DNA of 63,687 nucleotides, counting the filler, from Rhabdomonas costata (taxonomy: Eukaryota): assembly GCA_019059605.1 (NCBI GenBank). It is 51 parts of 51 records of this genome, joined end to end, with 100 filler letters (N's around TTAATTAATTAA, not from the genome) between each part and the next. Parts side by side here need not be neighbours in the genome. Positions count along the whole stretch, not along the records: positions 8,757 to 9,907 come from JAHMHO010026102.1; positions 10,008 to 11,158 come from JAHMHO010026103.1; positions 11,259 to 12,409 come from JAHMHO010026104.1; positions 12,510 to 13,660 come from JAHMHO010026105.1; positions 13,761 to 14,907 come from JAHMHO010026106.1; positions 15,008 to 16,158 come from JAHMHO010026107.1; positions 16,259 to 17,409 come from JAHMHO010026108.1; positions 17,510 to 18,660 come from JAHMHO010026109.1; 43 more parts are not named here. One strand, 5' to 3'. Within the stretch, counting starts at the first letter, position 1, and each line of letters starts with the position of its first letter. The notes under the pieces were generated by a model that saw only the letters and a list, made by a program, of their open reading frames with translations, did no database searches and was not told where the DNA came from. The translations under genes and the position numbers were made by a program. Positions 1-63,687 of this stretch are shown here, piece by piece.

Positions 1-1151
1 AAAATAATCTCGGCTGAACGGTTTTTGTCTTGTCAGGAGAAGTGGGACTCTGAGCAAAGGATGCGCAACGTTGCTGGGGTGCTGTCATGGGGTATCTCAA
101 AGCTCACCCTATCAGAGACCACAGCAAGCAGCACGCTTTTAGTACCACAACTTCCGCCCTTTCTAATCCAAAGCCATCCCCCAACAAAAAACTAGGCGAC
201 GCACCGAGGAGGAATCCGCCACAGTCACCCGAGAATACCGGACACGGCGGCGGCGATCTTCTCCTATTTCCTGGGCGGCACAACAGAATGGACCACAAAA
301 GGTGAAGAGCGGCGGGGTAAAGCTCAGGCTGTCACCATATGCGTCGGCTGATAATTGCAAGTCAACTGAGACGAAACATTTGCGGCCCAGACCCTTCTCC
401 ATGGCACAGTTAAGTACCAATGATGAGAATCAAACGACGCCGCGCATACGGCGACTGCAGCATAGAAAACCCAATATGCAAAAAGGTAATGGCAGAGGCG
501 GAGGCGGAGGCAAGTGGCAGAAGCAGAATATGGAAACACGCCTTTTCCAGAAGATCGAGAATGCTCGCGCACCGCCGCTGCCCCGGCGTCTGCAGTGGAA
601 AATAAAGGATCGGGCAGTGACAGAGCACAGGGAGATGAGCAGCGGGTATACGGCGAGAACTCAGCGAGTATAACGCAAGTTACATCCCGAAACGTAGAGG
701 TAAGTATGCTATGAGGGTTCGTTTGAAGTCCTGGGAACGCTCCAAGGTGCCGAGCTTCCACCTGCGCAGAAGGGCGCCTTTCCACACCGCAGCTGAAAAT
801 TCTGAGTTTTCGATGATTGACATAATGACATTATAGCTAAGGAAGGCTACACCGAAAAACATGATGTCTGCAGCGACCAGAGAAGATGGATGGATGAAAT
901 CAGGCCAGACCTCCTGCGGCATCGGCGTGGTTGGCTGCGCGGCAGAACCGAAATATGGCTGAGGCTGCTCCGGGAGGAGTGAGCCCGTGGCCTGCACCGC
1001 AGAAAGAAGCCCCAACTTCATACGAAAGGTGCGGGGTAGCTTGAGTACGAAGCCCACTGACTCGGCTCTGATCCCAAGTCATTGTCTCTCTGGGGTGCTA
1101 GAAGCGCGGTGTCAGATCAGAACTTTAGAGAACAGTGAGCAAAACAAAAAA

Positions 1152-1251
1152 NNNNNNNNNNNNNNNNNNNNNNNNNNNNNNNNNNNNNNNNNNNNTTAAT
1201 TAATTAANNNNNNNNNNNNNNNNNNNNNNNNNNNNNNNNNNNNNNNNNNNN
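1152..1251. other. Artificial contig spacer (first of 50, recurring about every 1.25 kb to ~62500)
   Basis: ~44 N + TTAATTAATTAA + ~44 N repeated identically; the linker gives stops in all six frames; inter-spacer pieces are all ~1150 nt, as expected for size-sorted contigs. Confidence 0.98.
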
Positions 1252-4200
1252 TTTTGTTCCTGTGCATGAAAATTTCCGTGGCTGATGCTCTGCGCAGATC
1301 AGGGCTCTGACCAAGAGATTCATAGTCCAAAGTGCTCTTGAGCGCTCAAAAATTCTCTCATTTTTCTGTAAGAGCTGCACGGTCGGTCGCCTTCGTTGGT
1401 GGTGTATTCATGATGCGCAGGGCGTGCAATGGTGGGTTGCTTGACCGTGATTTCCGAACTGGTTCTCAAGGACGGTTTGGAATGTGATACTTATATGTCG
1501 GTGTGTTTCGTGTCGCACATGTGTGCCACGGAAGTGAGTCAAACATGGCGTTTGCGGCATCCAATTGTATTTCGCGCAATGACATGTGTACATCCGCATG
1601 GATCTGTGAACAGTTAGATTGTGCCTCCTTCTCAGCACATCTACCGCAACCCCACCATCACACCACGAGCGGAAGATATTCTCGCACGCTCGGTGACCAC
1701 CAGCGGGCCAACAAGGTGTCTGCACTCCCACATCCCCGCATGCTCTTGTGTGCGTGCGGAGCCTGCGGTGCGCATGAAAAGCCGTGTGTATGTGTGATGC
1801 ATGTGCCCGCAAGGAAGCTTTTGGCCCGTCGCACACCAAAACCCAAGAACGGTTAGGAAGACGTTGGCATATGAGTTGGATGTGCGTGCTTCATCGGCCG
1901 CCATCTGGGGTGCCACGGCCGCCGCTGTTGGGCTCTCCGTGGTAAGAAGACGATGATATTAGGATCCCAGAAAATACAGTTGAAGAGAGGCCATTGCGCT
2001 CTCAGCAGACTGCGGGAGCGCAGAGGGTCGGAAGGTTGAGGTCCCCAGAACCGCCGTTTCAATACGCTAGGCAGAAAAGACCTGCACCAAAACCATGCCT
2101 TGTGCACGTGTGTGTGTGTGTGTGTTGTATGCTCGGTGGATTACTCTCTGTTTGTTAATTCACTGTCTGACCAAAATGTCCGTTGTGAGGTTGTTGCTGA
2201 GCTCGGGGATGCATTTCTTGCACTGGATGGTTCTTTCGTTCGTTGGTGTCGGCCGTCGCCAATGGTCGTTGACATTCTGCTTGATTGCGCCAGTGCGTAT
2301 GACATCTCTCATTCAGTTTTTGTGCTTCCTACCGTCACTATGAAAAGTATATTGGCGTTCTCTCCACAGGTCTGAGATTGAGGAGATGCTGACCCCACAC
2401 AANNNNNNNNNNNNNNNNNNNNNNNNNNNNNNNNNNNNNNNNNNNNTTAATTAATTAANNNNNNNNNNNNNNNNNNNNNNNNNNNNNNNNNNNNNNNNNN
2501 NNTTTGATGTTTCGAAATTTTTGCTCATGTGCTTTGGTTCAAGTTCGGCGGCACCCGATTGTTTGAGGGTGCATGTTACTTAGTCAGCATGAGTGCAGTA
2601 CGCACGCTTGTTTACGGTTCTTGTGCTGCTTCCCTTCATTCTCAAGTAGTATGTATGTATTGTGGTACTGTGGGAGTGGGGTACTGGGCGTTCCTGGGAT
2701 GGCATGCACAGCTCTTCCTCCGCTGTCCTGCCACGGGGGCCTACCTTCCCCCCGAAGCCTACAACATTCGTGTGGTACGCTCCCCAGAGGGGCGCTGGTG
2801 AGCAAAGCTCACCTCCCTCCCTCCCAAAGAAACTCTCCGGAACGTGATTTCTCTGTGTGTATGATTGCGTACATGCGTACTTCTTTTTTGGCCTCAGTCG
2901 GCGGTCGCTTGCAGATGGTCTGTTTGTACTTTTTCTCCAGGCTGTGTCTTTGGTTGATGAGCCTTTCTGCGTGGCGCCGATTTACGCGTGCCTCACCCTC
3001 TCACTCTCTCTTTCGGTTCGATTGGGCTAACAATGGTGCATGACTACGCCCGTTGCTTTTTGTTTGGCAGTGGCCCTTTTTTGCGAGGTGCTACCCTGTG
3101 TGGAGGGCGGGGTAGTGGAGGGAGGGGGGACAGGAGAGCGCTGCCTCTGTCTGCTGTACACCTATGAACACGTGGCTGACTTTCAAGGGAGGGAGGGGGT
3201 CCCTGTCACCCGCTCCGGCCGCGCCGCCTCGCAGGCCTTTGCCCCTAAACTTGTGCTGTTCGTTTTCTTCCGTGCACATCCCACAATAGGCTAGTCTTTG
3301 GTCAGCCGTCGTTTTGAGCGGCGAACCTAAAACTGTAATTTAGGAAGCGCTGCCAAAGTATTCTTTACCCTTTACACAAAAACAAAGCAGGACAACCAAG
3401 AGGGCGTCTGTGTTAACGTTGTACAGAGGGACCAGTGTCAGAAAACCCTCCCATGCCTCAGGATAATAACCTTGTGCGTGTCGTTCCCCACTGAGCCAGT
3501 GGGTTAACCGCGTTTCTAACTGACCTTCTCTGCTTTTAAGAAACGTCATTTCTTTTTCAGCGCGCAATTTATTTCCTACTGGGTGACGTGGCACTGCCCC
3601 GAGCAGCAGATTATAACAACGTGGTTGATTGACAAACGCGTCCCGAGTATGNNNNNNNNNNNNNNNNNNNNNNNNNNNNNNNNNNNNNNNNNNNNTTAAT
3701 TAATTAANNNNNNNNNNNNNNNNNNNNNNNNNNNNNNNNNNNNNNNNNNNNAGGGGAGGGGTCCCCTTCTTAGTCGTCGTGATTCGCGCCCCATTAAATT
3801 ATTGCGGTGAAGTTCTCCGCTGTGTCGGGCTGTTTGGTGAAAACAGATCAACGTTGGTTCGCTCTGAGCAGTTCGTCAACAATGGGCACAGTTTGGGTGG
3901 AAGGAAAAAACTGATCTGCAGCGGCATAGAAACAGAAGAGAAGCGGCACTTTGCAGAGAATCCAAGGAGGGTTGCAAAGTCAACGTAATCCAAAAATACG
4001 CGCGAATATTCATCCTGGGGTCCATTGAAAATTCCCTGTGAGTGGGTTTACGAACCAGTTGGGGCGCTGCGCACCGGCGCTGGCGCTAAAGGGTCCCGAA
4101 ACGATTTCACTTCGCAACGACGTTATGCTTCGGGTGCTGTTATCGTTGGGAGAGAGAAGTTACACCTTCCAATGTCTTGAGGGCACCTCGGAATCCAAAT

Positions 4201-5425
4201 CGCCCTTTTTTCGGCGTTAGAGCAGCTTAAAAGGGCTGAAAAAGGGCGCTTTAAGGGCAAAAAACGAGGTCAAAACCACCTCACGGCTTCAATCGGTCGA
4301 AAAACTCTTTCGGCACCGCCGACCCCACAAACAATATAAGTGAGTCGATTTCCGGGAGGTCGCAATGTCCACGGCCCCCAAATTGGAAAGCTTTATACGG
4401 ATGAGACGTTCTTCGAAAAATTTAAATCATGGATTTTCGGGTCCGGGAACTTTTCCATCAGATAACCTTTTGATAGCCCTTCATCACTAACCTGGAGCTT
4501 GGACCTACGGAGTCTTGAAACGTTGACTACTTCGCGCTAAAAAAAAAGGCGAAAAGTGGGACACGCACGGACATTTTCCCGTTTTCCTCGCCTGAACCCA
4601 ACACTACAACACGTCGGGAAAAAAGTCACCGCTAGACCCACGATTTGCTACGACCATACCAGGACAAAGAACAGGGCAGTCAAATGGGAAGGAACTGAGT
4701 CCTGTGCTTCTGCGACACATTTCCCCAAGGACAGCATATTGTTTGGAGAGACGTTCGGTCAACGGACATCTTCCCGAGGACTCGCCATGCTTTCTCGCAA
4801 TGCATACTGTTTTGACTTAGCTTTGTGGTGTTATAACGAGGACTGCTATGAAACTTTTAAAGCATACAAGTACCCTTTATTACCCCCCCCCCCCAAAGAA
4901 TGNNNNNNNNNNNNNNNNNNNNNNNNNNNNNNNNNNNNNNNNNNNNTTAATTAATTAANNNNNNNNNNNNNNNNNNNNNNNNNNNNNNNNNNNNNNNNNN
5001 NNTGTTGGGGGGGCACCGCAGGTGGAGCCTGGACAAGCTTCGGCTGTGGTTTGGTTGTTTGGTGAGGTTCGGACGGGGGAGGAGCGGAGAGAGGGGGGGC
5101 TGTTGCACACCTCAAAGGCAGAGATCAGCGGGACAGGCAGACCAGGGGGACGACAGAAAAAGTGGAAGAAGCACTGGGCGCCCACAGAGCATTCTGTGCG
5201 ACAATCACTTGTCGCTGCCAATGTCGCTGAATTGGCAGCGCAGTACATAACACACGCAAATGGATGAGGGTGTTTTCTTTTTGCCAGAGACCAACTTGGT
5301 CACTGGAATAACAACCGGGCCCTGCAGCACAAAATCCATGATGCCCCATCATTCAGATGACCCTAGAGCACATTCTTTGACCCCATCCCTTCTGTGATAA
5401 ATAAAACTAAATAAGAAGCCTGTAC

Positions 5426-5637
5426 CTCAGTGTCATTGCTGCCCTCGCCGCTGGGCTTTGTTGCGGCCCCCAGGACAGGCGCTGCTTCCGGGTCCGCCGC
5501 CTGCTTTGTGGGGAGCACAGGGGTGGCGCTGAGCAGGGCGGTGGCCTTGCCCACGAGCTCCGCGGTGCCTTCGTCGGAAGAGCTCGACGAGGTCGATCGG
5601 AAGGAGTAATTGGCGTTCTCCGGGGGCCCCAAGATGT
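5426..5637 (-). CDS. Internal exon of unknown low-complexity protein
   Basis: GC-rich open frame (DILGPPENANYSFRST...NDTE) bounded by cag| and |gtacag; flanks are compositionally intron-like. Confidence 0.5.
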
Positions 5638-6728
5638 CTGCGGAGCGCAACGAAATAAAGAGACACTTCAAAAAGGATACCACTGCAGCCGAAGAGCAGC
5701 ATTTGGAGCGATGCGTTTTCATTTTTCTAAATTTAAATGTTCAACATTCCCACCCCTCAAAATTCAACAGCATTTTCAGAGTGGTCAAACTGAGCAGAGC
5801 AGGAACGTAGGCAGGTCCCACTTCTCACCCGAAACCACCCGGCTGACGGGCAGGCATACACACACATAGTTCAGGTTTCAGCGATTTCTTCCCACGGTTC
5901 GTCGGTTGTTTCGAGTGAAGTACAAATCTCACACCCCGCCAAGCCCCACACATTGCACAATGCTCAAATGCGGTTCACGGTTCACGGCACAGAGCATTTC
6001 ACGAATTTTAAGAAGGACAAGAAAGGCAGAACCTAGAAGGGAGTCCTTGCTTCCATCCTTTTCCGGAGAAGCGGACTTCACCCCACCGATGACCTGTAGC
6101 GGGAAAAGCGAAAAGCAGTCGCAAATGCGCAAAGCAGTTCGCAAAACCCAAAANNNNNNNNNNNNNNNNNNNNNNNNNNNNNNNNNNNNNNNNNNNNTTA
6201 ATTAATTAANNNNNNNNNNNNNNNNNNNNNNNNNNNNNNNNNNNNNNNNNNNNGTGTTGTTGGTGCGATGAACATTATTATCCCCAATATTCCGTTTTTA
6301 TTAATAATGGATCAACTCCGAAATGGGCGAAGCCGAAGCAGGTCCGGGGTCGTTAGACATACCGAAACGCTGCTTGCTGATATTCCGTCCGTCTGTCCGT
6401 TCGTTCGTTCGTTCACACGGCATGGCCTCGAACAGTACATAGTGGAAAGAGCAGAACGAAGGAAAAGGGAAGACCTCGATGGGCACGTTGGGGTCATCCA
6501 CGTCCACCCGCTTTCTCCCACCTGAACAAACATCGGACATAGACGGGGGGTGGGGCGACAGTACCCGTTAAGGCATCAAAGGAAGAAACGGCGGCACTGT
6601 GTTAGCGCACTGAAAGCATTCCGGCAAAGGTGAATTCGCCCAGCAATGGAAAACTCAGCAAAACAACTGACAGTTCTAAATACCATCCAATGATACGGAA
6701 GTAAGCAAATACTTGCTGGAGTAGCTAC

Positions 6729-7218
6729 CAGAGGAGGTGACACGGGCTCAGCCTTGAGCTCGACACCGAACTTGACGTCCCTGGGCTCCACCTTCAAAGG
6801 AGCCTTCAGCCGCGAGGCACCTGAAACAGCAATGCCACCAAAGTCTCATAGAAGGATCCTCAACAACACAGAACTTCCTGGCCTGTTTCGTTCTGCGACC
6901 GTCAGTGCATATTCTTCAGGACAACATGACACAGCGAGCACAACCTCCAAGCTGCGAGGATACCTGCGGCAACATCCTTGCCTGCCGAAGCCTCAGGCTT
7001 TAGCCGTATCTCCTGCTTGACCATCCCTTGGGCGCTAAGTGGAGCACCGCAGGCGGCTCCTGTCGAGCCAGGACTTGTCAGGGCTGTAGCTAGCGAGTGC
7101 CCACCGCTAGCCGAGGGCGGAGGCTGCTGCTGCTGCTCCATCAGCTCGCGCTCCAGCTCGAGCTGAAGCTGGACCTGCAGCATTTCTTGGATGCGCTGGG
7201 CCTCATCCATCGAGCCCC
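6729..7218 (-). CDS. Two exons (7218-6964, 6820-6729) of unknown Gln-rich/coiled-coil protein
   Basis: MDEAQRIQEMLQVQLQLELERELMEQQQQPPP...; phase-compatible GT-AG intron 6963-6821 (GCA G|gtatcc...cag|GT GCC). Confidence 0.6.
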
Positions 7219-9170
7219 CTGTACACGGTTCATGAGACCATGAGACCATGAGACAACAGCACAGAAAAAGGAAGGCCGTTGAGTTTCCAGCCAAAACTTG
7301 CTTTAAAGTTTCGGAGGAGTTACCGCTTTGGACACAGCACACGGCTTTTCAGAGCCATCCACATGACAAAATATATCTCTGTGGTCAATTACACCCTTCT
7401 TTGCNNNNNNNNNNNNNNNNNNNNNNNNNNNNNNNNNNNNNNNNNNNNTTAATTAATTAANNNNNNNNNNNNNNNNNNNNNNNNNNNNNNNNNNNNNNNN
7501 NNNNATTGCCTGTTACCCTCATGGCATCCGTATGAGTGTCTGGGCGAGAACCGGGTTTAATTCGCCAATGAGGATTTCCAAGAACTTCCGCTCAGTGACG
7601 AAGAGGCATTGCTGTGTTGTTCTCAGTGTAGCCCCAGCGGCAGAATGTCCCTTGATTTCGCTTGAGTCTGTGTATGCGTTGCGCTCGTTTGACGATTTTC
7701 TTATGCTGCAATCTGTCCCTCCCTTGGGAAACAGTGTCGTCATGAGGGGACGTTTCCACATTTGCAGCGTGTAGTTTGTTGCTTCTTCCCTTCCACGTTG
7801 TAGTCTGTTGTTTAGTAAGGCATGTCTTTTCTGAACTTCGGCTTCCCCGCTGCGAGCGCCCCTCCGGTGCGCCGGCGGCTGGCCAAACACAGTGCCTTCG
7901 CCCTGAGGCCCGGTGCCTCGGCGTGGGCTGTGGGTGAGTCGGCGGATGGAGCCCTGCCTGCCCCTCCAATGCGGCGGGCTGGAAAGGGGAAGGTGAAGTT
8001 CTCCTCCGGGGCTCACGGGGGCCCTGAGGTCAGAGCCCTCACCTCTATACTTGTTCTCGTAAATTCTGAAATCCGTGTGTATGGCTCTGTCCTGTTGGCA
8101 ATCGCCGGGCGCACGCACCCCCTTCATCCACAAGAAAGACAAAGGAATTCAATGCTGCAAGGGCTGTGTTACCGACCCAAAGGAGATCGAATACTCTGGG
8201 TGGCCCGACTTCCAGGATTCCCTTCATTGGGATGTGCTCCCGTCACGGGGTCACTTGCATCCTGCTCAAATTCATTTCATCCGGTTTGAGTGCTGGATCG
8301 GCAAGAAATGAGTTCTTGCAGGAAGACGTTTACTCAAGAGAGACTATTTGAAAATTTAGCAAGGTGGTCCTCGCACTGGTTCGTGGAGTGGTTGGGCCGT
8401 GTTTTGTCACGATCACGAGGTCCAGTATGTGCTCGACTGCTATATGCCGTACGGCTTAATCTGCGGTAGTTCTCGATTTATTCCTTTTCCCACTGCCTCT
8501 GCCACAATTTTCCGAGCAATTTTTTTTTGTTGGGAGAGGCTCTGTTCCTGTGCATGAAAATTGTGGCAGAGGCAGTGGGAAAAGGAATAAATCGAGAACT
8601 ACCGCAGATTAAGCCGTACGGCATATAGCAGTCGAGCACATACTGGACCTCGTGATNNNNNNNNNNNNNNNNNNNNNNNNNNNNNNNNNNNNNNNNNNNN
8701 TTAATTAATTAANNNNNNNNNNNNNNNNNNNNNNNNNNNNNNNNNNNNNNNNNNNNTTGTTGTTGGAATGCGTGGAGCATCAAAACTAACACGGGAAAGC
8801 AAAGGAAGTAAGGTCACAAGACCTGACACCGGCCCTTTGCTTTCCCGTGTTAGTTTTGGTGGTCCACGCATTCCAACGGTATGAAATTGCCCAGTGCTGC
8901 TCATATGGAGGTGATGTTGCAAGTAGGATTCCGCATCAACTCCATTCGTTTAGAAAACCGTCGAATTGTTGGATAATCAACAATTAACGTTCACGTTCAT
9001 CCATTGATCCATCATTTCATGTGTACTGAGCCGTCGTTAGCACCTTTACGTTAGCAACAGACGAGTATGCGATATTCTATCCGTTGCCATCATGCAGCAT
9101 GCTTCCCCGTCACAAATTCAGTGTTCACCTTGCAAGCTCAGAATTTGATTTCCAAGCTGTTTCCTTCCAG

Positions 9171-9558
9171 GTTGTTTTGGGAGCAAAAGATGGACCTCAC
9201 GCTGGTGGGACTGCAAGGAGCAGGCACCTTTTCCCTTCATCGTTCATCATTTTTCTCTTTCCCCTGAACTAATGTGTTATTTATGCCTTTGCTGGTCCCA
9301 GGAAAGACTACACTGCTTCGGACACTCACGGACGGTGGAAAGAGGCCCCAGGCAGACACCATTCCTACGGTCGGTTTAAACACCTCTCAAGTCACCAAAG
9401 GTTAGTCCCGTTCGGAACTCTTTCCTCTTTACTCCTAGGATCCATCACTGATGTCAGTGTGACGAAAATTTTCCCAGCGCTCTGCTTGCTGCCTTCTGAC
9501 TTTCAGGTGGTGTTTCTATCAAGCTGTGGGATTTGGGTGGCCAGCCCAAGTTCCGAAC
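9171..9558 (+). CDS. ARL8: ARL8-like Arf-family small GTPase, partial (exons 9171-9223, 9302-9400, 9507-9558)
   Basis: Spliced peptide [23 protein letters not shown]...DTIPTVGLN...KG|GVSIKLWDLGGQPKFR contains the P-loop, IPTVG switch I and WDxGGQ; intron 1 is GC-AG, intron 2 is GT-AG. Confidence 0.88.
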
Positions 9559-11283
9559 GTGTGTGACTTGTTGATTTAGCTCTGTGCCCCAAAAGTGAAA
9601 AATAATTGGCCCCGGGCGAAAAAAAAAGGTGATACCGAACTTATATCTCGGAACCTGCACCTGCTGCAGTTGCTTCAAGGCCAGTCCTCTCTGGTGGAGC
9701 CCTTCTTATGCTCTTTCCAGCTTACTGCCTTGCCCCTCAGCTCTCTGAGGAAATGCCCCCCTGGTTCACACACATCCTGCATTCCAATGAAAAAACTCCT
9801 ACTTCCAACTTTCCAACTTTCAAAGATTTTCCTCTACTAGCAGTCCTCTACTCAGTGCAACCCGACGGTCCTATTTCGCCCCAAGGAAGACGGGAATCCA
9901 AAAAAACNNNNNNNNNNNNNNNNNNNNNNNNNNNNNNNNNNNNNNNNNNNNTTAATTAATTAANNNNNNNNNNNNNNNNNNNNNNNNNNNNNNNNNNNNN
10001 NNNNNNNGTTGGGGTGGCCTGGGATTTGGTAAGAGGCATTGGTACAGCCAGCGCAAATGCTATTTAGCGTCTCCACCAAAACTTGCGAGAAATGTCGGGG
10101 AGGGGGGTTTGTGGGCAGGGTTGCTGGTCTTATCCTGAGCAACTGATCCCGAAACGTGGTATCCCGTGGACGTGGACGTCATGTCTGCTACCTTCAAGAG
10201 CCATCAAGTACCAAAGGGGTGCACGCAAAACTTTCCAATGGTGGTGAGCTAGATATTATGCCTTATGTTCACGTTCTGGAGTGTTATCAAGTAAACCCTT
10301 CAGGTTCAAAACCTTTCTAAAGCCAAACGTTTCCTCTTGGCTGTGATGGCAAAGGACTTCCCCTTTGAAGGATTGGTCCAGGAGTTGGACAGGTCTGGTT
10401 TTAGAGGTGAAGGCATAGGCGCCAATACTGCCACAGCGCGCGGCTGCTTGAGAGATCTGAGGGACGTTTCGGCACTGCCCCGGGCGACCGGGGAAAACCA
10501 CCGGTGCCTATTTCACAGACATTGTAAGCAGTGGTTACCGCTGGTAAGCCATCGACCGCACACTTCGCCGCAAGGGCATGCGCGAACAAGTTCCTTTCCC
10601 AAAACCAAAGGCGTGCCGGCAAAGAGAAACGAACCATTCACCGCTGAACAAAGCGCGAAAAAAGATGCCCAGTTGGGTGCTTGGATACCAACCCGTAAGG
10701 CACGCTGGCAAACCCTCACACGTGGCGTTGACACAAAAAAAAACACGAGTGCCGCAAAGAGAAAAATGGGCGGTAGCACGGGAGATTCATTCAGGAAAAT
10801 CCAGGGAAGCGGATAGGACCCCCGCCTCGTTTACTGGACTTCCGTCACCCTTTCTCGGTCACCTTCCCATTTTCGGCCAGCCAAACGCAATCACACATTC
10901 CCAAGGTGAGTGAAAAGATGAGGGACACATTGAGAATGCCGCGTTGTCGTAGGCTACGTGTTGAAGCAGAGAATCAGGAAGTAAGAAAATACTAAAAACT
11001 CTGAAAACCCTCCAGCAGGATCAAAAGGGTGTGCATCAGAAGTTAGCGAAGGCAACGTAAGCTGATCCCCCTCCCCACCTTCCTCTGTTCTACGCTCGTC
11101 CTCTCACCGTCACCCATTCTTCTGCTTCTGCCTCCACTGAGGGAAGGCTGGGCACAGGNNNNNNNNNNNNNNNNNNNNNNNNNNNNNNNNNNNNNNNNNN
11201 NNTTAATTAATTAANNNNNNNNNNNNNNNNNNNNNNNNNNNNNNNNNNNNNNNNNNNNGGGGGGGGGGGCAACAAATGAACAG

Positions 11284-12164
11284 GAGCGTCCTGACTCTGC
11301 TGTACGGGGTGTTGGCCCTGCTGTGGGGGATGGGGTCTGCCTTGCAGAAGGTCCTGGTGGGGCCCCTGCAGCGGCGGGAGCGCAGCCAGCTCCTCAACGC
11401 CGTCCTGCACGTCTGGCTGAAGAACGTGCGTCTGTCTGTGGGAGTGTACGTATGTGTATAAGGAGAAACACGAGAAGCACGAAAAAGTCAGGCTAAATGT
11501 ACAAAGTGCACGTGTCTGTGTGTTTGTATGTGTGTGTGTTGCCTTGATGGTGTTGCATCCCTGCCGGTATGGTGCCCTGTAATTTGATGCCGCTTACGCC
11601 TGTTAATGAACTGCCGGAGCCGCGCTGCGGCACCGGCACGTATGTTGGAACCACAGTTAGCTCTTAGTTGTCTCGGAAATCTGCCACTGTGATGCTGCTT
11701 CCGACATGGTTGACGGTTGACGATGCTGGTTGACGATGGTGGTGCCAGTTCAGCCAATTCATAACACTCGGACTTCCACCTGCCCAGAACAGCAAATGTG
11801 GTGCGATTGAGAAAGTTTCAACACTCACTCCCCCACCTCCCACTCATCCCTCCCCTCGCCATCTCTCCAATGAAGGAAATGTTGGCGAAGTTGAAAAGTT
11901 CGTCGGGCTCGGATAGGTCGCAAGGGGGAAGATAGAGGTTCACCCAGCGCCAGGTTTGTTTTGTTCGTATTTCAGAGATGTTTTTTTGCGGGGTAATTTT
12001 GGGGGAGGGGGATTGTGGGTGCAGCTGCTGTTCATCCTGTTTGTTCTGGTGCCGCAAAGCTTGCACGAGTTTTCCTTTTGGCTGGTGTGGGCCTCCGCGG
12101 TGGCCCTCCTGAGGGGTCTGGGCGAGCTGTGCTCGATTCTCATCAAGCGGGTCTCTCTCCCTGA
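11284..12164 (+). CDS. gp78/AMFR/RIN2-like ERAD E3 ligase, transmembrane region (exons 11284-11425, 12025-~12164)
   Basis: LQKVLVGPLQRRERSQLLNAVLHVWLKN|LLFILFVLVPQSLHEFSFWLVW resembles the Hrd1/gp78 'FGxLRxxE' membrane segment; phase-0 GT-AG intron. Confidence 0.6.
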
Positions 12165-13365
12165 GTGAGTAGAAGTGTGGATCCATTGCCACACAATCCT
12201 ACGTTTGTGTGCCCTTCCCCTCCAAGCAAGTTCTTAGATCAAAGGTGAAGACAGCAAACATCAAAGCTCACAATCTCACACAGCATGAACTGTACTGTAC
12301 TGTGGTTGTGAATAAACCCTCTCCTTTTTCTTCCTTGTTATCCTCTGCCGGTGTGCCGAGCGTCCGAGTTGTTTGGGAAGATAAAGGAGAGGGTTTATTC
12401 ACAACCACCNNNNNNNNNNNNNNNNNNNNNNNNNNNNNNNNNNNNNNNNNNNNTTAATTAATTAANNNNNNNNNNNNNNNNNNNNNNNNNNNNNNNNNNN
12501 NNNNNNNNNGGTGGTGGTGGGAGAGGAGAGGATACGAGAGGATAGGAAAGAGCAGAGGAGAGGAGAGGACAGAGGAGGAAAGAGGAAAGTGAGGGGAGGA
12601 TGAGAGACAGTATTTCCTTTTTCTTGGATTGCTTTTCACACCACTCAAGAAAAAGCAGAATGACACAGCTAAGCTTCGCAGGGTGTTGCGCAGAGAGAAA
12701 CGCAGTTCGTTTTTTTTTGCGCTGCTTAACTGTCCTGACCTGTCCTGAAATGTCCTGAACTGCCCTTTAAAGTTCTAACACCATGCTTCCAGCACCCCCA
12801 GCACCGCAGCCTGCACCGCCACAAGGCCGGGGAGAAACCCGTGAACATGGGGGGGGCCCACACACACAGTCCCCAACCACCGCGGCAGCCTTTACAACTG
12901 ACGCTCAATTACCTACACAGGAAGATGTTGTACCACGTCGCCCCCGCCCGATGTGAGAGGAGAGGGGTGATGAGGATGCCGATGATGTCCATCCCATCGA
13001 TTATCGATTGGTAAAGTGCCCCGAGAATGGCCCCGCCGGCAGGCTACTGCCCCATTTACCACCACCGACCCGACCCCTCATCCACTCACAGGCTTTGTGC
13101 AGGCGAACAGGAGGAGTGGAGACAAGGAAAAAGGGGGATTTTCCAACCCCATCCCACACATTCGTCTGTTTGTCAAACATGCATTGCTTTGCAAGGAGAG
13201 AAAGATGCACCAAAAACATGCCCTCCCCTCTCTCCTCCTCGAGTCCACAGGCATAGCCATAACGTCGCTTTGCATATATGAAAGGCCCACGCAAATTGGC
13301 GAGAAGTGTAGTGGCAATGAGAGGCCCGACAGAAGAAGGGAGCAACAACCTACGATGAGTGGGTA

Positions 13366-13543
13366 CCCCGTCCAATGCGGGGAGGAGTCGTCGTCACAGT
13401 ACATAGTAAAGGCCCTGCCGAAGAGCCTTGTCATGGGTTGTCGGCCATGAAAGGCCTTCTCGTGGCGCACCATAGGCCTGGGACCTCGCGAAAGGAGGTA
13501 GGGTAAGTGCTGGGGAAGCACCGCGCTAACCGCCGGGTGGTAC
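13366..13543 (-). CDS. Probable internal exon, unknown protein
   Basis: Open frame YHPAVSAVLPQHLPYLLSRG...PHWTG between ctcag| and |gtaccc, preceded by an intronic (TG)n run. Confidence 0.4.
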
Positions 13544-13934
13544 CTGAGCAAAGATACCGGCCACACACACACACACACACACACGACGGCTGCCCCCATG
13601 TGTTCCGGCCAAAAAAGCACACGGACAGAATCGTTCGGTTTCAAAGCCTGACCAACCACANNNNNNNNNNNNNNNNNNNNNNNNNNNNNNNNNNNNNNNN
13701 NNNNTTAATTAATTAANNNNNNNNNNNNNNNNNNNNNNNNNNNNNNNNNNNNNNNNNNNNGGGGGGGTGGGAACCTGCAACAAATGCTGTCTGCAGCACT
13801 GCTGCCGCACTCCTTCGTGTCTTGGGGGAGTGAAAAGGGCTTTCTGATGAACAGGATGGCTTCAACCACAGTCAAATTGTCCCACTATTGGTTTTTTGCT
13901 TTCGGACAGCAGATCAGAGGGGGCGGGCTCGTGC

Positions 13935-14842
13935 CTTGCAGTCGCGGAAGGGCAGCGGCGCAAACTTAGCGTCGTGAAGGCGGTAGTCCCCAGGCACGAT
14001 GTCGTTGAGGCACTGGTGGATGATCCGCGCGGAGTTGCGCATCTCCTGGATGCGGATGAGGTACCGGTCGAAGGTATCCCCTGCGGTGAGGAGACCGCAC
14101 GTCGTTGTGGTGGAGAGAAGGGGGGCAAAAAGAGAAAGAGGGGGTAAGTGCAAGTGGCGCGTAGTTTCAAAAGTGAAAAATTCGCTCGCCCATCAAAAAA
14201 CTCCACGATTTCGGACGCATAAAGCGAAAAAAAAAAAAACGGTCTAAAAACCGCTTTTTCGCTTCCTAATAGCTGAAAAGGGAGCCCCGTGTTCTCACTT
14301 TTGACGCCTGACGCGGAGCATATTTCGTTGGCCAACGGTTGCATCAGGGGATGAATGTGAAGGGGCGCACTTTTTTAGAACGGCAAGTTCTCCTGGACCA
14401 GTAGCGGAAATTGATTAAAGGACTACGGCTCCACAAAAAAGTTGCTTGTTATAACAAGTGACCTGATGTGACGTGGAACAGCCCTTCTTCTTCCACCGAC
14501 ACCACTGCCCCTGCACCACACACCGTTGGTCCCATAGGGCACTTCCACATCGAGGTAGGGGTACACCTCGTACGGCGCGGTGACGCGCAAATCCCATGCC
14601 ACTCCACAGGCCCGCAGCATGGGTCCGGAGAACCCATAGCTGAGGGCCTGGTCATGGTTGACATAGCCCACGGTCAGACGCTGGCGGATGATGTTGTTGC
14701 CCGTCAGCAGGTCCTCAATCTCGTCCATTCGGGCAGCAAACTGGTTCAGCCACTCCCATAGCTGGTCCAGCATGGGGTAGGGCAGGTCAGAGGCCACCCC
14801 ACCAGGGCGAATAAAGTTGGGGTGCATCCGACTACCGCAGAT
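13935..14842 (-). CDS. NDUFS2: Complex I 49 kDa subunit (nad7/NDUFS2), nuclear, partial (exons 14842-14524, 14080-13935)
   Basis: GSRMHPNFIRPGGVASDLP, GFSGPMLRACGVAWDLR..PY, G|DTFDRYLIRIQEMRNS are NuoD/Nad7 motifs; GT-AG intron 14523-14081; next donor AAG|gcacga. Confidence 0.96.
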
Positions 14843-16313
14843 CTGTCGAGCCAAACAATAAACAGCGAAATGTCTCAAATGGAAAACCACAATATCCACA
14901 AACAATGNNNNNNNNNNNNNNNNNNNNNNNNNNNNNNNNNNNNNNNNNNNNTTAATTAATTAANNNNNNNNNNNNNNNNNNNNNNNNNNNNNNNNNNNNN
15001 NNNNNNNGCTTTTTATGTGTCCCATCCTCGTCGTCATAGAATCTGTTGTTTTCTGCCAGCCCAGTATTCCTTTCATTCACTGCGAGAGCTGTCAACACTC
15101 CCCCCCCCCCGTAAATCGCCGATACAAAAGGAATACTGGGCTGGCAGAAAACAACAGATTCTATGACGACGAGGATGGGACACATAAAAAGCCCAACTCA
15201 ACCCAAAGTAAAGCACGGGTACGCAGAGACACAAAGACACAGGCACGCACAAACAATAGTCCTGTTCTTAGTGTGAGGCTCGCAGTTTCTTCTTTTTTGT
15301 GTTTTATTTTCTGCCGCCACGGTGCTCTTGTGCTTTGTGCCGCTTTGGACGCGGGACAATTGCTGCCCTCCCTTGACAAAATTAGGCACGTAGGATCGAA
15401 TACGTCCATGCTGAGATGCGCACAAATCAAAACTCCGTCGTGACCAAAACTCAGGCCAAGTCTTGAGCTTCTGAATGCCGCTCAAGGTTTCTCCCACTTG
15501 GGCCGGAACCAAATGCGTGGGAGCTCCAGGACGCTGCACAGCCAAACCAAACAATGACAATCACCGCTTTAAGCCTTAAGCTCTCCCGTGCAACTCAAGG
15601 GCAGGATGACACTTGGAGTTCGGCAAGCACCAAGGGGGAAAGGGGGACGAAACACCGGCTGGAAAAGAATGGTCAGCTTGCTGGGAGCCTCGCCATCGGG
15701 GGAGTGATGGTCTGAGGCGTAAGCGGAGCACGACGAGGCCGTCGAGAACTCGCTGCTTGCTGGTGAGGGCGGAGAGAAAGAGCACATCTGTTCCGCGGAG
15801 TTCCCCATCATCCCCTTTAGAGTAACGGTGCCACCGTTAGGGTGTCATGGTTTTTAACCACCAATCCATATGAGCAATGAATCCAAGACCATATGAGCAA
15901 CCATAGGGTCTTTTGTATCAACAGCAGACCTCGCGAAAAGCTGTGTTCACAAAAAAAAAAGGTGAAAAGAGCTGTCTTTTGTTCTTGTGAGGGAGGGGCC
16001 TTCATGAAAGAATCAAGACGGAGCGTTCTGCCACTGTTTTGGAATATGTTGCTATAACCATCACAGCGAGCAAGACGGCACTGCGGCAGCAGGGGTTGTT
16101 AACAAAGTGCCGGGAGTTTCAGCAGTTATACCCCTCAAATGGAAACCACCCAACCCCCNNNNNNNNNNNNNNNNNNNNNNNNNNNNNNNNNNNNNNNNNN
16201 NNTTAATTAATTAANNNNNNNNNNNNNNNNNNNNNNNNNNNNNNNNNNNNNNNNNNNNTGTTTGTGGTAATACGTACTCTGTGTGTGCATGTAGGAATGT
16301 GCTGTGCTTGTAG

Positions 16314-16555
16314 GGAGCTACTGCAAGGTATATGACTGCCCCATCGCCAGCAGGCCGAAGTTTCCCCCGAACACAGTGGTGCCCTTCCCGACCTTTGTGC
16401 CGCGCGAGGACGAGGACCTGTCTCAGATGAGCTTCGAGCAGTGCCAGCAGAGGGCTCCCCCGAAATTCAAGTACTTCCGGGACGCCGCGTTTGTGCACAA
16501 GCAAGAGGAGGACGCGCAGAAGGCCGCTGTGCGTGCCGCCACAAAGCGGCAGTGA
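16314..16555 (+). CDS. Terminal exon of unknown protein
   Basis: High-GC3 frame SYCKVYDCPIASRPKFPPNTVVPFPTFVPR...TKRQ* following ttgtag|. Confidence 0.6.
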
Positions 16556-18959
16556 GACGGCACGGGCGCTCTACCATTTTTCGGTGAGGAAAGTGACGCT
16601 CCATGGGCTGTCTCTCTCACCGCGTGGGGCGGCATGTGGACGCAGAACGGCTTGTGTACCGGCTGGCCCATCGTCGTCGGTTTCTTTCACTCTTTTGTCA
16701 GGACAGTTCTGTGAATTTTCGCTTGTTGAGAAAATGCCTGGCTCACCCGTTGTCGGGAACTCCTGGGATCTTCGCGTGCTCTCTAAGAAGGCGTGGTTTT
16801 CGGTCAAAGTCTTGGGAAATTCAGTAGTTGACCCACAACAACCATGATGGCGCCCGGTGTGGCATTTTCAGTCAGGATTTTACTGCAACCGCAGTTGCTC
16901 AAATTCCAAGCATCCTTGGCTGCAGTCAGCCGCGGTCGGGCCTCTTGTATTGGGGGGGGGGTGGCAGTGCTAAACGGTCACAAATTTCCAAACCCCGCTC
17001 AAATCAAATGTGTATGCCTAGGGGTTAGAAATATTAAGAACCTAATTCCGTTTGCTTAAATTTATGTATTTAGAGGTTGACCAAGTTCACGTAACTCCCG
17101 GAATAACATCCCAAAAATATGCCTGATTCGGACTTTTAGCACCGCTAAACGTTTAGCGATGCTCAACGGAGCATCGCCCACCCCATTGTACGTCCCAAGC
17201 TATACGGTCCAGTGACGGGCGCTTCACCCCGTATTCTGCTTCCTTTCCGTCCGAAAAGAGACAGACCCCAAACCACGAAAGTTCATCTTTTCCCCTTGCT
17301 TCCTTGCAGGCATCCTTCGAAATGCCAGATAATTTGGAAAAATAGGCCAAATCCCTAAGGAAATTTACTTTCCAAACCTGTCGCCTCGAAGGGCCATCCA
17401 GAACAACACNNNNNNNNNNNNNNNNNNNNNNNNNNNNNNNNNNNNNNNNNNNNTTAATTAATTAANNNNNNNNNNNNNNNNNNNNNNNNNNNNNNNNNNN
17501 NNNNNNNNNTTTGAGATTATTTACTACTACTACTGGGCTGAGGCTATTTTTAAAATTATGCACATTGTTGCAAATTGTACACTAGCAAATAACCTTGTGT
17601 CTTCTTGAAGTCAATATGCAAGTGTCTATTTTCCACTAGTACTAATAAAATGTCTCCAGTTCAATGTCACTGCCTTATAGTCGTTCATTGTCATTGTGAT
17701 TGTCACCATCCAAAAACAAATAAGTCTGTGTGCCGTTAAAATGCCAATGTTCCAATACTTTACACTAATTACACACATGTACAAGGCAAGACGTCGCTAT
17801 ACAAGTCAATTGGGCGTAAAAGGCCACTTTTTAGCAGGGCTGGGATTTGTTATAAGTCTGTGAGGGGTCGTTTGAAAATATACCGCTGGGTTTGTGACAC
17901 ACAGCGAGGCATCATGTGCCAAGCTGTCTAGGTGGAAATATTACCAACCGTTTTTCAGAAAATTTCTTTAGACACACGTACAGCATTTAGCTAACTCATA
18001 CTGCTTCTGTGTCTTTGATATCTTCAGCTTTATTGAGTCAATGTTTTAGGCATTGATTTAGTAACGTTTGAAACATATAACAAACGTTTAATTCACATTT
18101 ATCTATGAATAGTACCACACACACTTCTCCGTTCCTCTGCTCTTTATGCCGCTGACAGTTGGAGGAACGACACACTTTGCTTTTCTTGATTCGGGAAACA
18201 GGCTACAAACTGTTTCCTCTGAATTCACAAATTTATATTAATGTCGCAATAGAAATATACTAACAGTTGCGCATTATGTTTGCTTTGCATGCCAACTTTG
18301 CATATCATGCTTTACTTGCGTGCAATTTAAACTCTTCTTCCCAAGCTGGACTATCCATTTCTTTGTGAATTAAATTAACTGTGTTACATGTTGAAATAAA
18401 GAAAGTTAAAATTAAAAAAAGTTAAAAGAAAGTTAAAGGAAAGTTAAAATAAGCTCACCCGTGCTGTTTCAAAGGCGTCTGGTGGTCACTATCACAATAC
18501 AGTAAATTGTTCAGAATGTGAACAAATACATCAAATCTTGCCGCTAATTAACGGCTTGTGAAGCCTAAGTCAAACCATATTGTGCTTAAAATCCATACGG
18601 CTGCTCCGGAAAATGTTTTTGGTTTCATACACGTACGCTATGCTGATGAAACCAAAACCCNNNNNNNNNNNNNNNNNNNNNNNNNNNNNNNNNNNNNNNN
18701 NNNNTTAATTAATTAANNNNNNNNNNNNNNNNNNNNNNNNNNNNNNNNNNNNNNNNNNNNTTTTTGTTTTCCTTTGTTCGCTTTATGCTCCCACGTTCTA
18801 CGTCCAGTTCTTTGTTCGTTTCTAGATCGTGTTGCCCTAGTTAATGGCTCCGAAAAAAGCTTTCAGGACACCTTGGAACAGCGCACGTTGTCCAGTTTTT
18901 CTGGCGCTTCCGCTCAATAATTGGCTTTCAAATGGAAAAAGCAATGATTGGGAAGGAAA

Positions 18960-19090
18960 ATGGTAAGAATAAAAAAGCAGGAAGGCACAGCACAGTTGAA
19001 AGGAGATCTGCCAACGAGAGTATATGAGAAGAGATAATGCGCACATAAGATTTAAGAAGAGAGGCGCTCAAGTAGATGGGAAGTCTTGAT
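18960..19090 (-). mobile_element. Decayed repeat copy, possible DIRS/Ngaro RNase H end; homologous to ~52995-53095
   Basis: LPIYLSASLLKSYVRIISSHILSLADLLS aligns without gaps to FPVYLSSYLFISRVRFISSHLCLLADFLS on another contig. Confidence 0.45.
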
Positions 19091-20062
19091 GCAAGACAAT
19101 GGCTAAACAAAAGGCCAAGCTAAACAGGATCATTGGTGGGAAAGGCGAAAGTCTGGGAAGAGGCAAGACCTCCAGGACAACACCTCCCAGCAGAACCATC
19201 GAAATCAAAGGCCCTTTGAAACGAGCATCAAGCAGAATTCACAGCAAAAAAGTACACCTAACCACACGTTTGCCCAAGACCCGTCTCATCTAAATATCCC
19301 AAAGCTAGAGCAAGCAAGAGCGGAGCCCAAGATCCCAACGCCACACACACCCAAGCCAGTAACCAAAGATATAGCCCACGCCGCGGCGACAGACCGAAGC
19401 GCTCAGGAAACAGGAAATACAGGAAACCAGGAATGAATCAGTATAAAATCAGCCTCGTTCTGGGTGCTTTTACCCATGTAAACCGCGGCAGCGCACACGT
19501 GGTGAAAGCTAAGTCTGATAAAGACTGTCAGGAGCGGATCCCATAGCCACTACCACAATGGGAACGTTCAATGTGCAAGAAAAAAGCGCCAACAAAAACG
19601 CTAAACAATTTGATATACATTCCATCATTCACGCAGCTCTTTTTGTTTAGTTTTAAAGTTCACTTAAATAATGTGACGGATTAGGATCTCGGAGTGTGAG
19701 AGGCACACGCCTTAGAGGATATTTGGGAAGATTGAGGAAAAGGATTCACAGTAGAGTATACAATTTGGGTTCAGGACAAAGTTAATCCACACAAACCTAT
19801 GTAGAACGCACAAAAGTATAAAATAAAACCCAATTTGTATACTCTACTGTGAATCCTTTTCCTCAATCTTCCCAAATATCCTCTAAGGCGTGTGCCTCTC
19901 ACACCCCAAAANNNNNNNNNNNNNNNNNNNNNNNNNNNNNNNNNNNNNNNNNNNNTTAATTAATTAANNNNNNNNNNNNNNNNNNNNNNNNNNNNNNNNN
20001 NNNNNNNNNNNGGGGCGTCCCGCCGCTCGCGGTGAGGTGTCCCCCCGCGACGCACTGCACGC

Positions 20063-20860
20063 CTCCAGATTCCTCCGGCTGCGGGACCGCGCCAGCGCCA
20101 CAGGGACGTCATTGTCGCAGCGGGAGCAAGCCGCGGTTCCCCCACAGCGGTTGCACCGCAGCTCCTGCGCGGCCTTGGGGAACTCCCGGTACCGGACCAC
20201 CTGCCCACCGCCCATCCCAGCGGAACGGCCAGTGACAAAGAAAGGAGACTGTGCTCGCCCGAGAGGCGTGCGATGGCTAACGACGATCGGCTGTTACCGG
20301 TGGAGTGTTTCGACTATTCCTCTTTGGAACACACGCAGGTGGGTGGAGTTGATCCCAGCCCCATCCTCGACGAAGTGCAAATTATGTCTCAAGTAAGGGT
20401 AAAGGTAAGCGCCATGAAGGAGGATGAGGGGGGAGGAGATGGGAAGGGATGCTTCTGCATAATATGTAAGATGTGCACAATCTAAAGCCAGCTCTGAGCG
20501 GGAAGCGTCCTTTTTGAATGACCTGGGGTCGATACGCGTCAGCCCGTTTCACAGGTGCTGCAAAGTGCATTTCATTCACGTCCAAAAAGCAATGGAGAGG
20601 AATTTTTGGATCACCGGAAACCGAAGTCGGTTCGAATCCATATCATGGACACACACACGCACCGGGAAGCAGACGGCGAACAGCTCCTGGGGCTCCGCAA
20701 TGCCCTTGAAGGAGAAGCTCCCGGCACTGCTCACGACATAGTCCACCTGGCCGCCGTCGGGAAGGTGGTCAAGCACCGCGGCGCTGACCAGGACTTGGCC
20801 CCCGAGAGCCTTGGACTGCACCCGGGCGGCGAGGTTGTTGGTAGGCCCGAAGTAGTCCGC
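20063..20860 (-). CDS. Class III adenylate cyclase (euglenozoan receptor-type), partial (exons 20860-20663, 20200-~20063)
   Basis: DYFGPTNNLAARVQSKALGGQVLVS and FSFKGI..P.E motifs including catalytic NxxxR; next exon VVRYREFP followed by CxxC-x5-CxxC. Confidence 0.9.
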
Positions 20861-21502
20861 CTGGGCAAGAGAATCACGGCAAAGCGACAGAAACGGCGCT
20901 GGTGCGCAGGGCAGTGTGAATGGAGCACAGCTGCAGTGCAGTGCAGTGCAGTGCAGGGAAAGAGACACGTAACTCCACTTGGCAAACCAGCTTCACGGGA
21001 CGCTTGAAAATTCTGGACTACTATGCGTCACAAACAATCACAACACACCAATGCACAGTACAATACACCGTCAACTCAAAACACGGAATTCCTTGTAGAA
21101 CGAATTATGGTATGGTAAAAAAACCACCCTTGTGAGCAACAGAGGCCACACAACCTTAATGTNNNNNNNNNNNNNNNNNNNNNNNNNNNNNNNNNNNNNN
21201 NNNNNNTTAATTAATTAANNNNNNNNNNNNNNNNNNNNNNNNNNNNNNNNNNNNNNNNNNNNTCTACACGCTACTACGGAGTTAATGTTGTGGGGGGGAA
21301 TATCATAATTCTGGATGTTCTCGAAATACTAGTCATTGTGTTGATCATGACTAGTTTTTGGTCGTGGTAAAAGTTGAAGAATGGTCGCGTAGGGAATGTC
21401 GGCGCTGGATTCTTTGACAAACACGAAAATAATGTAAGTGGAAGACATCAAGCCCAACACGAAAAACCTACGCTTATTCAAGCAATTATTCAACAACACC
21501 TT

Positions 21503-22207
21503 CTACTCCGTAAAGCCGAAGGGCTGAGGGAGGGGGCGCATCTGGGAGGCAGAGATCTGATTCGCGGAACGAATCCCCAGGCAGCTGGTAGAGGGCAGCG
21601 CGTCTGCCAGCTGGAGAAGCACCGGAACTGCGTCATCGGTTAGCCCGCAGTCCCAAAGCTGCAGCTTACGGACCTTAGCCGCCGCATCCCCGAGTTTGTC
21701 TCGCAAAAGCGCCAGCCCGGAGTTACCCAGGCAGGGACTTTCGCGAACCTCTAAGTCACAGGTCAAGATGCTCGGCCGGCAGAGTAGCTGCAAAAAATCA
21801 GGCACATCGTCCGTGTCCATCGGACCCAAGGAAATACTCAAATCCTTAGGAGTAGACGACTGCCCCAGCCCCAGCAAGTGATGGCAAAGGTGGGGGACGT
21901 CGCCCACACACAGCTGCAAGGTCCGAAGCTGAGGAAGGGAAGCAAGGCGACTCACATGGGACAGCGACTCTGCGGAGATCTTGCCGCGGTGGTCGAAGAA
22001 GCGCAGCGAGAGCTGCCGCAGGTGAGGGGCCTGGGAGCAGCGCTTCAATAGCTCGGCGACAAGCTGAGTGTCGGCGGTGTCAAAGTGAAGCTCCAGGGAC
22101 TGCAGCCTTGGAATGCACTGCAGTAAAGGATGCAGTGCGGAGAGAGGGACTTCTGCGCAGGACTCGAAGACGAGACTCACCGATCTCAGATTGGGAGCTT
22201 CCAGTAC
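21503..22207 (-). CDS. RNI-like leucine-rich repeat protein, terminal exon
   Basis: Repeated LxxLxL (PNLRSVSL, PRLQSLEL, PHLRQLSL, PQLRTLQL, KLQLWDCGLTDD); tag| acceptor at 22210-22208. Confidence 0.75.
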   Translation of the reverse strand, partial: VLEAPNLRSVSLVFESCAEVPLSALHPLLQCIPRLQSLELHFDTADTQLVAELLKRCSQAPHLRQLSLRFFDHRGKISAESLSHVSRLASLPQLRTLQLCVGDVPHLCHHLLGLGQSSTPKDLSISLGPMDTDDVPDFLQLLCRPSILTCDLEVRESPCLGNSGLALLRDKLGDAAAKVRKLQLWDCGLTDDAVPVLLQLADALPSTSCLGIRSANQISASQMRPLPQPFGFTE

Positions 22208-23816
22208 CTACGAAAGACAAAGGCAGCGGAAGGATCCTAACCCAATCTTGGTTTCACTTGCTGCAAATAACTGACAAATCCAACACGAGTAACGTGAAAT
22301 CGTTGACGTCGATCAATCAACTCACATGGATGCGAATAAATACAGATTAGCTTAGAAGACACTCTCCTTGGAATGTGGGCAAAAAAAAGGGCAGAAAGGG
22401 TAGTTCATTTCANNNNNNNNNNNNNNNNNNNNNNNNNNNNNNNNNNNNNNNNNNNNTTAATTAATTAANNNNNNNNNNNNNNNNNNNNNNNNNNNNNNNN
22501 NNNNNNNNNNNNGTGGGGGGGTGGAAACCGGGGCAACCTACTAATGCGTTTCTGCTTCCAACGTCTTAACCCGAAGGCGCAACTGCTCACTTTCCTTTAT
22601 TGATTTAGCTTTAGCAACATTGCGGGGCCCGGAACCCCGATTGGGCCCCAAACCTCCCACGGTTTTTTTACCGTTCTGTTCACGATGCCTTTGCTTCCTT
22701 TGGGTCAAAATATCATCGATTATTTTTGGGCCTCTATGCTTCCCCCTTCGTTCTTCCTTACATGGGAATACGCCCATGGGTTCGGGCGCTTTGCCCTCAT
22801 ATTTCTTGGGGGTGGGTGGGTGCTACCACTGCCTGATGCCATCACATCAAGGCCCAAATCAGCCTTTACTTAGGCCCGGTGATACTATACAGACTACCTA
22901 AACTAGGTTCAACGTGGGCTTGCGCGTCTACTACTCAGATACATTAGCGTGTGGGTCACCCAGGGACCCAAATGCACCCTACCGTGGTGAGTGGTGGCCT
23001 CATCCTGCGTGCGTTGCCAAGGGTGCCTGATGGACCAGTTGAGTCCAGCGCCTTCAATTATCTTCGGAATGTTCTAAGCATGTTGCTGGTACTGGGGCCT
23101 GAACTGCTGTCTGTGATCTCGAATGGCACTTGAGAGCGTGGCGTTGCCATGACATAAGAGACACGAAACAATGGAAACACAACCAAACACGAACAGAGAT
23201 ACACGCACCTGTCGCCCACTCCACACCTTAACGCCATACGGACAGCATACCAAGGAATGGTATGTCCTACCGGTACACCAGCAGCCGTCTTCACCACCAC
23301 CGGCGTAACCACCATGATATCAGCCAGCACGGGACCATGAGCACAAGACATGAACCACAAGCGGTTACAACCCACACCGTTATATTCCAACCAACATGAC
23401 CACACCAAAATGATGACAGCACAAACACTTCCACCATACCCAGAGGTCCACAACAATCGTAATTCCACCACCAGAGCCCGTACAAGCAGAAGCCCAACCA
23501 TGGGAGTGAGCACACAACATGAGCAACGATCGATCGATCGCAATGTACACCGTTACCCCACAGCCTACTTCCCACTCTACCATCTACCCACACGACCACC
23601 GAAGACTTGGATGCCCACTGGAGCGTGCAAAGCCGGATATCAAGGAACCTTACCACAAGCACCNNNNNNNNNNNNNNNNNNNNNNNNNNNNNNNNNNNNN
23701 NNNNNNNTTAATTAATTAANNNNNNNNNNNNNNNNNNNNNNNNNNNNNNNNNNNNNNNNNNNNGGTTGTTGGGACATAGGCAGCACACAGGCATTGCTCG
23801 GCATCTCTTCTCTTCT

Positions 23817-24892
23817 CTGGCCCGGCTGTACCTCGTCAATGACCTGCTGCACAACTGCACCTGTTCAGCGGTACCGAGCGGCCAGAGAAGAGAAGAGATG
23901 CCGAGCAATGCCTGTGTGCTGCCTATGTCCGAACAAGCAGGCGCAATCTCTAACAGTGGGGCGAGGCCACCATGAAATTTTCTCCGCTCTCTCCTCCGTT
24001 CTTGGAGATGCACTATGTAATGAGAAGGTTCGCTTCTTTGACTTAAGGATAGGTGTGTTTGATTGTCCGCTTTTGTATGTACTTGTGCGATGAAAAGACG
24101 GAAAAGGAAACACTCGCACACATAGACGAGAAAAAACTGATCTCTCATTCGAACGCGCGCCAACCTGGCGTTCACCGAAGCCAGGGGCCTGAGTAGGGCG
24201 ATGGAAACAGAGACCCTCCCCTCACCACTGCACAGGCTAAAGGTGCTTCGATGTTCCGGTGGTACCTGGAGTCAAAGCTGCCCGCGATCTTCCAGTCCTG
24301 CCACCAAACCCTCCGCTCGCAAGGCGTGGCCTTTTTTTTTTCGCGCAGTTCAAGTTCAGCAGCAATCGGCGATGGAGGGTGCTGGGCTTATTGCTCACAT
24401 TGGAGTATTCCGTTCAGTGTGAGAATGAACCAGGTTCGATTTCATTCTGGCGACGACATGTGATGTTCCCGGGCTCAGGCGTTTTGGATGATACGTGAAT
24501 AGGATCTGCGCTTCAGATTGACATTTGATGGGGAAGGAGGAGATAGTTCCTCCCTCCAAGCAAGGTCTCGTGGAGGTACTGATGTGGCTGTGCTTCGCAC
24601 GCTTGGGGTCAAAAATTCATGATAGGGAGCAACCAACTGCATGCATATTTTCATGTGGGTGCGTTCTCTGGTAGTTTACGACTATTTTGAAACATGTGCC
24701 CTGCCAATAGCACCAACTTATCGTGGTATATTGTTCTGCTTCTGCATTTGTTCTTCTGGCTTGGGACCAGGGCGGCTCTCGGGGCAGCGCTTCCAGGAGC
24801 AAGTCCTGGCCGTGGTGAGCGTTTGGCTAGGGTGGTCGGTGTACTCCCCAGACTTCCTGTCTGGGCTGAGGCGGACGCTGCTGCACGGCTAA
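23817..24892 (+). CDS. U2SURP: U2 snRNP-associated SURP protein (SR140) CID domain, 3' end (exons ~23817-23870, 24236-24323, 24771-24892)
   Basis: LARLYLVNDLLHN...ASMFRWYLESKLPAIF...G|RLSGQRFQEQVLAVVSVWLGWSVYSPDFLSGLRRTLL matches the SR140 CID pattern; second intron is GC-AG. Confidence 0.82.
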
Positions 24893-25189
24893 CTTCTCGC
24901 CACTAACCACCAACNNNNNNNNNNNNNNNNNNNNNNNNNNNNNNNNNNNNNNNNNNNNTTAATTAATTAANNNNNNNNNNNNNNNNNNNNNNNNNNNNNN
25001 NNNNNNNNNNNNNNGGTTGTGTGGAAAATTCATGACTCTAAGATGAAGTGGAAAGAGCACAGACGTCCTTTGTGTCGCCTGGTGACACAGCTCCCCTCTT
25101 TCCCCCTCTTTCGTTTATCGCTCCCCAGACTGCCTCTTCTGGCTATCCGTGAACTGTCAGGAAGCAAACGGTCAAACCTTGCTTCTGCT

Positions 25190-25430
25190 GATCCTTGGAA
25201 GGCCACACCGTCAGCAAGCTGACCAGCTCCCTTACAGGCTGAGCTGCGGAGCTCATGCCCTGTGCATTGGAAGACACAGGTACATAGAATGGCATCACCA
25301 GCATTGCCCAACTATGTACACAACACCCCTTGGGAAAAGGTCACTCAGCTCAAGAGCAACGGTGCGTATCGATGTGGAACACCCCATTGGCATAGCATTC
25401 GCTTATCCATTTCACACATTTTGCTGCAGA
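25190..25430 (+). mobile_element. Possible decayed non-LTR retrotransposon post-RT Cys/His region
   Basis: RQQADQLPYRLSCGAHALCIGRHRY...CP...DVEH resembles the 'RLxxGHxxL...R...C...EH' pattern; no RT core visible. Confidence 0.3.
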
Positions 25431-26610
25431 GATTACAAAACTGGATACAACGGGAGCTCACAACAACAATATCCAAAAGTCTATTGAACCGAGCAGCCAA
25501 GACCAGATTGAAAGGAAAAAGTGGACGCAGCGATGCCCTCCCCCCAAGGGTTAAGTGTACGAGTGTTGTGCCTAGAAGACGGTCCTACACGTACCTGTCC
25601 CATGCGGCAAATATCATGCTCACGGTCCAAAAGAAAAGGGACAAACGTGCAGGGGGAGGGAGGGAGGGAGAGAATGACGGAGGCTGCAAACCTGAAGCAC
25701 CTCTCCGACTTGGGCACATCTGGAGATGGTGCCCCGGATGGAGGGGGCGTTGAATGGAGTGAAGGTGGCAGTGTAGTCCACGGGGGGTGCATCGGCAAGC
25801 AAAAGCATGGGCTGCCCTCCAGGATCCCCGGAAGAACTGAGCAATCCCACCAAAGTGAAGAATGACGTCTCAGCGAGAGAAAAAGAGTCACAGCTGGAAC
25901 AGCCATGAGTTATCCTCTTGCATACGCAACACCCTCTCTCGCAGCGTCTCACAATGGCAGGGCGACCACACCTTTGTTTCGGTGCATCGTGCCATTAATT
26001 CCCCACCCTCCCGTGTGACGATAACTTACGCGTAATTCTTACAGATTCATGTATTCAGTCTTTTTCGGTCCACGGGATTGCAGCATGGCTTAAGCAACGG
26101 CCGCTGGCCTCCGCCCCTAAAATACTCCTGTTCTTCCTAAGTTCCCCCAAATAATAATAACCAACNNNNNNNNNNNNNNNNNNNNNNNNNNNNNNNNNNN
26201 NNNNNNNNNTTAATTAATTAANNNNNNNNNNNNNNNNNNNNNNNNNNNNNNNNNNNNNNNNNNNNGGTTGTGGTGGTTGTTGTGAAAATTAGGGACTGGC
26301 GTGGAATGGTTAGAAACAGGAAAGGGTGTGAGAACCAGGGTGGCAGAACGGAGAAGAGGAAAGAAAGAAAGAAAGAAAGAAAGAAGAAAGAAGTGCAGTG
26401 AAATTGTGGGGTAGGGTGGGCGCGACGTGAACACTGAGGATACGCGTCAAAAACATTAAGACCTGTGCTGGAGACCACTGAAAAACACTTCTGTGCTTTC
26501 GCCGCCGCTCTCGCAAATCGGAATGCTGCCGGAGCTGACAGCTGACGTTACAAAAATGCAAAAATGCAGCGCTGGATGAAGCGCCAAAGGAGTGTGGGGC
26601 GCCGACAGGC

Positions 26611-27183
26611 CTCAGGGGTCAGCTTATGCACAATGACGTCGGGCTTAGCGCTGATGGCCTGGTCGGCGGCAGGGATGCTCTTGTTCTGCTTGAAGTCGAA
26701 GTCCCCGATTGCCCGGGACAGCGCCAAGTTGCCGTTGACCCGGCCACTGCTGACGAAGGAGCCTGCCTGCTGGATCCGCTTCAGCTCGGTCTCGTTGTTG
26801 GGCTTGTGGTCCTGGCAGGAAAGCCCCACTTCCACTCATTACCCACACGTCACTGATATGAAAGTGCTGCCCTACCACACCCGACCACTACGAGTATGTT
26901 CAGCACTGGCCGCTTGTGCTGGTCCCCGGGCACCTGCTGATAAATTTGGTACAGCGGTGACTTGCATTCTCTCCCTTTGCCTCTGTACAGCACGCGATTA
27001 CGACAACGCTGCAGTGGGGAAGCAGTGCCTGGGAAAGGGGAACCGGCTTGCCGTCACGGCATAGCACACAACGGGAGTCGCCAGCGTTGCCGCAATAAAT
27101 CTCCGTGTCCGTGACGAGCACCACCACTGCGGTGCAGCCTGAGCCGTCGTTGTGGAGCATGGGATCGCGAAGGAGGTCCTCGT
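26611..27183 (-). CDS. Protein phosphatase 2C, partial (exons 27183-27029, 26811-26611)
   Basis: SGCTA, NAGDSRCVL, LSQ|DHKP, RVNGNLALSRAIGDFDFK motifs; intervening intron is GC-AG. Confidence 0.96.
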
Positions 27184-28974
27184 CTGTAACGGGTGGCACA
27201 AAAAGGTTTCCACGACACGTGTGCTGCAAACAGCCGCAGCGATCGACAAATACATTTGAGAAATGAGTCGCAGCGTGGTCGCATGAGTTGCATTCATGGT
27301 CAAAAAGAGGGGAAGTACACACGTAAATCCTTTTTCACCAACGCGTCGAAGCACAGCAAAGAAACAAACCCTGCTGGGGCTGTGCGGGGACTCGGTCACG
27401 CTCTTCCCCACCAAAANNNNNNNNNNNNNNNNNNNNNNNNNNNNNNNNNNNNNNNNNNNNTTAATTAATTAANNNNNNNNNNNNNNNNNNNNNNNNNNNN
27501 NNNNNNNNNNNNNNNNGTGGGTGGGTGGTGCAGCATAATGGGCTGCCCGTGGGTGCGATGGGGAAGGTGCCGAAATATCAGCAGAGCAAGGGTGCACACC
27601 AGTAGAATCAGGTTCATGTTTGCCCCGGGGGTCTCACCCCAAAACGCAATTCTCCCCATGGGACACATCCGCGCGAGGCTGACGCGGGGGGTTGGGAGGA
27701 AAAAACTGTCGATTTATAGCGAACCCAGAAGCAGAGCAAAACGCGCATCAACTAACGAGGCACAAAAGCCAGCAGCGGACGGCAGCGCAACGGCCAATGG
27801 GTCTGTGAGGTATGCTCCAGGTACAATACCCTCAACGATTTTTTCGTGTTTAAGTTCGATCACTCCACCCGCGGAGGCCATGACGCCGCGAGAAGCAGCA
27901 GAAGCGTAGCTCGATACGGGCAACTTCAAAATGGAAGTGGGCTCCGGTAAGGGTTTAGGGAAAGTTTGGCACGGGACACGGAGGTGCGTGAGGGCGACTT
28001 GAGCAACCTACATCACGTGAGAGCCGCGAGAGGTTGGAAGACGAGTCTGACGAGTGAAGGAAGACATCCTCACAGAAGGACACGTCACAACTCAACCTTT
28101 GATGAGCCCCCCCCCCCGAAAAGAACCATGGGGAGTTCTGCAAACGACGAGACCGACGACAACAAAAACATAGGCCTGGCTAAATTGCTAGGTGCTCACA
28201 TCACTTCTGAAGATATCTTGGGAAAACTTGCGAAACAATTGCAGGTCTTAACCAGCACAAATCCAAATGCAAGGCGGGAGCAAGGAAGCAAGGAGACACC
28301 AAGGCGGGATATTTTCCTGTGAAAGAAAGATGGAGAGCAGAGTAGAAATGCACACATAGAAAACCGAACTAACCAATAACCCGAATAATTCAGGAGAACT
28401 TTAAAAAGGGGTTTCTGATGGACAAAAGTGGGAAGGGAGACCATACGGTGGCGACAGAGGGGGAGGAGGAGCAAGCTCATAACAGCCGGCTATGTGTGTT
28501 GACAGCAATGGCAGCGAACGAGCATCACGGGAAATGGAAGGTGCAGAATGTGCTAACGGGGTCCGGTTATGGGTCGGCTTCACTAGGGGAGGAGGAGGAC
28601 GGGAGAGGGGGCAAGGGAGGTGCTTGCCCCCTCTCCCGTCCTCCTCCTCCCCTAGTGAACCACAACANNNNNNNNNNNNNNNNNNNNNNNNNNNNNNNNN
28701 NNNNNNNNNNNTTAATTAATTAANNNNNNNNNNNNNNNNNNNNNNNNNNNNNNNNNNNNNNNNNNNNGCAAGTCGGTTGGGTTGTTTGGCGAATTAAGAC
28801 ATGTTGAGGTGCGAAGGTGGTTAAGTCCCATTTGGAGGAGTTTGAGAAGCGATATAGAGGGTTCGACGTAGTGGGAGGTTGCGGCCGTGAGTCGTCGTCA
28901 AGAGTGCCGGCTGCGAGGAATGGTTGCGGCCAGGCTCCACCCGGACTTTGGGGAAATCGCGGCCAACCAGGTGG

Positions 28975-29100
28975 AAAGAAAGTCTTCTCACCTAGTTGGG
29001 TTGGCAGCGCTAACAAAGCAAATGCTTTGCCTGGAGAGACCATGGAGTGTAGAGGATTTAGTGGGCGGTAAAAGTTGGTTTATCCATCGGTACTATAAAA
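28975..29100 (+). mobile_element. Possible decayed tyrosine recombinase C-terminus (DIRS/Ngaro-like)
   Basis: FSPSWVGSANKA...G...SGR*/KSWFIHRYY resembles HSxRxGxA...GRWxS...RY but needs one stop and one frameshift. Confidence 0.3.
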
Positions 29101-29366
29101 GAAAACACCTGAATTACACGGGCTTCCCATTGCCATGAAAACCCTTGCAACGTGTTACGGACCCCGCTCCGCACGTGAATCCGCGGGGGATGCTCCGCAC
29201 GGCCCCCTTCCCACTCAGCATGGGCTTCACACCGGCGGCGGACTGGAACCAGGAGCCAAGACGGGCTACTCGTCTTGGCGTGGCCTCCACGGCCGGTTCC
29301 GGGAATCAAACCCGCGACCTTGCAGCCACGAGCCCGGCCGCCAGACCACTCAGACATAAGACCTGC
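29100..29366 (-). mobile_element. tRNA-derived SINE candidate / tRNA pseudogene (tRNA-like head 29366-29292)
   Basis: A-box-like TGTCTGAGTGG, T-arm GCGGG-TTTGATT-CCCG preceded by AAGGTC, imperfect acceptor stem; followed by a 9-bp hairpin and a T-rich end. Confidence 0.55.
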
Positions 29367-30158
29367 CATGTCTGGTTGCCCGCGGTGTCCGTGAAATTGC
29401 CCAACCGGGATTTTAAAACACAAAAAAGCGTGAAGTTTGCGTTCGGGTACGCGGGCGGATGCCAACAGGGAGAATACATAAACTAATGATCGGCAGGAAT
29501 TGGGGAAGCAAATTGGCGGGAACGGGGTCCGAAGGAAGCGGCCGGAGGCAAAGGGAAGGAAGGGGCTCCAGGGAGGAGGGATACGCACCGGAGCGCGGCA
29601 AAGGCGCTGCGTCGACGGGAGCGTCCGGGAAGCCGCCAGGCTGCAACGGATGAGTTTGGGAGCTCGGGCGTTTGGTTTCCCGGGGACTGCCTGGTCCACC
29701 CCCGATGGCGGGCGGGATCAGGCGAGGAATGATAGAGGCCCAAGGCCTCCAGCCCGTCTTCTCCGTTAGCCCGCGGCGGACCAACATCATGCCTTGCCAG
29801 GGGGAGCGCCGCCCTTTGCTAAACCGCTGTTGAAAGCGCTTCCAGAACCTTGGCGTCCGCGAAAGGAACCCCCAGCGTGCAAGTGCTTACCCCAACTTTG
29901 CATATCAACACACCACANNNNNNNNNNNNNNNNNNNNNNNNNNNNNNNNNNNNNNNNNNNNTTAATTAATTAANNNNNNNNNNNNNNNNNNNNNNNNNNN
30001 NNNNNNNNNNNNNNNNNGGTGGGTGTGTCGCGACTTCTGCTTCGTCTTCCTCCTTTTCTGTATTCGTTTCTACAATGCCCGCCGGCTTCAGAGCGCTGGC
30101 GGGCATTGTAGAAACGAATACAGAAAAGGAGGAAGACGAAGCAGAAGTCGCGGCATAC

Positions 30159-30311
30159 CAGCACAAACTTCTGGATGTAGTCCCGGGGCAGCACTTCGTA
30201 CACCGGGGAGTGGTCTCGCTCCTGCTGAAGTTCGAAGAACAGCCGCAGCATGTTGTCCGAGGGGGTGGCTGGCTGGCTGCTGTCATCCGCAGGGGGATTG
30301 AACAAGATCAC
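30159..30311 (-). CDS. Internal exon, unknown protein
   Basis: ctacag|VILFNPPADD...RDYIQKFVL|gtatgc, high GC3. Confidence 0.6.
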
Positions 30312-31470
30312 CTGTAGCATTCGGCACCCCTCTCCCAGTGAGAGGCGAACCACAAAAAAAGACGATTGTATATACTACACATAAAATTGGGACTCCATTT
30401 TTATTTTCATGCCTTCCGGCTTGGTAAGGGAACAAATACCTCACTGACAGCTCCGCGACTGGTAAAAGTTGTTCATCGGGCGCTCCCTCGCCTTTCTTCC
30501 TCTTCATACCCCCGACCTACTTCCCGAAGTCCAGAAAATTTCACATCAGCGAAAAATACTGCAGATAACGGAAGTGCATTGGACGCGGCGCTATGGAAAT
30601 TTTGTTTTGGGTTGTGGTACTGAAAGCTTTGCCGATCAAACCCATGCTCGAAAGGACTCATGTTTGAAGTACGAGGGCATCCTCAAAAAGCCGAGGGTAC
30701 TTGTCTGTTGTGGAGAAGATCCCTAGTGCCTAGTGGAGATGATGAACGGAGAATACTCCGCACCAAAGGAACCGTCGCGCAGCAACGAGTGGCCCAATTT
30801 TATTTTCAGGCTCTGTCTTGAAGGGCTCCAAGGCCCTATGCAGTTAGACTTACCTATTTAAAGTCCTAAGCGCTGCGCCCCGGCTTCTGCCGGCATAATT
30901 CGCTCCAAAGCACTACCTTAAGGAACCCAGCAGGACCCATACTGATAGTTTAAGCACACTACGCAGACCAACGGACGCCAACGCACAAACTGCCACCCAG
31001 GTGGGTCATATCGTGCGCTGTACAGCCTACTCGTCACCGCAATGTTCACAGTTTGGAGGAAAGGAACTGCAATAATTCAAGGGCACAAGCTGAAAGGTTA
31101 TAGAAACGAGCAACATTAGTGAGCAGTACATAGCCAATGCGGATGTCCAAGCTATCCAACCATACCCCNNNNNNNNNNNNNNNNNNNNNNNNNNNNNNNN
31201 NNNNNNNNNNNNTTAATTAATTAANNNNNNNNNNNNNNNNNNNNNNNNNNNNNNNNNNNNNNNNNNNNAATACTTTGTGACTTCCGACAGTGTTGTGCTG
31301 TTGGATATTTTTTCAGCGAGGGAATCCTAAGGAGGCGGCACTGTACAGTTAGACCGAACAAACCTTTGTTCTTTCTCGGCTGTCTCTCTCTCTCTGAGGT
31401 CTAGGCACCCCCATTCCGTGTTGAGCCGCCCCCTTCTCTCTCTCTCTCTCTCTCTCTCAATGGTCTGCAG

Positions 31471-31610
31471 AGCATATGGGGCCGGTTTTCGCGCGGTCTG
31501 CGGAGGGTCCGCGTGGAGGCTCCGTGGAAGACTCTGGGCCGAGAGGAGGCTGCTCACCGCCGCGACGTAGCCGACGAGGAGGCCTGGGCCTACCGCCAGG
31601 CTCTGCACTG
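31471..31610 (+). CDS. Internal exon with EExxR..EE coiled-coil motif
   Basis: cag|...REEAAHRRDVADEEAWAYRQALH|gtacgg after a (CT)n tract. Confidence 0.55.
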
Positions 31611-32598
31611 GTACGGAGGGAGCGGGCACAGAGAGTTGGTCTGGGTCACTGACGCAGGCATGGTTTTGCTATACAAAACGAAAAGTAATTGCAGATGTAC
31701 ACGTTACTGGCAGTGCTTTGAGCGAATGAAAATGCCAATTTTTTTGGATTTCCTCGTCCCCTGTTAACCCCTGTGCCCGACGTGGTGGTTTGGTGCGATC
31801 AAACGAGACGTTTTTGTCCCTTTTCTGCATCATTTGGAATCGGAATCTCGCGACGACTGTGTTGGTCTGCTGCAATTCCGTTCAGTATGGCTCTTAGCTG
31901 CTTCCTCGTTTTCTTCTTTGCCGTGCCTGCGAGCGTATTGATGTCTCCCCCTGATGTCAGGCGCTGCCCTCTTGTTGCAAACAACTCCTTTTCGGTAGGT
32001 CTAGACAACAACTCTCTGGCATCGCCGACCACCGGGAGGAGTTCGACTTTTTCGATGAGTACTGCGGTACTGCGCTTTGAGCTCAGAACAAGCGCCAGCC
32101 GATGTTAATTCTTTTGAATTGAAAATAAGCACGTCCATCCCATCGCCGATAAGGATGCTTATCGAAAAATGATTACAGTGATCCTAAGCACCTCTGTAGA
32201 GTGGTTGGTAATGTCCAGTGTTCAGTAGCACGAAACAAAAAACCCAATGTATAGGCAAAGTACACAAAAAACCCAATGTATAGGCAAAGTACAGAAAATA
32301 CCGAGCCAACAAAAGCGATTCAAGTGGGAAGAAATAAAGCAAAAGAGGTGGGAGACGAAGTCAAACATAAGCAAAGGAGGCAAAAAAAAATCACAGAGGG
32401 CGAGCGAATTGCACCAAACNNNNNNNNNNNNNNNNNNNNNNNNNNNNNNNNNNNNNNNNNNNNTTAATTAATTAANNNNNNNNNNNNNNNNNNNNNNNNN
32501 NNNNNNNNNNNNNNNNNNNCCGCCCTTACACTCACTTCCGTCGATGGTGTCGTGCTGCGGGGGGTGGCAAGGGGATCCATGAATGGGAGGTGCACAAC

Positions 32599-33295
32599 CC
32601 TCGCAGTAGCTTCGGCAGGCAGCCACGGAGTCCCTCCCGGTGTCACAGCACACGAACAGGGAGGTGAAGTTCAAGTTCGGCCGCTCTTTCTGCACCAGCT
32701 TGAGGGCGGTCATCATCCGGTCCAGCTGAGTGGGGCACACCTCGGGACAGTTCGTGAAGCCAAAGTACATCAGCTGCCACGTGCCTCGGTAAGATGCCTG
32801 TGAATCCACCCCAAAACGCGCCGGTTGGACATGAGTGGGATCTGAACACCATGGCGCGTTGGAGGACGTGATCGCGGGTGTTCTTCGGTGTCAGCGAAAA
32901 CAAAAAGGGGTGACGCACTCGAGTGCGCGGATTGATGGGGGTTACAGGAATACAACCTGTCCCCTAACAACCGCTCCAACAAAGTGGCCAACACGTTGGT
33001 GCTGGATTCAAACGCTGGACGAGAGACCACCCGTGTTGACGGGTGATGATCACAGAGCTCGAAAGACTCCGAGGTAGCTGTCGGAAGGCAAGATTTGCCT
33101 GGGTCACGGAGAACATTGTGCTGGAAACTCTGGAGTGACGAAGGCAAATAGTCATATGAAAGTGAACTGCAAGTTCAGCTTTCTGCTCTCTACCAGAGTC
33201 ACTGGAGAGCCGAAGTGGTCCACCATGGTGTACGGGCCGCCCAAGGTAGCCACACCCGTGGTCTTTACCGCGGCCAGGGGCTGCTCCTTTATCCG
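32599..33295 (-). CDS. SCO1: SCO1/SenC copper chaperone, partial (exons 33295-33194, 32797-32599)
   Basis: LGGPYTMVDHFG, YFGFTNCPEVCP (CxxxC), D..RDS motifs; GT-AG intron. Confidence 0.93.
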
Positions 33296-34103
33296 CTGCA
33301 GAAACCCAAAACCCCAAGCAGCAGAGGGGGAGTGACACATCTCCGCGGGCGAGTGCACACAGCAAAAAGTTCTTAAGCAGAAATCAGAATTTTTCTGTTG
33401 TGGTTGCTCTTTCGTTTTACCCGATAAATAGGGACGTCTTCAGTAGAAACAAAACCTGCACATGACAACAGTGCAGCCGGGTTCTGTCCCCGGTGCACAT
33501 GAATTTTCTACAAACATCTCGTCTTGAATAAGAAATGAGGAACATATTTTCTGTTTCAAATCCGAAACACAAGCTAGACAAAGGGAGGGCAGGGCAACCT
33601 TTTCCTGATTCCTCTTCCATAGAAGGTACCCCGGGACCCCCACAGCAAGCCCGCGGAGATGTGTCACTCCNNNNNNNNNNNNNNNNNNNNNNNNNNNNNN
33701 NNNNNNNNNNNNNNTTAATTAATTAANNNNNNNNNNNNNNNNNNNNNNNNNNNNNNNNNNNNNNNNNNNNGGTGTTGTGGAGTGGCGTGTGATGGGGTAC
33801 CCGGCACCGGTGGTGCCCTAATTACCCGGGTTCCCTTGTTTTTGTGAAACGGGGAACTATCCAATGATTCAAGCATGTGATCGGGAGAAAGCCAGGTGGC
33901 GATACAGATGTCCCCTGGGATCCCAGTAGTTTTGCAGGTGTTCAGGTTGCCCTAGGTACAGGTGTTCCTAGTAAAAGGAGAATTTTCGAGGATGACTTGG
34001 GCCGCGGAGCGAAGTGGAACTTAATTACCGGAAACTTCCTTGTTTTTTTTTGTTTTGTCACATCATTTACTTGTCTCGTTTTTCCCTTCTCTACTCTCTT
34101 CAG

Positions 34104-34412
34104 TCTGCAACATCTCTGTGAGCGGGCGGGTTGGCTCTCGCTCCGATATTAACGGCATTTACGTCGCCGCCAATGCCCTGTTCCAAGGGAGGCCGTACTA
34201 CTACAACCGCGAGTCAATGTTGTACCTGTTCTCCAGCGACTACAGCACATGGGTCATTGGTGCACCTCTTGGAGGCTTCATCATTTCTGCCAAAAACCTC
34301 CAGTACACGTCCACCCCAAACTTAATCACCGATTGCTGGCAGATTTTCAGCTTCTCAATATGGGGATTACCCTTTTACGAAGACGATCCCCTGGTGCAGT
34401 CCGTATGCGCAG
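34104..34412 (+). CDS. Exon encoding a probable extracellular beta-module
   Basis: C...INGIY...GRPYY...LYLF...WVIG...W...VC, symmetric phase 1-1 exon with canonical ends. Confidence 0.6.
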
Positions 34413-35262
34413 GTGCTGTTCTTTGACTTGGGAATAACTCCCGCTTCGCCAGAACCGGGTCTTGCCAAAACTCAAAGAATATCAAGGATCAAAGAATTAT
34501 CGATCAAGTATCAAGGATCACAGAAATATCGATTGCTACAGAAGATTTGGAGAAAACTCGACTATATCAAGAATTGAAAATATATTTTCCAAGGAATTAT
34601 TTTCACAAAAATTAGATTCTTGTGACAATGCCCAAGAGAGTTGGCACTTTAGCACCAAGTAAGTTTGGCACCTATCTTGGACCCGTTGGGCCACCCAATA
34701 ACCCGTCTAATTAGAGGAGGGGGGGGGAGGAAAGAATGCCTGGGCCAAAATATCAGGGGAGTTGGGATTGAAAAGATCGTAAATCGTACATCGGGGGAAT
34801 TTTTTGGACTCTCAGGGACGCGCACGTGCACGGGGACGCATGCAACAGAGAGCATACCCTTCATGTGACACGCAGTCCGTGTACGCTACTGAGCCGTTGC
34901 GTACACGGACTGGGACAACACNNNNNNNNNNNNNNNNNNNNNNNNNNNNNNNNNNNNNNNNNNNNTTAATTAATTAANNNNNNNNNNNNNNNNNNNNNNN
35001 NNNNNNNNNNNNNNNNNNNNNACGCAAGAATAAGCGACAGGGGGACAGGAGGGAGGTACTGTTGAGGTGTTCCGCTGGAATGGGATAAAGACTGTCAGCG
35101 TGGGTTCTTCAGGGGTGCCTTTTCTATGCCCCTACCACCTCATAATTGGAGTCCTTTCAAGCAATGCTCATTCCTTCAGATGGTCACATGGGCAGTTTGC
35201 CCATGACTTTTGCGGCGTAAATGCCGTTGAATTCTGGCCCCGCGCTCTCAAAACATTCAAAG

Positions 35263-36172
35263 GTGGACTGCCCCAAGGGCAAGCGCAAGGGCGATGAGAA
35301 GGCCCCGGAGAATGTGAAGGGCAAGGGTATGTGTAAGGAGAAGGGCAAAGTCAAGGGCAAGGGCAAGGGCAAGGGCACCCTGCAGCTGCTGGACCACGTC
35401 AGCGGGTACGCCAAGCCCGGGGTGGTGACGGCGCTGATGGGGGGCAGCGGCGCGGGTAAGACCACCCTGTTGGACGTGCTGGCCGGGCGGAAGACCACAG
35501 GGAAGATTACCGGGGACATCCTCCTGAACGGTCGGCCCACGGATAAGGTCACCTTTGGGCAGATCGCGGGCTACGTCGAACAGGTGTGGTGCCAGAGCCA
35601 TTGTGTTTGCATCGTGCCTTTCTCTTTGCCAGTTGTCGTGCGGATAGCACGCATACGGGTTCCTCGTTACCATGCTTCTCTCTCCTTTCTCCTTGAGCCT
35701 CGCATCACGTGTGGTGCGGTTGCTGTATCCCTTTTCCCCTTTAAATTTGTTCGCCGGCATGGGCCGAAATGTTCCAATTCCGTTGCAACCCAGAATTCTT
35801 TGCACAGTCCGAGTCACCTGAACCGAGCACGTCTAAAAAAAGAGTGCGCTTTCTGACCACCGGTTGTAATTTCCGAAAGCGCACTCTTTTAGCCAAACGG
35901 AATTACAGCCGGTATCGGTTGGGAAATGTTGCGCTGGAGTTCTCACAGAGAGCGGCTGTGCGGGGATTTTCAACTGCACACTCGGGCGGCATGCTTTGTG
36001 TGATCTGTTCTTTGCGGTTATACCGTTACCTCACACTGACGCGGGCCCACATCCAGCACTAGAATGTAGTAACTGTAGCTCGCCATGTCTTTGGCGCGTG
36101 CGCGCACTGTCTTGTTCGTCTCCCTCCTCTCCCGATTTCTTTCACACAGAATGACATTCACACCACCCACAC
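35263..36172 (+). CDS. PDR/ABCG transporter, second nucleotide-binding domain, partial (exons 35263-35583, 36150-)
   Basis: [41 protein letters not shown]...GYVEQ|NDIH; GT-AG intron 35584-36149. Confidence 0.95.
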
Positions 36173-36272
36173 NNNNNNNNNNNNNNNNNNNNNNNNNNNN
36201 NNNNNNNNNNNNNNNNTTAATTAATTAANNNNNNNNNNNNNNNNNNNNNNNNNNNNNNNNNNNNNNNNNNNN

Positions 36273-36945
36273 GGGGGGTTTGTTGTGCGAAGGATGTGGT
36301 TACGGTTGTGTCATGGTGTCATGGTGTCAAGGAATCGAGGGTTTGTGTGGAAGTCGAGGGGTTGGGTGTCGAAGGGTGGATGTTGCTGCTGTTGTTGAGG
36401 GTGCTGGTGCTGCTACGTGTGAGGGTCAACGCTTCGAGGGTTTGAGTGAGGGTCCATGTTTCTGATGCCAAGCTGAGTACGTTGTTGGATGTGAGGGTCA
36501 TGCGTGTTTCTTGAGTTGAGGGTGTCAGGGTTGAGGCATTTCGTGTTCTGAGGTCAGGGGTTGGAGCGAAGTCTGAGGGTGGCGGTTGCTGCGATGCCAA
36601 GCTGAGTACTACGCTGTGATGTTGTGAGTGTGTTGAGGCCTTGAGGTGTGACGTGTGGTGGTTTTCGCGTTTCAGGGTCAGAGGGTTTCGTGATGTTGGG
36701 TTCGGAGGGTGAGGGTGTTGGTGTTGACGGCTGTACTACGGTGTTACGTGTTGATGTTGGCTGGGTGCGTGGATTTACGTTGGAGGGTCGAGGGGTGTGC
36801 GTTTTTGCGTCGGAGGGTCTCAAGGTCAGTGGGTGTGAGGGATGTTGTCAGTGCTTCTACAGTGCATGTGTCTCGAAGTGTGAGTGTGAGTGTGGGGTTC
36901 AGGGTGTCGTGTTTTGGGTCTCAGGGTTTACGTCTCGAGGGGTTT
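36273..36945 (+). repeat. G/T-skewed region with ~20 NNAGGG(T) units
   Basis: Recurrent tgagggt/tcagggt/cgagggt; internal duplication gatgccaagctgagtac at ~36465 and ~36593. Confidence 0.7.
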
Positions 36946-39104
36946 CCTGCTTTCTACCTGCGGTGCCTTCCTGACTCCGGGATGCCTCGATGCCTCGACA
37001 TCTCTCCGTACCTTCTATGCCGATACCTTACTCCGATTCCTGCTGCTCCTCAACTTGGGAACACGTAATGGAGAGAAGAAGAAGGTGAATAAATGCCTTG
37101 ATGTCGTCAATCAGTCGCTCCAACACAAAGAGAAGGATGTGGAAAAAGCACACGACTGCTCACTCACCATTTCATATGTAACTCTGCAGCGTTTCCACAC
37201 ACACACTGCAACTCTTCAACCAATCATGAGGCTCATCTGTGGTTCTTGTTGGGCACATCTGTAAGAACAAAAGGCAAAATCAACTACAAAAGCAAACTCT
37301 CGACGAATTGTGGATTTTTGAACATTTAACGTAAATTTTGTAAACCTGGACAAAAGAGTGAATTACAAATGTTCAAACTGCCGCAGTGTAACACACCACA
37401 CTGTAAGCCTTGTCCACCAACAAANNNNNNNNNNNNNNNNNNNNNNNNNNNNNNNNNNNNNNNNNNNNTTAATTAATTAANNNNNNNNNNNNNNNNNNNN
37501 NNNNNNNNNNNNNNNNNNNNNNNNTCCTGACCATGTTGCAATCACCTTTGCGGTCGGAGCAATGGGGCCACACGCCAGAGGCACAGTGTGGGACGCTCAG
37601 ACGTTTGATACGTGGGAAGCGTTTGTAGCTTACTTGAATACCAGGTTCTGTCCCGATAATTTTGAGTACAACATTTTTTAGAGATTGGGCAAGCTGAGAG
37701 TTGATGGAAACTTTCAGTTTTTCGTGTATCAGTTCACATGCGTGAACACTCACGTGGTTGATACCTCTTTGGGTGGTCGTGACTCTGGATTAAACTCGAC
37801 CTGAAATGTATCCCGGCTTACATAGGTGTCTTGGCACCTATATTTGGGCATAGGTTTCTTCCGTCTGTCCGGTTGTTGCTCTGGTGCTCTCTGCAGGCTT
37901 CGCCTTTTTGAAAAGTGGGCTGGTGTGCCAACACTTTCGATTTACCAAGCCGCTTTGGAGTTAAACTGGCGACCTCTGGGTGCACAACTCTGCAAACCAG
38001 GGTGGGTTCAGGATGCTTTCGTGGCTCGTGATGGCTGCTTTAGGCACATGGGGGTCTCTTGGTCTGGCCTTGGTCTGTGGAGGGGTTTCGCTGACCTGGT
38101 CTCTCCGCTTATGCCTTTCGCCAATATCCCACCCAAAAGAAGAAGGATGTGTGGAACGCGACCCCACGCGCACGCACACCCTGTCCACCGCACTAACGCC
38201 ACACACTTTTCTACCCCTCTCCATCTGCTGGTGTCTCGGGTCTCTGCGGCTCTCGCCTGCTGTTTCTCTGTGATTCTGCTGCACCTCCTCTTCGAAAACA
38301 CAATTAAAGGCGAACGCAAACCAAACTGAAATAAAAAGCGACCTTTTAGATTTAATTCCGCATTAACGGACTCACGCCATTTTTTAGGAACCTAATCATG
38401 GAACTCTCTCTGTAATTCTCGTGGTTCTTGGCGTTCAGGGTAGTCACTATGGTAGTCAGGAAGAATTCTGAAATTTGCCTGATATGTGAAAACTCGGGGG
38501 AAATGTCAGAATGCAACTTTCTTCCTCCGGAACCATGGAACACACCATGTGGATTTCTAATGCGGTAGGGTCGTGTGCTTGCCACCTCCTTCCACGTGAC
38601 TTCACTCCATTGGCCTGGCTCTCTGCCTCGCCTGTGGTCTTCCACACTGCCTCGCTGCTGGCCTACCCCCACACANNNNNNNNNNNNNNNNNNNNNNNNN
38701 NNNNNNNNNNNNNNNNNNNTTAATTAATTAANNNNNNNNNNNNNNNNNNNNNNNNNNNNNNNNNNNNNNNNNNNNGTGTTGGTGTGCACGTGACCTTTCA
38801 CATGTTGTTATACGTCTATGATCCTTGCTTCAAGTTGCTTTCAGAGGCATCAGCTCGGCGTTGTGGGTAAACTTCTTGGTTTTGTTGGTCTGGATATCGT
38901 TTTGTCGCGCTTTGCCACCGGGCTGCGGTGTCACCGTGCAAACGGGCCTCGCCCACCTGCAGTCCTCATCACTGTGTGCCGGTGTGTATCGTTTTTTTGT
39001 ATCGGCCCTGCCCGCCCAGCAGTGCAGTGAACCGAAAGGAAGAAATAGGGAGAGAAGGAGGGAACTCACAGCTCGTCCAGGTGTTGGTGGGGGGTGACTC
39101 CCAG

Positions 39105-39803
39105 GCTTTTTTGTGCGAGCTCTGTGAGAAGCTCATTGACCAGATGACCACCCTAACTGATCGCTTTGAGGACGAAAAGCACCGCAGTGCAGCTCTCGCG
39201 GAAGAGCTTGAGGTGCTCTTTCATGGAGCTTTCTCCCAGCTGCCTTAGTTTCATTTTTTCTGAGATCTCAGTTCTATATGCAGGAACAGAAATATCAGTG
39301 CGTCGTTTGCAAAATCGTTTGTGCCAAAGGGAGAGCACGTTCTTTACCTCCCTCGTGCGCGTGTCTATCAAAACCCTGTCGTTGAGAAGACGCGCCCTTT
39401 CCAATCGTCTGACCACCCAGAGGGCGACGTGAACTCGAATTCCAGCTGTAAGTTGGCTGTCTCACTTTCTTGTAAGTGACGTGACTCGGTGAACTTCGCT
39501 CGTTCATGCACATTTAATTCTGGTTTGCTTGGGATACATCGGGATGCGCCGCATCGTACAGAACAATCAGACTGTGACCATCTTCTCAAGTTCTCAAGCA
39601 TATTTTCCAGCCTCCTGTTTTTTTGTGGGGCATAACGGAAGGTTGACGTAGAAGAAAGCAGATCCACACCTGTGGTAGGTGAATGGAGGTGGTGTGGAAA
39701 CGCATGAAGCCCTTTTCTCGGGTCAGGGAGTGAGAAAGTGCAACCATGAGCTGCGCAAGAAGGTGCAGCGGCTCGAGAGGAACGCCGCAGCGGCCCAGCA
39801 AGC
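39105..39803 (+). CDS. Coiled-coil protein, two exons (39105-39212, 39727-~39803)
   Basis: DRFEDEKHRSAALAEELE|GVRKCNHELRKKVQRLERN; phase-0 GT-AG intron. Confidence 0.6.
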
Positions 39804-40026
39804 GTACGCTGCAACTTCACATCCCTTTCTTCTGCGCGTCATTTTGCTTCTCTGTCCTGACTACGCGATTGTGCATCCCTCAAAAATGCACTATCGCGTA
39901 GCCAGGAACGAGAAGCAAAACAACACNNNNNNNNNNNNNNNNNNNNNNNNNNNNNNNNNNNNNNNNNNNNTTAATTAATTAANNNNNNNNNNNNNNNNNN
40001 NNNNNNNNNNNNNNNNNNNNNNNNNN

Positions 40027-40260
40027 GTTGTTGGGGTTAACACTCCAGGAACTGAAGCTGGAAAGATGTGCGCAAATTCTTGTTTTAACTTCTTGATCTC
40101 TGGAGGTGTTGGAAACACAGCACAAGTGTGGCCACAAATGCTGTGGTCCACATCCTTAATTAACTTCTCAACTTCCTTCCTGAGCGAATCTCGCAACTTC
40201 GTTTGGACATCAAGGTTGAGTGATGTGGGGGTATGGAAGATCAGAAAGTAACTGTGAAAC
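40027..40260 (-). mobile_element. Possible Ty3/gypsy pol fragment just upstream of RT
   Basis: EIKKLKQEFAHIFP..VPG resembles the 'LxxEFxDVFP...PG' linker; contig ends before any RT motif. Confidence 0.3.
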
Positions 40261-43200
40261 TTCCTGGCTCCACTGACCTTTTACGAGTCTTATGCAAATG
40301 TCCACCTTACTTACGAGATTTCTACTTCTGCATCCAACACATTCAATTGGTGGTTTTTGACCTCTCTGAAAACCTCTGAAAGTGGATGGTGGCTCACAAC
40401 CGCCAACTCAGCATTTGTCAATCGTTCTCCGCACAACATTTCCCGCAGTTCTCATCTGCTCTGGACATTATTCCTGCTTTCCGTTATTATTATTCCTCTG
40501 AAATTTATGAACCAGTCAGAATTGTTCTGCTCTGCACCGGACTTCAACACCATTAATGAGCCCGTTCGTGCACTTTCTGGCTTATGAAAACTTGTCTAAG
40601 TCTCTGCAACCTTCGTCGCCACCTTTTTACGACTTTTTACACGCTTTTTTCTAAAGTGGCACTATGAATCACCTCTGTGGCTGCCTCCTGTGTTACTCTG
40701 CGTGGGATGGGGCTTCGGGGATGCTCTACATTATCAACTCTGGCTGATCTGAGCACGGGTCTGTCAGTCTCTGCAAAGTCTTAGCGGGACTGTGCCTGGA
40801 GCTATGCACCATACTTGCACTGACTGAGGTCCTGAATGTGGACGAAGTGGGCCTCTTAGGTGTGGCAAGAGGTGCCATGCCTCCTGCCACACTAGTTTGA
40901 CTGATCCACACTCTTCTGAAATTCACCAACTGAACCCTTGGCACACTTCCCTGAACCTACTCCGTCTTAGAAAGTTCACATTACCTATAAAAGTGGCTCG
41001 TACTTCAACAATGCATACACACTATGGAAGGGATCTGCGGCTTCGCGTTCTCCAAACTTGAACTCGGAAAAGATGACTCCCTCCTGCTCCCTGTGGAAGT
41101 CGGGCTTGGAGGCGTGGAGACATCTGCCCTCCTGGGAAACGAAGGAATTCTGGGTTCAAGTTTGGAGAACACCAACCNNNNNNNNNNNNNNNNNNNNNNN
41201 NNNNNNNNNNNNNNNNNNNNNTTAATTAATTAANNNNNNNNNNNNNNNNNNNNNNNNNNNNNNNNNNNNNNNNNNNNGGGGGGGTTGTTTTCAAGTTCCA
41301 TTGCATCATTCTCTGTTTCTCTCTCAGTCCCTTACTCACGCATGACTCATTCACTCACACAGTCAAACAGTCAAGGACTGGGGGGAATTCTCCTCCCAAA
41401 CAGTGTGGCTACAACAATAATAGCACCTCCGCTCGCAATGCAAAAGGCGATCATTTTTTTGTTGACGGGGAAGATGAAGAGCAGAGCGAGAAAATGGGCT
41501 TGCGCACTGGCTGCTATGGATAGGCAGGGGTTTGAATTTATTTGACTCTCCCGCCAACTTGGGGAGCTTCTCATCACGATATCGGATGCAAGAGAATGAA
41601 GGGCGGTTGCTTTTCAGATTGCTATGTGAGGCCAGGGGTTTGGTGGATGGGCGGGTTGACGGGCGGGATGTCGCTGACACTTTCTGTGAATTCGCACACC
41701 CCAGCAGAAACATGTGGAAGCCGGAACTGTGGAGCGTGCACCACTCCCTGCAAAATTATTAGTGCAGATTTGTGGGTTCAGGTTGCCAAGAGCCAGTTGC
41801 CTGACCCCGTTCGCCGTGGGTTGACTTTGTAAATACGCTGTGGATGCTGTCGTAAACCCTCCCCTGCATGGGACAAGAAGCCGCCAGGGGTACCACAACC
41901 GACCGAGGGGGTGAAAGGTCAGAGAATTCTAACCCCAAGGATTGGGGTGGAAATCTTTAACAACAGATGATTGGCAACAAAGGGACTCTTTTTTGTCATA
42001 CCCTACTGCTTTCTCTTTGCATAGCTAAGGCTTCCCGCCGCGGCCCCGCTGACTGGGGACCCCTCCATCATTCTCCCAGCATTTTCCCTCAGCCCGGGGA
42101 GCACCTCCCTGCTCCAGCTTCAGCTCTGGGGTGCACCCACCTCCCCCTATGGGCTGCCCGCCGCCGCCACTGTCAACTTCACAGTGGTAGTGCAGCCAAG
42201 CGTGGTGACGGCGTTCATCGAGGGTGGGGATCGAGCTGCATCTGTCGCGGAGACGCTTGTCCTGGATGCCACGGGAAGCGTGGTGTGAGCAGGGCACTGA
42301 GCCAGATGGGAGGGAGGAGAGAAACGGATGATCGGAGGCTTGCGGGTGGTACACCGTTAGCGGGGACCGCCTCCCATCCGTGTGCGAAGAGTGTCACACA
42401 CGTGCGGGCGCCCCAGTTCCACCCAACCNNNNNNNNNNNNNNNNNNNNNNNNNNNNNNNNNNNNNNNNNNNNTTAATTAATTAANNNNNNNNNNNNNNNN
42501 NNNNNNNNNNNNNNNNNNNNNNNNNNNNGTGTGTGGTGTAAGGCAGAAACGGGTGAACTCTGAGTTGAGCATTCTGAATAATATGATGCCTTACTAGAGT
42601 GACTGGCGTTTCCAACCTGGCGGAGTGGTTGGGTCATCAGCAGGGCTCCGACTGCATTGGACGCTCTTCGTCGGGTTCTTTGCGACTGTGGGGTGGAGGT
42701 CGACTTTTTGTGGGATGCTTCGCATCTGAAATCGGAGGATGGGTCAGGTTCTGGGTGAGAGAGGCTAGGGATGTCGTGATGATGGATGCACTGTGGAGAA
42801 TAACAGAGAGAGAAAGAAGCGAGAAGAGAATGTTCCCCTTAGTCGGGCTCTGGTCGCCCTAGCCACTTTGTGGTACTTGCATTTGCCAGTGGCCTGGCCG
42901 GGATTAGCGACCCTTCTCCTCGTCCTCCTCGCTTCTCTCCCGGGGTTGAGAGGGAGAGAGAGCGCACCGACCCAAGAGTTCCGATAACTGTTCCGCTTGT
43001 TTCAAATGATCGCAACACGAAGCCTCGACCAGCAGTACACGCCGCAAGGATTTGAAAAATAAGGGAAAGTTGAATAGGGTGCAGGTCTCCGACTAGAAAT
43101 AGCTTGCATAAGGCGACCACTTCCTGGTCCCAGAAAAACCCAAGATCATGGGAAAGTCAAACACCTTGTTCACGGCCTCCAAGCGGCTCGCCAAATTGAC

Positions 43201-46200
43201 CCCATCCCCTGTGGAAGTGATAGGAAGCCAAGAATTAAACAGACAATCCTGTTTGTCTTCCCCAAATTGCCCAGTTTTCCCAGTTTTCCCAAATAGCCGA
43301 TGAGGTATTCCTCGAGCAGCTAGGAGACAGGAAACATATTCTTGTGGGGTGACGTGGAACAGCCAATGGGTGAATTCTTGCACAAACACCTCACAAGCAA
43401 AAGTACACCAGCCGAGAAGTAAAAATATAGAGAGGAAGAAATACACGGCACTTCTGCAGCACATGGGTCAGCACTGTAATTTCGAAGGTAAAAGTGTTAG
43501 ATACAAACAAAATCTTAAAATAAAAAACGACCAGAGTCCTTTTCACACCTGGAACCCTATCAACCAAAAAGAACAAGCAGACTGCGCACCCAGGCAGGTG
43601 TAGTTGATGCGGTGCTCGCAGCCGACATTCCCCACCAGCACAGCGTCCGTATTGATCCCAATGCGCATTCTGCANNNNNNNNNNNNNNNNNNNNNNNNNN
43701 NNNNNNNNNNNNNNNNNNTTAATTAATTAANNNNNNNNNNNNNNNNNNNNNNNNNNNNNNNNNNNNNNNNNNNNGTGGTGGGTGTGTTTGGGGTGTTGTT
43801 TTTACGTGTGGCCTGCCAGGCTGGATGTCTCTTTTCTTTCTCTCTTTTCTTCCTCTTCTTCATTGCATGGTCGTGGGCCTCTCTTTTGCCACCTTTGCGC
43901 CCCTCTTTTGTGGTTTGCTTTGCGCAGTACAGTTCCCCCCCCCCCCTTTTTTTTGGCTAATCCCCTTCCTCGTTCGTCCCTGCTCCACGGCTTTATCCAC
44001 CATTCTGCCTTTTGTGGGACGAGGGAAGGGTGAGCGACATGTACGTGCAGTGCGTATCTCTGTCTCTCCATTTACTAGGATGTGCACCCGCACACGCACC
44101 GATGAGGTGTCGGTGTAGAATGCCTTTCTTGCTCTTGTTGGCCCAAGGATTTCCGCGTTGTTTTTCTTCTCCATGTCGAACTCTGCTTACTCCCTTCGGC
44201 CTGCCTTGTACGTCTAGTGATTTTCTCTCCAGTCCTTTGCGATCACATGCAGTGAATCTTGCAGAAGCGTGCACGGTTCTCTGGTCAATGGGGGGGCGTC
44301 AAACGGTATAACTCCGTTCTGCCGTATAACGCCGTTATACGGTCGGTGCCGGCCACCCGATTCGGTTGCTGATTGTGTTGGGTGCTGGTTCAGACCAAGG
44401 CAAGCCAATTGTGAAATTGCAAGATTGAAATGGCTAAAAAGAAGAATGAAAAACTGAAAAAAAAAATCACACGACGGAGGGCTAAGCCGAAGCTGGCGTG
44501 GGATCTTGTGTACTTCCATTAGGCCTCCTGAAACGTTGTCTGGCCGGTCCTTGGGGTCAGGGGTTTCCTGGCCATTCTTCCTGGGCCGGTTGCGGTTCCC
44601 ATTGACAGCTCTTGTGCGCCGCTTCGTGCCTCACGCAGTGCAGCGGAGAGTTTAACTCAATGTATATGCAAAAAACCCCAACCACTAGTCAGGGAAATGG
44701 CTCACGGTCCTCGTCAGCAGAGCCATTCTGTTAACCTGTCTCGCCGTGTCTCCTGGTTGCGTAGAAATGAGCATTAGATTAGGGGGGAGAATCTGTGGGG
44801 AGGTTCCGCCTCCCTCCCTCTCTGCCGCTTCGGTTGCATATGGTGGTCTTGTTGGTCGAGGCAAATGCCTTCAACGGACGGTGTTTTTAACTTCAATCGA
44901 AATAGGTGCAGGGGGGGGGGGAATGNNNNNNNNNNNNNNNNNNNNNNNNNNNNNNNNNNNNNNNNNNNNTTAATTAATTAANNNNNNNNNNNNNNNNNNN
45001 NNNNNNNNNNNNNNNNNNNNNNNNNTTTTGTACTGAAGCGCTGTGTTTCTTTGAACCCTTACTCTCTCTCTGTCTTTGTAGCATTGAGTTGTGCCATTAC
45101 TGTTCTCTTGTCAACGGTTGTGTCCCTTTTGCTCCTCGAAGGGATTTCCTGGTTGCCACGGATGTCATGTTGTGTTTTAGGCCTGCTGATGGGCGCCGCC
45201 TTTGGGTGGCTGTTGTATATGGGGTGCCGGATTTTGGTGGTCGATGCAGCCCTTTCCACGCGCACACATGCACACACACGGTCTCAGTCTGTTGCTCCCT
45301 GCTCGGCTCTCATTTGAGCTTTCTTTGACGGTATGTGCGCTGTGTGCGGATGAGTTCCTAGGCTCATGGAGCGGGGTTACATTGTGGGGAGTGGTCTCGC
45401 GCTGACGTGACACCACGCACCGCACCACCGCATATTGGTTTTTCGTTCCTCAAGAATTAATGCAACTGGTGCAGAAGCGCAAAAACGCTTGGCTGGTCGA
45501 TGCGACACAACCACACAGCAAACACAGCAAGCAAACCAAACGCCCCTTGGCGTGCTGGGTTGGAGCGGTTGGAGCGAGAGACCGGACGACCGGGAAAAAA
45601 ACGACGCGACTGCATCTTTTCGGCTTGCGTATATATCTTCCACCCATTGCATGCCGTGGCAGATCCCCCCCCGACCCCGTTTCCTGCACGTTCTTTGCGT
45701 GCAGCTTTCACTGCATCACCTGCCCTTCTTTTTTTCTGCTTGCTCACCCTCTCCCATCGTTCTCCATCAGAATTCCACACCGAGCCTTTTTATCCATCCT
45801 CTATCTCTTCTGTTTTGTTCTACTGTCAGTTTCTCTCTCCCTGTCTCGATACGGTGATTACATCAGTACAGTCCGCTTCCTTCTGTACTGGCACGGCGTA
45901 GCATAGTGCACCTGCACCGCTAGCAGCTTTCGGTTGCACTCTGGGTACATCATCCTTCACTGTGCTGTTGTCACCGAGTGGAAGCTCTCCTTCTTCCCCG
46001 CTCTGAGCTCAGAATCCCCAATGGCAGTAGTTTTACTGACGTTGAACTGATTGCTGTTCTGCCCCGTTCCTGCACTCTGCGCCTAAGGTTAACGGGGCAG
46101 AACAGCAATCAGTTCAACGTCAGTAAAACTACTGCCATTGGGGATTCTGAGCTCAGCGATTCGGACACAACCCCCCNNNNNNNNNNNNNNNNNNNNNNNN

Positions 46201-47223
46201 NNNNNNNNNNNNNNNNNNNNTTAATTAATTAANNNNNNNNNNNNNNNNNNNNNNNNNNNNNNNNNNNNNNNNNNNNGTGTGGGGTTCCTCCTGGACTGCA
46301 GACTGGTTCTGCACTCACCGTTGATAAGCAGCTGGCCCAGCAGATGCAATTTAAGGCCTGCTGCTTATCAACGGTGAGTGCAGAACCAGTCTGCAGTCCA
46401 GGAGGAACCCTTCCCTGGAGACTATCCTTCAGTGCACAGGCTTGCGTGCCAAGGATGGCACATGCCCTCTCGGTTCAGAGAGCGTCGGAGCTGGAGGCGA
46501 ATCCTTAAAGAATAAAGAAAGGCAACGCATGAGACAAGATAAAGTGGGTATATTTCGGCTCAAATCGACTGGCCGCTACCTTCAGAGGCAGAGATAATAC
46601 AGTGGTGAGCCCCTGATAGTCCGGAGCAGACGCGCCGGTCGTGTGGAAATAGGCCGCAATACTTTGGGGGATCCCGATGTCTTCCTGCCCGAAGGATGCG
46701 GATCCGAGCAAGGTTCAAGTCGGCAGGCTCCGATTCCGTGTTGCTGCGGTGGTGTTATCTCGGATGCTAAGGTCATCTTGCTCCTCTCTGGGATCGTAAG
46801 GGTTCAGCAAAAAAGTCTCGCGCACGCGCCCGTCCAGAGGAGTCCTCCACCAAAGCCGTCGCTGCCTCTGGCTTGCCGCAAAGGCAAATTCCGCAAATCC
46901 CTGCGCGGTACGCCAATGAAGCCTGCAACCCTTTTGCGAGATTTTGCGAGAACAAACGAATCGGACTATCGATGTGTTTGGGTGGCCGCGTACGCCGCAC
47001 TCTGAATAATGGAAAGCTTGCTGTGGTTAGGATTAGGGTTCCCATCGCAAACCCTTAATGAACACGTTATATACCAAAAAATTGGGAGCATGAAGTTAAC
47101 TGAAACACTGAAAACCTCTTAAATTTCAATTCAATTTTGATGTTTTCATCCAGTATTTTCAACACGCCCTAAGTCAATGGAAAGCTGGTGTACTCATTTT
47201 GACCAAGCGGGAATATACCATAC

Positions 47224-47391
47224 CTGCCGCTTGGAGGTTAGGTGAGCCGAGGGTAGCACCGTGAAGCACTGGAAGTACATGGGACCCCAAAACAGAGTGT
47301 CTACCAAAGGCTCCAGCTGGGTGCACACCCGACCAACTGCCATGGCCTCCGCCACGCAACCCGGCACGAATTCCAGCACCAGAACCAAAAC
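47224..47391 (-). CDS. F-box-like exon
   Basis: VLVLVLEFV...AVGRVCTQL...LFWGPMY pattern; cag| and CAG|gtatgg boundaries. Confidence 0.55.
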
Positions 47392-50121
47392 CTGAACGCA
47401 GCGCGCAACGGCATGTGCTAACCACAANNNNNNNNNNNNNNNNNNNNNNNNNNNNNNNNNNNNNNNNNNNNTTAATTAATTAANNNNNNNNNNNNNNNNN
47501 NNNNNNNNNNNNNNNNNNNNNNNNNNNTTTGTGTTGTATGTTTAACGAGTCTTACACGACAAGTCGTTTGCGCTCACATTATTTACTGAACAGCCTTCTT
47601 TTGGTGAACTCGTGTTCCCACTGCCACTCCAACCTTTTGTGTGTGGCGCTGTGCTCCTCGACCCTTCTTGGGCATTCTCACCGGTACCTACATTTGTGGA
47701 TGTGGCACCGCCTGCATCCTCCAGTATCTGTATATGGGTCATCCTCCATGTCTTCTATCCGTCAACTCTCTTTAAGTGGAGCACATGGCGACTGTTTCAT
47801 AAAAACATCAACCTCAATCTCTCTGAACATTTACGAGCTCTCTGGCGCACTCCTAAACTCATCCTCTGAAACTACTCTATTCTTCCACTTACTCCGATTT
47901 GTGTAACTCTTTTCACAAGCCACACCTGCTGCATACTGGTACGAAACCTTGGTGTACACCTCCGACAAACACTCTGTGAACCTACACCCTGAATTTCCCG
48001 CAAGAACGCCTTCCAAGATGTAGAAACCACCAATGCAGCGTCAATGTAGACTCTATACTGGTCGGGACTCATCGGATCTCATCTGGTCATAAGCTAAGCC
48101 TCGGAACCAACGCATAAACTACATACAGCTTGTCCTTTTTAAATGTAAATGGTAAACGGTAAACGGTAAATGGACTTGACCTATCCGTTTGCTGTTTGAT
48201 AACCAACGAAACGGGCTACTCCGGCATATGCCGGGACTCTGTATGAGTAATAAACCATGGTTTCTGGAAAAAAAACTTTCAACAACGTCTGGATTCGTGA
48301 TGTGTCTGTTAGATGCTGCTCACATATCTCTCTGGAAAACAACGATTCCAACAGGGTGCTCAGTTCAAACGCTGTGGTTAAAACTACACAGATGCCGGGA
48401 ATTACTGTTATGTTCGCTCTCTTCTAAATAATGCATTCTTCTGGTAATCCACTGACATATGCGGATGTGTCTTCAACGCTTAGAGAACTGTGAACTTCTT
48501 CCCAGCCTCATACTTGGTTTGTGGATGGAGATGATACCCGTCTGGAAAGATCGGGACTTTTTGGACAAAATGTCTCCAGGTGTTAATCAACGCAACTACT
48601 CCAAGTACTCTGCATCTACGGTACTAGGCGAATCTACCACTGGAACATGTCTACTGTCACAGTGCTCCAACAAACAAANNNNNNNNNNNNNNNNNNNNNN
48701 NNNNNNNNNNNNNNNNNNNNNNTTAATTAATTAANNNNNNNNNNNNNNNNNNNNNNNNNNNNNNNNNNNNNNNNNNNNTGTGGGGTGTGGAGCTAACTGC
48801 CGTTTCCTATCTCTCTAGATAGGCCTTTGGATACTCTCCGCTGCCATGGCCGCTTCCTGTTGGATTAGCTCGTTGAGGTTAATGTTTCGTTCCTTCGGGG
48901 TCGCCAGCAGCCTTTTTTGTTGTGTAGTGGAATATCCACCCCTTGTATTGTGCTGAGATGAGGTCCTTGATAAACCTCACTGATGATGCCTATTCACACA
49001 GAGCGAGAATGTTAGGAGAGTCACTCCACGCGTTTTCTCGTGGCAGGTACACACACGGCCTTGAACAGCTCCGTCCCCGAAGTAAGGGCTCCTAGGATGC
49101 AACGGGACAGTCTTCGGAGGCAGTAGTGGGGCGGTGGTGGTGGCACAGAAGGAAGTGCAGGAAAAGGTTCACAGGGGTCCGGTGCATCTCACAGGTCGTG
49201 TCGGGGCAGAGCTGGAGGTGGTCAGTACTTTGCTCCTCATCCTTGTAGTGCTCCAGCAAATTAGCAAATTGCTGCAAAAAAAGTTGGCTGTGCTGGGTTT
49301 GAACCATAGGACGCGCCGTGCGAAGCACCAGGTTGCAAGGCTCTTGGATTAGGGATAGCTTTTGTTATCATCACAGGTATCATTCACGCGAGCGTGCGTG
49401 TTTACTTTTCCAATTTTTCACAGCACAAACATGCACAAGCGCAACCAAACAACTCCCCTAAAAATCGCCGAAAAAGAGCCTTCATGAGTGGTGTTGCGCG
49501 CCCTCGGCATATATCAATGGTCAGAGTACTGGTGGGTGCCAGTACTGTGTACTTCGGCCACAACACATGCACACGAAGTACTCTTTGTCTCCATGAAGCT
49601 CGAAGAGAGCCTCCGCAGCTAACTGAAATGTCAAGGAACGCAATAAACCTACCATATAAAAATGGTTCAGTCTTCGGTTGGGCATTCCTGGTGCAACAAA
49701 AACGTTGTCAGAAGCCATATTTCCCGTCCTCAACAGGGTGTTTTGCCATTTTACGGTTGCAAATTGAGGGTATGTGTGACTGTCAAGGTACGTTAATTCT
49801 AATAAAACGTACGCACGTAGCACGTCATTCAAAAAGTCGACTCTTGTGAAGTCGTGAGAGTGCGTACGTTTTATTAGAATTAACGTACCTTGACAGTCAC
49901 ACAAACCCCCAAACACAACCACACAACACNNNNNNNNNNNNNNNNNNNNNNNNNNNNNNNNNNNNNNNNNNNNTTAATTAATTAANNNNNNNNNNNNNNN
50001 NNNNNNNNNNNNNNNNNNNNNNNNNNNNNGGTTGTTGGGTGAACTCATTTTTCATTCTTTATTCTGACAAGAAAATACGCCTGTTCGATTATTTACTTTT
50101 TGTGGGTGTTCATATTTGCAG

Positions 50122-50796
50122 GGATCCATCGCCGAAACGGATGCCCCGGTCACCCCCTTGACCACCCAAGACCTACCCAGCGGTCCCATCGAGCACTCCG
50201 TCATGCTGACCATGTACGCCCGAAACCTGCTCCACCACCTTGGGAGCAACACCTCCGCGAAGTGCAAGAGGGTGGTGATCTCGGAGCAGCTGGAGCCTCC
50301 TCCCAGGATGCTTCTTATGGCCCGGATCCGCCCCGACGGCCCAGAAAGCCTCAGCATTGCCTTCACCGAAGAGTTCGAGGCCCTGCACACCGAGGCGGCG
50401 CAGCGAGCGGTGATCGCCTTCGCAGTGGTGGCGTTCGCCGTGCAGCAGTGGTCATTCGAGTTTCGACGCTTTCGAGCTCTTTATGCGCTGAACCTCGCAG
50501 GTTACCTTGCGGCGACTGGGGTAATGCTGGCCTTTATCGGGTCTGTGGTTGCTGGCCGGGACCCGGGCCTGCTTCCGACTTTGATTAGCTTTGCTTTCGT
50601 CGTGGTCGTGTGTGGTGAGCTTGGCGGCATGATTGCGGAGTGGTGGGAGGAGCGTCCCGTGTGGGTGGTGGTGAAGACCCTCTTCAGAGCCCGTGGTGAT
50701 GCAGATGCCCTCCGCTTTGTGCAGATCTTTGGGCACGAGCTGCGATTCTCGCGCTTGTCAGGCTCCCTGGAAGTTAGGGATACTGGTTTTTGCTAA
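50122..50796 (+). CDS. Terminal exon of multi-pass membrane protein
   Basis: ~224-codon open frame after tgcag| with about three hydrophobic segments. Confidence 0.7.
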   Translation, partial: GSIAETDAPVTPLTTQDLPSGPIEHSVMLTMYARNLLHHLGSNTSAKCKRVVISEQLEPPPRMLLMARIRPDGPESLSIAFTEEFEALHTEAAQRAVIAFAVVAFAVQQWSFEFRRFRALYALNLAGYLAATGVMLAFIGSVVAGRDPGLLPTLISFAFVVVVCGELGGMIAEWWEERPVWVVVKTLFRARGDADALRFVQIFGHELRFSRLSGSLEVRDTGFC

Positions 50797-51677
50797 GAAT
50801 CGGATGGGCTCTACTTTTTTCTCCTCTAAGGTTTAAGGGCGGTATGTTTCTACTCGGAACCGTGTGTCTGAGTCTCTTGGTGCTCATGATGTTCTATGTT
50901 GCACCTGCATGGAACAACAAGCCTGAGAGTTCAACTGTAATTGCTTCTTTCGGCTCATGCTCATTCTTATTTCTTTGTATATAATCGTTAGTGGGAAGTT
51001 TTGCAGCACTGAATTACTTCCATGATAGGCTGGAATTGCAGCGTAGCAAATCCGCTGCCAGCTTGTTGCAAAGAGTAGAACCGCACAAAACCCTCAACCC
51101 AAATGTTGGGGGGGGGGGCAGAGCCTCTCGCGTATTACCGTACGCATTCTTTGGACGCTGAAAAACCTGATTTAACCCACNNNNNNNNNNNNNNNNNNNN
51201 NNNNNNNNNNNNNNNNNNNNNNNNTTAATTAATTAANNNNNNNNNNNNNNNNNNNNNNNNNNNNNNNNNNNNNNNNNNNNGTTGTGGGGTCAAAAGGTTT
51301 CAGGAGTTCAATGTAAGTGTGCACCCATGAAATGAAATGAAATGATGGCGAAGCCTTGGTTAAGGTTGAGAAGCAGGGATGTAAGAAGCCGACCCCCAGG
51401 AGTCGCTGTCCCATTCATTTCATTGAATGGTAAAGTTTTAAAAGCAGTACCATGTGCACCAATTCTCTTACCAAGTTTCGAGCGCTTTAGCATTCTTATA
51501 AATAAAATAAACCATGACGCCGCTCACTCCACTGATTATATTGCTCGGAGATTCGCTGGAAATAAACCCGCTTTATAGATACCACGGTTCGGCTACCGCT
51601 ACCATCGGCAGCCCTGGGTATCAAGTATCCCTTCTTATGTTGTAATTAGGAGCGCAGCACAAACGTAAGTACTAGAA

Positions 51678-52265
51678 ATGGCGGAGGGTTATGCCAAGTT
51701 TGCAAACAAGGAATACAGGGCAGCATCCAACCTGGTAATACAGCAGACAGATGTTCCCAGGACGAGGCTGAATGAGCCCACGAGTGAGCCTCAAAGTTTG
51801 GCTAAAATGGTGACCACCATGAAGATGGGCGATCGATACCAAAAAACAAAGCCTGAAATTAAGAAAAAGTCCTCCTTTCCGCAATGTGTTTCTCATGTGC
51901 AATCATGGTTGCTTATTATATGGGTTTATCCTCTTTTTTCCTTTTTCCTTTTTAGGCGAAAGCTCCAGCCTGAATACGAATCTGCCGCCAAGAAGCTCAA
52001 AAAGGGTCGCCCTGGGGCACTTCCTCTGGTGAGCTACGGAGTTTACAAACCAAAACCAAAGGAAACAAAGGAGGTGCGTGTGTGTCTGTGTGCGGGCGCA
52101 AAAAACCAACAGGTGTGCAGAACAAGCAGCCTCCTCACCTCCTTTTTTCAGGTTTACACAGAGCTCCTCAACTTTGTTCAAGGTCAGCTCGGTGACGTTG
52201 ACCATGAAACCCTGGTGAATGCTGCAGACGATGTTCTGGAGGCTCTGAAGGACGAAAAAATAAAG
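51678..52265 (+). CDS. BRR2: U5 snRNP helicase Brr2 N-terminus (exons 51678-51868, 51956-52073, 52152-52265)
   Basis: EYRAASNLV, EPTSEPQSL, MGDR, YKPKPKETKE|VYTELL, LGD...AADDVLEALK match the SNRNP200 N-terminus; three GT donors. Confidence 0.92.
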
Positions 52266-52985
52266 GTGCCTTGGTGCCTTCAAAATTTGTTGCTCTGGGC
52301 GTTGCGCTGGAAGCGTGCCGATATCGCGCAAGTAAGAAGGGAGAGAGGTGTGCGATGTTTCGCGGCAACGCGAACATCCCCACAACCCGCAGAGAGCAAG
52401 AAAAGGTTCAGCGCGGGATGCGGCTTCTCTGNNNNNNNNNNNNNNNNNNNNNNNNNNNNNNNNNNNNNNNNNNNNTTAATTAATTAANNNNNNNNNNNNN
52501 NNNNNNNNNNNNNNNNNNNNNNNNNNNNNNNGGTTTTGGTGACTCCGTTTTACGAATGTTTCATCATACTTCTGAAGTGTGTGATTGTTTTGGAGTTGCA
52601 ACTCTTGTGCCTTTCCCAACCAAAAACAAGGCAAGCAAGAAGGAGCGGCACCAAAGCACACCACAGGGGAAAGCGAGGTTCAGCTCTCAAACTTTTTAGC
52701 TTTGACTCGCTTCCATTTTGCTTAGCCTGACTCAGATTAGCTTTTTCGCTTTAGGGGTCTCTATCCTAATCTCTTGAAATAGGAGTTGTTAATTACCGAG
52801 TTGTTATCATTTTAATACGTTATCTGATAATTGTAAAAGTCCTCCAATAGCTGGGTATTCAACTTGCCGATACTAGATGGACAAAAACTCAACAAACTCA
52901 AATGCACGTGCGCATCAAGGATTGCTTTTATCCCGGTGAGCCTTTATCTTCACATTCTCTTCTATAATCTTTCTAGATTGGGTTT

Positions 52986-53682
52986 TTGTTTCCACAAACC
53001 TTTCCCGTCTACTTGAGCTCCTATCTCTTTATATCTCGAGTGCGCTTTATCTCATCTCATCTCTGCTTGTTGGCTGATTTCCTTTCTCCTCTGCCTTTCG
53101 CTTGCCGTGCCTTTATGCTTTTCTTGTTATATCCCACTTTCCTTCAAAATTATTTCCCTCACTTTCTCGCTCGTGGTATTGCAACACCCTCTCTTTCCCC
53201 TAGGTTTTATGCCGGGCCTGGTTTCATATACTCGGGTTTTGCTTTTTCCCGACTTGTCTCGGTCAGCTGTTCTTGCGCTTGCTCTGGCTTCTTCCTAAAT
53301 ATTCTTCCAATTCACCTGCTACCATGTCTCTTCCGTTGCTTTATCCAAATGCCCCGCTTCTTCATTAATTCTTGCGCTTTTCTGCCGTCCAAAATCCCCA
53401 AAAGAATTTATCTACGCTCTTGCCGTAACAACTTTCTACTCACCCCACAACTAAAGCGCTTACCTTCCAATCCGGAGCTCGCCAATCATTGCGCTCAAAT
53501 TTCATATATCAACCGTACCTTCCTTACGTCGAAAAGTACTTCGAAAATTCAGACGACTACCAACGCCTTTGGTAACTTGACACTACCGGCTTGTTTTAAA
53601 ATTTGCAACCGCAATAGACCAAAACTAAGGGAATCTAATTGGAACCCCCATTTTGCTAGATCAAACTCCTATCCCCACAAAA
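52986..53682 (+). mobile_element. Decayed element, possibly DIRS/Ngaro RNase H end plus YR N-terminal region
   Basis: Second diverged copy at ~18960-19090; ISSHLCLLADFLS resembles HIxxxxNxLADxLSR; a shifted frame gives AWFHILGFCFFP...LLWL. Confidence 0.35.
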
Positions 53683-54139
53683 NNNNNNNNNNNNNNNNNN
53701 NNNNNNNNNNNNNNNNNNNNNNNNNNTTAATTAATTAANNNNNNNNNNNNNNNNNNNNNNNNNNNNNNNNNNNNNNNNNNNNCCTTTGTGGGCACCATCA
53801 ACTGAGCTCTGAAAGACACTGCAATACGCAATCGAAGCTCACCCGCTTTGGACGAATGTCATTGCCAGTCAATAAACTACCCAGATTCGGTGAGCTTCGA
53901 TTGCGTATTGCAGTGTCTTTCAGAGCTCAGTTGATGGTGCCCACTTCATTGCGCAGCAATCGTACTTCAATTTCAATCGGGGTTTTTAAGTCGACGGGTT
54001 CGAAGCCCGAGGCCTGAGGCCCAGGCTCCCAAGTGCTTGAAAAGGCCGTATTCTATTCCCGTAGTCGCCGTGAGCAGTCGTCGCCGTGAACAGTGGTGCA
54101 CTATAGGGCAGAGCCATAGCAATTGGAAGTCAAGTAACG

Positions 54140-54658
54140 TCACATCGAACGCATCCAACCATTTTGGGCGGGCGCTGCCCCACCCATCTGGGCGGTAGGA
54201 TGTCCCATGTTTCTTCTGCTTGGCAGGGAAAGCACAGCGCCCGGCGTCGCGTGGGACCGCGATCCTCCCCGGCCCGAGGCACGCCGCTGGTAGGGATTGA
54301 CTCGGGGTGGGGGGCGGTGGGACTCCCCCGGTACGGGAGCCGGGCAGCAGTACTCTTCTGGGACAGAGCACTCTTCCATGGGTTCCGACGACTCTTCGGG
54401 TGGGGGCTGCAGCTGAACGGCTTGTTGCACCCCCAAAAGAGCCTCGCCGTCGGGTAGGGCCATGCCCTCGAATGCCCGGGTGGCCGCCGCGGCGTGGGCG
54501 GGGCTGACAAACCTCACCAGGCCCACCCCCAAGCCCAGGTGGCCCGACCAGATCGACGACGCCAGGGTGGGGCCAAACGGGCGCACCAGGGCGTCCAGGT
54601 TGGCCTTGGTGTAGTGCCGAGGGAGGTTGAGGATGAAGATCAGCGCGGGATCCGCCAT
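54140..54658 (-). CDS. RRM-domain RNA-binding protein (3' end uncertain)
   Basis: RNP2-like IFILNLP, 'PFG', RNP1-like GVGLVRF, AAAATRAFEG helix. Confidence 0.75.
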   Translation of the reverse strand: MADPALIFILNLPRHYTKANLDALVRPFGPTLASSIWSGHLGLGVGLVRFVSPAHAAAATRAFEGMALPDGEALLGVQQAVQLQPPPEESSEPMEECSVPEEYCCPAPVPGESHRPPPRVNPYQRRASGRGGSRSHATPGAVLSLPSRRNMGHPTAQMGGAAPAQNGWMRSM

Positions 54659-55177
54659 TTTCGCCTCAGTGCTGATGGGTCGCTCAACGGAAGCAAAATA
54701 TGAGCAGTTCGGGGCAATATGTGTGCACGAAGAAACACGGGGGCAAAGGTGGCGGAAAACCCGGAGAAGAACAAGCTAAACCAAAAAAGATGGCGCAACG
54801 CGTCCTGTAATCTCTTTTTTCGCATCGTCGGACCACACAAGCTCCATCGCCGGAAACGGAATCGGGTGCATCGGCGCCTGGATGGAGCCTCAATCGCTTT
54901 CTCCGTGCGTAACAACAACACCATCGGCCGCTGNNNNNNNNNNNNNNNNNNNNNNNNNNNNNNNNNNNNNNNNNNNNTTAATTAATTAANNNNNNNNNNN
55001 NNNNNNNNNNNNNNNNNNNNNNNNNNNNNNNNNGGTGTTTGTTTGTCGCTCTGCATGCAGATAGTATGTGTTTGCCTTTGAGTACAGTTCTGGGCAATCT
55101 GGGGGACCTTGCGGCTGTAGTGCGTGGCGTCACAACTTCGCATTGTGAGTAAGTGAGGTGTGGTGTGGGTGGCGCAG

Positions 55178-55911
55178 GCGGGCTGGCGGCCTTCCACACC
55201 CCCTACCGCCTGAAGCACCTCCCCACGGGGGCCTACCTCGCTGTGGAGAGGGACGCCACGGACATCCTGTGGTTCCTGCTCTCGCCGGACCCCGAGCAGG
55301 TGCGGCAAAGCCTCCTCACTCCTGCTTTCGAATAACAGCATGTCAGCAGAGAACTGACATTCAATCCAAAGCGTGGGGGATGCGGATGTGTGTGTGTGTG
55401 TGTGGTATGCTGAAGAGACCGAAGGGTGGAAACACCGCAGCCAGCCCGTCGCGTTATTGACGTAGTTTTTGGTAGATAAGCGCACCCTCCCCTTTTTCTG
55501 CGCAGGCATGAGGTTGGTGTTCCAGATCTGCATCAGATCTGGCACGTCACCGCCCGCGTGAAATCCGTGCCGGAACGAACGCACGCGGCGCTCGCAGCTT
55601 TTAACGTGCCTCGGGTTTTCTGACGCACAAACGCATTGCTTATGATGTTAGACCCCAGTTTTATGTGTTTGTGTGCATGCGTGCATTTCTTGAGCACAGC
55701 GTACCGTGCTGCCATTTCTCTTATTCGGTCGAGTTGCTTTCCTCAGCCTTTGTGTGTTTGTGTGTCTATGCAGCCCGCTACGGTGTTTGTGCTGCACCCG
55801 TTGGACCTGGAGGCGCCTCCTGGGACCGTGCCAGAGCCCCCGCTGCTGGCACGGATCCAGCACCGTGCCACGGGGCTGTTCCTACACATCGCAGCGGACG
55901 AAGACTGCAGG
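55178..55911 (+). CDS. MIR-domain exons of an IP3/ryanodine receptor-like channel (55178-55299, 55774-55911)
   Basis: YRLKHLPTGAYLAV and RIQHRATGLFLH MIR motifs; phase-0 GT-AG intron. Confidence 0.72.
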
Positions 55912-56367
55912 GTTTGCCTCAACCTGTGCTGCTCCTTCTCTCCCCTCCTTCTGCGGACCAGTGTTCGTCGGAAGGAGCAGAATTTTCACCCGACGTCTCA
56001 AAGGATTGGGACCAATCTTCAGTGGTGGAGAGAAAACACGGTGACGATTGCTCCTCCTATATAAAGTCGTACAGACTCGTGGCATGACAAACGGCGCACG
56101 AATCAGACTGAATTGGACTCCTTTTCACACCCTTCAGCTCTTACCGCACCCCACATACCGTACACGCACAAGCCGCTGCCTATTNNNNNNNNNNNNNNNN
56201 NNNNNNNNNNNNNNNNNNNNNNNNNNNNTTAATTAATTAANNNNNNNNNNNNNNNNNNNNNNNNNNNNNNNNNNNNNNNNNNNNGGGGTTTGGGGACGCT
56301 CTAGTTTGCTTGTATGTTGAGCCTACCTGAATTCTCCCTTACCTTCTCCCATTTCTAAAAACAGCAC

Positions 56368-57245
56368 CCGCAGCTGCTTCTTGCGCTTCTCGCACCATTC
56401 CGTGTATGCCGCCTTGCGCTCGCCCACAGTCTTCAGCGCCTTGTACCTGTTTTTAGAAATGGGAGAAGGTAAGGGAGAATTCAGGTAGGCTCAACATACA
56501 AGCAAACTAGAGCGTCCCCAAACGGCGAAAGTGAAGCAGAGCCACCAAGAGTTATAGACTCCGATGCCTCGCAGGATGGAAACGTTCTCGAACAAGCCCC
56601 AAATCATGCGAATACAGGTGGGCATCCGGAAACATTCTGTAGCGGGCGAATGAAGACCTGCACAGCAATCGGCAGTTTAATGCTCAATCGGCTTAATTCC
56701 GAAACGTTGGCAGAACCAGGTCGGGGCGGGGTAACCGAAGCTGTCAAAAAGTTGCGAAAGCAATAAAAACGATGCTCTTTCTCCAAACCTCTCATCGTTG
56801 ATGATTTGTTTCATCGCCTCCTCCCACTTCAACTCGGGGTCCAGCTTCTGTAAAAAAAAAAACAGCCATCATAGAAACACCCAAAAGCATCATTATTGCA
56901 TTGATCCTCATTGAAGAATGGCGTGGTGGTTTTGGGCCACTTCGCCATTACTGTGCGAGCCTAAGGCCGTTCTGACATACATCTGTAATATCTGGTCACC
57001 TCCCGTGATTGTGATTGACTCTGCAACTGCTGCTCCACGATATGGCAATGGCAGGGACAGGCACACAGCGGAAGAGAAAGGAAAGGAAAGGGAGGGTAGT
57101 GGGTGAGGGAGTGAGAGAACACGGGCCTTGACATCCAGGAGGTCCTTGAAGGCTGCAAAGCGCTCCTTCTTCGAGTTGTAGATCACCAGAGACTGCTGCG
57201 CGTTGGTAGTCTTCGCCGCAGGCAGCTCCACGATCTCCGTCGGGC
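56368..57245 (-). CDS. PRP40: PRP40-like U1 snRNP protein, first FF domain (exons 57245-57127, 56847-56789, 56446-~56368)
   Basis: YNSKKERFAAFKDLLDVK|KLDPELKWEEAMKQIINDER|YKALKTVGERKAAY matches Prp40 FF1. Confidence 0.85.
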
Positions 57246-57914
57246 CTGCACCACAGATCAGTGAGAAAAGAAATCCCTCAACCGTATTTTGAATGCTTCG
57301 CGGTCGTTGTGTTATTGTTCACAATGATAATAATAAAAGCTTGGTGCCACTGCACTCCAAGTTCACAGCTGTGAACTTGGAGTGCAGTGGCACCAAGCTT
57401 TTATTATTATCATTGTGAACAATAACACACCAACNNNNNNNNNNNNNNNNNNNNNNNNNNNNNNNNNNNNNNNNNNNNTTAATTAATTAANNNNNNNNNN
57501 NNNNNNNNNNNNNNNNNNNNNNNNNNNNNNNNNNTTGTTGGATGTGTTTGGGGTGGTGGGTCCTACCCAATATGCGGGTGGTGCTCCAGTCCAGCGGGCA
57601 GAGCTGTGAGGCAGCCGTGAAGAGGCGGCGCACTGAAGAGCTGCCGCTTTAATGCCTTCAGGCCGTGGACTTGAGCACCATTAGGTGACGAGGCGGGTGG
57701 GGAACGGGGTGACCTTATTTTGTATATTTCTGGTGTGTGGACCCGGACAGAAACCGACTGCGCCTGTTGCTGTTAAGTGCACGTTTTGTTTCGCTGAAGA
57801 AGTCCCCCTTTGCTTTCTTTACTTAGGAAAGCAATCGCACCCTTCAGAAAGCACAGAGAAGGGTATGAGAGTAGAGTGTAAAAGTGAAAAGAAAAGAAAA
57901 GAAAAAGCAAGTAC

Positions 57915-58127
57915 CTTAACAAACCGCATCTTCAAAATCATGAGGGCCTCCCTGTAAGTCAGGGCGTACTTCAGCCGGTTGCGAATGATGAGAATGAGAG
58001 GGAGAGACTCTCGAAGCTTGTGGGGCCCGGCACGGGGGCGGGGAGCGAAGATCCCCCCCAGCTTACCGAGCATCCAGTGGTGCGGGGCATTCAGCCGTTT
58101 AAGGTGCAACTTGGGGCCACGCCCCAT
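57915..58127 (-). CDS. RPS4: 40S ribosomal protein S4e, first exon
   Basis: [20 protein letters not shown]...[11 protein letters not shown]...[11 protein letters not shown]|gtactt donor. Confidence 0.97.
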
Positions 58128-58438
58128 TGTGGTTCACAGATGTGAAAAACAAGTGAGCTGTTGCACCAGAGACTTCACAAGAGCACACCAACACCAGGAG
58201 AAAACGTGGAATGCAACTGAAGGGTTCTGTTCCACCACAAGTTCTACAGGGCAGCCAAGAGGTTGATTAAATTGGCTGGGAGCACCACCATCCCCTCTGG
58301 CTCAACCCGTACAAGGTTCAAAACAGCGCAAACGACTATGTTTGCCCCCCGGGACCGTCACGGCGAGACGTCAAGACTGCCCTGTACGCAAGCTCTTGTG
58401 CAGCAGTGAAGCATTTTTCAGCCCTCCTCGTATGCGGA

Positions 58439-58512
58439 TGTAGGTATTAGGTATTAGGTATTACTAACCCTGCCCAGAACATACGTATTAGGTATTATTA
58501 ACACTGCCCAGT
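58439..58512 (+). repeat. Short (TAGGTAT)n repeat within a ~38-nt duplicated unit upstream of RPS4
   Basis: taggtat x3, then gtattaggtatta..aac.ctgcccag twice. Confidence 0.7.
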
Positions 58513-59763
58513 ACAAATATTCCCATGCTTGCACCAAGTGAACCCCCAAGAGCACTCAGCCAACCGGCTCAAAAGTGGTGGTGGTGACACCTGTCAACTT
58601 TTGTCCAGAGAAAAACCCTTGCAAACGAAGAAGAAAACCAACTCTTCCAGGGCGCTTTCAGCACGGTGCCGTATTCATTGACGTCNNNNNNNNNNNNNNN
58701 NNNNNNNNNNNNNNNNNNNNNNNNNNNNNTTAATTAATTAANNNNNNNNNNNNNNNNNNNNNNNNNNNNNNNNNNNNNNNNNNNNGTTGGGTGGGAAAAC
58801 GAACGCAAAGGCGATGGTCTGGAAAATTCTAAGAGAAGAATCAGATCAGCTCTTGTAGCGGTGTGGGAAATGATGTCATAGGGATTACAGGGGAAAACGT
58901 TGCACAAAGTCGAATCCCCTACTCGCCATTTTAGTGGTTGTCAACAGGGCTAACCGCTTTCATGCCCCCCCCCCCTTCTTTACGCCATGCCGGACGACCA
59001 CACGAACCCGTGCGACAAGTGATTGAAGAATTGCCTATTTCCGCGTCCTGAGGGTACATCTCGAGTGTGGGAACCAAAGAACCAAACGAATCATTAAAAA
59101 CCCAGCGACCTCACCGCATTAACTCGCATAACACCAAAATCGAAATGTTTCGAAAAATTCAAATCTTCCGCGAATCGGTGGAAAAGTCTGCTATTGTCTG
59201 TTTTCCTGAATGGCGGAACCCCAACCTCCCCACGCAGACCCTGTCAGAAGACGTGCTCGCCCTCTCCCTATAATTTTGAATGAGTGAATCCTAAATCTAG
59301 AATTGAAGGATTCTTTGTGAAGCGACCTTGTGCACCCACGCAGAAACTCCACATCTGGACATCTGGGCGAGCGCACTCATGTGAGAGGGCGTGAGGATTT
59401 GGTTGTGTAAAGTGTGTATGTGTGTGTGTGTGGGGGTCGTGCCTTGAGGGTACTGTTGATGTTGAAGGGGAGCAGCGGGTCCACCTTGTGGGTGCGGAAA
59501 AGTCCGAGAATGCCTCCCCTCAGCGCTGCAAAGAGGAACGCTACCAAGAGGACCAAACCACTTTGTGCACTTAGCAAGTGTGAAACTCCTTTGAGAAATG
59601 TTGGAGCTGCCACCCACTCCGGAATGGGCCGATCTGTGCCTCGCCTTGTTGCCGACTCGACCCCTTGTTGTGCTGAGCTGAGCTGTGCCGTTTTATCTAT
59701 CACCACGCAATGGAATAACCGCACCCTCGCGGTATAAACGCGGGACCTTGGGAGACCATACTT

Positions 59764-59765
<2 letters not shown>

Positions 59766-59801
<36 letters not shown>
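59766..59801 (+). repeat. (CA)n microsatellite (others: CA ~13562, GCAGT ~20932, GAAA ~26360, CT ~31435)
   Basis: Directly visible. Confidence 0.95.
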
Positions 59802-59802
<1 letters not shown>

Positions 59803-60442
59803 AGTTTGCATTCCCAATACAAAACGCGAACTCAGGGTGTCTGAGGCCCACATAGACAACCACTCGATGGGAGCACAAGCCCCCCCCCGACTCCCTCACC
59901 CACCCCATGTCCATGTAAATTCTTAGAATTCACAACAANNNNNNNNNNNNNNNNNNNNNNNNNNNNNNNNNNNNNNNNNNNNTTAATTAATTAANNNNNN
60001 NNNNNNNNNNNNNNNNNNNNNNNNNNNNNNNNNNNNNNGAGAAGGGCTCCGGAGGGGGAGAAGGGAGAGGGGAAGAAGGACCTCGAACGGTGAGAGAAGT
60101 GGCGCTCACAGAAAGGTGGATGAGGTGTGGATTACAAGTGGAGACAGGGGCGGCGGGGTTGCGGGCAACGTTGAGAGGAAAGGGGAGGCTGAAGAGGTGT
60201 ACGTGTGTGCATGTGTACGGACAATACTTGTACGGATTAGGCTGCTGAGTGATTGCAAGAAAATGAACAAAAGCAAAGGCCTCCCACCAAATAACGCAGA
60301 ATTGGAGGGAGTGACGCACAGCAGAAAGGGAAAACAGAAGCATCAGCAAGAATCACCAACGCGCAATCGGTTATCTGTTTTTGTTTTTGAGAGGGACCGG
60401 GTTGCCCTGTGTACATTCTAAAGAGGAGCGAGAGCACAACAC

Positions 60443-60694
60443 CTCCAAGTCGAGCTGCACCTTTACCTCCTCAAACCACGCCGCAACGGGGCTCATCCCG
60501 ACCCGGACCCGCCTTCGGTTGAACGCCGCCATGGTGGGCGAGCACACGTTGCCCGTGGGCAGGCGGGTCGGGGACAACCTGGAGATGACCACGGGCAGAC
60601 CCTGCGTGGCAGCCAGGCACTGCGCGCAGTGCAGCAGGGCGCTGTCCTGGTGAGCCTCCGCGAGCTCTGCAAGGGCGTCGTCGAAGGACTCTCC
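60443..60694 (-). CDS. Internal exon, unknown protein
   Basis: ccag|GESFDDALAELAEAH...QLDLE|gtgttg, high GC3. Confidence 0.6.
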
Positions 60695-63140
60695 CTGGAA
60701 AATTATGGCCACGCCAGGGAGACAACAACAAAACCAGCAAAAAGAAACTTTGGCAAACCGGACACCGGGATATTTTCGACTTGCAGCAAACACAATGCAC
60801 ATTGCACCGCGTAACACCATACCTATCAAAGGTGACCAATATAAATTAAACCAACCCTGAGAATGAATGCCGAGCGCGACCAGGTTATTCAGTACATCCT
60901 AACCATCACTAAGATGCGGAAGATCCCTAGTGCCACGTCTCAGATCCCAAGGCAAGGCAAATAGGCTGCCAGACGCGTCCAGGATGGTATGTGCAAGCGC
61001 CAGCACCTACTCCTCAAGTGCATGTGAGTCTGGCCTCACTCGTCATGTGCGGCAGGCCTCACTGACATACCGCCAAAATCCGCTCATTCATCTTCGGCAG
61101 CAGGACTGTGTTCGTACGTGTGTGTGGTTGTGTTGACCATTCTGAGGACTTGCATACCGCCTTAGAGGGGTGGTCCCCACCCCGACAANNNNNNNNNNNN
61201 NNNNNNNNNNNNNNNNNNNNNNNNNNNNNNNNTTAATTAATTAANNNNNNNNNNNNNNNNNNNNNNNNNNNNNNNNNNNNNNNNNNNNACCCCGATCAGA
61301 TGAACCATTCCTTCACTCATCAGGGTTCATCTTCAGGGCAGTCGCACCTCTCCTGCAGGGACGGCCTCACCGTAGGCCAGGATGACCAGCGCGCGGTACA
61401 GCTTCCGTACCTGAAGGAGGCTCATGGCAAGCATGTCGTCCAGAAGAACTGCCCAAAAGTGACACGAAGCGAAACCGGCAGCTGCAATAAAAGTAATTTC
61501 TCTTGCCGAACTGGGGTTTTTTCCGCAGCAGTTGTTTCGCTCATCGGCAGCCCACCCAGCGCCAACAGTGATTTGTTTGTTTGTTCGTGCGCACGTGCGC
61601 CCGCGGGGCGGGACTAGTACAATAGCTGTCACAGTAAACAGTAAACAGTAAATGGTTTGATTCCACATGGAGCTTTTGTAGAAATTGTTCAAATGGTGCC
61701 TCCAAAGGATAACACAACGGGTTGAGGGTTGAGGGAAAAGCACAGTGCGACGGTGGAAAGCACAGATCGCCCTATAGGTGGGGGACTAGACCGTTTTGGA
61801 TTCTGCAGAAAGAATCATTTTTTCTAACGTGAAAAAAGCTCATACAACAACTCGAGCCACGTAAGCACTTGGGCACACCCAAAAGCCTGACCGAAAATCT
61901 CCTCATTGGGGGGGTGTGGTGCATGCAAAGGTCTAGTAGCACGTCCAGAGCGCCATTCACCACCTGCTGCTGTGCAAGAAGGGGAAGGGGGGGTAACGTT
62001 CTGTGCATTCCAGTTGACACACTTCAGTCCTCCATGAAACCTTTATGACTGCACGCTATATCCATTCTCATGTGGAAAAGCTCGATCGAGACAACGGAAT
62101 GGCCAAAAACCGTTTTTTTCATATTTACCGCCCCATGACCCAATAACGCCGACATACCGTTTCTCCCCCCAATAGACCGGAACGTTTTCCAAAGAAGAAA
62201 ATTGGCGCAAAAAAGCAACAAAAAAGCTAGAAGGTAGCGATACACCACAAATTCAACCAACGAACCTGAAAAGGTGCGATAAACGGGCTAAAAAGGTCAT
62301 TGCGTCCACGCCGTGCCCTCGGAATCCCGGGGAGAAAAGCGACACGCATAAATGTGTTTGGGTTGGTGCATGGCAATACTGCTGTACGCGAAAAGCACCC
62401 CCTTCGCCCCCAAAAAAAACAAACCTCGCCCTCTGAGGNNNNNNNNNNNNNNNNNNNNNNNNNNNNNNNNNNNNNNNNNNNNTTAATTAATTAANNNNNN
62501 NNNNNNNNNNNNNNNNNNNNNNNNNNNNNNNNNNNNNNCGGGCGGGAGGGCAGTGACACGTGTCAACAAAAGAACAGATGCTCGTGGGAAAAAGACATTG
62601 GAAAAACAGAGGGAAAACATCAGTTTTCCCCCTTCACTACCCCCCCCCCGTCGTTCCCATCGAGAAGTGATATTTTCTCTCTCACGAAATTGAAGGCACT
62701 GATACAGCCAGTGCTCAGAGAAATCCCGTTGATTGTCATGTCGAGCGCAGGCGCCAACGTTCGTCTTTGTCTCTTTGACTGCCTTTCTGACCTTACGCGG
62801 CACCGTCCAGGGCAAGGAGACACTTTGAAGTCGGTTGGAGGAACGCCGGGGTGTCGGGCATGGGCTATAAGAGAGGGGAGAAGAAAAGCACTGCGACAGT
62901 TGACACACGCAGTGTTGGCGCAGCTGCAGACCAACTGTGAGGAGGAGGGCTGAAACTTTTTGTCGGTCGGTTGGTTGGGAGGACTGTGTATATGTCCTAT
63001 CTGCGCCTTCTTGGACACAGTCCAGGCAGTGTGTGTGTGGTGGTGGTGGGGATCAATCAAAAGCCTACCTATGCGAACGAGCTTTTGCCTTGTGCAAACT
63101 GTGTGGGGGGGGGGGTCTTACGTAGAACAAGGCCCTGCAG

Positions 63141-63511
63141 GTTGTGGAACTGGAGCTGCAAGTAAACTGGCGCGATGAAAAGCTCACCCAAGTCCGGGAC
63201 AGGCTGACCCAGGTGCAAACCCAGCTGGACGCCGCGGAGGCGGAGAAGACACAACAGGTGCAAACAACGCTCCTCTTGTTGATGCTGGTGGTGGCAGCTG
63301 GGTTCCCATTTGGATAGGCAAGGAAAGCTATGGGCACCCGGATGGCGCCGGGTGCCCATAGCGTGGGAAGTGGAGGTTTTGGATGTTTGCATTTTTTCGG
63401 GTGTTTTCGGGGGAAACTCAGTCGAGCTACTTGGCGCTGGAGCGTAAGCTTCAGCGGGTGCAGCTCGAGCTGGAGACCAGCAAGGCGTCGGGCGCACAGC
63501 AGAGTGCCGAG
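63141..63511 (+). CDS. Coiled-coil protein, two exons (63141-63257, 63422-63511)
   Basis: Heptad-rich frames joined by a phase-0 GT-AG intron. Confidence 0.65.
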
Positions 63512-63687
63512 GTGTCGCAGCGGTTCCCTCCCTCGTCTTCCTTTGGCAACCTTTGGCAACGGTGAACACAGCGGTTTTCCCCCCTTTTTTTTTTACCTAT
63601 CTTGTTGTTCTGTTTTGGGGCTTTTACGCTGAACAAGCCCCCCCCCATTACATCCATCTGGGAGTGAGCACTGATGCCCCAAAAACC

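Follow-up and report, generated by a model that had tools for sequence, protein, structure and literature searches.

GC-AG introns account for roughly 1% of introns in model eukaryotes, animals, plants and fungi among them, against between a quarter and a third of those donors that were sampled here from the euglenid Rhabdomonas costata. Among dinoflagellates, the Symbiodinium genome papers reportedly describe non-GT donors as common, with GA used as well as GC and a G following the 3′ AG; no GA donor was seen among the R. costata donors read here. In animals, plants and fungi the major spliceosome is described as removing GC-AG introns, whose donors have a reinforced context elsewhere in the site (PMC2490688). 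The haptophyte Emiliania huxleyi uses GC routinely as a donor, paired with a fully canonical AG acceptor as in R. costata, and 56% of 241 manually mapped junctions are given as GC-AG, nine of them verified by RT-PCR (PMC4028052). E. huxleyi, however, is of unrelated descent and its genome is very rich in GC, and the authors tie the GC donors to base composition (PMC4028052), which is a weaker explanation for R. costata because the contigs studied here are only 37–57% GC.

Within the euglenids, conventional introns have GT/C-AG as their textbook border. The survey of Euglena gracilis counts 659 GC-AG introns next to 11,527 GT-AG introns, or 5.4% of the conventional class (PMC11170887), which confirms the statement of our initial annotation that GC-AG introns have been reported in this group. 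The GT class of that species follows GTGTG rather than GTAAGT, matching the GTGYG-like GT donors of R. costata, and its GC-AG class, again as in R. costata, is reported to have the +5 G alone as a prominent feature (PMC11170887). The majority of Euglena introns are given as nonconventional (PMC11170887), whereas R. costata has few of these. Some nonconventional and intermediate euglenid introns start with GC or can be drawn as GC-AG, with direct repeats at their junctions, as here, but the class is defined by CCAGG/CCTG or CAG/CTG pairing of the termini and by variable borders (PMC3935182, PMC4770533, PMC11170887), features that the GC introns here lack. The R. costata genome paper (PMC8219788) pools GT(GC)/AG introns and gives no GC-AG frequency in its main text; all 29 of the 29 introns in its six housekeeping genes are GT/AG.

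The window, meaning the whole stretch of 63,687 nucleotides that was analyzed, filler included, joins 51 unlinked R. costata contigs of about 1.15 kb apiece. All eight proposed GC donors lie directly behind an exonic AG on the expected strand, as had been claimed for every one of them, and they were divided into four firm, two favoured and two unanchored sites (Table 1). The contigs that carry 13934 and 26610 break off before the 3′ end of the intron, and the AG acceptor is assumed there.

Table 1. GC donors and GT-AG control introns in the window (^, exon-intron border).
Feature	Position	Strand	Junction or basis	Class
ARL8 intron 1, GC-AG, 78 nt	9224..9301	+	gagcag^GCACCT...ggtcccag^GA	firm
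ARL8 intron 2, GT-AG	9401..9506	+	exon 2 alignment stops at VTKG, residue 65 of 4ile_A	control
NDUFS2 intron, GC donor 13934, 3′ end off contig	13761..13934	-	tgcaag^GCACGA	firm
NDUFS2 intron, GT-AG	14081..14523	-	mapping of eukprot:RCo027051	control
Possible GC donor after unassigned ORF downstream of cyclase exon	20062	-	AG^GC context only	unanchored
U2SURP candidate intron, GC-AG, 447 nt	24324..24770	+	cgcaag^GCGTGG...gggaccag^GG	favoured
PP2C next intron, GC donor 26610, 3′ end off contig	26266..26610	-	cctgag^GCCTGT	firm
PP2C intron, GC-AG, 217 nt	26812..27028	-	tcccag^GCACTG...cctgccag^GAC	firm
BRR2 intron, GT-AG, 78 nt	52074..52151	+	gapless against human BRR2 101–149 over junction	control
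PRP40 intron, GT-AG	56447..56788	-	IINDER^YKAL against IINDPRY of PRPF40A	control
PRP40 FF-domain intron, GC-AG, or GT-AG from 57120	56848..57126	-	gtcaag^GCCCGT	favoured
Possible GC donor after unassigned exon rich in GC3	59442	-	ctcaag^GCACGA; AG^GC context only	unanchored

Transcript-derived R. costata proteins join their exons exactly at the AG^GC border, on both sides of the intron at 27028 and up to the donors at 26610 and 13934. For PP2C, eukprot:RCo031304 (P0001) is 100% identical to both exons, residues 101–152 mapping to 27184..27029 and residues 152–219 mapping exactly to 26814..26611. This protein runs ...PLSQ^DHKP... through the junction at 27028, and at 26610 it runs ...LTPE^DEFLVLACDG where the genome reads through as ACRRPTLL; the E. 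gracilis PP2C orthologue aligns without gaps over both junctions. The NDUFS2 exon is likewise matched at 100% identity by eukprot:RCo027051 (P0121), whose residues 288–336 correspond to 14081..13935 and whose junction reads ...PFRDCK^ESMEN..., the continuation ESMENLIAHFK being absent from the contig. The Pfam Complex1_49kDa match in this gene ends at position 179 of 271, and past 13934 no GT occurs ahead of the in-frame stop. After eukprot:RCo031304 and RCo027051, the next-ranked protein matches are to euglenid relatives. The two 100% identities place the window in R. costata or a near-identical strain and rule against a dinoflagellate or haptophyte source; the nuclear location of NDUFS2 likewise excludes a dinoflagellate. 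The use of nearby GT donors by transcripts, which had been raised as a possible objection, is not what the transcript-derived proteins show at 27028, 26610 or 13934, where they skip exactly the proposed introns.

The fourth firm donor is that of ARL8 intron 1. Against PDB 4ile_A, the exon 1 alignment reaches G34 and exon 2 begins at K35. Only two donor/acceptor pairs are compatible with the frame, GC(9224) or GT(9242), and the GT option destroys the Walker A motif GxxxxGKT; judged from the solved ARL8 structures and this motif, only the GC donor at 9224 is permitted.

The favoured donors are placed by homology. In U2SURP the best PDB match of exon 3 is human U2SURP 639–674, starting from the acceptor G, although the match is weak (E=0.6), and GC3, which is 0.76–0.87 in the exons, drops to 0.45 where the sequence is read through beyond 24323. 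The frame would also be kept by GT donors at 24348, 24354, 24405 and 24417. In PRP40, the GC donor at 57126 fits the FF1 domain of PRPF40A without gaps and the GT donor at 57120 adds two residues; position 14 of the FF Pfam model and R19 of PRPF40A line up with the residue that opens the following exon. Nothing usable came from querying the PDB with the read-through of U2SURP exon 2 or with PRP40 exon A. A third PRP40 donor (GAAG^GTAAGG, about 56345) was dropped, as what follows exon C repeats the preceding intron in fold-back form, the arm at 56288–56364 being the reverse complement of 56447–56523. The first BRR2 intron (about 51870–51955) has no definable limits where homology is lost.

The cyclase, U2SURP and PRP40 exons were stacked as one query for transcript proteins, with simulated self-scores of 67–86 bits. 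None of 1507 candidates (proteins of 117–2000 aa) matched at E<=0.001, and the representative library gave only two weak matches, of 39 and 36 bits, made up of many short matched stretches. Transcript proteins for the three genes must then be missing, short or outside the set of cluster representatives, and the junctions in these genes rest on homology.

These results sharpen the initial annotation unevenly. It had held 9224, 27028 and 24324 to be forced by motif or frame, which stands for the first two, while 24324 has in-frame GT alternatives. It had called 13934 and 57126 favoured by homology; the former is now firm through its transcript-derived protein and the latter has its gapless FF1 fit. 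Among the donors considered merely possible, 26610 has become firm through eukprot:RCo031304. Neither 20062 nor 59442 gained an anchor by homology or transcript, although the caag^GCACGA at 59442 has the same letters as the NDUFS2 donor junction.

GC is a routine donor in the R. costata genes sampled here. Twelve GT donors could be anchored in the window on an equal footing, seven of them by reading conserved motifs rather than from a printed alignment, and the GC share runs from 4 of 16 with the firm donors alone to 6 of 18 with the favoured ones added, or 25–33%, in a sample that is small and in which GC sites were verified with more effort than GT sites. The earlier tally of about 5–7 GC donors out of some 26 is close on the GC side (4–6) and too high in its total, which is 16–18, only 12 GT donors being anchored rather than about 20. 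Against a true rate of 1% the observed share has P=1.7e-5 (4 of 16) to P=1.7e-8 (6 of 18), so GC donors are, as first proposed, far commoner than normal in this sample. The denominator could not be enlarged, because Pfam searches of 20 further ORFs picked by codon bias or GC3 added only SCO1, ABC, RRM and MIR. Scanned against Rfam at gathering thresholds and for tRNAs, the window gave no matches and no snRNA.

The six firm or favoured donors read GCACCT, GCACGA, GCGTGG, GCACTG, GCCTGT and GCCCGT. Exonic AG precedes all six of these and, in the GT set, 7 of 12 donors (Fisher P=0.11), and four of the six GC donors have G at +5. The context AG^GCAC is found at three of the four firm donors and also at 59442. 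The proposal that these donors lack AAGT and are uncompensated is right as to AAGT and not supported as to compensation: they are compensated in the manner usual for GC-AG introns, by exonic AG and mostly by +5 G, and the absence of AAGT does not amount to a lack of compensation because the GTGYG-like GT donors of the same species are also without it.

We think it likely that these are ordinary U2-type GC-AG introns, far commoner than in model eukaryotes and probably commoner than in E. gracilis. A sampling effect, in which GC-AG introns make up about 5% of conventional introns in R. costata as in E. gracilis and the hand-curated denominator is simply too small, is an unlikely account. It would agree with the zero of 29 GC donors in the six published genes, with the wide Clopper-Pearson interval on the GC share (7–59%), with the fall in anchored GT donors, GT introns in unrecognized genes having been missed, and with the fact that this window was singled out from many for its unusual look. 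Fisher's test separates the published zero of 29 from the GC share found here (P=0.012 to 0.002); GC usage is thus uneven, and over the whole genome the share may be lower. Yet at a true rate of 5.4% the probability of 4 of 16 is 0.009 and that of 6 of 18 is 0.0003, the GC donors are spread over three to five separate contigs and genes, and GC accounts for three of the four donors for which a transcript-derived protein served as the check, those four having been picked by gene and not by donor type. It is very improbable that the donors are truly GT and that whole-genome amplification, sequencing or assembly introduced the +2 C by mistake. Amplification artefacts do occur in the contigs, in the form of primer-like ends and 15 terminal fold-back repeats, but errors would have to strike the same position in four to six introns and none of the exons that match transcript proteins at 100%, and the fold-back arms contain no GC donor. 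Sequencing error at +2 was rejected on these grounds.

A different question is whether the GC introns could be nonconventional or intermediate euglenid introns that can be drawn as GC-AG only by way of junction repeats, and whose removal would depend on structure, possibly without the spliceosome. Nonconventional introns with a GC 5′ end, one of them with GC-AG ends, are documented in hsp90 of Euglena agilis, and a tubA intron of E. gracilis, which carries direct repeats of CAG, is described as having four possible positions, one of which is GC-AG. Junction repeats in ARL8 (CAGG...CAGG) and PP2C (CCAGG...CCAGG) similarly permit shifts of 1–3 nt. However, in none of the permitted registers does a GC intron match CCAGG at +3..+7 combined with CCTG at -9..-6, or CAG at +4..+6 combined with CTG at -8..-6; the ARL8 intron shifted by 2 nt offers only CA at +4,+5 and TG at -7,-6. 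The terminal pairing energies (RNAfold, 10 nt + U7 + 10 nt) are -0.8, 0.0 and -5.1 kcal/mol for the GC introns, with 0.0 for PRP40. Most nonconventional introns of E. gracilis are reported to fall between -10 and -2 kcal/mol, and the U2SURP intron ends, at -5.1, are able to pair, but the three or four GC introns pair no more strongly than the five GT-AG controls (-0.2 to -9.1 kcal/mol). Those introns that are complete (ARL8, PP2C and U2SURP, and PRP40 if its GC donor is used) all end in a pyrimidine-rich stretch followed by AG, with pyrimidine fractions at -22..-3 of 0.50–0.75, compared with 0.50–0.80 in five GT controls, and exonic AG is present throughout. Nonconventional introns are characterized by borders that cannot be drawn as GT/GC-AG, and all of the GC introns can be drawn as GC-AG. 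With only about seven likely nonconventional introns in the R. costata genome paper (PMC8219788), membership in this class is quite unlikely. None of the six firm or favoured donors resembles the extended 5′ consensus of minor-class (U12-type) introns.

If these are ordinary U2-type GC-AG introns, U1 and then U6 would recognize their 5′ splice site as they do that of GT donors, and C in place of U at +2 may be tolerated because the last exonic AG, the +1 G and usually the +5 G still pair. With a GT consensus that is itself weak (GTGYG, without AAGT), a T-to-C change at +2 would be cheap and could accumulate, mainly in genes without high expression. The zero of 29 in highly expressed housekeeping genes, set against about 25–33% here, suggests expression-dependent selection on donor strength. 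More tentatively, and with somewhat less than even confidence, the choice of T or C at +2 could be near-neutral for the major spliceosome of R. costata outside highly expressed genes, and perhaps in primary osmotrophic euglenids generally, with GC-AG introns forming about 15–35% of the conventional introns and having a context of their own, AG^GCAC. Such near-neutrality would give R. costata the highest known GC-AG share in Discoba, one not explained by genome GC content, and may reflect a changed interaction of U1 or U6 with the 5′ splice site or a step from conventional to nonconventional introns.

The loosening of the GT rule is real, and comparable protists are already known, so its novelty is limited. 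The initial annotation had placed that novelty in the frequency and in uncompensated donors; E. huxleyi already has its majority of GC-AG junctions and the donors here are compensated, which leaves the frequency alone standing above E. gracilis, by a factor that would be about 4–6 if the sample holds genome-wide. Having few nonconventional and many GC-AG introns, R. costata offers a useful comparison for loosened 5′ splice-site recognition in Euglenozoa, and it bears on the conversion of conventional to nonconventional introns suggested in PMC4770533. Gene finders and spliced aligners that penalize GC donors would mis-model a considerable fraction of R. costata genes and probably of those of its relatives. 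Among the five genes that carry firm or favoured GC donors, three themselves encode splicing or signalling factors.

At 100% identity, the PP2C exon at 26611–26811 (minus strand) matches the R. costata protein eukprot:RCo031304 and the NDUFS2 exon at 13935–14078 (minus strand) matches eukprot:RCo027051; the next-ranked matches for both exons are Euglena and other euglenid transcriptome proteins (79–91%). These matches identify the source as R. costata (Euglenida) or a strain nearly identical to it. The R. costata draft genome carries no predicted gene models and the species' proteins are transcriptome-derived (PMC8219788), so matches to RCo proteins inform on transcripts. Residues 101–152 of RCo031304 match 27184..27029 exactly and residues 152–219 match 26814..26611, so that the mRNA (...PLSQ/DHKP...) skips exactly 27028..26812 (tcccag/GCACTG...cctgccag/GAC), as expected from the GC donor initially placed at 27028. 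After this exon the protein continues ...LTPE/DEFLV..., where genomic read-through past 26610 gives ACRRPTLL. The donor at 26610 (cctgag/GCCTGT), rated only as possible in the initial annotation, is therefore GC rather than GT, and the GT located 5 bases downstream is excluded. The E. gracilis PP2C orthologue aligns without gaps across both junctions. In NDUFS2, residues 181–288 of RCo027051 match 14845..14522 and residues 288–336 match 14081..13935. This mapping yields one GT-AG intron (ccaacg/GTGTGTGG...ccgcag/GG) and establishes a second donor, tgcaag/GCACGA at 13934, that had been favoured by homology; the protein beyond it (ESMENLIAHFK) is absent from the contig. The NDUFS2 junctions agree with Pfam Complex1_49kDa, which spans positions 25–132 and 130–179 of 271. 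Register shifts of 1 base are possible at 27028, 26610 and 13934, with GC(-AG) the only near-canonical drawing.

The donor at 9224 in ARL8 is also counted as firm. The exon 1 frame aligns to residues 15–35 of ARL8A (4ile_A), through ...LTLVGLQGAG, and exon 2 starts at K35 (GKTT...) and extends to VTKG65. When every GT/GC donor was paired with every frame-keeping AG acceptor, only two solutions were left, GC at 9224 and GT at 9242. The GT donor would give GAGTFSLHRKTTLL, in which the Walker A motif is destroyed, and the GC donor is thus forced by the motif, as first proposed.

Two further GC donors are favoured by sequence comparison. Human U2SURP residues 639–674 are the best PDB match of U2SURP exon 3, although weak (E=0.6), and the alignment begins at the glycine made by G/GG of the proposed junction at 24324; a PDB search with the exon 2 read-through gave no U2SURP match, and exon 1 has a weak CID-domain match (E=0.18). 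Third-position GC is 0.76–0.87 in the U2SURP exons versus 0.45 in the read-through after 24323. This donor is probably GC, but the reading frame does not compel it, contrary to the initial claim, since the frame remains open past 24323 and GT donors at 24348, 24354, 24405 and 24417, used with the same acceptor, are also open and would add 8–31 residues. In PRP40, exon B aligns to the FF1 domain of PRPF40A (2lks_A, E=0.0012) with its first residue opposite R19, directly past ...FKELLKEK18. Exon A ends in ...FKDLLDVK, and the likely GC donor at 57126 therefore fits gaplessly, while a GT donor at 57120 (gcccgt/GTTCTC) would insert 2 residues. The candidates at 20062 and 59442 have a suitable sequence context without a homology or transcript anchor; caag/GCACGA is common to 59442 and the NDUFS2 donor at 13934.

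The denominator comprises 12 anchored GT donors, from the GC-donor contigs plus other contigs; transcript or printed alignments support five of them, and our own reading of conserved motifs the other seven. The apparent GT donor past PRP40 exon C is a false one, created by a fold-back chimera that has exon C in its loop, and was left out, and Pfam searches of 20 further candidate ORFs added no multi-exon genes.

Anchored GT donors and examples of terminal fold-backs
Feature	Position	Basis
ARL8 GT donors	9401, 9559	alignment
NDUFS2 GT donor	14523	alignment
U2SURP GT donor	23871	conserved motif
Cyclase GT donor	20662	conserved motif
SCO1 GT donor	33193	conserved motif
PRP40 GT donor	56788	alignment
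RPS4 GT donor	57914	conserved motif
ABCG GT donor	35584	conserved motif
BRR2 GT donor	52074	alignment
BRR2 GT donor	52266	conserved motif
MIR-domain gene GT donor	55300	conserved motif
Fold-backs	8412–8656, 15008–15192, 23772–23930, 56288–56523, 57308–57429	

The N-terminal exons and introns of BRR2 (SNRNP200) form a single stop-free 251-codon frame at 51678–52430 (plus strand), including an in-frame 78-nt GT-AG intron (52074–52151); the first intron (~51870–51955) has no obvious GT/GC donor where homology stops, and its borders are unplaced. A lysine/glycine-rich repeat (KGKGKGKG...) at 35262–35380 (plus strand) lies immediately 5′ of, and shares an open frame with, the nucleotide-binding domain of the ABC transporter. 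A possible second cyclase fragment (...GDGVNLASRLE...), spotted by eye at 43096–43467 (minus strand), has no Pfam match at E<=0.01.

The GC share of anchored donors is 4/16 (firm sites only) to 6/18, or 25–33% (Clopper-Pearson 7–59%), in agreement with the 5–7 of ~26 first estimated. If the true rate were 1%, at least 4 of 16 would arise with P=1.7e-5 and at least 6 of 18 with P=1.7e-8; at 5.4%, these probabilities are 0.009 and 2.6e-4. The high GC donor frequency in the window is confirmed to exceed chance.

Euglenids also possess nonconventional introns with paired termini, some of which start with GC or allow a GC-AG drawing; the published motif pairs are CCAGG (+3..+7) and CCTG (−9..−6) in E. 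gracilis, and elsewhere CAG (+4..+6) and CTG (−8..−6). Neither motif pair occurs in any of the 3–4 testable GC introns. Terminal pairing, tested as published (RNAfold on 10 nt + U7 + 10 nt), was −0.8, 0.0 and −5.1 kcal/mol for the GC introns and 0.0 for PRP40, and −2.3, −9.1, −0.2, −5.8 and −2.0 kcal/mol for five GT-AG controls. Given the absence of the motifs, 3′ ends as pyrimidine-rich as those of the GT controls, and terminal AG, the GC introns behave as conventional (n=3–4).

Exonic AG precedes 6/6 GC donors versus 7/12 GT donors (Fisher P=0.11), and G occupies +5 in 4/6 and 8/12, respectively. The GC class thus retains the usual compensating positions; in the GC class of E. gracilis, +5 G alone is prominent (PMC11170887). 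The GC donors do lack AAGT, as initially noted, but the GT donors here (GTGTG, GTGCG, GTACN and the like, not GTAAGT) lack it too, so its absence is a property of the lineage rather than of the GC class. GT donors in E. gracilis are similar, with GTGTG pairing with U1. Of the initial interpretation, the claim that GC serves routinely as a donor stands for the genes sampled, and the claimed lack of compensation does not. AG/GCAC occurs at 9224, 13934 and 27028, three of only four firm sites, and at the unanchored 59442, and may be a preferred context for GC donors.

R. costata is probably a lineage with raised GC-AG intron use, a phenomenon with precedents. Dinoflagellates use GC/GA donors. Outside Euglenozoa, 56% of 241 curated junctions in Emiliania huxleyi are GC-AG (PMC4028052). 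Within the group, published accounts describe conventional euglenid introns as GT/C-AG (PMC8219788 and other euglenid literature), count 11,527 GT-AG and 659 GC-AG introns in E. gracilis (PMC11170887), and mention "a few" GC-AG introns in Diplonema papillatum. In R. costata itself, GT/AG was found in 29/29 complete introns of six housekeeping genes, and genome-wide mapping pooled GT(GC)/AG as conventional, without a separate figure for GC in the main text (PMC8219788). The contrast between 0/29 and our sample (Fisher P=0.012 to 0.0017) cautions against applying 25–33% genome-wide and points to heterogeneity of GC use, plausibly because weak donors are depleted from genes with high expression.

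The 51 contigs are each 1,146–1,153 bp, with linkers of TTAATTAATTAA/N. The majority have a G/T-only stretch at the start and a C/A-only stretch at the end (e.g. 43775–43794, 57535–57554, 23764–23773), and there are 15 terminal fold-back inverted repeats (arms 22–101 nt), spread over 14/51 contigs. G/T- versus C/A-biased ends with terminal fold-backs are typical of primer-based whole-genome amplification. The biased ends look like remnants of degenerate amplification primers rather than biology, and the terminal inverted repeats are fold-back chimeras; the first ~50 nt of the U2SURP contig are such an artefact. These sequences are consistent with the published R. costata dataset, a draft genome from Sigma WGA4-amplified DNA with an N50 of 1,194 bp and 51.6% GC (PMC8219788). 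No tRNA genes or Rfam families at gathering score were found in the 63,687 bases of the window. (GT)n/(CA)n microsatellites lie within or adjoining introns at 59765–59800 and 59415–59440 (minus strand) and 55385–55405 (plus strand). A seemingly intronless ORF (54143–54775, minus strand), which has 211 codons between its two stops and contains an ATG, codes for an RRM protein (Pfam RRM_1, E=2e-7) with a tail rich in proline and glycine.
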